This document shows positions 1-52,216 of a DNA stretch of 52,216 nt, in pieces (positions within the stretch are counted from its first letter, which is position 1; each line of letters starts with the position of its first letter). This DNA comes from Candidatus Thorarchaeota archaeon. Lineage in GTDB: Archaea > Asgardarchaeota > Thorarchaeia > Thorarchaeales > Thorarchaeaceae. The notes below the pieces were generated by a model. That model was not told the DNA's origin. It worked only from the letters and a program-made list of their open reading frames with translations, and did no database searches. The stretch spans positions 1 through 52,216 of the forward strand of contig JBHLRP010000019.1 in assembly GCA_048882485.1 (NCBI GenBank), read 5' to 3'. A program made the translations under genes and the position numbers.

Positions 1-175
1 CCAATAATAATACATTAAACTTTATACTATTATATCATATTAATCCTTCGCTTATCTCTATATGTGCCAAAATGGGATATTCTGACTAGCCGAACTCAAG
101 CTGGAGAAGCGCCATATATTGAAATGAATAGGTGATTATTCATCCAAGATTAAGATTGGATGAATCGTAGAGTGA

Positions 176-799
176 GTGAAGGTCTTGATACACTTTAAGG
201 TAACATTGGCAGATGGAACATCGAGGAAGATACCAGTGTTGCCGGACAGTTTATGCTTGGACTTCTCAAATGAGTCAATTATGGCAATCGACCTTGGCCC
301 CTTGGACAATATGGCCGATCTGGAGGAATTAAATCTAAGCAACAATAGCCTGATGACTCTGGATTTGGTGGCGTTAGCATTCTGCAAATCTCTGCACAGC
401 CTTAAACTGAATTCAAACCATCTACGAGTGATTGGCATTGATTCGCTGAAGTATTGTGATTTGAAGCATCTGGATCTTAGCAACAATGCACTGTTTAGAT
501 TAGACTTGGAACCACTGGCCGAATGTCAAAACCTAACAACTCTGCATCTACAGGATAACCAAATGAAGGCATTGGATCTAACACCCCTTTCCAAGTGTCC
601 AAGACTTGAAGAGCTGAACCTACTTGGAAATGACATCATGCGACTTGACCTAAGCGCTCTGTTTTCATGTGCGTCTCTGCACAAGCTTTCTGTTCCAGAA
701 GAAACGAAATTGGTGTCCTGGAGAGAACCAGATATTGAGATTCTCAATCCTCCAGCGCTCAACGCCCTGACTGAGATGGGAAGAATCGAGTATCTCTAG
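176..799 (+). CDS. Leucine-rich repeat protein (about 6 LRRs of ~22 aa)
   Basis: Repeating LxxLxLxxNxLxxLDLxPLxxC pattern (LEELNLSNNSLMTLDL; LTTLHLQDNQMKALDLTPLSKCPRLEELNLLGNDIMRLDL). GTG start at 176 (TTG at 185 possible). No signal peptide. Confidence 0.9.
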   Translation: MKVLIHFKVTLADGTSRKIPVLPDSLCLDFSNESIMAIDLGPLDNMADLEELNLSNNSLMTLDLVALAFCKSLHSLKLNSNHLRVIGIDSLKYCDLKHLDLSNNALFRLDLEPLAECQNLTTLHLQDNQMKALDLTPLSKCPRLEELNLLGNDIMRLDLSALFSCASLHKLSVPEETKLVSWREPDIEILNPPALNALTEMGRIEYL

Positions 800-820
800 A
801 TTGCACAGCCCAAAATGCAG

Positions 821-890
821 ATATTCATATTTAATATATTATATTCGTATATATTAAATAAGTTGAATGTACAAGAATATCTTATCTTAA
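821..890 (+). promoter_or_regulatory. AT-rich promoter region of the giant-protein operon, with a 12-bp perfect inverted repeat
   Basis: TATTTAATATAT (828-839) and ATATATTAAATA (849-860) are reverse complements with a 9-nt spacer. Both contain TATA-like boxes, ~90-120 nt upstream of ATG 948. Confidence 0.55.
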
Positions 891-947
891 GTTGTTGGTT
901 CAATTCTGTTGGTCCCGTATTTGCATTGCCTAGTGGGAGTTGTAAAC

Positions 948-3900
948 ATGCGAAAGCCTGCTGCAGCGTTAATGCTGTTCATTATCTTCCTCCTCCCTTC
1001 TGTGGGGAGCCCCGATTTCAATGGGGCGATTCCTTTTCTAGACGACGTCAGGAATCATGAAAACGAGTATAATGATGCGGGCTGGCAGGATGCTTCATCA
1101 GGGACCGGAGCACCAAGACCAGTTGACTTCCAAGGCATGGCAGTTTCAAGCGGGACCTCTGTTATTGATGCAGACCACCCATGGATTGTTGGTATCGATC
1201 CGCCTTTGGGTTGGAGCTCTGAACAACTAGAAACACAGCTTGACCATCTCTCAATGTGGGTTGATGATGTGCTAGTCAATCCGAGCCTTGACGCCAATCA
1301 TGAAGAACATTGGATTCTTACTGATCGTCCCGACTACAATTACGATCCATTTTATGTGCCTGATGGGTGGACAATCATAAAGAAGGATGCACCTCCTAGT
1401 GGAACCGGACACCCTCAACACGGCTATTTCGAACTCAACGGCAGGTCCGGAGAAGGATATGATGCTTCCATAGGTTGGAGGTTTGATGCAAACTGGAATA
1501 CTGGCGCCATCTTGGATCCAACCAAGGGAATCTACATCAGTCAACAGATCCCTGCGCCTTGGAGAGAAGTCTACTCTGCTGAAATCACTTTCCGGTATTA
1601 TATATCCAGCCTTTCCAATTTGGATGACACGGCTCATGTCTTTACTAGGTTGGAAGGCTATGTCACTAAACACCATGTATATGAAGTTGGCACTCCCACT
1701 GACACATGGTTACAAGCCAAAGCGACTGTCCCTGCTTCTTATTTGCAGTCACTAGAAACGAAGGATGCATTGCTCTTTGACATTGGTGTTGGGACAGACT
1801 TGAGTGGCAATCCTCCTGCCAGCGCGACCCATGAAATGTACATAGACGAGATTGAGTTTAGGCTTCTTGTCCGACCTTTCCCTGAGGAAATCAACCTCCT
1901 TGCAAATGGAGCCAGAGTGACGGGATCAATCCAAGGAAGTGTTTCACCCTATGTGCCCGATGGATCCAACAGAGATTGCTATAGTGCAATTGACTCCAAC
2001 GGAGGAACGGGAGGTGTGGATCTTAATGGCTACTCCGATTTCGGATGGCTAGATGTGGGTATAGACGGAATGGATTGGCCAAGTGCATTCGCTTATCAGG
2101 TGGGACTTCAGTTTCCCTTGAACGTTCCCCAAGGTGCAACCATTACATCTGCCATTCTGGAGATTGAAACGCCCAGTGGCGCAACTGGTGATCCAGCTGT
2201 GCGGGTCTATGCTGCGGCTGAAGATGATGTCACCGCTTTCACCACTGGATACCCTCTCCTCCCGGATAGATATGATTGGGTGAACACCAGCGTATTCTGG
2301 AACCCAACAATAGCGGCTCCAGGAAGGTATAACACACCTGATCTATCTGCACTAATTCAAGAAGTCGTCAGTAGACCGGGCTGGACAAGTGGAAACTACA
2401 TCTGTATAATGATTGATTATGCATTCTCCAGTGGGCTGACCAATTACATTCAAATCAAAGGATCTACTGGATTTCCTCAAGGGCAGCTTGCCCAGTTGAA
2501 TGTTGACTTCACATCTCCTGACCCCAAAGATGCCATTCCGAGCTTCAGATACAACAAGAACATAGTCCTCGACCATAGAAAAGTCATCGCAAACTTGCAG
2601 AACTTTCCAGTATTGGTAGATATTTGGGATGCCGATCTGCATCTAGATGTTCAACCTGATGGGGATGATATCGCGTTTCTATACGATGGCCAAGTAATCC
2701 CCCACGAAATTGATGTCTTCGACAAGCTAGGAAATGGGACCCATGCCCATCTCTCTGCCTGGGTGAATTTGCCTTATGTTTCATCTACTCAAGATACCAC
2801 AGTAGTGATGGTCTATGGAGATGGTGATATTGGAAGCCAAGAGAAAACTGTAGATGTTTGGGACTCAGACTATTCTGCAGTATGGCATCTCAGTGAGAAT
2901 CCAGCCCAACCTCAGTGGGACTCAACATATGCTGACTATTTGCCGCACCAACCACAAATTTTGGATGTGACTTCACACGAGAGTAGTGGTTCATCATATG
3001 GAAGTATGACCTCAAATGACCTCGTTGATGGATTCATTGGAGAAGCAATCGATCTTGAGGGGTCGAATGACTATCTAGATTTTGGTAATCCAACCGAACT
3101 ACAGATGAATGGTGCTTTTACGGTGGAGGCTTGGTTTTATGCTGATTATGTTGACAATGACTATTTAGTGGTAAAATCAGGCGAATCCAACTATCGAGGA
3201 TGGGATATCAGTTTTGATAACGATCCTAGCATCAGTCCTGCGGGATGGGTCATGTTTCGGTGGAGTCCGGATGGAGTTGCTATGGATCTTGTTGGATACG
3301 AACGCGTTGATACTGCTCAGTGGTATCATGCTGTAGGTGTGTTTAGTCCTTCGGAATATGCCAGATTCTATCTAAATGGAGAGCTTGTTGGAGAAGTAAC
3401 AAGTGGAATACCTTCGACAGCCAATGATCCTAACCGTCCCTTGAGAATAGGCCGGAGATCAGACAGCGCTGGCGCTACATCATATTTTGACGGCATTGTC
3501 GACGAGGTGCGTATATCGAGTATTGCCAGATCTGACGCATGGATTAGGACCCAATATAGCAATCAGAGAAACCCAGAACTATTCATGACTGTCAGTGAGG
3601 AAGGTGTCAATTTCCTGTACAAGAAAGACATAGTCGTCGACCATACAAAGGTTGCGTCGGACCTGACGAGTTTCCCTATGTTGGTTGATATCTTTGACAT
3701 AGACCTGCGAACAGATGTACAGGCTGATGGGGATGACATAATGTTCACATCGAATGGCAGAAGTCTTCCTCACGAGATAGAGCTTTTCGATCAGCAATAC
3801 AACTCTACACATGCTCACCTCGTTGCGTGGGTCAAAGCAGATCTATCATCAGTCACTGATACTATTGTGACAATGTACTATGGCAATCCCTCGATAGGAA

Positions 3901-6900
3901 GTCAGGAAAGCCTTGCTGAGGTATGGAGCAACAGATATACTGGTGTTTGGCATCTTGCGGAATCTAGTGGTAATGTTCAAGACTCAACTTCATATGGTCA
4001 AGAAGGAATTCCGTTAGGTGGAGTATCTTTGGGAGCTCTGGGCAAAATAGGCTATGCCAGCGATTTTGGCGGGATTGATGGCTACATAAATATGGGAGAC
4101 CCTGCAGATGGCCATCTTGATTTTGGCTTAAACAGTTTTACCATTTGTATATGGCTAAGGATTGATGCCAGCACAGGCACTTGGCAAGTTCCTCTCAACA
4201 AAGGACATCCCAGTGGTCTTGATAGTGGTTATAGATTTGAAACCAACACGCTTGGGCAAAGCATCTACTTCCAGATTAGTGATGGAATTAGTTACGAATC
4301 CACAAATAGTTACAGTGTTACATTCGGCGAATGGATGCACCTTGTTGGTCGTGTTGATCCAAGCACCAATGAAATGCGTTTGTTTAAAGATGGAGGCTAT
4401 AGTGGAACAGTAGATATTAGCGGCATTGGAAGTGTCTCCACTACAGACAACTTCACAATCTCACGCGGATTGTTTTCTCCCAATCCAGTTGATGGATTAA
4501 TCGATGAGATCCGTATATCAAGCACTGCACTTTCAGATTCCTGGATTATCACAGAGTACAACAATCAATACGACCCATCAAGCTTCTATTTAGTTGGAGC
4601 AGAGAAACTTGTTTTGCCTTTAGAGGGGCAATACAAGAAGGATATAGTCATTGATCATACCAAAGTCGATTCAGACCTGACTGGGTTCCCATTATTGGTA
4701 GACATCTATGACACAGACCTCAAATCTGATGCCCAAGCAGACGGTGATGACATCATCTTCAAGTCAGGCACAACATTCCTACCTCATGAGATAGAACAAT
4801 TCGATCAAGATTACAACTCCACTCATGCTCACTTAGTCGCTTGGGTCAAGACTGACCTCTCATCCACGGCTGACACGACGGTCACAATGTATTATGGCAA
4901 TCCTGAAGCGACAAATCAGGAGAATCCAAATGCTGTTTGGGATGATAATTATTGGGGAGTCTGGCATCTCGGAGATACCTCAGGTGCCGCAAAGGATTCT
5001 ACATCCGGAGGAGCTGATGGCACTCTAATGAATGGCCCTACTCAAGCAGCTGCTGGCCGAGTTGGTTATGGATATGACTTTGATGGTGTTGATGACTACC
5101 TAGCCTTACAGAATGCGAATACACAGTCCTCCGGTACATACTCATTCTGGGTCTACCCTCACAACTATCCTCCTGGACCCAATAGCGAGGTCAATTTCGT
5201 GGGAGCGAATGCGTACTACAATAGATTTTCCTATTATAATGGCAGGATTAGAATCGAAACAGCAACAGATGCCGAGTACTTTAATTTCGCTTCAAGCTCT
5301 ATTTCAAATGATACTTGGTACCATATGGTCTTTGTGAGATCAGGAGATTTCGGAGACCTGTACATAAATGGAGTCTGGATAGAACAGGTTGAGGTTGCAG
5401 GAGCAAATACTCTAACAGTCAATAGCATAGCTGGCACGGATGACCTAGACAGAATGGTTGATGGTATCATGGATGAAGTCCGGATTTCAGGAGCCCCCCA
5501 TTCTGCGGCTTGGGTAATTGCAGAATATAGAAATCAATATGATCCAGCTAGCTTTTACTCGGTTGGAGCTGAAACAATTCTCCAGCCTATTGAGTTCACA
5601 TACAAGAAGGACATCACCATTGACCATACGAAAGTCGGTGCAGATGTAATGGATTTCCCAGTGTTGATTGATATATATGACACAGATCTAAGGACGGATG
5701 TCCAAGTTGATGGTGATGACATCGTCTTTGCCAAAGATGGTTTTGTTCTTCCGCATGAAATTGAGCTATTTGAGCAATCATATAACACCACTCATGCCCA
5801 TTTAGTCGCCTGGGTCAAAACTGACCTATCAGCCTCGTTTGACACTGCTATTAGAATGTATTATGGAAACTTCACCGCCCATAATCAAGAGAACCCATCC
5901 GCACTATGGGGAAGCTCGAATGTTGGTACATGGCATTTAAGTGAGGTTGGAGATGGATCTCCAGATGAATACATAGACAGTTCGCAGTATAACAATCATG
6001 GTCAAGGGGGTATAGGTACTCCTGCTGATGTTCCAACAAGGATTGATGGAAAGATAGGCTATGGACAAGATTTCGATGGCTTGGGAGATGTAATATCCCT
6101 CGGGACCTCAGACACCCTGCAACCATCGAGTCTTACTTGGTCAGCTTGGGTGAGGAGGACTAGTTCATGGGCATCGAAAAGAATGGCTCTCTTCTACACA
6201 AAGGATACCTGGAATGGTCCGGGCTGGTACGTCCAAATTGATGACGTTTCTACTGGAGGACCCAGCATTCCCAGGGTTTTGCTAATGGTTGTAGACGGGA
6301 GCAATTTCTTTACATACAATGGAGTACCCCTTGACACACTCTATCCTCTTAACGAATGGGTACATCTAGCAGCATCGTTTGACTCAACAACAAATGCGAT
6401 GGCACTCTATGTGAATGGAGTTGCACAGCCTTTGCAGACATTCGGAACTCCTGATTCCATCACTTCGACAAGCGACACTAAATTCGTTCCGGGAAACTCA
6501 GGACTCTATGTGGGTTCCATGGATGAAGTTCGTGTAGCCAGCATAGTTCGCTCACCAGAATGGATTCTCACTGAATATAGAAACCAGAATGATTCAGCGA
6601 GCTTCTATACTGTGGGAGCAGAAATATTCACTCAACCAATTGAATTTGCATTCAAGAAGGAGATAGTTGTTGATCATACAAAGATTGCTGCAGACCTGAC
6701 AGACTTCCCAATGCTTGTTGACATCTTTGACAGTGATCTTAAGACGAAAGTACAAGCAGATGGTGATGACATCGTCTTCAAAATCAGCGAAACTCTGCTT
6801 CCTCATCAGATTGAGCTATTTGACCAGACCTATAATTCGACTCATGCACATCTAATCGCGTGGGTTAAAGCTGATCTATCATCCTCGTTCGATACGACGC

Positions 6901-9900
6901 TTACAATGCACTACGGAAATCAGCAAGCCCCAAATCAGGAGAATCCTGCCGCCGTATGGAGTAATAGCTACATGGGAGTCTGGCACCTAGCCGAAACAAA
7001 TGGGGATGCAATTGATTCCACCTCTTATGGTTCGAACGGAGCGCTTCAAGGGGGTGTGACTCAAGGAGCTCCTGGCTGGGTTGATGGAGCTTATGACTTT
7101 GATGGGTCTACTGGGCGACTCGCTGTTGGAAATCCAGCAGATGGACATTTGGATTTTGGAGTGACCCAAGATTACACTCTATCTTGCTGGATTTACCTAG
7201 ATACCATTAGTAATCCTGACTTCTTGATAGCCAAACGTGCAGGAACTGGTTCTACCCAAATTGGCTATGCTCTAGCTGCCGCAGGGGGCAACGAGATTGT
7301 ATTTGAGGTGGCAGATGGGGTAGATGAATTTATGATACGTACGACCACTGATGTGAGTATCCCAGCTTGGTATTATGTGACATTAGTCTGGGATGACGAC
7401 AGCACATCTGCTACCACGATATACATCAATGGCATGGATGATAAGTCAGGTACGCAAGGTACACTTTCTAGCATTGACAGCATAGAAACTACAACGGGAT
7501 TGTCATTTGGTGCGAGTATAACAGGCGGTAATCCAGCTGATGGAAGAATAGATGAGGTGCGAATCTCGTCGGTAGCTCGTCCATCGGAATGGATTGCAGC
7601 TGAATTTGCAAACCAATTTGACCCGTCTAGCTTCTTTTCAACTGGATCTGAGATAATTATTGAGCCCATTGAGTTCTCCTATAGAAAGGACATTGTGGTG
7701 AACCATACTCAGGTCGATGCGGACTTGACAGAATTCCCGATGTTGATCGACATCTATGACACCGACCTCAAGACAGATGTCCAAGCTGACGGAGATGACA
7801 TCATCTTCAAAATCAGTGATGCTTTAGTTCCACATGAGATAGAGCTCTTTGATCAAGCATACAATCTTACTCATGCCCATTTAGTCGCCTGGGTAAAGAC
7901 TGATTTGTCATCCATAGTCGATACAACGATTTCGATGTACTATGGAAGTCCCCAGGCAACAAACCAGGAGGACCCTGATGGTGTTTGGAATGATAACTAT
8001 CTGGGGGTGTGGCACTTGGGAGAAACAAGTGGAGGGAGTGGAGCATTCAAGGACTCAACTTCCAATAGCAATCATGGAACTGATGCAGGCGCCCCCACAT
8101 TAGGAATAAACGGACCAATAGGCAAGGCAATTCTATTCGATGGGGTAGATGACTCAATCAATTGTGGTAATGGGCCAAGTCTGAATATTGCTGGTGATGT
8201 TGTGACACTTGAAGCGTGGGCATACCTCAATGAGGACATAGGGCCTGGATGGGGCTCAGGGATTGTTGTTAAGTATGGCTCATACGAAATCTTTCAAGAT
8301 TGGGATGCAACTAGGAGAATCACATTTAGTGTGACAACAACCGGAACTGGGCAGACCTGGACTAGCCGGACCAATAATGACATCAACAGGTGGTATCATG
8401 TAGTAGGAGTCTACAATGGTACAACCACATTCATTTATGTGGATGGTACTGAGATAGCATCTATCCCTAATTCTGGCACTCTCGCTGCTTCTGCATCCCC
8501 TCTATACATAGGTCTCGAAGATCAATACTATGATGGCCGCATTGATGAAGTCCGTGTATCAAAAATTGACAGATCAGCCAAGTGGATTCTGGCGGAATTC
8601 AGAAACCAGAACGATCCCGCAAGCTTCTATACGGTGGGATATGAAATAACTCCCCAGCCTGAAGGTTTCGACTACAGAAAGAATATCACAATCGATAATA
8701 CAAAGGTCAGTTCAGATCTTGTTGGATTTCCATTACTAATCGATATTTATGACACAGATCTCAAGACTGAAACCCAAGCTGATGGCGACGATATTATCTT
8801 CAAGACAGGTGAGGTGGCATTATCACATGAGATAGAGCTCTTCGACCGAGATTACAACTCTACTCATGCCCATCTGGTTGCCTGGGTCAAGACTGATCTT
8901 TTGTCCACATCTGATACGATTGTTACTATGTACTACGGAAATCCTGAAGCAATAAATCAAGAGGATCCCGGTGGCGTCTGGGATACCAGCTATATGGGTG
9001 TGTGGCATCTTTCAGAACCAAGTGGCAATGCTCAAGATTCTACACTCTATCAAACACATGGAACACCCTCGGGACTGCTCACTCAAGGAGTATCGGGACA
9101 CATAGGCAATGCTTACTATTTCGACCGTGATGGGCTAGGCACTGTAAATATGGGAGATCCCGCAGACGGACATCTCGACTTCGGAAATACGGATGATTTC
9201 ACCATCGAATTCTGGGTGGATCTGGACTATTTCTACTACTATGAACCTTTCTTGGTAAGCAAGCGGAATGGCCTTGCTTCTTCAAGTCCAGGCTATGCTG
9301 CGTTTGTATCGGACGATAGCAATGGATACCCTGGTTACAGCATATCATCTGATGGACCTCAATTTGGCGTTGATGCAAGCTCTCCTGTACTCAACACGGG
9401 CTGGCGGCATGTTGTCTATGTGTTTGATCAGGATAGCGATACCATTTCCACAATCTATGTTGATGGGATAGATGACAAGATTTCTACTTGGGGAACTATA
9501 GGCAGTGTAGGTTCTCTTCAGAACAGCGCTAATTTCAGGCTGAATGGCGAAAGCAGTCCAACCACAGATGATATGTTCGATGGAATGTTGGATGAAGTCC
9601 GTATTTCCAATATTGCTCGTTCTTCAGATTGGATACTCACTGAGTTCAATAATCAGAATAATCCGTCTAGCTTCTATTCTATTGGAGCTGCTGAATTCTT
9701 GGGTGTGGCACCCGAGTATAATTACATGAAGAACATTACAATAGACCACACTAAGGTTATTTCCGACCTGACAGACTTTCCGTTACTCATAGACATCTTC
9801 GACACGGATCTCAGAACCGATGTTCAACCGGATGGAAACGATATCATCTTCAAAATTGGGACGACATCTCTACCACATGAAATTGAGCTCTTCGATCAGA

Positions 9901-12900
9901 CCTACAACTCGACACATGCACATCTTGTCGCTTGGGTGAAGATAGACCTATCCTCCTCAGTGGACACTACAATTACCATGTATTATGGAAATCCAAGCAT
10001 AAACAATCAGGAGAAACCATCTGATGTATGGAATAGCAATTACGTTGCAGTTTGGCACTTTAATCAGGACCCATCATCCACTAGCATCTTGGATAGCACA
10101 ATGAATGGGTACCATTTGACTGCACAAGGATTTGGCTCGGATCAGCGAGTCTATGACGGGAAGCTAGGAACATCGATATCCGTTGATGGGATAGATGATA
10201 GGTTTGGCGTCAACAGCATCGCAGGGCCAATTAATGACATGACATTTCAGACCTGGTTCATGCTTGATAATGCATTTCCTTCCGGAAGTGATATGCATCT
10301 ATTACGGGGCAATAGTCTCACGAATAATTATCCTATGATCAGATTCGCCTCCAGCTCTGGATTGATTGTTACACACATGGAAGTCACATCAGACGTTGAT
10401 GAAACCTGCACCGGAAGCAAGAGTTCCTGGGAAGCGGACACATGGTTTCAATTTGCATGGGTCAGATCTACGGCTGCTGTAAGATCATATCATTACGTAA
10501 ATGGTTCATTGGATGCAGAGGACAATAGTGCAGATAATGCAAATCCACACTTGGCGTGGGACCAACTAATGCTCTTGTCCGATTTTAGCGCTGGAAATAT
10601 GTGGGGACCCGGAGCAATATCAGAATTCAGAATACTCAACGTGGTCCTCCCTCCTGAATGGATTGCAGCAGAGTACGCAAACCAGAACGATCCTGCCAGT
10701 TTCTACTCCGTTGGATCAGAGGTACAAATTGTCATCCCAGAACAACCAAGTGAACCAAGCTTGCTGGACGCATCAGGATATAAATTCAGCGCTAGCTCCA
10801 GTGTCGGCGTCACAATTGGATTTAGAACATCGCTTGGAATTCACACATCGGGGCTTAGTTACACAGATGATTATCTTCCAGGCACATCGTTCTCAATAGT
10901 CAATGACAGCTTGGCAATCTGGACCGCAAATGTATTGGTGTCTCCTCCTCCTGAGATAGAATCTATTTCGTTTGAGTTATCTTATCCAGAAGGTGAATGG
11001 TACCCGTTCTCGGTCAAGAGCCCCTCAGGAATAGAGAAGACATTTGCAACTGACTGGACATGCTTCGACGGGAAGCTTGTCGTTGCTTCAACAGCGATTG
11101 ATGAATATGGTATGTGGCATATTCGTTTCCAAGACAGGAATCATGTTTTTGACACACAGATGGGTCTGTCCGGAGGGCCTTATTCTCCATCAGGCAATTT
11201 CTTGATAGGAGAAGAAATCCAGTTCCGGATATGGAGTTCTGGAACCATGAGCTCAGGCATATCACTTGATTTGACTGATCCATACGGCTCAACCTGGTAT
11301 TCAGGCTCTGCGACATTTCAAGGCCAAAAATTCGCTCTCCCCTACTCCCACAGGAAATATCTCACTATCAGCCATGAAAATGTCGCTACAGATCTTGTCA
11401 ACTTCCCGGTGCTTGTTGACATATATGACACTGATCTACGCACAGATGTTCGTGCAGATGGTAGAGACATTGCCTTCGCAATTGGAGAAGAAACACTTGC
11501 GCATGAGATTGAACTCTTCGATCAGACATTCAACTCGACACATGCACATCTCGCAGCATGGGTTAAGGTCCCATTGCTATCTGGTTCAAGTGATACCGCG
11601 ATTAGCATGTATTACGGCAATCCCATAGCGCCAATAGTCTACGATTCAGGACCGGTATGGGATTCTGGCTATCTAGGCGTCTGGCACCTTGCAGAGAGTG
11701 GAACTGGAGCACTTGATGAATATACAGACAGCAGTCAATACAAACATCATGGCCAGGGTGGAGAAGGTCAAGCCACGTATGTGCCAACCCAAGTTTCCGG
11801 CAAGATTGGCTTTGGCCAAGATTTCAATAATCTTGATGGAAACTATGACCTTATTGACTGCGGTGATAGCCCGCTTTGGAATATTGACGGGTATCAACTA
11901 ACTCTGGAGGCGTGGGTCCAACATGATATCACACCTAACACCCACATCTATGGAATAATGAATCACAAGGGGTGGTATAACGGATATAGCCTCTTCATCA
12001 ATGAGGGAGGAGTATCGACTCTCAAGCCCGTCTTCAACGTGCAAGGAGAGACCCACCAGTTAGTGGGAGCTAATGATGTTATGGGAGGATCTTGGCATCA
12101 CATCGTGGCCACGTACGACGGCAGCTTGATGAGAATCTATGTTGACGGAGTGCAGGATCCAAATGTTCTCCAGAAGACTGACGCAATACTACCCTCCACA
12201 GCTGAGCAAGGCTTCTGGATTGGTCATGGAGACCAGCCGAAGGATGTTGTCTGGAGTGCCGAATATGAGGGGCAAATCGACGAGGTTCGTATCTCAGATG
12301 TTGCACGTCCTGCTGGATGGATTGAAACACAATTTAAGAACCAAAATGATCCAAGCAGCTTCTTTTCAATTAGTATAGAGCAGTCTCCAGGATATTCAGA
12401 ATCCGCGGCAATCACACTTGATTCTTCAGCCCAAGCAGGAGTCTGGCAAGCCACAGCTCGGTATTACGATGATGGAGTCAATGTTGATCAAAGTGTGGGA
12501 ATATTCAGTAGGAACTTTATTGTAAAACGAGGAGCTTCAATGAGCCTAACGGCGCCTGGTGATGCAGTATCGGATGGTATCTCAGCCAAGCTCATCGGTG
12601 AAGGCTTGTATGTTGAATTCGATCTTTCCGATACACTAACCTCTCTACCAATCAGCGGTGCCACAATGACCATGAACTGGACTGTCAGTGGTGCTCCTAC
12701 TCAGATTCAACTCAATGATTATGGCGATGGTAGCTACGGAAGAGTCCTAAATACAACAGACTTGGGTACTGCTCAACGTTGGCGTATTGAACTTACGTCT
12801 TCTCACCAGTTCTATGGTGATGCATTCAATGTCTTCTTTCTGGATTTATCGCATCAGACATATCTCACATATGAACCGCCATCAGCTGCTCCATACGGTG

Positions 12901-15900
12901 ATGACTTCACAGTAAAAGTCACCTTAAGAGACTCATTCAACAGCCAGCCGCTTGCTAATGCGGGATTCGCTAGCAATGGGACCATCATAGGCGCGCCCGT
13001 AGATTATGGCAACGGTACATATCTCTTGACTATTGACAGCTCGGCACTCTCAACTGGCACACATGCATTTAGATTCACAGCAACCCCTGCGGATTCCTAC
13101 CTCTTGAGCAGTTCAATTGATGTGCAATTCGATTATCGAGAAGTTTCTACAGATGCATATGCACTTAGCTCTGATCCAGCCGAAGTCCCATGGGGAGAAC
13201 AAGCCTCTGTCACAATACACTGGTATGATTTAGACCACTCAGGAATTGGAATAGAAGGAGGTACTGCTAGTATCATTCCCTCCGTTGCTCTTCAAAAAGC
13301 AGATATTGGTGGAGGGGATTATGCTCTCACAATTGACACGAGTTCGTATCTACCAGGCGCCTATGTATTTGATGTGACTTTCTCGAAGGCAAACTATGAG
13401 GATGCAACAGCAAGTGTTACGGTGATAGTGAAAGCACATAGCACTTCAGTAAGTGCAGATTATAGTGCGTCCACGCCAGTGGGAACAAGCACCTATTTCG
13501 ACATCTCATTCCTAGATCTCGATGGGGGTTCAGTTGGAATTGGCGTTGGCAATCTGAGTCAAGTGACTCTGGATTGGGGAAGTGGACCGCAAGCATTCTT
13601 CCCATACGGATTCTGGCTGGATACAAGTGCTTGGTCAATAGGGGTATATACAATCAACATCACGGTCTATGCAACTACAGCACCTCGATACTATTCAGAC
13701 GCAAAAATCTCCGTAAACCTGGAAATCAGAAAGCTTGAAGTCTATGTGAGCTGGGAACATCTTGAGCCGTTCCCGAACGGTGATGACTTCGTTATGTTTG
13801 CTCATTTGAACATCAGCGAACCAGGTTCGTCAATTGATGGAGACCCCATTAATGGACTAACTCAAGCATACTTCACGGCAAGGAATGAAACTGGCTGGCA
13901 ATACACATTTGAGAGCTTTGCATCCCTTGGCGAGGGACGCTACCAGCTTGTCATTGACCAAAGCAACTTCTTGGAAGGAGAATACACTATCGTAGTGTAT
14001 GTCGACTTTCTGCCTGCAGAGAGCTATCACGATTCACAGACGCCAGTGATAACATTCACCTATAGGCCAATCTTGACTTATTTGTCGTCTGATGATTATC
14101 CCAGTGTGACAACAACCTACGACACAAATGTCACCATCACCCTGAATTATGTAGACATAGACAATAATGTCAATATCACCACAGGTTCGATAGCAGCTGA
14201 AGGCGCATCAATCACATGGCAACATCTTGGCAATGGTGTTTACGAAGTATTAGTAATTGTCCAAGGATGGAATCTCGGAACACACGAAGTCAACATCACA
14301 GCAGATGCTCCAAGCTATCAAGCGAAGACACTGACATTCGAAGTGCTAGTCCAGATAGCTTATGCCTATGCTCGTTCTTCAGATTCTTCGATAGATCTTC
14401 CATTAGGTGATACAGCAGTCTTTTACATGGACTACTGGGACATAATTCATGATGGGCCTATTCTTGATGCATCAATCGACCACAACTGGACCCATGCATT
14501 GACTGTGATTTGGACAGGATCGCAATACAGAGTGGAGCTGCCAAGCCTCCACACAGATTCGCTGGGTAGCTATTTCATCTTGTTCAACGTGTCAAAAGGT
14601 TCGAACTATCAGTTTGGCTACTTCAATTTGAGCTTGACACTCAGGACTCACTACACAGAGGTGAGATTCGGCAGTGCAGTTGAGCCCACGACCTATATCG
14701 GTATGGTCAATGTTTCTCTATACTATGGTGACTTGGACAACGATATTGGAGTTGCTTCGCAATACATCAATGTCTCTGTTTATGGAGAATCTGGATGGAT
14801 CGACTCGACCCTCGAAAACGACACAGCTTCGGGTGATGGCTATTATATCATTAGATTCCCAGCTTCAATACTTGGAGAGAGTGGAATTTACAATTTCACC
14901 GTCTATGTCAATTGGACTGGACCCACTCAGCAGTTCTACAATGGGATAGTTAGAACATCAGTCAACATCATTGGTGAAGAATCGGAACTGAGTCTTGAGG
15001 ACTCACCCGGTCCTACTCCATATTTAGAGAATATGAGCTACACCTATTTCTATGATGAGCTGTATAGCGGAGTAGGGATATCAAACGCAACTGGTGATGT
15101 CTTCATCTTCATCGAGTTCGTAGGTGAGTCCGTTGATACTTCCTTAGTATCGATTTTGGAGGGTTTGCCTGGGTATTACACCTTGGAGTTCAACACAACC
15201 ATATTCGCAAGGCCAGGTGTATTTACCATGGTTGTGCAAGTGAACTGGTCTGCATCTGCTTCTCCATTCTATGACAACCGAACTGATACAATTTCAGTGC
15301 GAGTGATTCCGAGGAACACTGTAGTATCTGTGACTCCACCTGACAGCACAGCCTATGGCATTAATGCCACCTTCTCATTCTCGTATGATGACGTGTCAAA
15401 TGCTATTCCTGTCAAAATTCCCAATGATGCAACGATGACTGTTGTAGTCAACCTGCCCGACTATTCAATCAGCTATAATTCTACAACTAGGCAGTTCCAT
15501 ATATCCTTCAACACTAGTGTTCTAGGAGCGTCTCTTGGGAACAAGCAGTTCACCATTAGCATTACGTGGATTGGCTCACCGTTCTATGCAAATATCACAG
15601 CAAGAACCATCTTTATCACAGTTGCCAACAGAGAAACCTCATTCGATTTCGCAACACCCAGTCCGACTCCATATGGAGAAATGGCTGCATTCACTGTGAC
15701 CTATATGGATGCAGCAGGAGCGATTCCTAGTCCTATTAATGATGGAACAATAGTATTGTACAACGACTCTCAGCCAATTCCGGTTTCGTTCTACAGCTAC
15801 GTTCCTCTTGGAAACGGTCAATACACAATCGAGTTGAATACAAGCTACTTCTCAAGACCGAACTCCTATAATCTAGAGATTCAAATCACCACGCCCCACT

Positions 15901-18900
15901 TCTATTATCTTGATGCCACAGGCTCACGGACACTCATTGTGCGATATAGAATCACCACTCTCACAGCTGAATCAGCTGGAATTGTTTCTTACAATTCGTC
16001 AATCCCGTTAGTATTGCGCTATAGTGATCTATTCTCTCTTGCACCGATCAGCAATAGCTCCTTACTAACAAGCATAGAGATTCTCAATGGAAGCTCTTGG
16101 ATCTTCACATCAGATTGGCGTAGCGTTCCCCAAGATTATCTAGTCACTGTGCAAACATTCAATCAAATCCTTGATGTTGATACAGACTATGTGCTATGGA
16201 TTCGATTTACATATGCAGACGCAGCGCCATTCTACCTTGCTGCAGAAACTTTCGTATCCTTCAGACTCAGGGAGCGTACGACATATCTAGATGTCACTGA
16301 ATCACCACTGCCTACTCCCTATCTTGACTTTGTCAATTTCACTGTTGCATATCGCGACCTAGAGTCATCTACGGAGATTGGAGGTGCAAACATTGTGCTC
16401 TCTATTGACGCAATTAATCTGATAGAGGGCACCGAATACATTCTGCAGACAAGCGGAGATGGTATCTATCATCTCTCGATTAATACCACCGCAATAGGAA
16501 TTCCGGGCGTCTCAAAAAGCCTTGTAGTAAGTGCTGAGTGGACCTCGGGAGCTCCCTATTACACGGATTCCACAATTTCCTTGACTGTATCGGTGGTTGT
16601 ACGACCCGCAAGTGTCAGAATTATCATCTCGCCATCACAGGTAAGGTTCCTCGATAACATCACATTCACGTTTAGCTATAATGATGACAATACAGATGAT
16701 TTCATCACATTAACAAAGAATATGGTATCAGTTTACAGCGGGGGAAGCCTCCTCCAGAGCAGCGACTTCACTTTGTCTTTTGTTGGTAATGGATATAAAA
16801 TTGGAATCAATTCAATTATTTTGAGTCCGGATTTAGTAACCAATTGGAATGTAACAGTGTTTGTCGATTGGTCTTCCACTGTTCCACCGTACTATTCGGA
16901 TGATGCAGCATCGGTAGGTGTCACAGTTGTCAATAGGATTGGATCTGTAAGCCTTGACAATGCTCCTACAACTCCAATTGGCGACAATATGACACTAGCA
17001 TTCTCCTATGAAGATCAAGACAACGGATTGGGAATTGGTGATGCGATAGTCGTGTTTGATTGTCTAAATCCGAGCGGGCTTGGCGAGAATGCTGACTTCT
17101 GGATAGTTAGGGGTGTTGGCCCTGAGTTTGGTGAATACACAATCCTGGTAGATACAAGCAAGCTTAGTGGAGTTGGGCTATACACATTCTCCCTACGTCT
17201 TCAATGGAATCAGTCCATCGCGCCCTATTATCGGAATACCTCCGAAGTATTTCTCATTGGTTCTGTCAGATTGATTCAATCGCAATTGGATTATGAAGAT
17301 CCCATACCAACAACGGTACCCATTAACGACAATGTGAGTGTAGTCCTCACGTTTACTGATTCAGACCACTTGCTACCGATAGCTGGAGCTGAAAACAACA
17401 TCAGTGTCACTTACAAATCAGATGGTTCTGTCCCGTCGATATGGAGTATAACTGTTGTCGTTCCAGGCATGTACGAACTTGTGGTGAATTGTACTGATGC
17501 AGGCTCCGCCGGTACAAATGCACTTGTGATACAAGTTGACTTGAGCGATTATCAATTTGCTGAGGTCCAAGTACCTATACAGATTCGGTCAAGGCAAGGT
17601 GAATTGACGAAGGTAGAATCACCTGATGCTTACTTTGGTGAACAGACCTATGCAATTGTTGAACTTGTTGATATTGATGCATCATCTGCACCAATACATG
17701 ATGCTACACTGAATCTAATATGGCCTGAAACTTCAAGCTACGTCTATATCGGGAATGGGATGTACAACGTTACGCTTGACACAACGACATTGGATGCAGA
17801 TCTCTACACCCTTGTAGTGAGTGCTCAAAAGGCAAATTACTTCATCCCAGAGATTTCTATTTCAATAAGGGTCCAGAGTATTCCGACAGAGGTAATTTTG
17901 CCCCAGACCGTCCCAGATGTCTATTGGGGAGAAAGCGTTTCGATATGGGCTCTCTTCAATGACACCCGGAGTGGCACTCTCATTCTTGGAGCCGCTGTTA
18001 ACTATCAGTTCGGCATATTGAGTGGAAGCCTTGCAGAGGGTCCACCTGGAAATTACTCGTTTACGATTGATACTGGAAACCTTCCCCTTGCTACTACCTA
18101 TCTAGTGTCGATAACTGCCAGGCTGGATAATTATGACACAGTTTCAGGGCAGATCACCGTGAATATATTGAGATTGAATCTTGAACTTACAATAGTGGAT
18201 GGTCTGAATAGTCAGGAGCTTTACAAAGGTGAACCAATAAACATTACTGTGTTTGTTCGCGATGTATACAATGATGTGCCTCTAACGGGGGCTACGGTAT
18301 CAGCCACATGGGTCTTTGATATGACTGGTGTGTCCTTGATGCCAGTTCCGGGAATGAATGGATATTATACGGGGCTCATACCAACGGTAGCGGCGAATAC
18401 GAAGACATATTCTATTGTTGTGAGCGCTGAAAAGACCAACTATCTCACAATGACTTCCCCTGCAGAAGTCAATATCAGGCAGATTCTGACCAAGGTGAAT
18501 CTAGATCCATTGACTGAAACTTATAGCAATCAGGTCTTCGATTGGACCGACACTATTCGAATTGGCGTATTCGTACTTGCACCTTCTTTAAACGACACTG
18601 GATTGTCAAACTGCACAGTAACTTGGTCACTTTCTGGAACATTCCTAACAGGAGAATTCTTGAACGGTTCATCAATTGAAGGCCCAGGCTACTTCTATTT
18701 TGACTTCAATACTTGGGAGCATAATGCAACCACGTACACCCTGAGGTTTACAGCATACCCATTGGTTGGTGCCTATGCTACTTCTAGCAACATGACAACC
18801 ATAGCAATCAGACTCATTCAGACAACAGTTGAATCCACCTTCGTGGCACCGAAGGTGTGGGGCTGGGCAGGTTGGGTGAACCTGACATATTGGAACCTTT

Positions 18901-20558
18901 TGGAAGATAGGGGAGTTGTTGCAGCTGAGGTCGGAATTGATTGGGAAGGAATCGAACAACAATCCAGGTATCTCATCGACGGCGTATATCAGGTATGGGT
19001 CAACACATCTCTAGTAAGTCCCGGCGTATATCCAGTGGTTGTCAGTTTCTGGAAGCAAAACTATGAAGCGGGTACTGGAGTCTTCACGCTGACAGTGAAA
19101 GAAGTTCCTACAGAGATTGTGGTCTACGCTCCATCGCAGTATCAAATCGACGGGAATGTCTTGAATCTTCAGATTCCGTATGGTGACAGCCTCCCGGTTA
19201 CTCTGTTCTATAATGACACTTGGTATAACCAAGGCATATCCAATGCTTCAGACCTCACAGCTGTGATTTTGCACCCATCAATTTCGGATAAAGACATCTT
19301 ATTGGTGTCCGATCTGTCATTTGGCAATTATAGTCTAGAAATTGATTCTTCTCAATGGGTAGTGAGTCCTACTCATTATCGAGTCGTCGCGAACCTCGGT
19401 CTTGAGAATCGGAGCAGAGCCACTCTCAATCTCTATATCACAATAATCAACATCCCAACGGCACTCACAGCTGAACCCGAAGAGATTCTGATGGGATATC
19501 TCGAAACTACCACCATACGAGTCTTCTATTACGACATATGGGAAGGCCATGACTATCGAGGAATCCCAGAGGGCTTCCTAAACGCCACTCCAAGTTCAAA
19601 TTATGTAACCATTGATGGATGGCAACCTGATCCCTTAAATCCTGGATGGTACGAAATCACGCTGAGTTCAGGATGGGCACGAGGTCCGGCAGTTATTCTC
19701 ATAGAACTAACAAAGGACAATCATGATTCTGCAGTAGTGTCAGTAGGCGTATCGGTGGAGCCGTCTGAGTTTAACCTACTGATTGAGAGATCTTTAATCT
19801 ACGGCCTACCATTTGGCGTTGTTTGCTTGATTGGTGCCATCCTCTGGTCCAGGCTTTTCAGTCTGCCAAAACGACTAAGAGAAATTCGCGGAATGGTGAA
19901 AGACATCAACCGAGGTCGCATTCCGAAGGTGCCTGATGGCGTCCAAAACAGAAGGGAGATACTTACTGAGCTCTTCAATGAAATCATAGAACCGATTGGG
20001 ATTGTCAGATCAGCGGATAGTATGCCTGAATACTCCTTGGTTGCTGAAGTTCCTGAGATGGAAGAGCTGTTAATTCAGCTATCCATCCTTACGCAGTTGA
20101 CACCAGAGGAGCTCGATGACTTCAGAGCAGATGTAACCAAAATGAAGCTCAGCGAGCAGGCTGCCTTCATTAAAGAAGTAATCAGTCAAGAAGTGATCAA
20201 ACGCGCCAAGATGGAGAAGAAGAGCATAGAGAAGATTCACAAAGAAACTCTGAAACAGGCAAGAGCACTGATTTCTGGAAAAGAGATTGTTCCTCCATCA
20301 GAGCCTGTAGTTAGTGAAGAGGAGGCACCTCCAAAGAAGACAGTACTAAAGCAGCCAGACCTCTCAAAAGCAAAAGATGAATTGCCACCAGAAATAGTCA
20401 GCCAGGATGAGATTGTACAGATTCGAAAGAGGCTGGTTGAAGCCGGTATTGGAGGACATGAATTAGAGACTATCATGGAGCAAGTCCAAGATCTTCCAAG
20501 AGATCTTGTTGAAGACCTCATCAATAGCATTCTCAAAAAGGGAGGTGACAAGCCATGA
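948..20558 (+). CDS. Giant type I membrane surface glycoprotein A (~6536 aa): signal peptide, N-terminal beta domain, DNRLRE/CBM96-like domain, 9 DUF2341+LamG-like jellyroll modules, long Ig-like stalk, one TM helix, ~230-aa cytoplasmic tail
   Basis: ORF track starts at TTG 909. ATG 948 is preferred: GGGAG at 935-939 precedes it and it gives a typical signal peptide MRKPAAALMLFIIFLLPSVG. Repeats YKKDIxIDHTKV..FPxLxDIYDxDL..DGDDI..HEIE..THAHLxAWVK..YYGN followed by GVWHL..DEVRIS..RS..WI..EY.NQ. Stalk repeats with GNGxYxxxIxT. TM RSLIYGLPFGVVCLIGAILW at ~19788-19850. Confidence 0.92.
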   Translation: MRKPAAALMLFIIFLLPSVGSPDFNGAIPFLDDVRNHENEYNDAGWQDASSGTGAPRPVDFQGMAVSSGTSVIDADHPWIVGIDPPLGWSSEQLETQLDHLSMWVDDVLVNPSLDANHEEHWILTDRPDYNYDPFYVPDGWTIIKKDAPPSGTGHPQHGYFELNGRSGEGYDASIGWRFDANWNTGAILDPTKGIYISQQIPAPWREVYSAEITFRYYISSLSNLDDTAHVFTRLEGYVTKHHVYEVGTPTDTWLQAKATVPASYLQSLETKDALLFDIGVGTDLSGNPPASATHEMYIDEIEFRLLVRPFPEEINLLANGARVTGSIQGSVSPYVPDGSNRDCYSAIDSNGGTGGVDLNGYSDFGWLDVGIDGMDWPSAFAYQVGLQFPLNVPQGATITSAILEIETPSGATGDPAVRVYAAAEDDVTAFTTGYPLLPDRYDWVNTSVFWNPTIAAPGRYNTPDLSALIQEVVSRPGWTSGNYICIMIDYAFSSGLTNYIQIKGSTGFPQGQLAQLNVDFTSPDPKDAIPSFRYNKNIVLDHRKVIANLQNFPVLVDIWDADLHLDVQPDGDDIAFLYDGQVIPHEIDVFDKLGNGTHAHLSAWVNLPYVSSTQDTTVVMVYGDGDIGSQEKTVDVWDSDYSAVWHLSENPAQPQWDSTYADYLPHQPQILDVTSHESSGSSYGSMTSNDLVDGFIGEAIDLEGSNDYLDFGNPTELQMNGAFTVEAWFYADYVDNDYLVVKSGESNYRGWDISFDNDPSISPAGWVMFRWSPDGVAMDLVGYERVDTAQWYHAVGVFSPSEYARFYLNGELVGEVTSGIPSTANDPNRPLRIGRRSDSAGATSYFDGIVDEVRISSIARSDAWIRTQYSNQRNPELFMTVSEEGVNFLYKKDIVVDHTKVASDLTSFPMLVDIFDIDLRTDVQADGDDIMFTSNGRSLPHEIELFDQQYNSTHAHLVAWVKADLSSVTDTIVTMYYGNPSIGSQESLAEVWSNRYTGVWHLAESSGNVQDSTSYGQEGIPLGGVSLGALGKIGYASDFGGIDGYINMGDPADGHLDFGLNSFTICIWLRIDASTGTWQVPLNKGHPSGLDSGYRFETNTLGQSIYFQISDGISYESTNSYSVTFGEWMHLVGRVDPSTNEMRLFKDGGYSGTVDISGIGSVSTTDNFTISRGLFSPNPVDGLIDEIRISSTALSDSWIITEYNNQYDPSSFYLVGAEKLVLPLEGQYKKDIVIDHTKVDSDLTGFPLLVDIYDTDLKSDAQADGDDIIFKSGTTFLPHEIEQFDQDYNSTHAHLVAWVKTDLSSTADTTVTMYYGNPEATNQENPNAVWDDNYWGVWHLGDTSGAAKDSTSGGADGTLMNGPTQAAAGRVGYGYDFDGVDDYLALQNANTQSSGTYSFWVYPHNYPPGPNSEVNFVGANAYYNRFSYYNGRIRIETATDAEYFNFASSSISNDTWYHMVFVRSGDFGDLYINGVWIEQVEVAGANTLTVNSIAGTDDLDRMVDGIMDEVRISGAPHSAAWVIAEYRNQYDPASFYSVGAETILQPIEFTYKKDITIDHTKVGADVMDFPVLIDIYDTDLRTDVQVDGDDIVFAKDGFVLPHEIELFEQSYNTTHAHLVAWVKTDLSASFDTAIRMYYGNFTAHNQENPSALWGSSNVGTWHLSEVGDGSPDEYIDSSQYNNHGQGGIGTPADVPTRIDGKIGYGQDFDGLGDVISLGTSDTLQPSSLTWSAWVRRTSSWASKRMALFYTKDTWNGPGWYVQIDDVSTGGPSIPRVLLMVVDGSNFFTYNGVPLDTLYPLNEWVHLAASFDSTTNAMALYVNGVAQPLQTFGTPDSITSTSDTKFVPGNSGLYVGSMDEVRVASIVRSPEWILTEYRNQNDSASFYTVGAEIFTQPIEFAFKKEIVVDHTKIAADLTDFPMLVDIFDSDLKTKVQADGDDIVFKISETLLPHQIELFDQTYNSTHAHLIAWVKADLSSSFDTTLTMHYGNQQAPNQENPAAVWSNSYMGVWHLAETNGDAIDSTSYGSNGALQGGVTQGAPGWVDGAYDFDGSTGRLAVGNPADGHLDFGVTQDYTLSCWIYLDTISNPDFLIAKRAGTGSTQIGYALAAAGGNEIVFEVADGVDEFMIRTTTDVSIPAWYYVTLVWDDDSTSATTIYINGMDDKSGTQGTLSSIDSIETTTGLSFGASITGGNPADGRIDEVRISSVARPSEWIAAEFANQFDPSSFFSTGSEIIIEPIEFSYRKDIVVNHTQVDADLTEFPMLIDIYDTDLKTDVQADGDDIIFKISDALVPHEIELFDQAYNLTHAHLVAWVKTDLSSIVDTTISMYYGSPQATNQEDPDGVWNDNYLGVWHLGETSGGSGAFKDSTSNSNHGTDAGAPTLGINGPIGKAILFDGVDDSINCGNGPSLNIAGDVVTLEAWAYLNEDIGPGWGSGIVVKYGSYEIFQDWDATRRITFSVTTTGTGQTWTSRTNNDINRWYHVVGVYNGTTTFIYVDGTEIASIPNSGTLAASASPLYIGLEDQYYDGRIDEVRVSKIDRSAKWILAEFRNQNDPASFYTVGYEITPQPEGFDYRKNITIDNTKVSSDLVGFPLLIDIYDTDLKTETQADGDDIIFKTGEVALSHEIELFDRDYNSTHAHLVAWVKTDLLSTSDTIVTMYYGNPEAINQEDPGGVWDTSYMGVWHLSEPSGNAQDSTLYQTHGTPSGLLTQGVSGHIGNAYYFDRDGLGTVNMGDPADGHLDFGNTDDFTIEFWVDLDYFYYYEPFLVSKRNGLASSSPGYAAFVSDDSNGYPGYSISSDGPQFGVDASSPVLNTGWRHVVYVFDQDSDTISTIYVDGIDDKISTWGTIGSVGSLQNSANFRLNGESSPTTDDMFDGMLDEVRISNIARSSDWILTEFNNQNNPSSFYSIGAAEFLGVAPEYNYMKNITIDHTKVISDLTDFPLLIDIFDTDLRTDVQPDGNDIIFKIGTTSLPHEIELFDQTYNSTHAHLVAWVKIDLSSSVDTTITMYYGNPSINNQEKPSDVWNSNYVAVWHFNQDPSSTSILDSTMNGYHLTAQGFGSDQRVYDGKLGTSISVDGIDDRFGVNSIAGPINDMTFQTWFMLDNAFPSGSDMHLLRGNSLTNNYPMIRFASSSGLIVTHMEVTSDVDETCTGSKSSWEADTWFQFAWVRSTAAVRSYHYVNGSLDAEDNSADNANPHLAWDQLMLLSDFSAGNMWGPGAISEFRILNVVLPPEWIAAEYANQNDPASFYSVGSEVQIVIPEQPSEPSLLDASGYKFSASSSVGVTIGFRTSLGIHTSGLSYTDDYLPGTSFSIVNDSLAIWTANVLVSPPPEIESISFELSYPEGEWYPFSVKSPSGIEKTFATDWTCFDGKLVVASTAIDEYGMWHIRFQDRNHVFDTQMGLSGGPYSPSGNFLIGEEIQFRIWSSGTMSSGISLDLTDPYGSTWYSGSATFQGQKFALPYSHRKYLTISHENVATDLVNFPVLVDIYDTDLRTDVRADGRDIAFAIGEETLAHEIELFDQTFNSTHAHLAAWVKVPLLSGSSDTAISMYYGNPIAPIVYDSGPVWDSGYLGVWHLAESGTGALDEYTDSSQYKHHGQGGEGQATYVPTQVSGKIGFGQDFNNLDGNYDLIDCGDSPLWNIDGYQLTLEAWVQHDITPNTHIYGIMNHKGWYNGYSLFINEGGVSTLKPVFNVQGETHQLVGANDVMGGSWHHIVATYDGSLMRIYVDGVQDPNVLQKTDAILPSTAEQGFWIGHGDQPKDVVWSAEYEGQIDEVRISDVARPAGWIETQFKNQNDPSSFFSISIEQSPGYSESAAITLDSSAQAGVWQATARYYDDGVNVDQSVGIFSRNFIVKRGASMSLTAPGDAVSDGISAKLIGEGLYVEFDLSDTLTSLPISGATMTMNWTVSGAPTQIQLNDYGDGSYGRVLNTTDLGTAQRWRIELTSSHQFYGDAFNVFFLDLSHQTYLTYEPPSAAPYGDDFTVKVTLRDSFNSQPLANAGFASNGTIIGAPVDYGNGTYLLTIDSSALSTGTHAFRFTATPADSYLLSSSIDVQFDYREVSTDAYALSSDPAEVPWGEQASVTIHWYDLDHSGIGIEGGTASIIPSVALQKADIGGGDYALTIDTSSYLPGAYVFDVTFSKANYEDATASVTVIVKAHSTSVSADYSASTPVGTSTYFDISFLDLDGGSVGIGVGNLSQVTLDWGSGPQAFFPYGFWLDTSAWSIGVYTINITVYATTAPRYYSDAKISVNLEIRKLEVYVSWEHLEPFPNGDDFVMFAHLNISEPGSSIDGDPINGLTQAYFTARNETGWQYTFESFASLGEGRYQLVIDQSNFLEGEYTIVVYVDFLPAESYHDSQTPVITFTYRPILTYLSSDDYPSVTTTYDTNVTITLNYVDIDNNVNITTGSIAAEGASITWQHLGNGVYEVLVIVQGWNLGTHEVNITADAPSYQAKTLTFEVLVQIAYAYARSSDSSIDLPLGDTAVFYMDYWDIIHDGPILDASIDHNWTHALTVIWTGSQYRVELPSLHTDSLGSYFILFNVSKGSNYQFGYFNLSLTLRTHYTEVRFGSAVEPTTYIGMVNVSLYYGDLDNDIGVASQYINVSVYGESGWIDSTLENDTASGDGYYIIRFPASILGESGIYNFTVYVNWTGPTQQFYNGIVRTSVNIIGEESELSLEDSPGPTPYLENMSYTYFYDELYSGVGISNATGDVFIFIEFVGESVDTSLVSILEGLPGYYTLEFNTTIFARPGVFTMVVQVNWSASASPFYDNRTDTISVRVIPRNTVVSVTPPDSTAYGINATFSFSYDDVSNAIPVKIPNDATMTVVVNLPDYSISYNSTTRQFHISFNTSVLGASLGNKQFTISITWIGSPFYANITARTIFITVANRETSFDFATPSPTPYGEMAAFTVTYMDAAGAIPSPINDGTIVLYNDSQPIPVSFYSYVPLGNGQYTIELNTSYFSRPNSYNLEIQITTPHFYYLDATGSRTLIVRYRITTLTAESAGIVSYNSSIPLVLRYSDLFSLAPISNSSLLTSIEILNGSSWIFTSDWRSVPQDYLVTVQTFNQILDVDTDYVLWIRFTYADAAPFYLAAETFVSFRLRERTTYLDVTESPLPTPYLDFVNFTVAYRDLESSTEIGGANIVLSIDAINLIEGTEYILQTSGDGIYHLSINTTAIGIPGVSKSLVVSAEWTSGAPYYTDSTISLTVSVVVRPASVRIIISPSQVRFLDNITFTFSYNDDNTDDFITLTKNMVSVYSGGSLLQSSDFTLSFVGNGYKIGINSIILSPDLVTNWNVTVFVDWSSTVPPYYSDDAASVGVTVVNRIGSVSLDNAPTTPIGDNMTLAFSYEDQDNGLGIGDAIVVFDCLNPSGLGENADFWIVRGVGPEFGEYTILVDTSKLSGVGLYTFSLRLQWNQSIAPYYRNTSEVFLIGSVRLIQSQLDYEDPIPTTVPINDNVSVVLTFTDSDHLLPIAGAENNISVTYKSDGSVPSIWSITVVVPGMYELVVNCTDAGSAGTNALVIQVDLSDYQFAEVQVPIQIRSRQGELTKVESPDAYFGEQTYAIVELVDIDASSAPIHDATLNLIWPETSSYVYIGNGMYNVTLDTTTLDADLYTLVVSAQKANYFIPEISISIRVQSIPTEVILPQTVPDVYWGESVSIWALFNDTRSGTLILGAAVNYQFGILSGSLAEGPPGNYSFTIDTGNLPLATTYLVSITARLDNYDTVSGQITVNILRLNLELTIVDGLNSQELYKGEPINITVFVRDVYNDVPLTGATVSATWVFDMTGVSLMPVPGMNGYYTGLIPTVAANTKTYSIVVSAEKTNYLTMTSPAEVNIRQILTKVNLDPLTETYSNQVFDWTDTIRIGVFVLAPSLNDTGLSNCTVTWSLSGTFLTGEFLNGSSIEGPGYFYFDFNTWEHNATTYTLRFTAYPLVGAYATSSNMTTIAIRLIQTTVESTFVAPKVWGWAGWVNLTYWNLLEDRGVVAAEVGIDWEGIEQQSRYLIDGVYQVWVNTSLVSPGVYPVVVSFWKQNYEAGTGVFTLTVKEVPTEIVVYAPSQYQIDGNVLNLQIPYGDSLPVTLFYNDTWYNQGISNASDLTAVILHPSISDKDILLVSDLSFGNYSLEIDSSQWVVSPTHYRVVANLGLENRSRATLNLYITIINIPTALTAEPEEILMGYLETTTIRVFYYDIWEGHDYRGIPEGFLNATPSSNYVTIDGWQPDPLNPGWYEITLSSGWARGPAVILIELTKDNHDSAVVSVGVSVEPSEFNLLIERSLIYGLPFGVVCLIGAILWSRLFSLPKRLREIRGMVKDINRGRIPKVPDGVQNRREILTELFNEIIEPIGIVRSADSMPEYSLVAEVPEMEELLIQLSILTQLTPEELDDFRADVTKMKLSEQAAFIKEVISQEVIKRAKMEKKSIEKIHKETLKQARALISGKEIVPPSEPVVSEEEAPPKKTVLKQPDLSKAKDELPPEIVSQDEIVQIRKRLVEAGIGGHELETIMEQVQDLPRDLVEDLINSILKKGGDKP
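2544..10720 (+). repeat. Eight tandem ~1-kb intragenic DUF2341+LamG-like units
   Basis: Unit starts at about 2544, 3612, 4626, 5595, 6645, 7674, 8667 and 9717 (period ~970-1070 nt), recognised from the conserved translated frame. Confidence 0.9.
11343..12380 (+). repeat. Ninth, isolated DUF2341+LamG-like unit
   Basis: YSHRKYLTISHENVATDLVNFPVLVDIYDTDLRTDVRADGRDIAF ... IDEVRISDVARPAGWIETQFKNQNDPSSFF. Confidence 0.88.
20541..20548 (+). promoter_or_regulatory. Shine-Dalgarno GGAGGTGA for protein B, inside the 3' end of gene A
   Basis: GGAGGTGAcaagccATGAtg: consensus archaeal SD 6 nt before ATG 20555, which overlaps the TGA of gene A. Confidence 0.85.
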
Positions 20559-23500
20559 TGTCCACTTATTCTAGCGTCGCCTCTTCGAGAATTAGGAATC
20601 ACACAAGGCGTATGCCATTTAGGCTTGTTATGATAGGAATGCTGATCCTGCTCTGCTGTCCCATTCCTGGATTCTTGCCCGCTCAGAATGGAGATAGGTT
20701 CTCATCATCTCAAGAAAGAAACACGAGCGTATTGGCTTCTTCGGGAGTTCAATCCTATGGAGGAAGCGGGGCCTCCCAGAGTGTGACACTGAATGGGGCG
20801 GTTTCCAATGATTCTCAAGGTATTGTTTTACTTGACTCATCGGCACCAACTCCGGCAACAATAAGCGGACCTCAGGGGTGGACCGGTACCTCCTTGAGCG
20901 GATCGATTAGCCAAATCTCAACTTCATTCCAACCAATTAAGAATGGGCTTCTTGACACATACCACACAGAACGCACCATTAATTCCGGTTCACCATGGAA
21001 TGCAATGGAGTATAATGTCCCAGATGAGTGGAGCATTATTGAAGAAGGTGAATCGACCATTCATCCATACTATGGACGCCTTTACTTCCATAGCTATTCT
21101 GGTTCAGGTCGAGACGGATCAATGGGATGGAGATACACTGCAACCTTCGGAACTACAAATGCCATTGATCCAAGCATGAAGTTGTATCTGACCCAGCGTG
21201 TGCAATTGCCATACAGAGAACTCTATGGGGCGCAAATATCACTCTACTATTATGTGCGAAGCCAATCGACTTTGAACGACTACTTCTACCTGTTTGTCCG
21301 AATGGGCAATTATGTGGCTAAATTACATCTATTCGAGTCTGGAGACCCTACTGATCAGTGGCTCCAGTATTCGGTGCAAGTGCCAATGTCTGCCTTTGAT
21401 GCATATCCAATACCTGGAACATTGGATGTCGACATAGGCGTGGGGACTGACTACTCTGGAACACCATCTTCTACTGTTGATCATCAGTTGTATCTTGACG
21501 AGATCGATGTAGTGTTGCAGGCAAGACCCTTTCCGGAGCAGATTGGTCTGAGTGCGAATCAATCTATAATCACTGGTTCCATTCCTGGAAGTGTTTCCCC
21601 ATATGTTCCAGACGGGGCTTCAAGAGATTGCTTCAGTCGCTCTGACACTGGAATCAGCACTTCCAGTGCGTTAGAGGTTGGTGTTTGGAGTTCCAGCGGT
21701 ACATCTTGGAATGATGTCATCAAATATCAAATTGGAATCCAGTTCCCATTGGATATACCTCAAGGCGCGATTATTACTTCTGCGGCGTTGGAGGTAGAGG
21801 CATTGGGGTACTGGGGTGGAGGGAATAATTCACTTCGAGTTTTTGTTGCAGAGGAAGATAATGTCGCACCTTTCACAAATGGGCTACCCAATCTGGAGAA
21901 TAGGTACACTTGGAGTAATACAAGTGTCGCATGGATCCAAGATACTTGGGAGAACTTTTTCAGATATAGAACACCAGACATGTCATCGCTTGTACAAAGT
22001 GTGGTATCCCGTTCCGGTTGGAGTAATGGGAACTATATCTGCATCATGATTGACTACATGAACTCTGACCAGTACCGCGATTGGAACTCTATACGGGGCA
22101 CATGGGGCTATGGCGGCCTAGACTTGGCTACATTTTACGTCGACTTCCTAGTACCTCAAGAAGACGACACTATTTCCATCCTTGAATACAAGAAGGACCT
22201 GACGATTGACCACACAAAGGTGAGCTCAGACTTAGAGGACTTCCCGGTATTGGTGGACATCTATGACAGTGACCTCAAGACTGATGCTCGACCAGATGGG
22301 AAAGACATCAAGTTCGTAATTGGCTCACAAACACTAGACCATGAAATCGAACTATTCGACTCTAACCATAATTCAACACACGCACATCTTGTAGCTTGGG
22401 TGAGGGTTCCTTTGATGTCTTCCTCAACTGACACAACTGTCACAATGTCATACGGAGCTCCAGATGGAAGCATCCCAGAAAACCCACATAGGATTTGGGA
22501 CGACTACAACAGCGTTTGGCACCTCTCAGAACAGTCTGGCAATGGCTCGTTCTTAGAAGACTCAAGTCAGAATTACCACAACGGCATGCCTGTCCAGACA
22601 ACCTTTATGCAGAACGCGAAAATTGGTGCTGCCCGGTACTTCCAAGATGCGGCTGGCAATTACATCCCCTTCATCGATGGTGATAGTATTCTTGACGGCT
22701 GGACAAACTTCCAGTTTTCCTTCTGGATCTACTTCGATTACGCAAGTGATGCCGAATGGACCAGTGTAGAGCCCAGAATCTTTGAGAAAGGCACAAGCGT
22801 CACTCTATGTAGAACATTCAGGAACCCAACAGGGTGGCCAGCTGGCCAAGCCTCGTTCCAGCCCGACATGCATTTTGATGGCGGATACACCAGCTACCTG
22901 AATGTGTTAGTGAAACGTCAGACTTGGAACTACATTGTCTACAAGTATGAGAGCACAGGAGACGGAACATTACATGCCTACAGTTATGCAGACGGCACAC
23001 TTACAGACTCAAAAGCTAATTCAGGTATGGGAGCAGGAGCCAAGCTGAGAGATGATCTAAGCATATTCTCTCTTGGTCTATATGGAGGAGGCCAAGTTCA
23101 CCTTGGAGGAATTGACGAGTTTCGTACAATAATGGGTTACAAGTCAGCCGACTGGATACAGACTGAATATGCAAATCAGTACGACCCATCCAGCTTTTTC
23201 AGCGTCGGCTCCGAGCAAAGTGTGCAATATGGACAAAACGCAACGCTGTTCTTCACCACAGATTCCTCATCTGTCGTAAGTATCCTTCCAAGAATGACTC
23301 TTGGTATCACCACTCAGGAAACCTCTCTAGATGCAAGCATGATTCCAGGGACATCATTCTCTGTTGCCAATGGAACTGAAGCAACATGGACTGCGAATAT
23401 CTTGATTAATCCTCCACCAGGAGTCGCCAACATCAATCTGACTCTTGACAAGCTCTCAACTTGGACGCTCCAGAGTGTCACTGACTCCTTTGATAACATA

Positions 23501-26500
23501 CGGACATCCGAAGTGACGAGCACAGCGACGCAAGTCACGGTTCCATCATCTGTTATTGATGTCTATGGCGTCTGGAGCTTTGATTTTACTTCCGCAAATG
23601 AAGCCAGTAATCTTGAATGTGCTGTTGGAGCCGGTATATATGAAATGACAGCTGTCGTGCAGTCAGGTCAGACATTGGACTTCAGAGGTACAGCTTCGAT
23701 CATTCCCGGTTCATCAATGAGACTTGCACTTGTTGATCCAAATGACCAGGTCTTTTATTTGTCAGATGATTCTTCTCAGGATGGAAGTGGGCAGTTTGAA
23801 TGGCTAGCTATTGCGGTTGATGGAACCTGGCCACGTGGAACATGGATTGCGTATGTTGATTTCAATGACACAGCTGGGGCAGTCCCACTTTACGTTGGCA
23901 GATACAGTAGAGAGTTCATTGTGAAACATACCTCATCCTTAGAACTTCAGGCACCCGGCGATGCGGTTGGAAATCAATTGTCTGTGAAGACAGCTGGCGA
24001 TTTATTGCTAGTCGAAGTGCATCTAATGGACACTGACACCTCTGAAAGCATATCAGGTTCCACAATGATGATGAATTGGACCATTTCAGGTGCACCGACT
24101 CAGGTGCAGTTGGAGGACTATGGAGATGGCTCTTATGGCAAGGCTCTGAACACCTCAGATCTTGGCCTCCCAGGGATGTGGAGAATCAATATCCAGTCAA
24201 ATCATCCCTATCTTGCTGACACATCGACATTCTTTGATTTGGAGTTGTCGCATCCTACATACTTAGCATATGAAACTCCAGAACCCACCGCTTACACTGA
24301 TGATTTCGCCGTCAAAATAACTCTCTATGATGCTATAAACGGCGACCCATATCCATCTGCTACTATCACCTCGAACGGGACGCTAGTTGGTGTCCCAACT
24401 GACTATGGAAATGGTACGTACTTAGTCCAAATCGACTCTGCAGGTCTGGAATTGGGTGCATATGGGTTCCAGATTGATGCGGCTCCAAGTCAGAGTTTCG
24501 TTCTTGGAAGTAGTGTAGATGTTGTCTTTCTCTATAGAAAGATCAGCACAGAGCTTGTTCAGATAGGAATGACCCCAATCAGTGTTCCCTGGGGCCGGAC
24601 TATCAATACCACACTAGAGTGGCAGGACTCTGACCATGGAGGATTGGGAGTTTCTGGAGGAACACTGAGCGGCGATGCCACATTCCAATACACTGACCTA
24701 TTGGATGGGACTTATTCCATTGAGATTGACGTTAGTGGCTACTCGGTTGGCACTTACCTGTTCAATTTCTCCATAGCCAAGTCCTACTATGCTATGGATC
24801 AAATTACAATTGCAGTGAGCGTTGTTCCGCATAGGACATCCATAGTCGCGACCTACAACAGCTCCGTCGCAGTAGGTACTAACATCTCCATCAGTCTAGC
24901 CTTCTACGATTTAGATTCGGGTAGTGTAGTAATTCCAGGTAACTTCTCATCAGTTCAAGCACAGTGGAGTGGCGGTTTAGCTCCATTTGGCACAAAGGAC
25001 TTCTGGCTCCATACTGACGGATGGGCTCTTGGCTCCCACACTTTGAATCTGACTCTGTTTGCTACAAACACGCCAAGATTCTATTATGATGCAAACACAG
25101 CTATCATCATAGAGATAAGAAAGGCTACAACAGAGCTCGATTGGACGCCGATTGATAGCTTTCCAGTGGGTGACGATTTCGAAATCACGCTTTTCTTGAC
25201 TGTGAATGAGTTTCTATCAATGTATAATGGCGACCCAATTAATGGCCTTGATATTAGCTATTTTGATGCAAAAGATAAAGATGGCACTCCCTATACAATC
25301 AAGAATCTCGTGTTCATTGGCAACGGAGAGTATCTACTGTCAATTGATCAGGCGTTCTTCTCAGTCAATGCTTATACAATTCGGATCTTTGTGACATTTG
25401 GAGTAGCAGAAAACCACACCAGCACTCAAACTCCCATCATCAATTTCGTATACAACCAGGCACGGAGCGAACTGACTTCTCCTGACTATCCCACCACGAC
25501 TACATCGTATAGCACAGACGCTTCAATCACTCTTGAGTTCATAGACATAGATCGTGGGCAGGGAATTGATACTGCAACCGTTACGGTTGAAGGTGCCACT
25601 GAATTGAGTGAGAACTGGATAAGTAGTGGTAGGTACAGAGTTGTAATTGATACATCAAGCTGGAGCATAGGAGTCTACACTGTGAACTTTACAGTTTCAG
25701 CTTCTACCTATCAGAGTAAGACCATCTCGATAGATATTCAGGTGCGGCAAATCAAAACTTATGCCATTTCAACAGTAGGTTTCCTTGACATCCCAATTGG
25801 TGATTCAAGGATTTTCTATGTCGATTACATGGATTTGGACCACGACACCACAATAGGACCCGGGGATGGTGCGAGCGGCTCATGCAATTGGACAGTCAGC
25901 CACTATGACATAACATGGACTGGAACTCGCTGGAAGGTCACCATCACGACCTATGATACAGATAGTCTTGGGTCGTATCTTCTCATGTTTGATTTCTCTG
26001 CTGGCTCTGAGTATGAGGTAGCCTACTTCAACGTGTCATTAGTCATTCGCACAATTGATACTGAATTGCGACTGGTCACACCTGCAGCACCTACAACGGC
26101 AACAGGGCAGTTACAGATAACTGTCTATTATGGAGATCGTGACCACACAGCTGGCATTGTATCATCAGATGTATCCTGTACAGTGAGAAATAGCACTGGA
26201 CTGCTTGCTATTTCATGGACCAATGGCTCAACTGCTGGCTATTATGATATCACCATCGATGCTTCGCAGTTTGGGAGACTCGGAACTCAACAGTTGACAA
26301 TTATATTCAATTGGACTGGGAGTATACAGAAATATCAAGATAAGTTCATTCTTACCACAGCCGAAGTAGTGGGCGAAGAATCTGAACTCGTATTGATTGA
26401 TGCGACTCCAGCCACTCCGTGTCTCGGCTATATGGATTACACCTTCCTATACATGGATTCATCAGGATCAGGCATCACTAACGACACATTTGATGTGTTC

Positions 26501-29500
26501 ATATACGTAGAATTCAGTGGTGTGAGTGTTGGCCTTTATCAGATTGACATCTTGGAAGTTGATAATATAGCTAATCCGGGCTACTACTCCATTGGATTTA
26601 ATAATTCTATTCTAGGCAGCACTGGCTTATTCTCGATGAGCGTGTTCATTAATTGGTCACAAGGTGCTTGGCCTTACTACACAAACCGGACAGATGTTAT
26701 TTCTGTAAGAGTTCTCCCCAGAGATACTCTGCTCTCCATTGTACCGCCAACCAGTGTTCCGTTCGGTGAGAACGCGACGTTTACATTCACATATGAGGAC
26801 ATTACTGGTGGATCCTCAAGTACCATTGACCATGACGCTGCAATGACTATTGCATTAAGTCTAGCTGAATTCTCATTATCCTATGACTCTATCGAAGGCA
26901 TATTCACAATCTCCTTTAATACGAGTCAATTCGGACCACCTTTGGGTGAAAGGACATTCTCTCTCAATGTGACATGGTCAGGCATTCCATTCTTTGCCAA
27001 TAAGACCGGTCAAGTGATTTCTGTAACAGTGACAGATCGACAGACAGTATTGACATATCCAACACCACCATTAACCTCCTATGGTGACAATGTGACATTC
27101 ACAGTAGTCCTCACAGATGTCGCCGGAGCAGCTTCAAAGGGTGTTGAGTTTGCGAGTATTAGTTTCTTTGATGGCGTAATTGAGATACCCCAAAGCTATC
27201 TCAACGTCTTGGAACTTGGACAAGGAGAGTATCTGATTGAACTGAACACATCCTATTATACAAACCCTGGTAGCTTCATGTTGGACATAGTCGCGACACC
27301 TGGATCATTCTACTATCTAGTCAAGACTGGATCACGAATGCTCAGCATTGATCCTCGAACGACGATATTGGTTGCAGAACCGCCAGGTAGTGTCGCCTAC
27401 AATACGTCTCTGACCATTGCCGTTCAATATTTGGATCTTAACACTCTAGACTCAATTGCTAACGAAACCAGCCTCTATACGCATGTAGAGATTCTCAATG
27501 GATCCGGTTGGATATTCACATGCGTATGGCGTCCATCAACACAGGACTACATGCTAATCGTGGAAACATACAACCAAGCCCTAAATGTAGGAACTCCATA
27601 CCAACTTTGGCTAAACTTCAGCACTGAAGACAAGGCACCCTTTTACGAGTCGGTGGAGATCTTGGTACCATTCCAGCTCCGAAACAGATATACTACTCTG
27701 GATGTTATTGATACCGCTCCTCCAACTAGCTATTCAGACCTAGCGAATTTCACTGTTGAGTACAAGGATGCTCTCTCTCTGGCTGGCATTGCAGGTGGAA
27801 CGATAGTCCTCTATCATGGACTCAGTCTCCTAAATCAGGGTGTCGATTATCAGATATCGACTGTAGGGGTTGGCAGGTACAAGATTTCTGTAGACACCTC
27901 TGTCCTTGGCACTCCCGGTATCAAGATAATCACAGTAATAGCAGAATGGTCTGGTGGTGCACCCCATTACAGCGACGCCTCTAGAAATGTGACTGTCTCC
28001 GTCATCGAAAGGCAGACAAGCATTGAGATAACTGTCCCTCCCTCAGCTACACAGTACCTCAATAACATGACATTCGATTTCGTATTCATGGATGTCGCTA
28101 CAAGACTGTCAATCGGAATTGTTGGCAGTGATGTCAGGATATTCAGTGAGGGGATACAACTAGGGACGCAGGATTATAGTATTTCCATTGCAGGCAGTGG
28201 ACTGCGCATCAGTCTTAACTCAACCATCATTAGTGCCTCACTAGTCAACAATTGGAATATCACCGTTGTAGTGGTTTGGACTGGAGGGGCTCCCTATTAT
28301 CAGACTGATCAATCTACTGTTTATATAGATACAATTTCAAGATTGGGCAGTGTAGAATTGGATCAGGTTGTGGATACCCCACTTGGTGACGATATCACGT
28401 TGGGTCTAACATTCTCAGACCAAGCCAAAGGCATTGGCATCACAGGAGCTTCTATTGTCTTTTCTTGTGAGGAAGTCTCTGGACTTTTGGAAGGCATAGA
28501 TTATTGGATAACTGCAGGAGTAGGACCAGAAGCGGGCAAGTACACAATAGACGTGAGCAGTTCATCTCTCGGAGATTTGGGTCTTTATAACTTCGTTCTT
28601 GCAGTAAGATGGAATCCGTTAGTTTCTCCATACTACGGTAATGTCACTAATCTGCAGATGGAAGCCGTCGTCAGAGCAATCCAGGTTTCACTCTCGAGTG
28701 ATTTGCCTACACCCTCTGTTGCTGCTTTCTATCAAAACATCTCATTCACAGTTACCTTCACAGATATTGACCACTCAATAGGTATATCCGGCGCAGAAGG
28801 AGCAATCTCCTTGACATATGTGTCTACAGGGACTGAGCCATCTATATGGTCTATCTATGTAATTGCTCCTGGTGCCTACAATGTTTCTATCAATCTCGCT
28901 GATAACCTTGCCACAGGACTTCAGTATATCAAAATCAATATCACACTGTATCCCTATCAATCAATAGCAACCCAAACCGCTGTTAGTCTCCGCAACAGAG
29001 TCGGAGGAATATCTGCTGATGTTCCAGCAGCCAATTATGCTGGAGAGCCCACTTATGTTCTAGTTTACCTAGTTGATGACGATGCTGGAGGAGTCCCTCT
29101 CAGTGGAGCAACACTCATTCTTGGGTGGGGTGACTTTGCATCATTCATAGATCTTGGTGATGGAAGATACAATGTGACTCTATTTACTAGCAATTTGGGC
29201 TTTGGCTCGCAGCCTCTGACGATAGACGCCATTCTGACTCATTACTCAATCAGCTCGCTTTCATTAGACATTGAGCTATTTGCAGTTACTTCTGAATTGA
29301 TTGTGACGTGGAGTGGACCGAGACCCTATTCTCCACTAGAGATTTACTGGGGAGAGCCTATTACAATCTACGCAGCTTTCAATGACACTCTAAGAAATCA
29401 GTTGGTCGCATCTGCTACTGTCATCTACTCATGGACAGCTGGATCAGATGTCTTTGGGCTAACGGGTATGCCAGGCAATTACACAGCAATTGTGGATACA

Positions 29501-32500
29501 AGTCCTGGTAGCGCTTATGACATGGTTATTATCGGAATAGAGGGACAAGCACCTAATTATCTAAACGCCTCCGCTCAGGTGTCATTCCAGCTGCTACCAA
29601 GGCCGATGGATGTGATTCCCGAAGATAGTAGATATTTCTTCACGGTGGACTATGGAGGACAGGCATCAATAGTTGTGTACCTTGAGGATTCTGAATCTGG
29701 GAGCAAGGTGACGGACGCCAATGTTTCAGCTAGATGGACATTTGCTAACCTGACTCTGACAGAAGTGCCTGGACAACCAGGATATTACTCAATCAATATG
29801 CCCACCATTGGTGCAACGTTTGGCACCTATGAGATACATGTTTCTGCCTTCAAGGAAAACTATGCGAATGCAACTGTTACCATCAGCATGAGCGTGTCCC
29901 AGATTAATTTGGAGATGTGGCTTGACAGTGCCACTGCTGCATACGAATACACTCCAGTCTATTGGTCGGAGGTAGTCAGAATTGGAGTTTACGTGCTAAC
30001 ACCTGCATTGAATTCTTCAAATCCCTATGCGACTGGACATTCTAATTGCACAGTAAGATGGTTCTCACCGGAGCTAGGGTTGAATGGAACTCTCTTGAAT
30101 GGTTCAATTATTGGAGGACCAGGATACTACTACTTCTTCTTCAACACTAGTGATAGCACAGCTTCGGTTCATAATTTTGTCATATCCGCAGAACCGCCTA
30201 ATGACGACTATACAGATGCTGAGAATTCAACAACCATCCTTGTAGAGAATCTCCCTACTGTCATTCAGTCACCGGGCTCCCCAGAAGTCGTATGGGGTTG
30301 GACAGGGTACATAAACTTCACCTACTTCAACACATACCACAGTGTGGGAATAGATGCGAATGTAGCTTCATATCAGTGGGCGGGAGGCTCTGGGGTACCA
30401 TATGACTTTGGCAATGGCGTCTATGGAGTTCCTTTGAACACCAGTACAGTTAGGCCAGGGACATATCGAATCACAGTAGGCTTCCAGAAGATTAACTATA
30501 ACGACCAACAGCTCACAATCGCATTAAGCATAGCCCCAGTGCCTACAGAAATAGTGGTCAACCTACCTGATGAATATCGGATAGGAAACACTTGGGAGCA
30601 ACTTCAGGTGCCTTATGGAGATGTCCTTAATGTTGTTCTCGTCTTCAACAACACTTGGGATTCACGTGGAGTATCCGGTGCTATATTCAATGAATCGGTT
30701 TATTCAGGACCTGGCTTCTTCGAGGAGCCCCTAAATCTAATAGCTGGAGAGGGTGGGAACTACTCCTTCGTGTTTGACACATCTCAGGGGACGCTATATT
30801 GGGAGTTCGAATTCAGCATTCGCTTCTCTTTGGAGAACTATTCAACAGCAGCCCTTACATTTGTAGTCACAATCGTTGAAATTCCAACAACAGCAGAGGT
30901 CTTAGGTCCATCAATATTCTCGCTTTCATACAGCAATGAAACAACATTCTGGATCCAATATTCTGACAATTGGCCTGGACATGGCGGCGAGGGAATCCCC
31001 GGTGCAACTGCCACCATCGAAATCACTAGTGAAAATCCTAATTTGGCGACAATTGAGTTCAGCGGGGAAGATGCAGCTAATCCTGGAATGTATCAATTCA
31101 AAGTAGTCAGCGGTGCGACACCTGGTGTCATCTATGTCACAATACACTTCAATAAGTCGAATTATGTATCAAACAATGTTGATTTGACAATCTCTATCAG
31201 TCCGTCTGATGCAGACATCATGATGCAGACAGCTATGACAGTAGGAAGTATATTCACACTCATCATCCTCCTCAGCGCCATTGTGTGGGTACGAGTTATC
31301 AGAGTACCAAAGATTATTCGTACGCTGAGTGCTCAAATCAGAAGTCTGCGAAGAAGACGAGTCCCGAAGCCAGCAGGAGAAGTATTGAGCAGACAAGAGC
31401 TAATAGCACAGTTATTCAGAGAGCTCACTGAAGACTTGAAAATCGACAAGAAGGCAGAGATGATACCGCCCGAATCGGTGACTGTCGATGTCCCTGAGAT
31501 TGAGCAGCTTCTCCTAGACTTGGCCATTTTGACAGACATGACTCCGGAGGAAATTGATGACTTCCGACGAGATCTCTCCAAGATGAAGCTGAGTCAGCAG
31601 ACCAACTTCATTACCGAGGTCATAAAGCAGGAAGTTCCTCGAGTTGCCCAAGCAGAAGAGAAGTCATTTGAGCAGGTGCTGGAAGATGTTCGGTTGGAGC
31701 GACAGAGGAGAATCGGTGGTGAAGCGGCACCGACAGTGCTTCCAGGCTTTGATATTGAAGCTGAAGAAGCAGCTCTCTTTGCTCCAATTGAGAAGCCCAC
31801 TGTGGACGAAGATCATCTCAGTGAGAAGGAATTGCAGGAGATGAAAACAGGCCTTCTTGAAAGAGGGCTTCCAATGCATGAGGTTGATGCTGTGATTGGA
31901 CAGGCCAGGAGCCTGCCCAAGGATGTGGCTGAGATGCTTCTCAAGAGCTTTGGTTCAGCTGTTGACATGCATGAAACTGAAGTAGATACGGCAAAGCTCA
32001 GCGATATGGAGATCGAGATGCTCAGACAGCAGCTAGCAGATGAAGGTGCCAGTGTAAAGGAAATTGATAAGATTCTAGAACAGGCACGAGAAGTCCCAAG
32101 AGCACTAGCAATGGAGCTACTTAAGGGATTCAGACATGAGCAGGAAACTAGGAGAGCAAAGAAGAAGAAGAAAGAGCCCGTTGAAACCATGTCTGAGGAT
32201 GATCTTGTTGCCTTAAGAGGCCGTCTTTTCATCAAAGGCACTCCTGAGCATGAGATAGATGCAATAATTGAGCAGGCAAAGACTGTGCCCAAAGAAATGG
32301 CTGCTGATTTCATCAGACAGGTTGAGGAAACATCTCCAGTTTCAGTTGCAGAGGAAATCGAGTTCGAGGACACCCTTGGCGAGATGGAAATAGAAGATTT
32401 GCGCAACGAACTCAAGAAGAGAAAGATTCCAGCAGTAGAGATTGAGGCGATAGTCGCACAGGCAAAGAACCTGCCTAAAGCTCTTGTGCAAGATCTTCTT

Positions 32501-38713: not shown

Positions 38714-38732
38714 AGATTGCACCACGCAATCT
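38714..38732. promoter_or_regulatory. Perfect 7-5-7 inverted repeat (candidate operator) upstream of nadA
   Basis: AGATTGC-ACCAC-GCAATCT, between the minus-strand TATA-like TTAATA (38752-38747) and nadA ATG 38700. Confidence 0.5.
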
Positions 38733-38890
38733 CCACCTATTTAGACTATTAACCAAATCACAATCGGCAAACATTGACGTCCATATATTCGTTTGGCAAC
38801 TTTTGCCTTGCTCAGGCCCGTTTTCCAGCTTGATTTAAGAGGCTGAACACGACCACAAAAAGCACACTCTCGAACACACGGGAGGATATC

Positions 38891-39949
38891 ATAACGAAAA
38901 TCGGCGTCGTATCGGGACTAGAGGCAAGCATGATAGAGGACACTCGCGAAATCATGCGAATACTCCAATCAAGCGATGTCGATATCCAAATTGAGGAGAA
39001 GACAGGAAAAGCACTGAAGAAAAAGGGAGTCCCAATTAAGAAGCTCGATTCTGACCTAATCTTGATTATAGGTTCCGATAAGGCCTTACTCAATTCATTA
39101 CTTCAGCTAGGCGACTCTACAGTGCCATTCCTGCCCGTTTCATCCAAGGGTCAGCCTGACTTCCTTTTTGATGTAACTGCATCCACGTTTGAAGATGTAA
39201 TCCCAGATCTCCTTGACGCACGATGGACTGAGGACCGAAGAACCAGACTTCAGGTGTCTATCGCAGGCAAGTCAAGTCCTCCCTTGATCAATGATGTAGC
39301 AATATTTGCGAGGAGAAGTGCAACGCTAATCCGCTATTCGCTCCATCTTGACAGCGAACGATTCTGGAAGGATGGGAGCGATGGTCTAATCATCGCAACT
39401 CCAACCGGAAGCACGGCGTACTCCATGAGCGTAGGTGGGCCAGTTGTGCTACCGCCCGCAAAGGTCATGACAATAATCCCTGTCAATAGTGTTAATCCAG
39501 CACGACGACCTCTTATCGTGGAGGACACCACTGTCATTGAGATTCGGGATTTGACAAGCTCTGTAGCAATAGAGGCTGTTCTTGACGGGCAATTGCGCAG
39601 AAGGGTCAATAGTGGACCTGTCCTCATCGAACGTGCCAAGGCAGATGCTGTCTTTGTCAAGCTATCAGAAGAACGGGTAGCAGCATTGAGAGGAAAGCTG
39701 CATCAGATGACTGAAGCTTTTGGAGACCTTGCTCAAGACCTACCTCCAAGCGCCAAGCTTGTGCTCAAGGTACTTGAGTATCAAGGGCAACTAACACAGA
39801 AAGAAATAGTTGATGAAACTTTACTCCCGCCCAGAACTGTAAGATACGCGCTCTCCATTCTCATATCAGACGGACTGATTTCTAAACGTGTGTCTCTAAG
39901 AGATAGCCGTCAGGGTTTGTATCGTGTGGCAAATGACAGGAGTGACTGA
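38891..39949 (+). CDS. NAD kinase-family protein with a C-terminal MarR-like winged HTH
   Basis: IGSDK (variant of GGDG), LINDV, DGLIIATPTGSTAYSMSVGGP, LDGQ; C-terminal LPPSAKLVLKVLEYQGQLTQKEIVDETLLPPRTVRYALSILISDGLI...RQGLY. ORF track starts at ATG 38930. In-frame ATA 38891 after GGAGG restores the N-terminal strand xTKIGVVS. Confidence 0.85.
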   Translation: MTKIGVVSGLEASMIEDTREIMRILQSSDVDIQIEEKTGKALKKKGVPIKKLDSDLILIIGSDKALLNSLLQLGDSTVPFLPVSSKGQPDFLFDVTASTFEDVIPDLLDARWTEDRRTRLQVSIAGKSSPPLINDVAIFARRSATLIRYSLHLDSERFWKDGSDGLIIATPTGSTAYSMSVGGPVVLPPAKVMTIIPVNSVNPARRPLIVEDTTVIEIRDLTSSVAIEAVLDGQLRRRVNSGPVLIERAKADAVFVKLSEERVAALRGKLHQMTEAFGDLAQDLPPSAKLVLKVLEYQGQLTQKEIVDETLLPPRTVRYALSILISDGLISKRVSLRDSRQGLYRVANDRSD

Positions 39950-39950
39950 T

Positions 39951-42092
39951 ATGGACCTAGATAAATCCAAGATGCCAAAATCGAAGAATGCCATCGTTGC
40001 GAAGGTCCTGGCGACAATACTTAGTGAAGCTGAGCGTTCCTACAAGGGAGAAGCTCCTATTGCGGAAGTTGGTTTCTTTCGAGAGAATAGGCAACTTGCC
40101 CCCTATGCGCTCATTCAGTCGACAGGAAATGAAATCGAATCACTCGCTGACGCAACATCTATGGATGATCTCTTGCAGCGAGCGTATCGGGACGAAGTGG
40201 CGGAGATTAATGAAGGCGATATGATTGGCTGCTTGACATTAGGATTCTATGGTTTCATTTTCGGCAAATACGATGATGAGGATTTCAGGTATATCTATCG
40301 CTACGCCATGAGGGCAATTCGTAAATACAGCATAGTGGAGGAATGGCTGAAGAAAGCGTTGGTCTTCGAATCGCTCCTACATCGCGATGACCTAGAATGG
40401 ATTTTCAATAGAGTCCTATTTTGGCTCAAATATCTGGGCGCACCTATTTTCAATCCGAAGGTACTAGTTGAAACTTGTCAGGAATTTGAAATCGATGCTG
40501 GAGGATTCACCGAGCGTTCTGAATTCAGGCTAGTAGACACACTCAGAAGACATTCGGAATATTTGGAGGAGGCATTGGGAAACCGCACGTATCTCGAAAC
40601 TCGAGCAGCAACGAGAGATTGGCTCCCTGATGGGCTCTCATCCGAGCTACTGACTGTTTATCGAAGAAGGGCTAATGCTGAAGCCCAAATGAGCATTCGT
40701 CAAGACCAAAGTCCAAAAGATGCTAACAAAAAGGTGAGTAATGTTTTCAAGAAGACTGGCTTCCAGTCCAATGATGACTCTGTTCTACCAGTGCGGTTGC
40801 AGGATCTTGAGTCGCCTCCCGATCCTCCTGCAGTTGACCCTGTTGTATTTGAGATGATTCCGCAGAAACTAAGGATGGACCTACTACCCGCAGTTGCTTA
40901 CTCAGCGAGAACAAAGCGCATCGAGGTTATTTTTCTCGGAGGGCCAAGGATAGGTCATAGTGGGATACTCATCAAGACCGACACCGGCGGCATATTAGTG
41001 GACTTTGGCTTGTCAGTTGCGAATCAGAGAATTCCTGAGTGGGTACCTGAATTGGAGATGATCGATTCTATTCTGGTGAGTCATTCACACCTAGACCATA
41101 TCGGGGGACTGCCAGTATTATATGAGAAATATACAGGAAAGTGGTGCTCCGTTGGTGTCACCGGTGCAGTCACAAAAGCCCTTCTACAGGATGCAATCAA
41201 AGTTGGCACGCCTCATCCTCCAAGAAAGAAAGACAAATGGGACCTAATATCCCGTCTGAATCAGAAGAATGTGGATAAGGTCACAAGGAATCATGTCAGT
41301 CTTGAGCTTGGAAAGAGCAGCGAAGTTGGGCCTGGAATACTAGTGACGCCTATTGATGCCTCACATATTCCTGGGAGCGCTTCATTTCTTGTTGACATTG
41401 AAGGCATAAAGATCCTTTACACCGGTGATTTCAATCTCGATAAGTCTGTTCTCTTCCCAGGAGCTAACCTCCCCACTAACCCCGACATAGTAATATTCGA
41501 TGGCACTTATTGGGGGAGAGAAGACTTTGACCGGCAGAAGGTCGCAGAAATAATCACAGAGGCCATTCAGAATAACGGGCCGGTTATTATACCAAGTTTT
41601 GCAGTTGGTAGGTCACAGGAGATTCTTGTGACATTGGACAATCTCGGCATAACCAAGCAGAGAAACGTCATGGTTGCAGGCCTTGCCGAACATATCACCA
41701 AGCTAGTCGGCATGTCAGGTGACTGGCAAGGAATGAAGAAGAACAAGGTGACTCTTGACAAAGAAGATGTGCTAGTAGCTGGTGGCGGAATGATGGGGGG
41801 AGGCCTGGCTCGACAGCACTTCAAGGAACATAGAAAGAATCCAAATGCTGCTATAATATTATGTGGATACTTGGCACCTAGAACTCCCGGATGGAATCTA
41901 CTGCATGGTTATGAGCCACATGAATGTCAAGTAGAATATGCAAGACTTAGCGCCCACTCTTCGGCGACGAATCTTGAGCGGTATATTAGATCCTGCAAAG
42001 GAAAGAAAGTAATGATTCATACCCCCTATCCAAAAACTCCGAAAGGGATCATCATTCCAGAATTTCAGGAGCGCATCATCCTGAAGACCTAG
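39951..42092 (+). CDS. Metallo-beta-lactamase / beta-CASP nuclease (aCPSF2-like) with a ~320-aa N-terminal extension
   Basis: LGGPRIGHS, VDFG, SHSHLDHIG, SHIPGS, YTGDF, DGTY, PSFAVGRSQE, LSAH and a final H. ATG 39951 follows GGAGTGA and lies 1 nt after the upstream stop (track start 39924). Confidence 0.88.
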   Translation: MDLDKSKMPKSKNAIVAKVLATILSEAERSYKGEAPIAEVGFFRENRQLAPYALIQSTGNEIESLADATSMDDLLQRAYRDEVAEINEGDMIGCLTLGFYGFIFGKYDDEDFRYIYRYAMRAIRKYSIVEEWLKKALVFESLLHRDDLEWIFNRVLFWLKYLGAPIFNPKVLVETCQEFEIDAGGFTERSEFRLVDTLRRHSEYLEEALGNRTYLETRAATRDWLPDGLSSELLTVYRRRANAEAQMSIRQDQSPKDANKKVSNVFKKTGFQSNDDSVLPVRLQDLESPPDPPAVDPVVFEMIPQKLRMDLLPAVAYSARTKRIEVIFLGGPRIGHSGILIKTDTGGILVDFGLSVANQRIPEWVPELEMIDSILVSHSHLDHIGGLPVLYEKYTGKWCSVGVTGAVTKALLQDAIKVGTPHPPRKKDKWDLISRLNQKNVDKVTRNHVSLELGKSSEVGPGILVTPIDASHIPGSASFLVDIEGIKILYTGDFNLDKSVLFPGANLPTNPDIVIFDGTYWGREDFDRQKVAEIITEAIQNNGPVIIPSFAVGRSQEILVTLDNLGITKQRNVMVAGLAEHITKLVGMSGDWQGMKKNKVTLDKEDVLVAGGGMMGGGLARQHFKEHRKNPNAAIILCGYLAPRTPGWNLLHGYEPHECQVEYARLSAHSSATNLERYIRSCKGKKVMIHTPYPKTPKGIIIPEFQERIILKT

Positions 42093-42101
42093 CGAAAGAT
42101 T

Positions 42102-44048
42102 CTACGCTACTACCTCAAGTACGCCATCAAGAACAAGCTTCGTTGCCACAAACTTCATTGCGGGCAAGCTGACATTCAGCTTCTTCACAACATCCTGCAG
42201 TGCTGTAGAACCATCACAAAGGTCCACAAACTTGACAACTACTGCACCATAAGCCTTCTGGGTCTCCTCATCCACCTCTCCACTCTTCCGCAGATGGCTA
42301 TCAGGCTGAATCTCAACCTGGAAGTCAATCCAACCGAAACGTTCCATTAATTGAAGACAGCCAATAACTGTTTCTCGCGGAAGGTCAAGACTCCTAACAA
42401 GACCACCGACAGTCGCAGTCCCATCGATAGCGGCTTTCACTTCTACTACAGCTTTCCCTACTTCTCGGTTGTCAAAAGGCAGCGGTTTTCCAGCCTCACG
42501 AGCACGTGCCACATAATCAAAACTCACTGGACGCAATGGCAACTGGTTGAGAACCATAAACATAGAGGTTTCGAACTGAGCTGGTGAGCCATCCCATGTA
42601 TCCCAGACGCCTTCGAATATATGCTCAATCTCACGAAGTAGTCCGCCCATCGTTTGCCTATGCGCCTCCTCAGCTGAAGCATTGGTGACTATGAGTGCCA
42701 TCACGAAATGCTCTGACTTCTCAACCATCACAAGATTCCCTTCATGTTCTATTGTTTCCAATGCGTCAGTCTTATCTGCAATCCCACTGGCATCTCCGTC
42801 TATGCCACCAAATGAATCCAGGGCAGAAATCAAGGAAGCCACCGAGTTTGTGTCAATCTCCTCCCCTGAGTAATTCAGGTGGTAAGATACCTCTGATAGA
42901 CCTTCCTTTTGCACAATCAGAAGTAGATGCAAGATTCGCGCCTGTTCAAGAATGCGTGTATCCACGACTTGTGGAGTCACTATTTCATCGGATTGGCTTG
43001 AGGTCGATACGTCCACTTCTACTTCTGTTGATTCGGAACCCACGCTTGTGTCACCAGCTGTGCTAGCTGATTCTTGATAGGGATCTACAACGTATTCTCC
43101 ATCGCCTGCGGCAGCCGTTCGTCTTGCTTCAGGCACTGGTGCAATCTCTACAGTTCCCTTGCGGACAGTAATCATCTCGCTGATAGGCCTATCAGGCAAT
43201 TGGACGCCCACTGTCTTTGCAGCCACCTCAAGCATAAGGCGAATGAACTCCTCTCTACGAGTCTTATCTGTAGCCACCATACTGAATGTAGGTGCACCAA
43301 GAAGCCGCTGGATTTTCTCGCCTCTCATTGATTCTGGCAAATCCTGCTTGTTTGCAATGATGAACAACGGAACTGCAGGTGCCTCTTTCTTTATCGTTCT
43401 GAGAAGAGTCTTTGTCTGCATCACGTTTCTGAAGCTGGAATCTGTCACTAGAAAGATCACGTCTGTACCAGCAAAGTAGAATTGCCAGAGGTCCTGGAAG
43501 ACAGCCTGCCCGGCAAAGTCCCAGACGGTCACGAGAAAAGTCCCGAACTGAATAGTTTCTGAGGAGTCTACAGCGACATTGATGGTAGGCACATATCCTC
43601 CTGGTGCAGGCTCCTTGCCAAAGAGTAGTCTCAAGAGTGTGGACTTCCCTACACCGCCGCTTCCTACATAGCTTACCTTGAACCTAGTGAAAATTAGTTC
43701 ACCGAGAATGTCCTCAAGGTTGTCTCGAATATAGCCGATGCTGTTTCCCCGAAGCGCCGTGGATATACGAGCGGTTCCTTCACGGATCTTGTGTTTTATT
43801 GCTCGCTCCTCATCACGGCCGTCAGTGACAAACATCAAGACGAGCTCATCATCAACTACTCCGTGAAACACCTTATGCGGGCCGACGTATACTGGTGTAT
43901 CTGCTGATAGTCCTTCAGTGCTATGGAGGTCTCTCCATCCAGTTAAGAATTCTTGAATATCCGCATCTGTGAAATCAATCTTCCAAAATCGGGTTCTAGT
44001 CACAACACTACCGTCGACTTTGTCAATCAACAGAACGTTGTGGATCAT
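42102..44048 (-). CDS. Multidomain small GTPase: longin-like, Ras-superfamily (Arf/Rag-like) GTPase, acidic linker, longin-like, two wHTH
   Basis: G1 GSGGVGKS (43664-43641), G2 YVPT, G3 WDFAGQ, G4 NKQD. Flanking beta-beta-alpha-beta-beta-beta-alpha segments (e.g. LHLLLIVQKEGL...SVASLISALDSFG...LETIEHEGNLVMVEKSEHFVMALIV). C-terminal IDG..TV/CDG..AL helical repeats. Confidence 0.88.
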   Translation of the reverse strand: MIHNVLLIDKVDGSVVTRTRFWKIDFTDADIQEFLTGWRDLHSTEGLSADTPVYVGPHKVFHGVVDDELVLMFVTDGRDEERAIKHKIREGTARISTALRGNSIGYIRDNLEDILGELIFTRFKVSYVGSGGVGKSTLLRLLFGKEPAPGGYVPTINVAVDSSETIQFGTFLVTVWDFAGQAVFQDLWQFYFAGTDVIFLVTDSSFRNVMQTKTLLRTIKKEAPAVPLFIIANKQDLPESMRGEKIQRLLGAPTFSMVATDKTRREEFIRLMLEVAAKTVGVQLPDRPISEMITVRKGTVEIAPVPEARRTAAAGDGEYVVDPYQESASTAGDTSVGSESTEVEVDVSTSSQSDEIVTPQVVDTRILEQARILHLLLIVQKEGLSEVSYHLNYSGEEIDTNSVASLISALDSFGGIDGDASGIADKTDALETIEHEGNLVMVEKSEHFVMALIVTNASAEEAHRQTMGGLLREIEHIFEGVWDTWDGSPAQFETSMFMVLNQLPLRPVSFDYVARAREAGKPLPFDNREVGKAVVEVKAAIDGTATVGGLVRSLDLPRETVIGCLQLMERFGWIDFQVEIQPDSHLRKSGEVDEETQKAYGAVVVKFVDLCDGSTALQDVVKKLNVSLPAMKFVATKLVLDGVLEVVA

Positions 44049-44464
44049 TCATCTTTCACTCCGTAGGATAGTCAATTATCTTGATGAGTCTTGCATCTGC
44101 CATACTTTTTCTATAGATAAACTAACCTGCTATCAAGATTACTGGTATAGCACCTATCCTAGTAATTCGAATAAATACACTGTGAATGTGGGCGTACTCA
44201 TTTATGTATATAAACTCCCAGATTGGGCTTTCAGTCAGCTGTTTGTAACGATGAATCGGGGTCGGCGCACCACACTGGCGGCTCTGGATTCTCTTCTATT
44301 CTGTCATTCTAGCCTCCCCGCTTTTCGTCTTTGGCTTGTGCTTTGAAGGATTTTTCTCAATCATCATTATTGTCTGGAGAAATCTCAAGCTAGTCGAAGG
44401 CATGAGATGTACTGTGACAAGTTTGACACTCAATGCTTCGAAGAAGCGACAAAACATTGAAACA

Positions 44465-45670
44465 CTATTCTGCTTTGATCTCCAAAGGTATGATTGTGGC
44501 TTCTCTGAATCTACGTCTGGATGCATGATTGACAGCCTTGTCCATGCCTTTTTGAATTAGGTAGGAAAACAGGAATATGAATGGGACGAAGATTAGCACC
44601 AAATAGAAGTTATCTCTCGCAAATATGTTAACATTCAGCACATCAGTCAAAATAAAATCAAAAATGATAAGGAAGATTCTGTGGAATAGATATACACTGA
44701 ATGTAGAGTAAGCTATTGCTGAAATAATAGATTCAATTCTAGTTTTGGAAAATATCAGTCCAAAAGCTCGAAAAGCAAAGTTAAAGGATGAAAGAGCGAA
44801 AATGACAAATGATATCATAATCAGGCCAAATAGGAGAAAAACTGATTCTATTTCAATAAAGCCAGGATTCCTTTCCAAGATGAGTTCTATATGGCTTGTT
44901 CCATATCTTGAATTCAAGGCATTATAGCAGAACTGACACAGGAATCCGGTGAGAAAATAAAACAGCATAGCTAAACACAATGGGACAGCCAATGATGCTG
45001 TCTTTGGTATCTTTGTCAGACGTTCTTTGATCCTATCATAATAGGAAGAAGCGAAAAATCCAGCAGCGAATATGCCAGCGATAAACATCAAATAATATAG
45101 GAAAAAGCGATATTCAACGAGTCCAAAGACCCCATTAAGAAGTACAAAGAAGAGCAACACAGCTATAGAAACCGGAATAATTCGCTTGATTGAGCATACC
45201 AAGTTAAGAATGATATAAGTCACGTAATATAGTACAATTACGCCAATGAACCAAAGAGTCAAGATAGGAGCACCAAATTCCGGAGCGACTAATATTTGTA
45301 GCCCGAAAATATGGGCCAATAGATAGAAAGGATTAATGCTCAAATAATCAAGAAAGAAGAGAAATAAAACCAGTGCGATCCAATATAGGGGAAAAATTCT
45401 CAAGACTCTCTTCTTTAGGAATGCAAGTATCTTCTTGGTTGAGTTCAGTTCTCGGTTGTTGGGATTTAGGTATAGCCCAAACCCAGAGGCAAACACAAAA
45501 GACCCCATAGCAGCAAATATTCCTACATTATTGACAAGAAACACGCCATACCAATCTAAATCGTTGTAGAAATTATATGCATAATTAAGAGGGGTATGAA
45601 TGAGTATGACGACAATCAAAATCGCAATAATTCGAAGCATGTCTATTTCGACTAATCTTATGTTAGTCAT
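44465..45670 (-). CDS. Acyltransferase_3 (OafA-like) integral membrane O-acyltransferase
   Basis: IDMLRIIAILIVVILIH, FVFASGFGL, FLKKRVLRIFPLYW, LWFI, AYSTFSVYLFH; about 10 TM. ATG 45670 preferred to TTG 45718. Confidence 0.88.
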   Translation of the reverse strand: MTNIRLVEIDMLRIIAILIVVILIHTPLNYAYNFYNDLDWYGVFLVNNVGIFAAMGSFVFASGFGLYLNPNNRELNSTKKILAFLKKRVLRIFPLYWIALVLFLFFLDYLSINPFYLLAHIFGLQILVAPEFGAPILTLWFIGVIVLYYVTYIILNLVCSIKRIIPVSIAVLLFFVLLNGVFGLVEYRFFLYYLMFIAGIFAAGFFASSYYDRIKERLTKIPKTASLAVPLCLAMLFYFLTGFLCQFCYNALNSRYGTSHIELILERNPGFIEIESVFLLFGLIMISFVIFALSSFNFAFRAFGLIFSKTRIESIISAIAYSTFSVYLFHRIFLIIFDFILTDVLNVNIFARDNFYLVLIFVPFIFLFSYLIQKGMDKAVNHASRRRFREATIIPLEIKAE

Positions 45671-46051
45671 GCTCAATTGGCCAATTAGTGAATAGTATAA
45701 GAATAATGATAAACGCAAGCATTATGCCGGGCTAAAGCTGTCAACGACACTGTCCAGCTCTTCAACTGACGGCTATGTGGTGATCGTAGGCGCAGTCAGT
45801 CCACACACGCCCTAATAGATTCCACTTTAGTCATTTTAAGCTGAGCGGCTAACCCCAAGTTGGCCATCAAGATTACTGGCATAGTACTTCCCGTGTCTAA
45901 TCTCAACTTGCCGAAGAGTAAAAGAACATTTCCTAATATGTCCACATTCCGTTCAGACTGTCGCTTTGAGGAAAAGCCTAAAGGGTAGATTTCTGCAGGG
46001 ATTCCCGGTAGGTATATTGCGGCACTAGTATGAAGCAAAGGCGGACTGCTG

Positions 46052-47632
46052 ATGACCAATATTGACGTCAAGGCTTTGGGCGTAATTGGAGTTGTCCTAG
46101 TCATGACTACAGTCAATATGGCCGGAGCCGCAAATTCCCCCTTGACAAATTCTTCCATAAAATTGGCATTGCCAGAATCGAAAATTCTGGGCACCTTACT
46201 TGTTGATGATAGCAATCCGAGAATCGCCGTTGTGAAACCTATCTTCACTGACACAGCATATTCAAGTGCATTCTACAACTTCTATTCAAAATACGCAGGA
46301 TATACGGACTATATCGATACGGATTTACATCTGCTCAATGTGACAGTAAAGGATGGGTGGGGGTGGAGCCTAGGATTATCAAATTTCTTGACAAGCTTCA
46401 AAGCACGCGTAGCGGGATTGTCCTTGGGCGAGAACGTTAAGCAGATTGATGAAATTGATGTCACAATGGGTGCATTATTTGAGAATAACAGTCGAGTCTA
46501 TGATGTAGTAATTCTTGGATTCACCGAATATGTCACAATTGAGGAGTACAATTTCTACAAGAGATTCGTTGAAACCGGTGGAACTCTCATCATAATGGAT
46601 GCATGCAACTTCCTGGCTGAAGTGAAATATTGCCCTCCGGCTTCGCCTGACGAAGCAGGCTACCTCAGTTTAGTCAAAGGTCACGGATGGGAGTTCAATG
46701 GCACATATGCATGGAAATCAGTATATCATAGATGGCCTGAGGAGAACCGGAACTGGATTGCTAGCAACTATTGGAGATGGTGGACTGGTGATCACTATGA
46801 CTACTTTCAATCCAACACGTCACATCCAATCAGCGCCTATATAAGAAACAACTACGGTCAGAATGTCACTTCAAGGTACGGTGCTCATGAGGAGAATACA
46901 CTGGAGAATTTCACCGACACACAAGTTATTGGGTATTGGCATTTCATTGATCCGGACGAGGAACCGAACGATCCTGTTGTGGCGTACCAGCACAAGTATG
47001 GAGAAGGGAGTGTATTTCATGCCGGAATCATGGCAAGCGACGTGGTGGCTAGGGAAGAGTTCCTTCAGGCATTTCTGGTAAGTGCTGTCAGAATGGCGAT
47101 AATGGGAGATGTCGGAGTCTGGTCATTCAACAATGATTATCCATTTCAGTTCCTCACTAGTGCATTCTATGAGAATGGAACCCAGGTAGAACAAGGGGCA
47201 CGCTTGTCAGGTAAAGTCAAGTTCTTTGTGAACTTCAGCACTAGCATCATTGTTCAAGATCAAAGATATTATTCTCTGGAATGGGTTGGTATTCTTATAG
47301 ATCCACAAGACTCAAGCGGCCTATCTAGCCCCCTAGCTAGCAATGGCAGTATGATAGATGAGAATCCTCGCATTTGGCGAATCGACGTGGACACATGGGA
47401 TCTCTATGATGGAGAATATGTGTTTAAGGTCTGTTGTAGATTTATATCAAATTCCAATGCCTCAGACTATTTGGATTCAACGCTAATGGTGTCTGTGCAT
47501 GAGGTGAAGAACATCCCTGATGAGATCAGGACAAGCCTCTATGCTGTATCAGGATCTCTTGTGGCAATTGTGGCGTTTGTTAGTCTTGTCATAGTTTGGA
47601 GTGATAGTCGAAAGCAAACTGGTGGATTGTAA
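46052..47632 (+). CDS. Secreted, C-terminally anchored protein with an N,N-dimethylformamidase-beta-like (class I GATase-like) domain
   Basis: Signal-like N-terminus; IAVVKPIFTDTAY and YDVVILGFTEYVT..EY..YKRFVETGGTLIIMDACNF motifs; many NxS/T sequons; C-terminal TM SLYAVSGSLVAIVAFVSLVIVW. Family call is from motif recall. Confidence 0.65.
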   Translation: MTNIDVKALGVIGVVLVMTTVNMAGAANSPLTNSSIKLALPESKILGTLLVDDSNPRIAVVKPIFTDTAYSSAFYNFYSKYAGYTDYIDTDLHLLNVTVKDGWGWSLGLSNFLTSFKARVAGLSLGENVKQIDEIDVTMGALFENNSRVYDVVILGFTEYVTIEEYNFYKRFVETGGTLIIMDACNFLAEVKYCPPASPDEAGYLSLVKGHGWEFNGTYAWKSVYHRWPEENRNWIASNYWRWWTGDHYDYFQSNTSHPISAYIRNNYGQNVTSRYGAHEENTLENFTDTQVIGYWHFIDPDEEPNDPVVAYQHKYGEGSVFHAGIMASDVVAREEFLQAFLVSAVRMAIMGDVGVWSFNNDYPFQFLTSAFYENGTQVEQGARLSGKVKFFVNFSTSIIVQDQRYYSLEWVGILIDPQDSSGLSSPLASNGSMIDENPRIWRIDVDTWDLYDGEYVFKVCCRFISNSNASDYLDSTLMVSVHEVKNIPDEIRTSLYAVSGSLVAIVAFVSLVIVWSDSRKQTGGL

Positions 47633-47643
47633 AGTGGATTCCA

Positions 47644-49335
47644 CTACTCCTTGAAAGAAATGTGTCCACGTCTATGAAGCTCGCCAAAGACAGCCAAAAG
47701 AACACTCTCATCGAATCCCAGCTGAGTGCCAATTGCACTGATGGTATTCTTGCCATCCACAAGGTCAATGATATTGTCTACATGAGAATATAGTGAGCGA
47801 ACATCATCAGAAACCTCAGACTGCAGCCGAGGAATGTCCTCGGGGAAGATTCGCACCTTCCATTCTATAGCCTCCATTCTCCGCAAGAGATGGATTGCTC
47901 CCATGACCATATCTGGACCTCTCGTACTGCTTGAGAGCTCGGAAATGGTCTTATGGCCATCCAGATTATTCCATACTGCCTGGAGAAAATCTTTCACGAG
48001 TTCTGATTCAAAGCGCTCCCATTCAGGTGGGTCCAGCTTTTGAGGAGCAATTCGACCCGGCAAGTCTTCCGGGGGGAGTGTCGCCAGAAGCTTCAGTGTA
48101 AATGGGGGTGATTCAAAGAGCCTTCCGGTGCTCTCCTTATTTTCTGGCGCTTCATCCAGATAGAGCTCAGGCAGAAATGAAAATCGTTCACGCATGACTT
48201 CTACGTCCTCTTTGTCACCAGTTATCAAAGTGAACACGACATCGTCTCGCTCAATTAGTGCGTATTTGAGGCCACCTGCTGAGAAGACAGATGTGGACGT
48301 GGGACTTGCATCTAGCTGAAATTGCGATATTGCTGCTACCACATTTGGTGCTGTCGCCATATAGACTGCATTCTTGTCATAGAGGTATGTGAATCGTGCT
48401 TCACCTGTTGTCTTATCGATAACAAAGAAAGCTTGGTGTCCTAGAGGCTCATCCCTTAAGGGAGAAGTGTCGATTTCTGAATCAATGGAATCGTCGATCG
48501 ACCACTTCTTGCGAGCCAGCTCAGGATGCATGTCCGTATACCCAGATGTAGCTAAAACTGATAGAATAAGATCGGAAGGAGTAGGCGAAACTGAATCACA
48601 TAACTCCATGAAATAGGACGACTCTAGGTTTCTAGCACCCTCTAATTCGTTGTCAGAACCCGGAACTACTAGAAGCTTCGCAGATGAGTTGGCTCTGATT
48701 TTTTGGGTCATGAGACCTACGACTTCGCTATCAGAAAGGGGCGGAAACATAATGTAAACAAAGACATCAAAAATGTCCATTTGTTCATCCCACTCCGACC
48801 TAACAAAGTGCTCGATAGTCATCTGGGAAACAAGGACATCAAATGGACCAATTTTTGCAGGTTTGGAGAATACGGACTCTTCTGCATTAAGACGTTTTGC
48901 AATCCTCACTGCTGCAGTTCCCGAGTTATTCTCTTTTGAGGGATTTGAGGCACAAATGAAGCACACGTGAATCTTTGTTCGAAGCTTTCCATCAACCAGC
49001 GGACCAAACATATTCTTTGAATCTCTGACCGCCATACGAGATGTGATATCCCTCATCTCGGAACCAATGGACTCAACCACTTGCAGCTCTTCGTTGTCTG
49101 GCTCCAACGAATCAGTGGTGGCAACAACGAGTGTAGATTCGTTGACTCTTGAGAGATAGACTAGTGCTTCGTCAATGGATGCAGCCACGGGCTTTCCTGC
49201 AAGTTCAGACATTACTTCAGAATACTTGTCAACAATACGCAAGAGAAAATCTTGAGGAACTTGCTCTTTGACAAAGAAGCGTTTGGCGAGTACTTTCGGT
49301 CCGAGAAGGTCGAATAGCAACGCCCTAGTGATCAC
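47644..49335 (-). CDS. Divergent paralog of the 42102-44048 protein: longin-like, degenerate (pseudo) GTPase, longin-like, two wHTH
   Basis: Collinear matches to the GTPase protein but without G1/G3/G4. C-terminal LDGHKTISEL..AIHLLRRMEAIEW and VDGKNTISAI..VFGELHRRGHISF. GTG 49335 (after GGAGG) aligns with the paralog N-terminus; ORF track uses TTG 49386. Confidence 0.75.
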   Translation of the reverse strand: MITRALLFDLLGPKVLAKRFFVKEQVPQDFLLRIVDKYSEVMSELAGKPVAASIDEALVYLSRVNESTLVVATTDSLEPDNEELQVVESIGSEMRDITSRMAVRDSKNMFGPLVDGKLRTKIHVCFICASNPSKENNSGTAAVRIAKRLNAEESVFSKPAKIGPFDVLVSQMTIEHFVRSEWDEQMDIFDVFVYIMFPPLSDSEVVGLMTQKIRANSSAKLLVVPGSDNELEGARNLESSYFMELCDSVSPTPSDLILSVLATSGYTDMHPELARKKWSIDDSIDSEIDTSPLRDEPLGHQAFFVIDKTTGEARFTYLYDKNAVYMATAPNVVAAISQFQLDASPTSTSVFSAGGLKYALIERDDVVFTLITGDKEDVEVMRERFSFLPELYLDEAPENKESTGRLFESPPFTLKLLATLPPEDLPGRIAPQKLDPPEWERFESELVKDFLQAVWNNLDGHKTISELSSSTRGPDMVMGAIHLLRRMEAIEWKVRIFPEDIPRLQSEVSDDVRSLYSHVDNIIDLVDGKNTISAIGTQLGFDESVLLAVFGELHRRGHISFKE

Positions 49336-49407
49336 TCTTAGAAGTTCCTCCAATCCTGTCTGAAATTCACTCTCTGTGATACTCAAGAAGTTGGGATTAG
49401 TGATAAA

Positions 49408-50637
49408 TCAGTCTTCCCTAGCTCTCCCTTCCAGAAATTTGCTTCTTGTTATCCGCCCACGCATAAGACTCTGGTACATACTCACACGTCCATTTCTCTC
49501 ATAATTGGAAACATGCACTCCGCCTCCTGACGGAATTGGAGGGAGATCCATGATAGCTTCTCCAACAGTCACAGGTGATGCTAATTCATTATTATTCAGG
49601 GTCTCCGAACGTCTCTTTCCACATTCCAACGAATAGAAGTAAGCCAAAGGCGGCCTGAAGTAAGCTCCTTTTCTTGACCCAAGAATGAACACTCTACGTC
49701 TTCTTTGAGGGACACCATATTCTTCAGCCCTTAGCAGATGAGTTGATGTTGCATACTCGAGTCCGTTCAGAATCGAGAGCATATTCTTGAGAATTCCTCC
49801 ATTCTTCATCCACTGAATACCTGGTACATTTTCAATCAACACATAGTCAGGCATCATTCTCTCAACGACTTCCATGAATGGAAGGAATAGCTGATTGCGA
49901 GCATCAAGACTATTCCATTTCCCGGCAGTTGAGAATCCTTGGCACGGTGGTCCACCAGCTATTATTCGCAGGTTCTTTCCTCTTGACGCAACATCAATCT
50001 CCTCTGCGATCTCTCTGGGACTGTCTTCCTTGGATAAGTCAGAACAGATCACAGTGGTTTCAGGATGGTTATGCTTGTGGGTTTCACACATCTTAGGATT
50101 GAAGTCAGAAGCGAGAATGACCGAATGACCCGCTTGGGAAAGTCCCTCTGAGAGACCCCCAGCTCCTGAGAATAAATCAACAACGATTCCTGGTTTGACC
50201 TGTTCTCCTATTGCAAAAGCTAGCAAAGGAGGCACTGCATTTCCGATTTGCTTGTACATGGACGTTGTACTACCCAGAAATCTGTAAGTATCAGGAAATG
50301 ATTGGAGTCGTGCTGCTTCCCGAATCGAGATTAATCTGTCCTGCACTGGATGAATAAATGTTCCATTTCCCGGTCGATTGAAGTACGTATTGATTGTATA
50401 GCTCGGAAAGTTCTCACCTAGTCGACCGTAGTATGTTGTGCGTCCTCCCGATGCTCGTATCTGACGGAGCCGAGCTGATTTCTTTGCTATGTTTAGCGGG
50501 ATGTCCTTCCAATTGCCTCCCGGACGGACTGTCCGTATAACTTCCATGTCAAATTCGCTTAGCTTCGCACAGACATGATTGTAAAGCATCTCTTCTGAGG
50601 ACTGTTTGCTGATATACTCGGAAGTAGCAATTCCCAT
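49408..50637 (-). CDS. Circularly permuted DNA (cytosine-5) methyltransferase, Eco31I/Alw26I/Esp3I-like
   Basis: Motifs IX (RLISIREAARLQSFPD) and X (YKQIGNAVPP) precede motif I (DLFSGAGG), IV (GGPPCQGFS), VI (ENVPG) and VIII (YGVPQRRRRVF). Confidence 0.93.
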   Translation of the reverse strand: MGIATSEYISKQSSEEMLYNHVCAKLSEFDMEVIRTVRPGGNWKDIPLNIAKKSARLRQIRASGGRTTYYGRLGENFPSYTINTYFNRPGNGTFIHPVQDRLISIREAARLQSFPDTYRFLGSTTSMYKQIGNAVPPLLAFAIGEQVKPGIVVDLFSGAGGLSEGLSQAGHSVILASDFNPKMCETHKHNHPETTVICSDLSKEDSPREIAEEIDVASRGKNLRIIAGGPPCQGFSTAGKWNSLDARNQLFLPFMEVVERMMPDYVLIENVPGIQWMKNGGILKNMLSILNGLEYATSTHLLRAEEYGVPQRRRRVFILGSRKGAYFRPPLAYFYSLECGKRRSETLNNNELASPVTVGEAIMDLPPIPSGGGVHVSNYERNGRVSMYQSLMRGRITRSKFLEGRARED

Positions 50638-50698
50638 CCGGTCTCACCGATATGCAACTGCATAGCTAGATTGAATGCAGTTCAGTGGAGAAGTAATC

Positions 50699-52216
50699 TC
50701 AGCGATTCATGAGCCCTTGTAACACGGAGAGGACACTCGCTAATTCGTCTGTGGATGCGCCTCTGTTGGAAAGTACCCGTTTTGCACTGTTTGGCTTTAT
50801 TCCATATAATAGGAAAATGAGGGCCTCCAATTTATAGTCGTAGATTCCTCCATTGCGGGAGCATTCTCTCGCCTTATGCCCTATCTCTTTCACAAGTTCC
50901 GAAGGTGGAGAGAGGGGAAGAGGAAGCCCAGACAATTCACGATTCGAAACATGATTATTCGTACTAGTGATATCGAATCTCCAATTTAATAGCTCAGAGT
51001 TCATTACACCGAGGAGATAATCTAGCATCCCAGGGTCAGAACCATGTGAAAGTACGATATAGTTGCACGAATTGGCTAAAACAACGCCAGGATCAATAGG
51101 TGCGAACTTAAGTCGCCATCTTTGATTCCTATTAGATATCTGCTGGCAAGCGATTCTAGGCCTTTGGGAGTCTTCAATCCTAGTTGAGGAACCAATGCTT
51201 GTGTGGAAAGAAATTGTGTCTACATACTCTTCAGGCCTATGTCTGCCAGCTCTCAATGTGTACCTACCAATATGTGAACCTCTTAATAGACGAGCACCTT
51301 TGGTGGAAATGTATCTCTTGTGGAGAGTGAGGTCGAACTCCCCTCTCTTGTTGGAGAGCCATTCAAGTGAGTCGAGTGTTGGGTTTGTGTGAATTTTCGC
51401 TAAAACCTGCCATTCATCTCTATTAATTCGGGGAACTACCAACGATTTTCGCAAAGAATTAGGAAGCTTGCCAACCTCAATGGTGTAGCTCCTTTTACTA
51501 CGAGCATCATTCATTGATGAAAGCGCAAAGGCCGCCTTGAGCTTCTTCGTAGTTCCTCCTCTCTTCAATGAAATAATCGATACTGATTGAGTGACATTCG
51601 CGAAGAGATTGTTGCCTTCTGGAAATTCATTTACAACCTTGACCGAATTCTCCAATAGAAGCGAGCGACGTAGCTTTTCCGCAGAGAGATCACCTAACAC
51701 GGTCGAAGGTACTATGAAGCCAATTGCTCCCCCTCGCCTTACTAGACTTAGAGACCTCTCGATAAACAGTCTGTAGGTATCTAGAGTATGCTTGTTAGCC
51801 AACGAGTACTCTCCTGATGTTCTATAATATTGCAGGTCCTCTAGGAGTCGAGCCTTATAGTGCTCGAATTCTTCTGAATGAACTTTCCGACTCCCTGATA
51901 ATAATCGCTCCCGCATGAACTCAGCGAAGTTTGGTTTCAGTCGCTCATAGGGTGGATTCATCAGCAGTGCATCGAACCCACCTCCTTCATCGAAAATAGT
52001 CGGGAATTGGGACCGCCACTCAAATGAGTTGCGGGATTCTGGGTCCTTGAAATATCCCTCATGATTCTCCGTGCCATTCCAACCATTCAGAGAAATCAAG
52101 GAGTTGCCTTCTTTCAGAGTCAATCCAAAACAGGATGTCCAAGAATTACCAATCTGCTCTCTGCAGAGAATTGCCAATGATATGTCAGCAATCTCAAGTG
52201 CAGCTCTATCCAAATC
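50699..52216 (-). CDS. N6-adenine DNA methyltransferase (gamma class; Alw26I/Eco31I/Esp3I-family-like), 5' end outside the window
   Basis: GFDALLMNPPY, YRLFIERSL, GFIVPS, FANVTQ, RIACQQISN...LANSCNYI...YLLGVMNSELLNWRF..TSTNNHVSNREL. The frame is open to the window edge. Confidence 0.9.
   Translation of the reverse strand, partial: DLDRAALEIADISLAILCREQIGNSWTSCFGLTLKEGNSLISLNGWNGTENHEGYFKDPESRNSFEWRSQFPTIFDEGGGFDALLMNPPYERLKPNFAEFMRERLLSGSRKVHSEEFEHYKARLLEDLQYYRTSGEYSLANKHTLDTYRLFIERSLSLVRRGGAIGFIVPSTVLGDLSAEKLRRSLLLENSVKVVNEFPEGNNLFANVTQSVSIISLKRGGTTKKLKAAFALSSMNDARSKRSYTIEVGKLPNSLRKSLVVPRINRDEWQVLAKIHTNPTLDSLEWLSNKRGEFDLTLHKRYISTKGARLLRGSHIGRYTLRAGRHRPEEYVDTISFHTSIGSSTRIEDSQRPRIACQQISNRNQRWRLKFAPIDPGVVLANSCNYIVLSHGSDPGMLDYLLGVMNSELLNWRFDITSTNNHVSNRELSGLPLPLSPPSELVKEIGHKARECSRNGGIYDYKLEALIFLLYGIKPNSAKRVLSNRGASTDELASVLSVLQGLMNR

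Follow-up and report, generated by a model that had tools for sequence, protein, structure and literature searches.

Overlapping genes for two giant paralogous surface proteins in Candidatus Thorarchaeota, one with variable and one with nearly constant lectin-fold modules

The window analyzed here, i.e. the whole stretch of 52,216 nucleotides, forms the start of a 58-kb contig in a draft genome of 3.96 Mb (G000) from Candidatus Thorarchaeota; assignment to Thorarchaeia is supported by the genes nearby, which cluster with proteins carrying the name Ca. Thorarchaeota. The window contains two giant genes, A and B, which encode collinear paralogues of 37-41% identity, and a leucine-rich-repeat gene which is retained directly 5' of A in two species (Table 1). 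The stop codon of A and the start codon of B share an ATGA at 20555-20558 (-4 nt), and an SD-like word, GGAGGTGA, is located at 20541-20548, 6 nt 5' of the ATG of B; in the reading frame of A the same word encodes Gly-Gly-Asp. The open reading frames therefore confirm what a preliminary description of this DNA had stated, namely that two giant paralogs overlap at an ATGA preceded by an SD. The 3' end of the 16S rRNA was looked for in order to compare the anti-SD with this word, and was not found. A sigma-70 and terminator scan 3' of B, which is ill-suited to archaea, returned nothing. Further along the window, a gene on the minus strand (42102-44048) lies downstream of a beta-CASP gene, and its syntenic gene in L062 matches the Arf/Ras/Roc GTPase families.

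Table 1. Positions of the genes and protein features in the window
Feature	Position	Strand	Remarks
Leucine-rich-repeat gene	176..799	+	in a related species, flanked on either side by an A-B pair of this locus
Gene A	948..20558	+	6536 aa from ATG at 948; type I membrane protein; variable partner
A signal-peptide-like N-terminus	948..1010	+	basic start and hydrophobic stretch
A head, common with B	1095..2537	+	by homology CBM4-like and CBM96-like jelly roll; folds from B model
Nine A DUF2341+LamG modules	2544..12368	+	Pfam and module-built profile
A module starts	2544, 3612, 4629, 5595, 6645, 7674, 8667, 9717, 11343	+	
A modules 2-5, exchanged cassette	3612..7673	+	LamG parts 32-45% identical at same positions in G005
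A stalk	12375..19742	+	23 beta-sandwich units, each about 105 aa; many N-glycosylation sequons
A transmembrane helix	19776..19841	+	one TM helix
A cytoplasmic tail	19842..20555	+	basic juxtamembrane helix and helical core, then an acidic linker and a single three-helix repeat
A/B junction	20541..20558	+	SD-like GGAGGTGA and ATGA stop/start overlap
Gene B	20555..32533	+	3992 aa; type I membrane protein; constant partner
B head	20756..22174	+	CBM4-like (Z 12.0-12.6) and CBM96-like (Z 13.7-15.5) folds
B single DUF2341+LamG module	22184..23203	+	model; kept across B orthologues
B stalk	23777..31189	+	23 units, in register with A
B transmembrane helix	31217..31288	+	one TM helix
B juxtamembrane helix and helical core	31289..31729	+	homologous to those of A
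B four three-helix repeats	31805..32521	+	flexible linkers

Like A, B starts with a signal-like N-terminus. The head that follows is common to both proteins and contributes two further carbohydrate-binding-type folds, which the preliminary description had missed. In A, Pfam recognizes 9 Laminin_G_3 and 8 DUF2341 stretches, and a profile made from the modules themselves gives 9 of each; the order of a DUF2341 followed by a ConA/LamG domain is found with Pfam E-values of 7e-42 and 2e-153, and the ESM Atlas matches agree. For the single module of B, Pfam shows a weak DUF2341 only, and the ConA/LamG fold was recognized in a structure model of residues 66-1255 of B (pLDDT 89), with Z about 18 and an rmsd of 2.6-2.9 over about 190-210 residues. 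Top fold matches to the receptor-binding sub-domains of neurotoxins reflect the common ConA fold and not a toxin. A segment of about 190 aa in A (about 10755-11327) has its B counterpart after the single module of B. The reciprocal counts given in the preliminary description, 9 modules and 1 tail repeat in A against 1 module and 4 tail repeats in B, were found again. The division of labour that it proposed, between a ligand-binding A and a scaffolding B, would be only partial, as A has the same tail core and B has three lectin-type folds against eleven in A, so that B is not devoid of ligand-type domains.

Misassembly of repeat arrays is possible in draft genomes, and the gene pair might then be an artefact or else a recent neutral duplication. 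However, the modules of A are only 31-49% identical as protein, the longest exact DNA repeat is 26 nt, and independent assemblies agree, with A and B of the same lengths as in the window recurring on an independent 81.9-kb contig and in another species; moreover, A and B are 41% identical and belong to old separate clades. The explanation is already refuted by these data and its probability is next to nil; the repeat array, of which the preliminary description had considered that it could be an assembly artefact, is real.

The stalks of A and B are collinear and of matching length, as had been proposed: they are 41% identical, with 23 units each and an offset of at most 17 aa over 2000 aa. Being built of tandem beta-sandwich units of about 100 aa, both are Ig-like stalks. 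The model of the stalk base is all-beta and matches the MG domain of alpha-2-macroglobulin (Z 11.6, rmsd 2.2, 92 of 97), and paralogues show weak matches to CarboxypepD_reg and SpaA.

The cytoplasmic tails are helical and comprise 240 aa in A and 415 aa in B; throughout, the conserved cytoplasmic domain spans 240-440 aa. In the model of the B tail (pLDDT 84), a basic juxtamembrane helix and a helical core precede four loosely linked three-helix bundles; the single three-helix repeat of A lies at about 20385-20537. No clear family emerged when the tail was searched against Pfam, PDB sequences, Foldseek, VIA-align and ESM Atlas features, and comparison of the three-helix repeat with UBA, death-fold and other tail domains yielded generic three-helix bundles as the best matches (Z up to 6.2). 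Homology between the tail core and the terminal repeat is visible by eye in distant members and weak by profile. Within the genome, the three-helix repeat is restricted to the A/B family. A 180-aa protein with one TM helix and no ectodomain (G000:C2:88870-89409, plus strand; L084:4871-5410) contains a diverged copy of the juxtamembrane segment of the family (E 8e-5); it is present as a single copy in 26/26 genomes of the family and is a candidate accessory chain or adaptor. The juxtamembrane motif also terminates proteins named Loki- and Odinarchaeota: P0177, P0169, P0173, P0161 and P0158 are surface proteins with shorter tails which combine a TM helix with P-K-x-x-R-K...K-G-K-x-P, a motif that might serve to anchor or sort proteins throughout the Asgard archaea.

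Nine paralogues with the common TM helix and tail are encoded in G000. The tail was found in all 27 genomes of the family (27/27); matches are strong in one other Asgard family (7/7), partial in a family with small genomes (4/4) and weak elsewhere, and out of 1.8 billion only about 170 cluster representatives attain E 1e-10. The tree of the members comprises four groups, i.e. the A-type and B-type proteins, a short class of about 2600 aa (S1 and S2), uncoupled long members and uncoupled short-tailed singles. A-type and B-type proteins form separate clades (support 100/99 and 98/98); their pairs were seen in two genera only, and within these in some but not every genome. The short coupled pair, by comparison, occurs throughout the family with a fixed length; its G000 copy (G000:C1:183912-199408; L043:1913-17409) encodes 2592 and 2589 aa with 17 stalk units each, and S1/S2 is a better model for biochemistry than A/B.

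Several other members deserve mention. P0190 and P0205 are A-type proteins labelled Ca. Sifarchaeia with tails 76-77% identical to that of a Thorarchaeia member, which points to either a mislabelled bin or a transfer. In the distant Asgard family f12 (L035), tail-bearing genes stand three or four in tandem, and the single junction read is 194 nt long and shows no overlap. An uncoupled member of 5500 aa (G002:C19; L039:9001-20000) lacks LamG modules and has repeated matches to Pfam MP (PF01107, E 3e-9). A further adjacent pair of large surface-like proteins (G000:C1:211212-225879; frames of 2189 and 2763 codons) is without the family tail.

The preliminary description suggested to check whether the tandem pair and its module counts are conserved in relatives, and both are. 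Wherever the DNA downstream of an A-type gene could be read, the gene overlaps the start of a B-type gene by 1 or 4 nt and an SD-like word is present (14/14, leaving out the A-type gene of G004, which is cut by an N gap so that no B is readable); no orphan A or B occurred among these cases. Across the pairs, A-type proteins have 5-9 modules and 1 repeat, B-type proteins 1 module (once 2) and 4 repeats. S1 is followed by S2 in 15/15 cases from eight or more genera, S1 and S2 genes again forming separate clades, and the junctions of all coupled pairs that were read range from -4 to +4 nt. Pairs are also duplicated as a whole: G005 has A'B' and then AB on one contig, and G012 has S1 S2 S1 S2. In G000 the second pair is split between contigs (A' and B' at L045, the end of C16, and L046 on C76), and C16, C76 and C19 together show, gene for gene, the order of G005:C8, A'-B'-x-LRR-A-B.

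By the criterion for translationally coupled pairs, a -4 or -1 overlap or a gap of at most +10 nt (PMC10666635), A and B with -4 nt are a candidate for such a pair. In Haloferax, 45% of the short-overlap pairs encode subunits of one complex compared to 5.6% of distant pairs, an eightfold enrichment, yet over half of the short overlaps do not encode such subunits (PMC10666635). ATGA-type overlaps are found for 158/976 co-oriented neighbours in the genome, 82 of them with an SD-like word; the overlap alone is thus ordinary in this genome, and what exceeds chance is its conservation.

The preliminary description would have been contradicted by homologs that usually occur singly or unlinked. A and B types were always paired in the 14 readable cases, but G017, G023, G024 and G025 each encode the long form by one gene only, so that pairing is derived and not obligatory for the family, in which no hetero-partner is needed. 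In G017, G023 and G024 this single gene lies at a syntenic site, where G000 and G020 have two uncoupled copies; those of G000 (G000:C2:109802-131888; L047-L048) have 22 and 21 stalk units. A and B arose by duplication of the gene that is single in other genera, and their lineages have since remained adjacent, overlapped from stop to start, registered in their stalks, and duplicated or lost as a unit. Pairing has had at least two origins, and the pairs persisted after they had formed.

The stalks of coupled and uncoupled lineages behave differently. All 54 members of the coupled clades (54/54) keep the stalk within about 20 aa of the class reference over 2100 aa, at only 32-44% identity between partners, whereas at least 8 whole-domain changes were counted in 45 uncoupled members, the tree lengths being comparable (26.4 for the coupled, 23.9 for the uncoupled members). 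The chance that all eight changes fall on uncoupled branches is about 0.003, or p 0.02-0.23 for the long class alone, a weak contrast. Four uncoupled tandem pairs, which are separated by spacers of 144-200 nt with pyrimidine runs, are 42-44% identical, i.e. no less similar than coupled partners, and yet differ by 1-2 domains. Among the uncoupled members, five stalk states occur within the long class, and at least five among the short-tailed singles. The stalk register suggests a side-by-side assembly and is the best sign of it in these sequences. However, coupling originated no more than two or three times and several uncoupled members retain the stalk register of A without a partner, which limits this argument.

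The lectin-fold modules vary on one side of the pair. Between G000 and G005, A is about 90% identical, with 92-100% in the LamG parts 1, 6, 7 and 9 and 79-100% in the modules outside the exchanged cassette, and the fifth LamG part of G005 is 81% identical to the second of G000. The LamG part of the B module, by comparison, is 95 (G005), 80 and 77% identical across B orthologues. A total of 202 LamG segments fell into 31 clusters, and among 26 arrays, 23 of them distinct, the first and last modules are fixed and the inner ones variable, drawn from about twenty types; six pairs of module types were found in both orders. Inner LamG modules of A are thus gained, lost and reordered, whereas B is nearly constant. 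Crossover probably takes place in the DUF2341 halves, whose DNA is 56-75% identical. In P0187, P0204, P0206, P0078 and A' (L045), a DUF2341-borne module that matches Polysacc_lyase (PF14099) sits on the same spacer as the other modules and is highly conserved between arrays. In addition, three S1 genes encode an NHL propeller near the tip; in both classes it is thus the first gene that takes up extra cargo.

Among archaeal giants, huge proteins with LamG domains are the most frequent, and their function has been described as not understood (PMC11573180). A and B resemble these Laminin_G_3 proteins, and the DUF2341+LamG proteins of bacteria and archaea, in their giant size, N-terminal LamG, DUF2341+LamG unit and Ig-like stalk, but add the conserved cytoplasmic domain of 240-440 aa, fixed gene pairs with registered stalks, and a module cassette shuffled in one partner only. 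A LamG domain at the end of an Ig-like rod is also known from TafC, the tip subunit of haloarchaeal Tat-fimbriae (NF052521; PMC11821415). NF052521 reached 84.7 bits on three stretches of the LamG part only, far below its cut-off of 410 bits for the whole protein, and A and B do not fit the small subunit with a Tat signal that such a fimbrial tip would be. Tafi are polymers of small subunits, whereas the A/B rod is one polypeptide with TM helix and tail.

The analogy to integrins and cadherins put forward in the preliminary description is a likeness in logic, and tests of membership fail on domains, motifs and chain relation. Integrins consist of two long single-pass chains, of which the alpha and beta chains are unrelated, with a beta-propeller and a vWA domain. 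Paired long single-pass chains, a ligand-binding head and cytoplasmic docking would be shared with the proposed A/B pair; A and B, however, are paralogous to each other, their folds are of the lectin type and their tails are folded. Integrins are obligate heterodimers that connect ligand and cytoskeleton; for A and B the support for pairing is genomic. Their collinearity at 37-41% identity rules out non-homologous chains, there is no Pfam match to the FG-GAP propeller, vWA/MIDAS or the Cys-rich I-EGF legs (12 Cys per chain; jelly-roll head in the model), and the long helical tails lack the GFFKR/NPxY motifs of the short integrin tails. Nor did Pfam show a cadherin match, and the stalk consensus is without the DxNDN and LDRE motifs of EC repeats. 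Neurexins and LNS receptors share tandem LamG-fold domains on a single-pass protein, and clustered protocadherins a variable ectodomain on a constant tail. Neurexin and laminin LG folds match with Z 12-12.7, bacterial glycan-binding ConA folds higher with Z 17-18; in contrast to neurexins and cadherins, A and B have no EGF or cadherin repeats and vary by genomic module shuffling. Bacterial giant modular adhesins, whose ligand-binding regions are exchangeable, consist of one chain fixed to the wall or outer membrane. They too have a long beta-sandwich extender and a tip with multiple sugar-binding domains that varies between strains, but no conserved folded cytoplasmic domain or coupled paralogue. 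The parts are thus known already; in the literature searched we found no description of the A/B family, nor of a folded conserved tail, twice-evolved coupled pairs with frozen stalks or one-sided shuffling of a cassette.

We consider the chances slightly better than even that A and B form one long receptor of two chains, i.e. a hetero-oligomeric glycan-binding surface receptor or adhesin with a variable and a constant chain. A homo-oligomeric ancestor would have turned into a hetero-oligomer of A and B, and coupled translation would supply both in about equal amounts. The chains would lie side by side in a rod of roughly 100 nm (23 units at about 4 nm), where contact along the rod would freeze the domain number because neither stalk could lose a domain alone. 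Judging from their fold, the LamG domains may bind glycans. A would then present a changeable panel of glycan specificities, recombined via the conserved DUF2341 halves, towards surfaces outside the cell, be it cells, particles or exopolysaccharide. B would be the constant partner, whose four extra three-helix docking units would form a multivalent dock with higher avidity for a factor in the cytoplasm, by which the complex would be anchored or clustered.

It is rather unlikely, by our estimate, that A and B are separate adhesins which the operon only keeps co-expressed, each chain being a monomer or homo-oligomer and the equal stalks giving a shared reach, so that both tips get past one surface layer or meet a common target. 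Each chain is complete with head, stalk, TM helix and tail, several genera have the single-gene state, overlaps are common genome-wide (16%) and some unpaired members have the same stalk length, all of which would fit; but orphans are lacking among the 14 readable cases, pairs duplicate as units, and uncoupled relatives vary their stalk length freely, which indicates that reach is not generally fixed. Very unlikely to our minds are structural struts of the envelope, in which a spaced coat replaces the S-layer, with the stalk as ruler, the tail as inner anchor and the lectin arrays as decoration. A cultured Asgard archaeon does have complex surface structures and no ordered S-layer (PMC9834061), the short coupled pair is family-wide with fixed length, and the stalks are rich in sequons. 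Against such a coat stand the patchy distribution and varying copy number of the A/B pair and the stalk lengths, which differ between classes within one cell (17, 21-23 units).

What the receptor would be used for is a different question, as glycan capture by a foraging tether, which serves a sediment heterotroph on polysaccharide particles and not in cell-cell contact, is compatible with the two-chain architecture. We regard this as quite possible, if somewhat short of even. In the B model, the folds of the head correspond to modules that bind chondroitin, alginate, hyaluronan and arabinan, and some A-type arrays, including A' of G000, carry the PF14099-matching module; on the other hand, no hydrolase or transporter genes were found linked to the pair in the neighbourhoods looked at, the same folds occur in cell-surface receptors and TafC, and the fast turnover of modules fits cell recognition as well.

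Returning to the two-chain receptor, a broader proposal, which we hold to be unlikely as a whole, is that Thorarchaeia have native two-chain adhesion receptors which evolved at least twice from a single-gene ancestor. Their variable chain would sample ligands by recombining a lectin cassette, their constant chain would couple to a cytoskeletal or signalling factor via an undescribed three-helix module, and, with a membrane-proximal motif shared across Asgard classes, they would account for the complex surface densities of Asgard archaea and for their contacts with partners. Surface structures of Asgard archaea are complex, and these organisms presumably rely on partner contacts (PMC9834061); the A/B family is a concrete, family-wide candidate for these. 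Its predictions are testable: the rod should have a defined length, and one chain should vary while the other stays constant. Some twenty exchangeable lectin-fold modules form a pool in which ligands can be sought, and the conserved tail can be used as bait. In addition, it provides a clean natural case in which a single gene became a coupled pair twice, and in which domain number is frozen in the coupled lineages only.

What the first reader, a model, noticed from the sequence alone, without database searches (positions are those of the whole stretch)
31300..32533. Conserved, apparently unnamed cytoplasmic tail domain and ~60-aa helical repeat
Seen: both tails share a basic juxtamembrane helix (PKRLREIRGMVKDINRGRIPK / PKIIRTLSAQIRSLRRRRVPK). 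They also share a strongly conserved core (VPEMEELLIQLSILTQLTPEELDDFRADVTKMKLSEQAAFIKEVI / VPEIEQLLLDLAILTDMTPEEIDDFRRDLSKMKLSQQTNFITEVI). A repeat (L/M)SxxE(I/L)xxLRxxLxxxGxxxxE(I/V)DxIxxQAxx(L/V)P(K/R) occurs once in A (20397-20535) and four times in B. The core looks better conserved between paralogs than most of the ectodomain. Simple S-layer proteins or adhesins usually have only short tails. Inference: an intracellular docking or polymerisation platform, e.g. for cytoskeleton or signalling.
Basis: partly seen in the sequence, partly recalled or inferred. Interest (0 to 1): 0.7.

Follow-up and report, generated by a model that had tools for sequence, protein, structure and literature searches.

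The report
Unnamed inner tail of Asgard surface giants
Two neighbouring giant surface proteins of a Thorarchaeota (Asgard) archaeon end inside the cell in a strongly conserved, so far unnamed helical tail, which probably ties the cell's sugar-coated surface rods to partners in the cytoplasm, though no partner has been shown.

Summary
Gene B (20555-32533, 3992 aa) and gene A (909-20558, 6549 aa) are type I membrane glycoproteins. After a single C-terminal membrane helix, each carries:
- a basic juxtamembrane (JM) motif;
- a ~55-aa core (62% identical between A and B, against 40% for the ectodomain);
- a variable acidic linker;
- a ~45-aa three-helix-like unit, once in A and four times in B, spaced 61-63 aa.

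Charge and glycosylation-sequon asymmetry place the tail in the cytoplasm. It matches no family in Pfam, NCBIfam, the PDB (by sequence) or the ESM Atlas. I found no paper on it.

In this genome the JM motif, core and repeat occur only on nine paralogous giants. The whole tail is confined to the Thorarchaeota family and order (82 of 85, 1 of 1 genomes). The JM motif alone is found in 265 of 400 Asgard genomes.

No partner is shown. The downstream longin-GTPase is not stably linked. A cytosolic LRR protein directly upstream of A, facing an atypical Ras-like GTPase, is a conserved cassette and the best candidate.

This scan had already noted the same tail and JM motif on other Asgard genomes.

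The parts
176..799 (+). 207-aa leucine-rich-repeat protein without signal peptide or membrane helix. It lies 109 nt upstream of A on the same strand and is a candidate cytoplasmic partner (context, not part of the tail).
   Evidence: Pfam LRR_8 E=8e-21; sequence. Orthologs are directly followed by an A-like giant in 9 of 11 genomes that could be judged.
909..20558 (+). Gene A, a 6549-aa giant type I surface protein.
   Evidence: ORF; N-terminal signal-like hydrophobic stretch; homologous to B along its length.
19794..19859 (+). Single C-terminal membrane helix of A.
   Evidence: Hydropathy peak and sequence.
19851..20006 (+). Juxtamembrane motif of A: Pro-capped basic helix, G-[KR]-h-P, then a second helix with an invariant Arg.
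   Evidence: Profile A3, E=7.8e-21; alignment.
20034..20198 (+). Conserved core of A (~55 aa).
   Evidence: Profile A6, E=2.9e-29.
20385..20537 (+). Single terminal helical repeat of A.
   Evidence: Profile A5, E=7.2e-19.
20535..20558 (+). A/B junction: Shine-Dalgarno-like GGAGGTGA inside A's last codons, with the A stop and B start overlapping as ATGA.
   Evidence: Sequence.
20555..32533 (+). Gene B, a 3992-aa giant type I surface protein.
   Evidence: ORF; signal-like N-terminus; orthologs of ~3990 aa.
31232..31291 (+). Single C-terminal membrane helix of B.
   Evidence: Hydropathy and sequence.
31292..31444 (+). Juxtamembrane motif of B.
   Evidence: Profile A3, E=6.0e-18.
31472..31636 (+). 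Conserved core of B.
   Evidence: Profile A6, E=4.4e-28; 61.8% identical to A's core.
31637..31804 (+). Charged helix after the core, followed by a variable acidic/Pro-rich linker.
   Evidence: Low column conservation at profile positions ~120-160 in 91 tails.
31805..31957 (+). Repeat 1 of B.
   Evidence: Profile A5, E=8.1e-22.
31988..32140 (+). Repeat 2 of B.
   Evidence: Profile A5, E=9.5e-21.
32177..32329 (+). Repeat 3 of B.
   Evidence: Profile A5, E=1.0e-20.
32366..32515 (+). Repeat 4 of B. Of B's four repeats it is generally the most like the single repeats of one-repeat paralogs, though not against the C2_4162 repeat.
   Evidence: Profile A5, E=3.0e-21; identity matrix.
31813..32571 (-). 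Antisense 252-aa ORF. Judged spurious: a Ser/Leu-rich mirror of the Glu/Lys-rich coding strand.
   Evidence: In the ortholog L017 and the paralog L002 no antisense frame over the tail stays open for more than 137 and 98 codons, against 239 here.

Best explanation
The region encodes the cytoplasmic tail of giant surface glycoprotein B; gene A ends in a matching tail.

The tail has four parts:
1. A juxtamembrane motif shared by large surface proteins across much of the Asgard phylum. It starts with a proline-capped basic helix directly after the membrane helix, then G-[KR]-h-P, then a short helix with an invariant arginine.
2. A ~55-aa helical core that is largely specific to Thorarchaeota, with a diverged form in one other family (f14).
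3. A poorly conserved acidic, proline-rich linker.
4. One (A-type) or four (B-type) copies of a ~45-aa unit whose conserved Gly and Pro positions suggest three short helices.

Most likely it is an intracellular docking platform. In this reading the JM motif sits at the inner membrane face and holds a common partner or acidic lipids. The core and the repeats, which are non-equivalent and conserved position by position, would offer one or four further binding sites, so a co-expressed A/B pair would present a multivalent surface to cytoplasmic proteins. The best candidate partner by gene order is the cytosolic LRR protein encoded just upstream of A, together with the atypical Ras-like GTPase transcribed divergently from it.

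Shown: anatomy, topology indicators, conservation, distribution and gene order. Inferred: any binding, the three-helix fold and the identity of partners.
For: Anatomy and repeats.

Cytoplasmic side: charge asymmetry, sequon asymmetry (574 in 30,819 residues vs 5 in 2,162) and a Glu/Lys/Arg/Leu-rich tail almost free of Trp, Tyr and Cys; signal-like N-termini.

Constraint:
- Invariant or near-invariant P3, K4, R7, P22, R31, then P65, L74, F88, K94, M95, S98, F103, E106, V107, I108, Q110, E111, then E169, L177, G181, E186, Q193, L197, L205 in 91 distinct tails.
- dN/dS 0.043 overall, core 0.009.

Specificity:
- In the own genome the JM motif, core and repeat occur only on the nine giants.
- Only 135 representatives among 1.84 billion proteins match the tail profile, nearly all of them at a protein's C-terminus; the exceptions are weak bacterial look-alikes.

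Distribution:
- Whole-tail profile: f1 82 of 85, f2 1 of 1.
- JM profile: 265 of 400 Asgard genomes. All source-named hits among 66 are Asgard.

Multivalency is kept: 41 of 176 tails have four repeats and 114 have one. B's repeats r1-r4 are orthologous to C76's r1-r4.

Co-expression: the A stop and B start overlap, with an SD-like site.

Candidate partners:
- The LRR gene is directly followed by an A-type giant in own, G375, G356, G343, G354, G365, G358, G320 and G333 (giant positions).
- The LRR and GTPase genes are divergent neighbours in at least 25 genomes of five genera.
- In one non-Thor genome (G006), a JM-bearing protein with a short tail overlaps by 8 nt a longin plus winged-helix gene.
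Against: - No interaction was tested.
- The other giant pairs with the same tail (contigs C2, C1, C44, C16) have housekeeping or unrelated neighbours, with no LRR or GTPase.
- LRR-to-giant adjacency fails in genus g9 (G329, G328).
- Adjacency of JM-bearing genes to longin/winged-helix homologs was seen for only 1 of 19 JM hits in five non-Thor genomes.
- The JM helix is clearly amphipathic in only 4 of 9 paralogs against shuffles.
- Among B orthologs the tail is no better conserved than the ectodomain, so conservation alone does not single it out.
- Conserved gene order may reflect descent only.
Confidence: 0.5

Rival explanations
1. Self-association module. The helical cores and repeats of neighbouring giants (A with B, or many copies) bind one another under the membrane. 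This would cluster and order the surface rods from inside, a sub-membrane lattice in place of an S-layer, with no separate soluble partner.
For: - The giants come as tandem, translationally coupled pairs.
- One-repeat and four-repeat forms are paired.
- Core and repeat occur on no soluble protein of the genome, so any homotypic binding would be tail to tail.
- Conserved hydrophobic positions fit a helical interface.
Against: - There is no heptad-type long coiled coil. The units are short and broken by conserved Gly and Pro.
- Many invariant polar residues (K94, S98, Q110, E111, E169, E186, Q193) are unusual for a purely hydrophobic self-interface.
- Not tested.
Confidence: 0.2
2. Biogenesis and anchoring device. 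The basic JM segment is a strong stop-transfer, positive-inside signal. The bulky charged tail would simply keep the C-terminus of a 4000-6500-aa exported chain in the cytoplasm, or recruit export or glycosylation helpers during synthesis, with no role afterwards.
For: - Net charge of +4 to +8 directly after the membrane helix in all nine paralogs.
- The JM segment is the most widely distributed part.
- In some lineages the tail is little more than the JM segment, for example G006 (~65 aa after the helix) and P0224/P0237 (29-33 aa after the JM).
Against: - A topogenic signal needs only a few basic residues. It does not explain invariant prolines, an invariant distal Arg, a 55-aa core at dN/dS 0.009, or four position-specific repeats kept across genera.
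- The tail is translated last, so it cannot guide early export.
Confidence: 0.2
3. Not a domain: a low-complexity Glu/Lys-rich spacer whose apparent repeats come from composition.
For: The tail is 15.8% Glu and rich in Lys, Arg and Leu. The repeat profile gives weak look-alike hits in unrelated bacterial proteins and designed helical proteins.
Against: - Position-specific invariant residues in 91 tails.
- Repeat-by-repeat orthology.
- dN/dS 0.043.
- Genome-wide exclusivity at E of 1e-14 to 1e-32.
Confidence: 0.04

Closest known systems
Eukaryotic single-pass adhesion receptors with adaptor-binding tails (integrin beta, classical cadherins, syndecans). The comparison is from general knowledge, not from a call.
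   Same: Type I topology, a large glycosylated ectodomain with lectin- or Ig-like modules, a conserved membrane-proximal segment followed by a variable stretch and a conserved distal module, and occurrence as pairs.
   Different: No sequence similarity was found. The organism is an archaeon. Partners and any signalling are unknown. The tail is longer (176-409 aa) and built of helical units found only in this lineage.
Asgard-wide juxtamembrane motif of giant surface proteins, noted earlier in this scan (e1-2537532, e1-5597581, e1-5555453, e1-5513024). I did not find it in print.
   Same: A and B carry this motif (profile A3, E of 1e-18 to 1e-21). I reproduced its wide Asgard distribution (265 of 400 genomes) and one case of a longin/winged-helix gene directly downstream (G006).
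   Different: The tail here goes on for another 130-360 aa with a core and repeats that are largely confined to Thorarchaeota, with a diverged core in family f14. The adaptor adjacency reported for other lineages was found for only 1 of 19 JM hits in my five-genome test, and for none of the five giant loci of this genome.
Archaeal S-layer-type glycoproteins with a C-terminal membrane anchor (for example haloarchaeal PGF-CTERM/archaeosortase substrates; recalled).
   Same: An archaeal, sequon-rich surface protein held by a single C-terminal membrane helix followed by basic residues.
   Different: No PGF-type motif precedes the helix. NCBIfam gives no sorting-signal hit. The protein continues for hundreds of conserved residues after the helix rather than ending there.
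Small three-helix modules (RecX three-helix repeat, RuvA C-terminal/UBA-like domains) and the helix-loop-helix of the polycystin-2 C-terminal EF-hand.
   Same: The repeat shares the pattern L-x-x-L-x-x-x-G-h-x-x-x-E-I-x-x-I. Bacterial look-alike repeats hit RecX_HTH1 (E=1.6e-6) and RuvA_C (E=1.4e-4). The repeat profile's best PDB hit is a 20-residue stretch of polycystin-2 (E=0.0011).
   Different: The tail itself stays below every Pfam cut-off (RecX_HTH1 E=0.13). No calcium-binding loop is present. The matches are short and could be convergent helix-turn patterns. The fold was not testable.
ROCO-type LRR plus Roc GTPase proteins. This applies to the neighbouring cassette, not the tail.
   Same: An LRR module and a Ras/Roc-like G domain are encoded side by side.
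   Different: They are separate, divergently transcribed genes. No COR domain was found. The P-loop is irregular (G-E-x-x-V-G-V-K/N-S) and G3 is degenerate.

Membership tests
Asgard giant-surface-protein juxtamembrane motif family (unnamed; profile A3 built here) | Directly after a single C-terminal membrane helix: h-P-[KWP]-x-h-R ... G-[KR]-h-P ... R | tested here: met
   Alignment of 17 sequences from 6 Asgard families has invariant P6 and P25 and near-invariant R10 and R34. A scores E=7.8e-21 and B 6.0e-18.
Asgard giant-surface-protein juxtamembrane motif family (unnamed; profile A3 built here) | Carried by a large exported, sequon-rich protein with an N-terminal signal | tested here: met
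   Signal-like N-termini. 1.26-2.86 sequons per 100 aa in the nine ectodomains, about twice the composition expectation.
Asgard giant-surface-protein juxtamembrane motif family (unnamed; profile A3 built here) | Encoded next to, or fused to, a longin/winged-helix adaptor (as earlier notes claim) | tested here: not met
   None of the five giant loci of this genome has such a neighbour. The own homologs lie on contig C3. It was found for 1 of 19 JM hits in five other genomes.
PGF-CTERM / archaeosortase-type sorting signals | Signature tripeptide before the helix, and the protein ends a few basic residues after it | tested here: not met
   No such motif in the translations. No NCBIfam sorting-signal hit at E up to 10. 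176-409 residues follow the helix in the eight complete genes (the ninth, C16, is cut by its contig end at 110).
UBA-like / RuvA_C / RecX three-helix domains | Pfam model match above the gathering score | tested here: not met
   The only trace is RecX_HTH1 at E=0.13 and 12.7 bits, against a cut-off of 26.
UBA-like / RuvA_C / RecX three-helix domains | Three-helix-bundle fold | not testable with these tools
Only the spacing of conserved Gly and Pro suggests three helices.
EF-hand (polycystin-2 C-terminal type) | Helix-loop-helix with a calcium-binding loop; family-level sequence match | tested here: not met
   A 20-residue match at E=0.0011 (domain E=0.17) with no loop. No EF-hand family in the Pfam scan.
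ESCRT-I steadiness box (Pfam Vps23_core, PF09454) | Match to the family model | tested here: not met
   A whole-genome search at E up to 10 gave one weak hit on contig C10 and none on any tail.
ROCO proteins (for the neighbouring LRR/GTPase cassette) | LRR, Roc and COR domains in one protein with canonical G motifs | tested here: not met
   LRR and the G domain are on separate genes. No COR hit. The P-loop lysine is shifted, or replaced by Asn in genus g12.

The most novel reading that the evidence does not exclude
The tail is the inner half of an archaeal contact receptor. Lectin-headed giant rods on the surface pass on binding or tension through the shared juxtamembrane motif and the multivalent repeats to a dedicated cytoplasmic module: the co-transcribed LRR protein with its atypical Ras-like GTPase and/or longin/winged-helix adaptors. 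This would be a prokaryotic forerunner of eukaryotic adhesion-receptor to small-GTPase wiring.
Probability: 0.15. Interest if true: 0.85.

Novelty: new variant of a known kind. Interest (0 to 1): 0.6.

Why it matters
Asgard archaea are the closest known relatives of eukaryotes, and they live in close contact with partner cells. How their surface talks to their eukaryote-like interior (small GTPases, longin proteins, actin, ESCRT) is unknown.

A conserved, structured cytoplasmic tail on every member of the main family of giant surface proteins gives that question a concrete, clonable handle. The handle consists of a phylum-wide juxtamembrane motif, lineage-specific binding modules, and a conserved neighbouring cytosolic LRR/GTPase pair.

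If a partner is found, it would be the first described transmembrane link of this kind in archaea.

Tried and rejected
**Known domains**
- Pfam and NCBIfam scans of both tails at E up to 10 gave only sub-threshold noise.
- PDB sequence-profile searches with the whole tail, the repeat and the core found nothing credible. The best hits were a 20-aa polycystin-2 stretch, designed proteins and PBP2.
- ESM Atlas gave no usable hit for A's tail or for B's repeats.
- Vps23_core (steadiness box) gave no hit on any tail.

**Core as a diverged copy of the repeat**
- hhalign aligns only 20-21 columns, at probability 66% and 37%. This is weak and left open.

**Longin-GTPase downstream of B as partner**
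- Synteny is kept in the same-genus genome G375. By coordinates it is also kept in G374 and G333.
- It is absent downstream of the B ortholog in G320, G365, G356, G338 and G343 (20 kb examined, except 8.4 kb to the contig end in G365).
- The own genome has about 30 small-GTPase paralogs, so proximity is weak evidence.

**Longin/winged-helix adaptor next door**
- Confirmed once (G006), but for only 1 of 19 JM hits in five genomes.

**Other checks**
- Soluble proteins carrying the core or the repeat in the own genome: none.
- Antisense ORF 31813-32571: not conserved.
- Expression: no RNA holder listed.

**Literature**
- Searches returned no paper on this tail or on Thorarchaeota giant surface proteins.
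- I saw only search listings and the starts of abstracts. No paper was opened.

**Pfam on whole protein B:** 0 families at E up to 0.01.
Full report
**What is there**

The window holds two giant ORFs on the + strand. A runs 909-20558 (6549 aa) and B runs 20555-32533 (3992 aa).

Both proteins start with a signal-like hydrophobic stretch. Each has a single hydrophobic helix near the C-terminus, at about 19794-19859 in A and 31232-31291 in B.

The finding's coordinates, 31300-32533, are therefore B's whole post-membrane tail. Names given by public sources to close homologs place the organism in Thorarchaeota (Asgard).

**Anatomy**

Aligning the tails of the nine paralogs in this genome shows four parts:
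- a juxtamembrane (JM) segment, S-V-P-K-x-x-R-x-I-x-x-x-I-K-x-L-x-K-G-x-V-P-K, followed by a short helix with an invariant Arg;
- a ~55-aa core, with consensus V-P-E-x-x-E-L-L-x-x-L-x-I-L-T-x-L-x-x-E-E-L-x-x-F-K-x-D-I-S-K-M-K-x-S-E-Q-x-x-F-V-K-E-V-I-x-Q-E;
- a charged helix and a poorly conserved acidic, proline-rich linker;
- a ~45-aa unit, L-S-x-x-E-L-E-E-L-R-x-x-L-x-x-R-G-x-P-x-H-E-I-D-x-I-I-x-Q-A-x-x-L-P-x-x-L-V-x-E-L-x-x-S.

Profiles built here place these parts as follows:

| Part | A | B |
|---|---|---|
| JM | 19851-20006 | 31292-31444 |
| Core | 20034-20198 | 31472-31636 |
| Repeat | 20385-20537 | 31805-31957, 31988-32140, 32177-32329, 32366-32515 |

B's repeats are spaced 61-63 aa apart. 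Conserved Gly and Pro positions split the unit into three segments of about 15, 13 and 12 residues, which would fit three short helices. This is inferred from sequence only.

**More than chance**

- BLASTP aligns two separate stretches of B's tail to A's single repeat; the second is at E=2.3e-10.
- B's four repeats match those of paralog C76 position by position (0.62-0.71 identity), while different positions share only 0.25-0.44. The quadruplication is therefore old, and the four copies are non-equivalent.
- Among 176 tails from public proteins and this genome, 158 carry the repeat: 114 once, 41 four times, 2 twice and 1 three times.
- In 91 distinct full tails many positions are invariant or nearly so, including polar ones: K94, M95, S98, Q110, E111, E169, E186 and Q193. 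The linker is variable.
- Against a same-genus ortholog, B's tail has dN/dS 0.043 (core 0.009, JM 0.029, repeats 0.035). dS is close to saturation, so these values are rough.
- The antisense ORF 31813-32571 is not conserved and is a compositional mirror of the coding strand.

Between A and B the core is 61.8% identical and the colinear ectodomain 40.1%. Only 1.5% of 2469 overlapping 56-aa ectodomain windows (1 of 45 non-overlapping) reach the core's value. That claim is right.

It needs two qualifications:
- A and B are homologous over nearly their whole length (B1040-3800 against A3794-6546, 39.5%), and all nine paralogs share stalk homology. The tail is therefore part of one protein family's architecture, not a module hopping between unrelated proteins.
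- Among 16 B orthologs the tail (0.46-0.87 identity) is about as conserved as the ectodomain (0.52-0.79).

**Topology**

In all nine paralogs the 20 residues before the helix carry net charge -1 to -4, and the 20 after it carry +4 to +8.

The ectodomains hold 574 N-x-S/T sequons in 30,819 residues, about twice the composition expectation. The tails hold 5 in 2,162.

The tails are 15.8% Glu, rich in Lys, Arg and Leu, and almost free of Trp, Tyr and Cys.

Together with the N-terminal signals, this indicates a type I protein with the tail in the cytoplasm.

**Is it a known domain?**

No.
- Pfam and NCBIfam give only sub-threshold noise at E up to 10.
- PDB sequence-profile searches with the tail, the repeat and the core give nothing credible. 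The best hit is 20 residues of the polycystin-2 EF-hand region at E=0.0011.
- The ESM Atlas gives no usable hit.
- The ESCRT-I steadiness-box model finds nothing on the tails.
- Weak bacterial look-alikes of the repeat (a FliK-like protein with eight copies, among others) hit RecX and RuvA_C three-helix models. That fits a small helical unit but proves nothing for the archaeal repeat.
- The core and the repeat share about 20 alignable columns around L-[ST]-x-x-E-L-x-x-[FL]-[RK] (hhalign probability 66% and 37%). This is weak support for a common origin.
- Seven literature searches found no paper on this tail. I saw listings and abstract starts only.

**Distribution**

The tail profile finds only 135 representatives among 1.84 billion proteins, nearly all of them at a protein's C-terminus. 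The exceptions are a few weak bacterial look-alikes with internal repeats. Many of the hits are contig-end fragments.

In 400 Asgard genomes the whole tail is confined to the own family (82 of 85) and its sister family in the order (1 of 1). Weak partial hits occur elsewhere. These are the JM segment alone, or JM plus a diverged core in family f14.

A JM-only profile of 17 sequences finds 265 of 400 genomes:

| Family | Genomes with a match |
|---|---|
| f1 | 83/85 |
| f22 | 124/135 |
| f14 | 17/19 |
| f21 | 10/14 |
| f28 | 3/3 |
| f29 | 4/4 |
| f8 | 0/31 |
| f10 | 0/12 |
| f11 | 0/22 |

All hits that carry a source name are Asgard: Thor-, Prometh-, Hod-, Hermod- and Odinarchaeota (66 hits, most of them unnamed).

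In the own genome the JM motif, core and repeat occur on the nine giants and nowhere else at significant E-values.

The tail is therefore an Asgard-wide JM motif extended by modules found mainly in Thorarchaeota.

**Context**

A's stop and B's start overlap (ATGA at 20555-20558), and a GGAGGTGA lies in A's last codons. This points to coupled translation.

The giants come in tandem pairs. In G375 the order is B2 (- strand), a 439-aa Ras-like GTPase (+ strand), a 207-aa LRR protein (- strand), then A (- strand). The own contigs C16, C76 and C19 therefore most likely form one locus of about 62 kb with four giants.

The LRR protein (window 176-799) has no signal peptide or membrane helix. It sits 109 nt upstream of A.
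- Its orthologs are followed directly by an A-like giant in 9 genomes: own, G375, G356, G343, G354, G365, G358, G320 and G333, from genera g1, g12, g6 and g10.
- They are not followed by one in G329 and G328 (g9). G327 ends at a contig edge (with giant positions).
- LRR and GTPase are divergent neighbours in at least 25 genomes of five genera.

The GTPase has an irregular P-loop. Its lysine is shifted, and is Asn in genus g12. G3 is degenerate, while NKTD and ETS are kept.

By contrast, the longin-GTPase 9.5 kb downstream of B is syntenic only in the same genus, plus by coordinates in one g10 genome. It was not found downstream of the B ortholog in five other genomes (20 kb examined in four, 8.4 kb to the contig end in G365). 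The other giant loci of this genome have housekeeping neighbours.

**Testing leads from earlier notes of this scan**

Earlier notes had already flagged the same tail in other Thorarchaeota genomes. They also described an Asgard-wide JM motif said to sit next to a longin/winged-helix adaptor.
- I reproduced the wide distribution.
- I found one clear case. In G006 a JM-bearing protein with a ~65-aa tail overlaps by 8 nt a 279-aa gene. That gene is homologous to two own-genome proteins on contig C3 and to the C-terminal half of the window's longin-GTPase.
- In five non-Thor genomes, only 1 of 19 JM hits lies next to a hit of that adaptor profile. None of the own giant loci does.
- The adjacency therefore does not hold generally with my profile.
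- The steadiness-box lead was negative here.

**Interpretation**

Shown:
- a conserved, lineage-restricted, unnamed, very probably cytoplasmic tail with a phylum-wide JM motif;
- a family-specific core;
- one or four position-specific repeats;
- coupled A/B expression;
- a conserved cytosolic LRR/Ras-like cassette upstream.

Inferred: the tail is a docking platform. In this reading the JM segment acts as a common membrane-proximal dock or lipid-binding helix, and the core and repeats act as further binding sites, with the LRR protein and its GTPase as first candidates.

Rivals that the data do not exclude are tail-to-tail self-association that orders the rods, and a mainly biogenetic or anchoring role. 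A mere charged spacer is disfavoured.

**Verdict**

The object is a new, undescribed domain arrangement on a receptor-like archaeal surface protein, already seen by this scan on other genomes. Interest is moderate to high, because it gives a concrete bait for finding how Asgard cells couple surface to interior.

Noticed in passing
window 20535-20558: A's conserved C-terminal K-G-G-D-K-P is encoded by GGAGGTGACAAGCCATGA. This contains a Shine-Dalgarno-like GGAGGTGA and the overlapping stop/start ATGA for B. The conservation of these last residues in A-type tails (G213 0.92, G214 0.90 in 91 tails) may be an RNA-level constraint rather than a protein one.
   Followed up: partly
window 176-799, and own contig C76:74-1411 (L058): A cytosolic 207-aa LRR protein lies upstream of A, with a divergently transcribed ~440-aa Ras/Roc-like protein beyond it. 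This conserved split LRR/GTPase pair recurs in at least 25 genomes of five genera. The GTPase P-loop is irregular (Lys shifted, Asn in genus g12) and G3 is degenerate, so it may be a pseudo-GTPase or an atypical one.
   Followed up: partly
own contigs C16 (48224-64345), C76 (1527-11339), C19 (= window): By comparison with the continuous contig G375:C8, these three contigs appear to be one ~62-kb locus: A2 (5374+ aa), B2 (3271+ aa), GTPase, LRR, A, B. The assembly breaks fall inside the giant genes.
   Followed up: partly
window 20555-32530: Protein B (3992 aa) has no Pfam family at all at E up to 0.01, although it is conserved at ~50% identity across many genomes. Its whole ectodomain is unannotated sequence space.
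   Followed up: no
L045 (G006:C246:726-3878), ORFs 1462-3153(-) and 630-1469(-): In a non-Thor Asgard genome, a JM-bearing surface protein with a short tail overlaps by 8 nt a 279-aa longin-like plus double winged-helix gene. That gene is homologous to own C3:128893-129807 and 129876-130733 and to the C-half of the window's longin-GTPase.
   Followed up: partly
own contig C3:128893-130733 (L075:4894-6737): A tandem pair of ~290-305-aa longin-like/winged-helix proteins. The same tandem arrangement recurs in many Thorarchaeota genomes in the hit list. They are unlinked to the giant genes here.
   Followed up: no
core start, window 20052-20072 (A) and 31490-31510 (B), approximate: The core begins with P-E-x-x-x-L-L, which fits the eukaryotic acidic-dileucine pattern [DE]xxxL[LI]. 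64 of 91 tails have it there, and tails average about one such pattern in total. It probably lies inside a helix and is likely coincidental.
   Followed up: partly
proteins P0153, P0163, P0165: Public protein clusters in which a Thorarchaeota tail repeat is fused to an N-terminal part that looks like an unrelated housekeeping enzyme or membrane transporter (judged by eye from the sequences; no domain scan was run). These are most likely assembly or gene-calling chimeras.
   Followed up: no
protein P0173: A bacterial FliK-type hook-length protein (Flg_hook E=2e-19) carries eight look-alike L-x-x-L-x-x-L-G-L-x-x-x-x-I-x-x-I repeats. These weakly match the archaeal repeat profile and RuvA_C.
   Followed up: no
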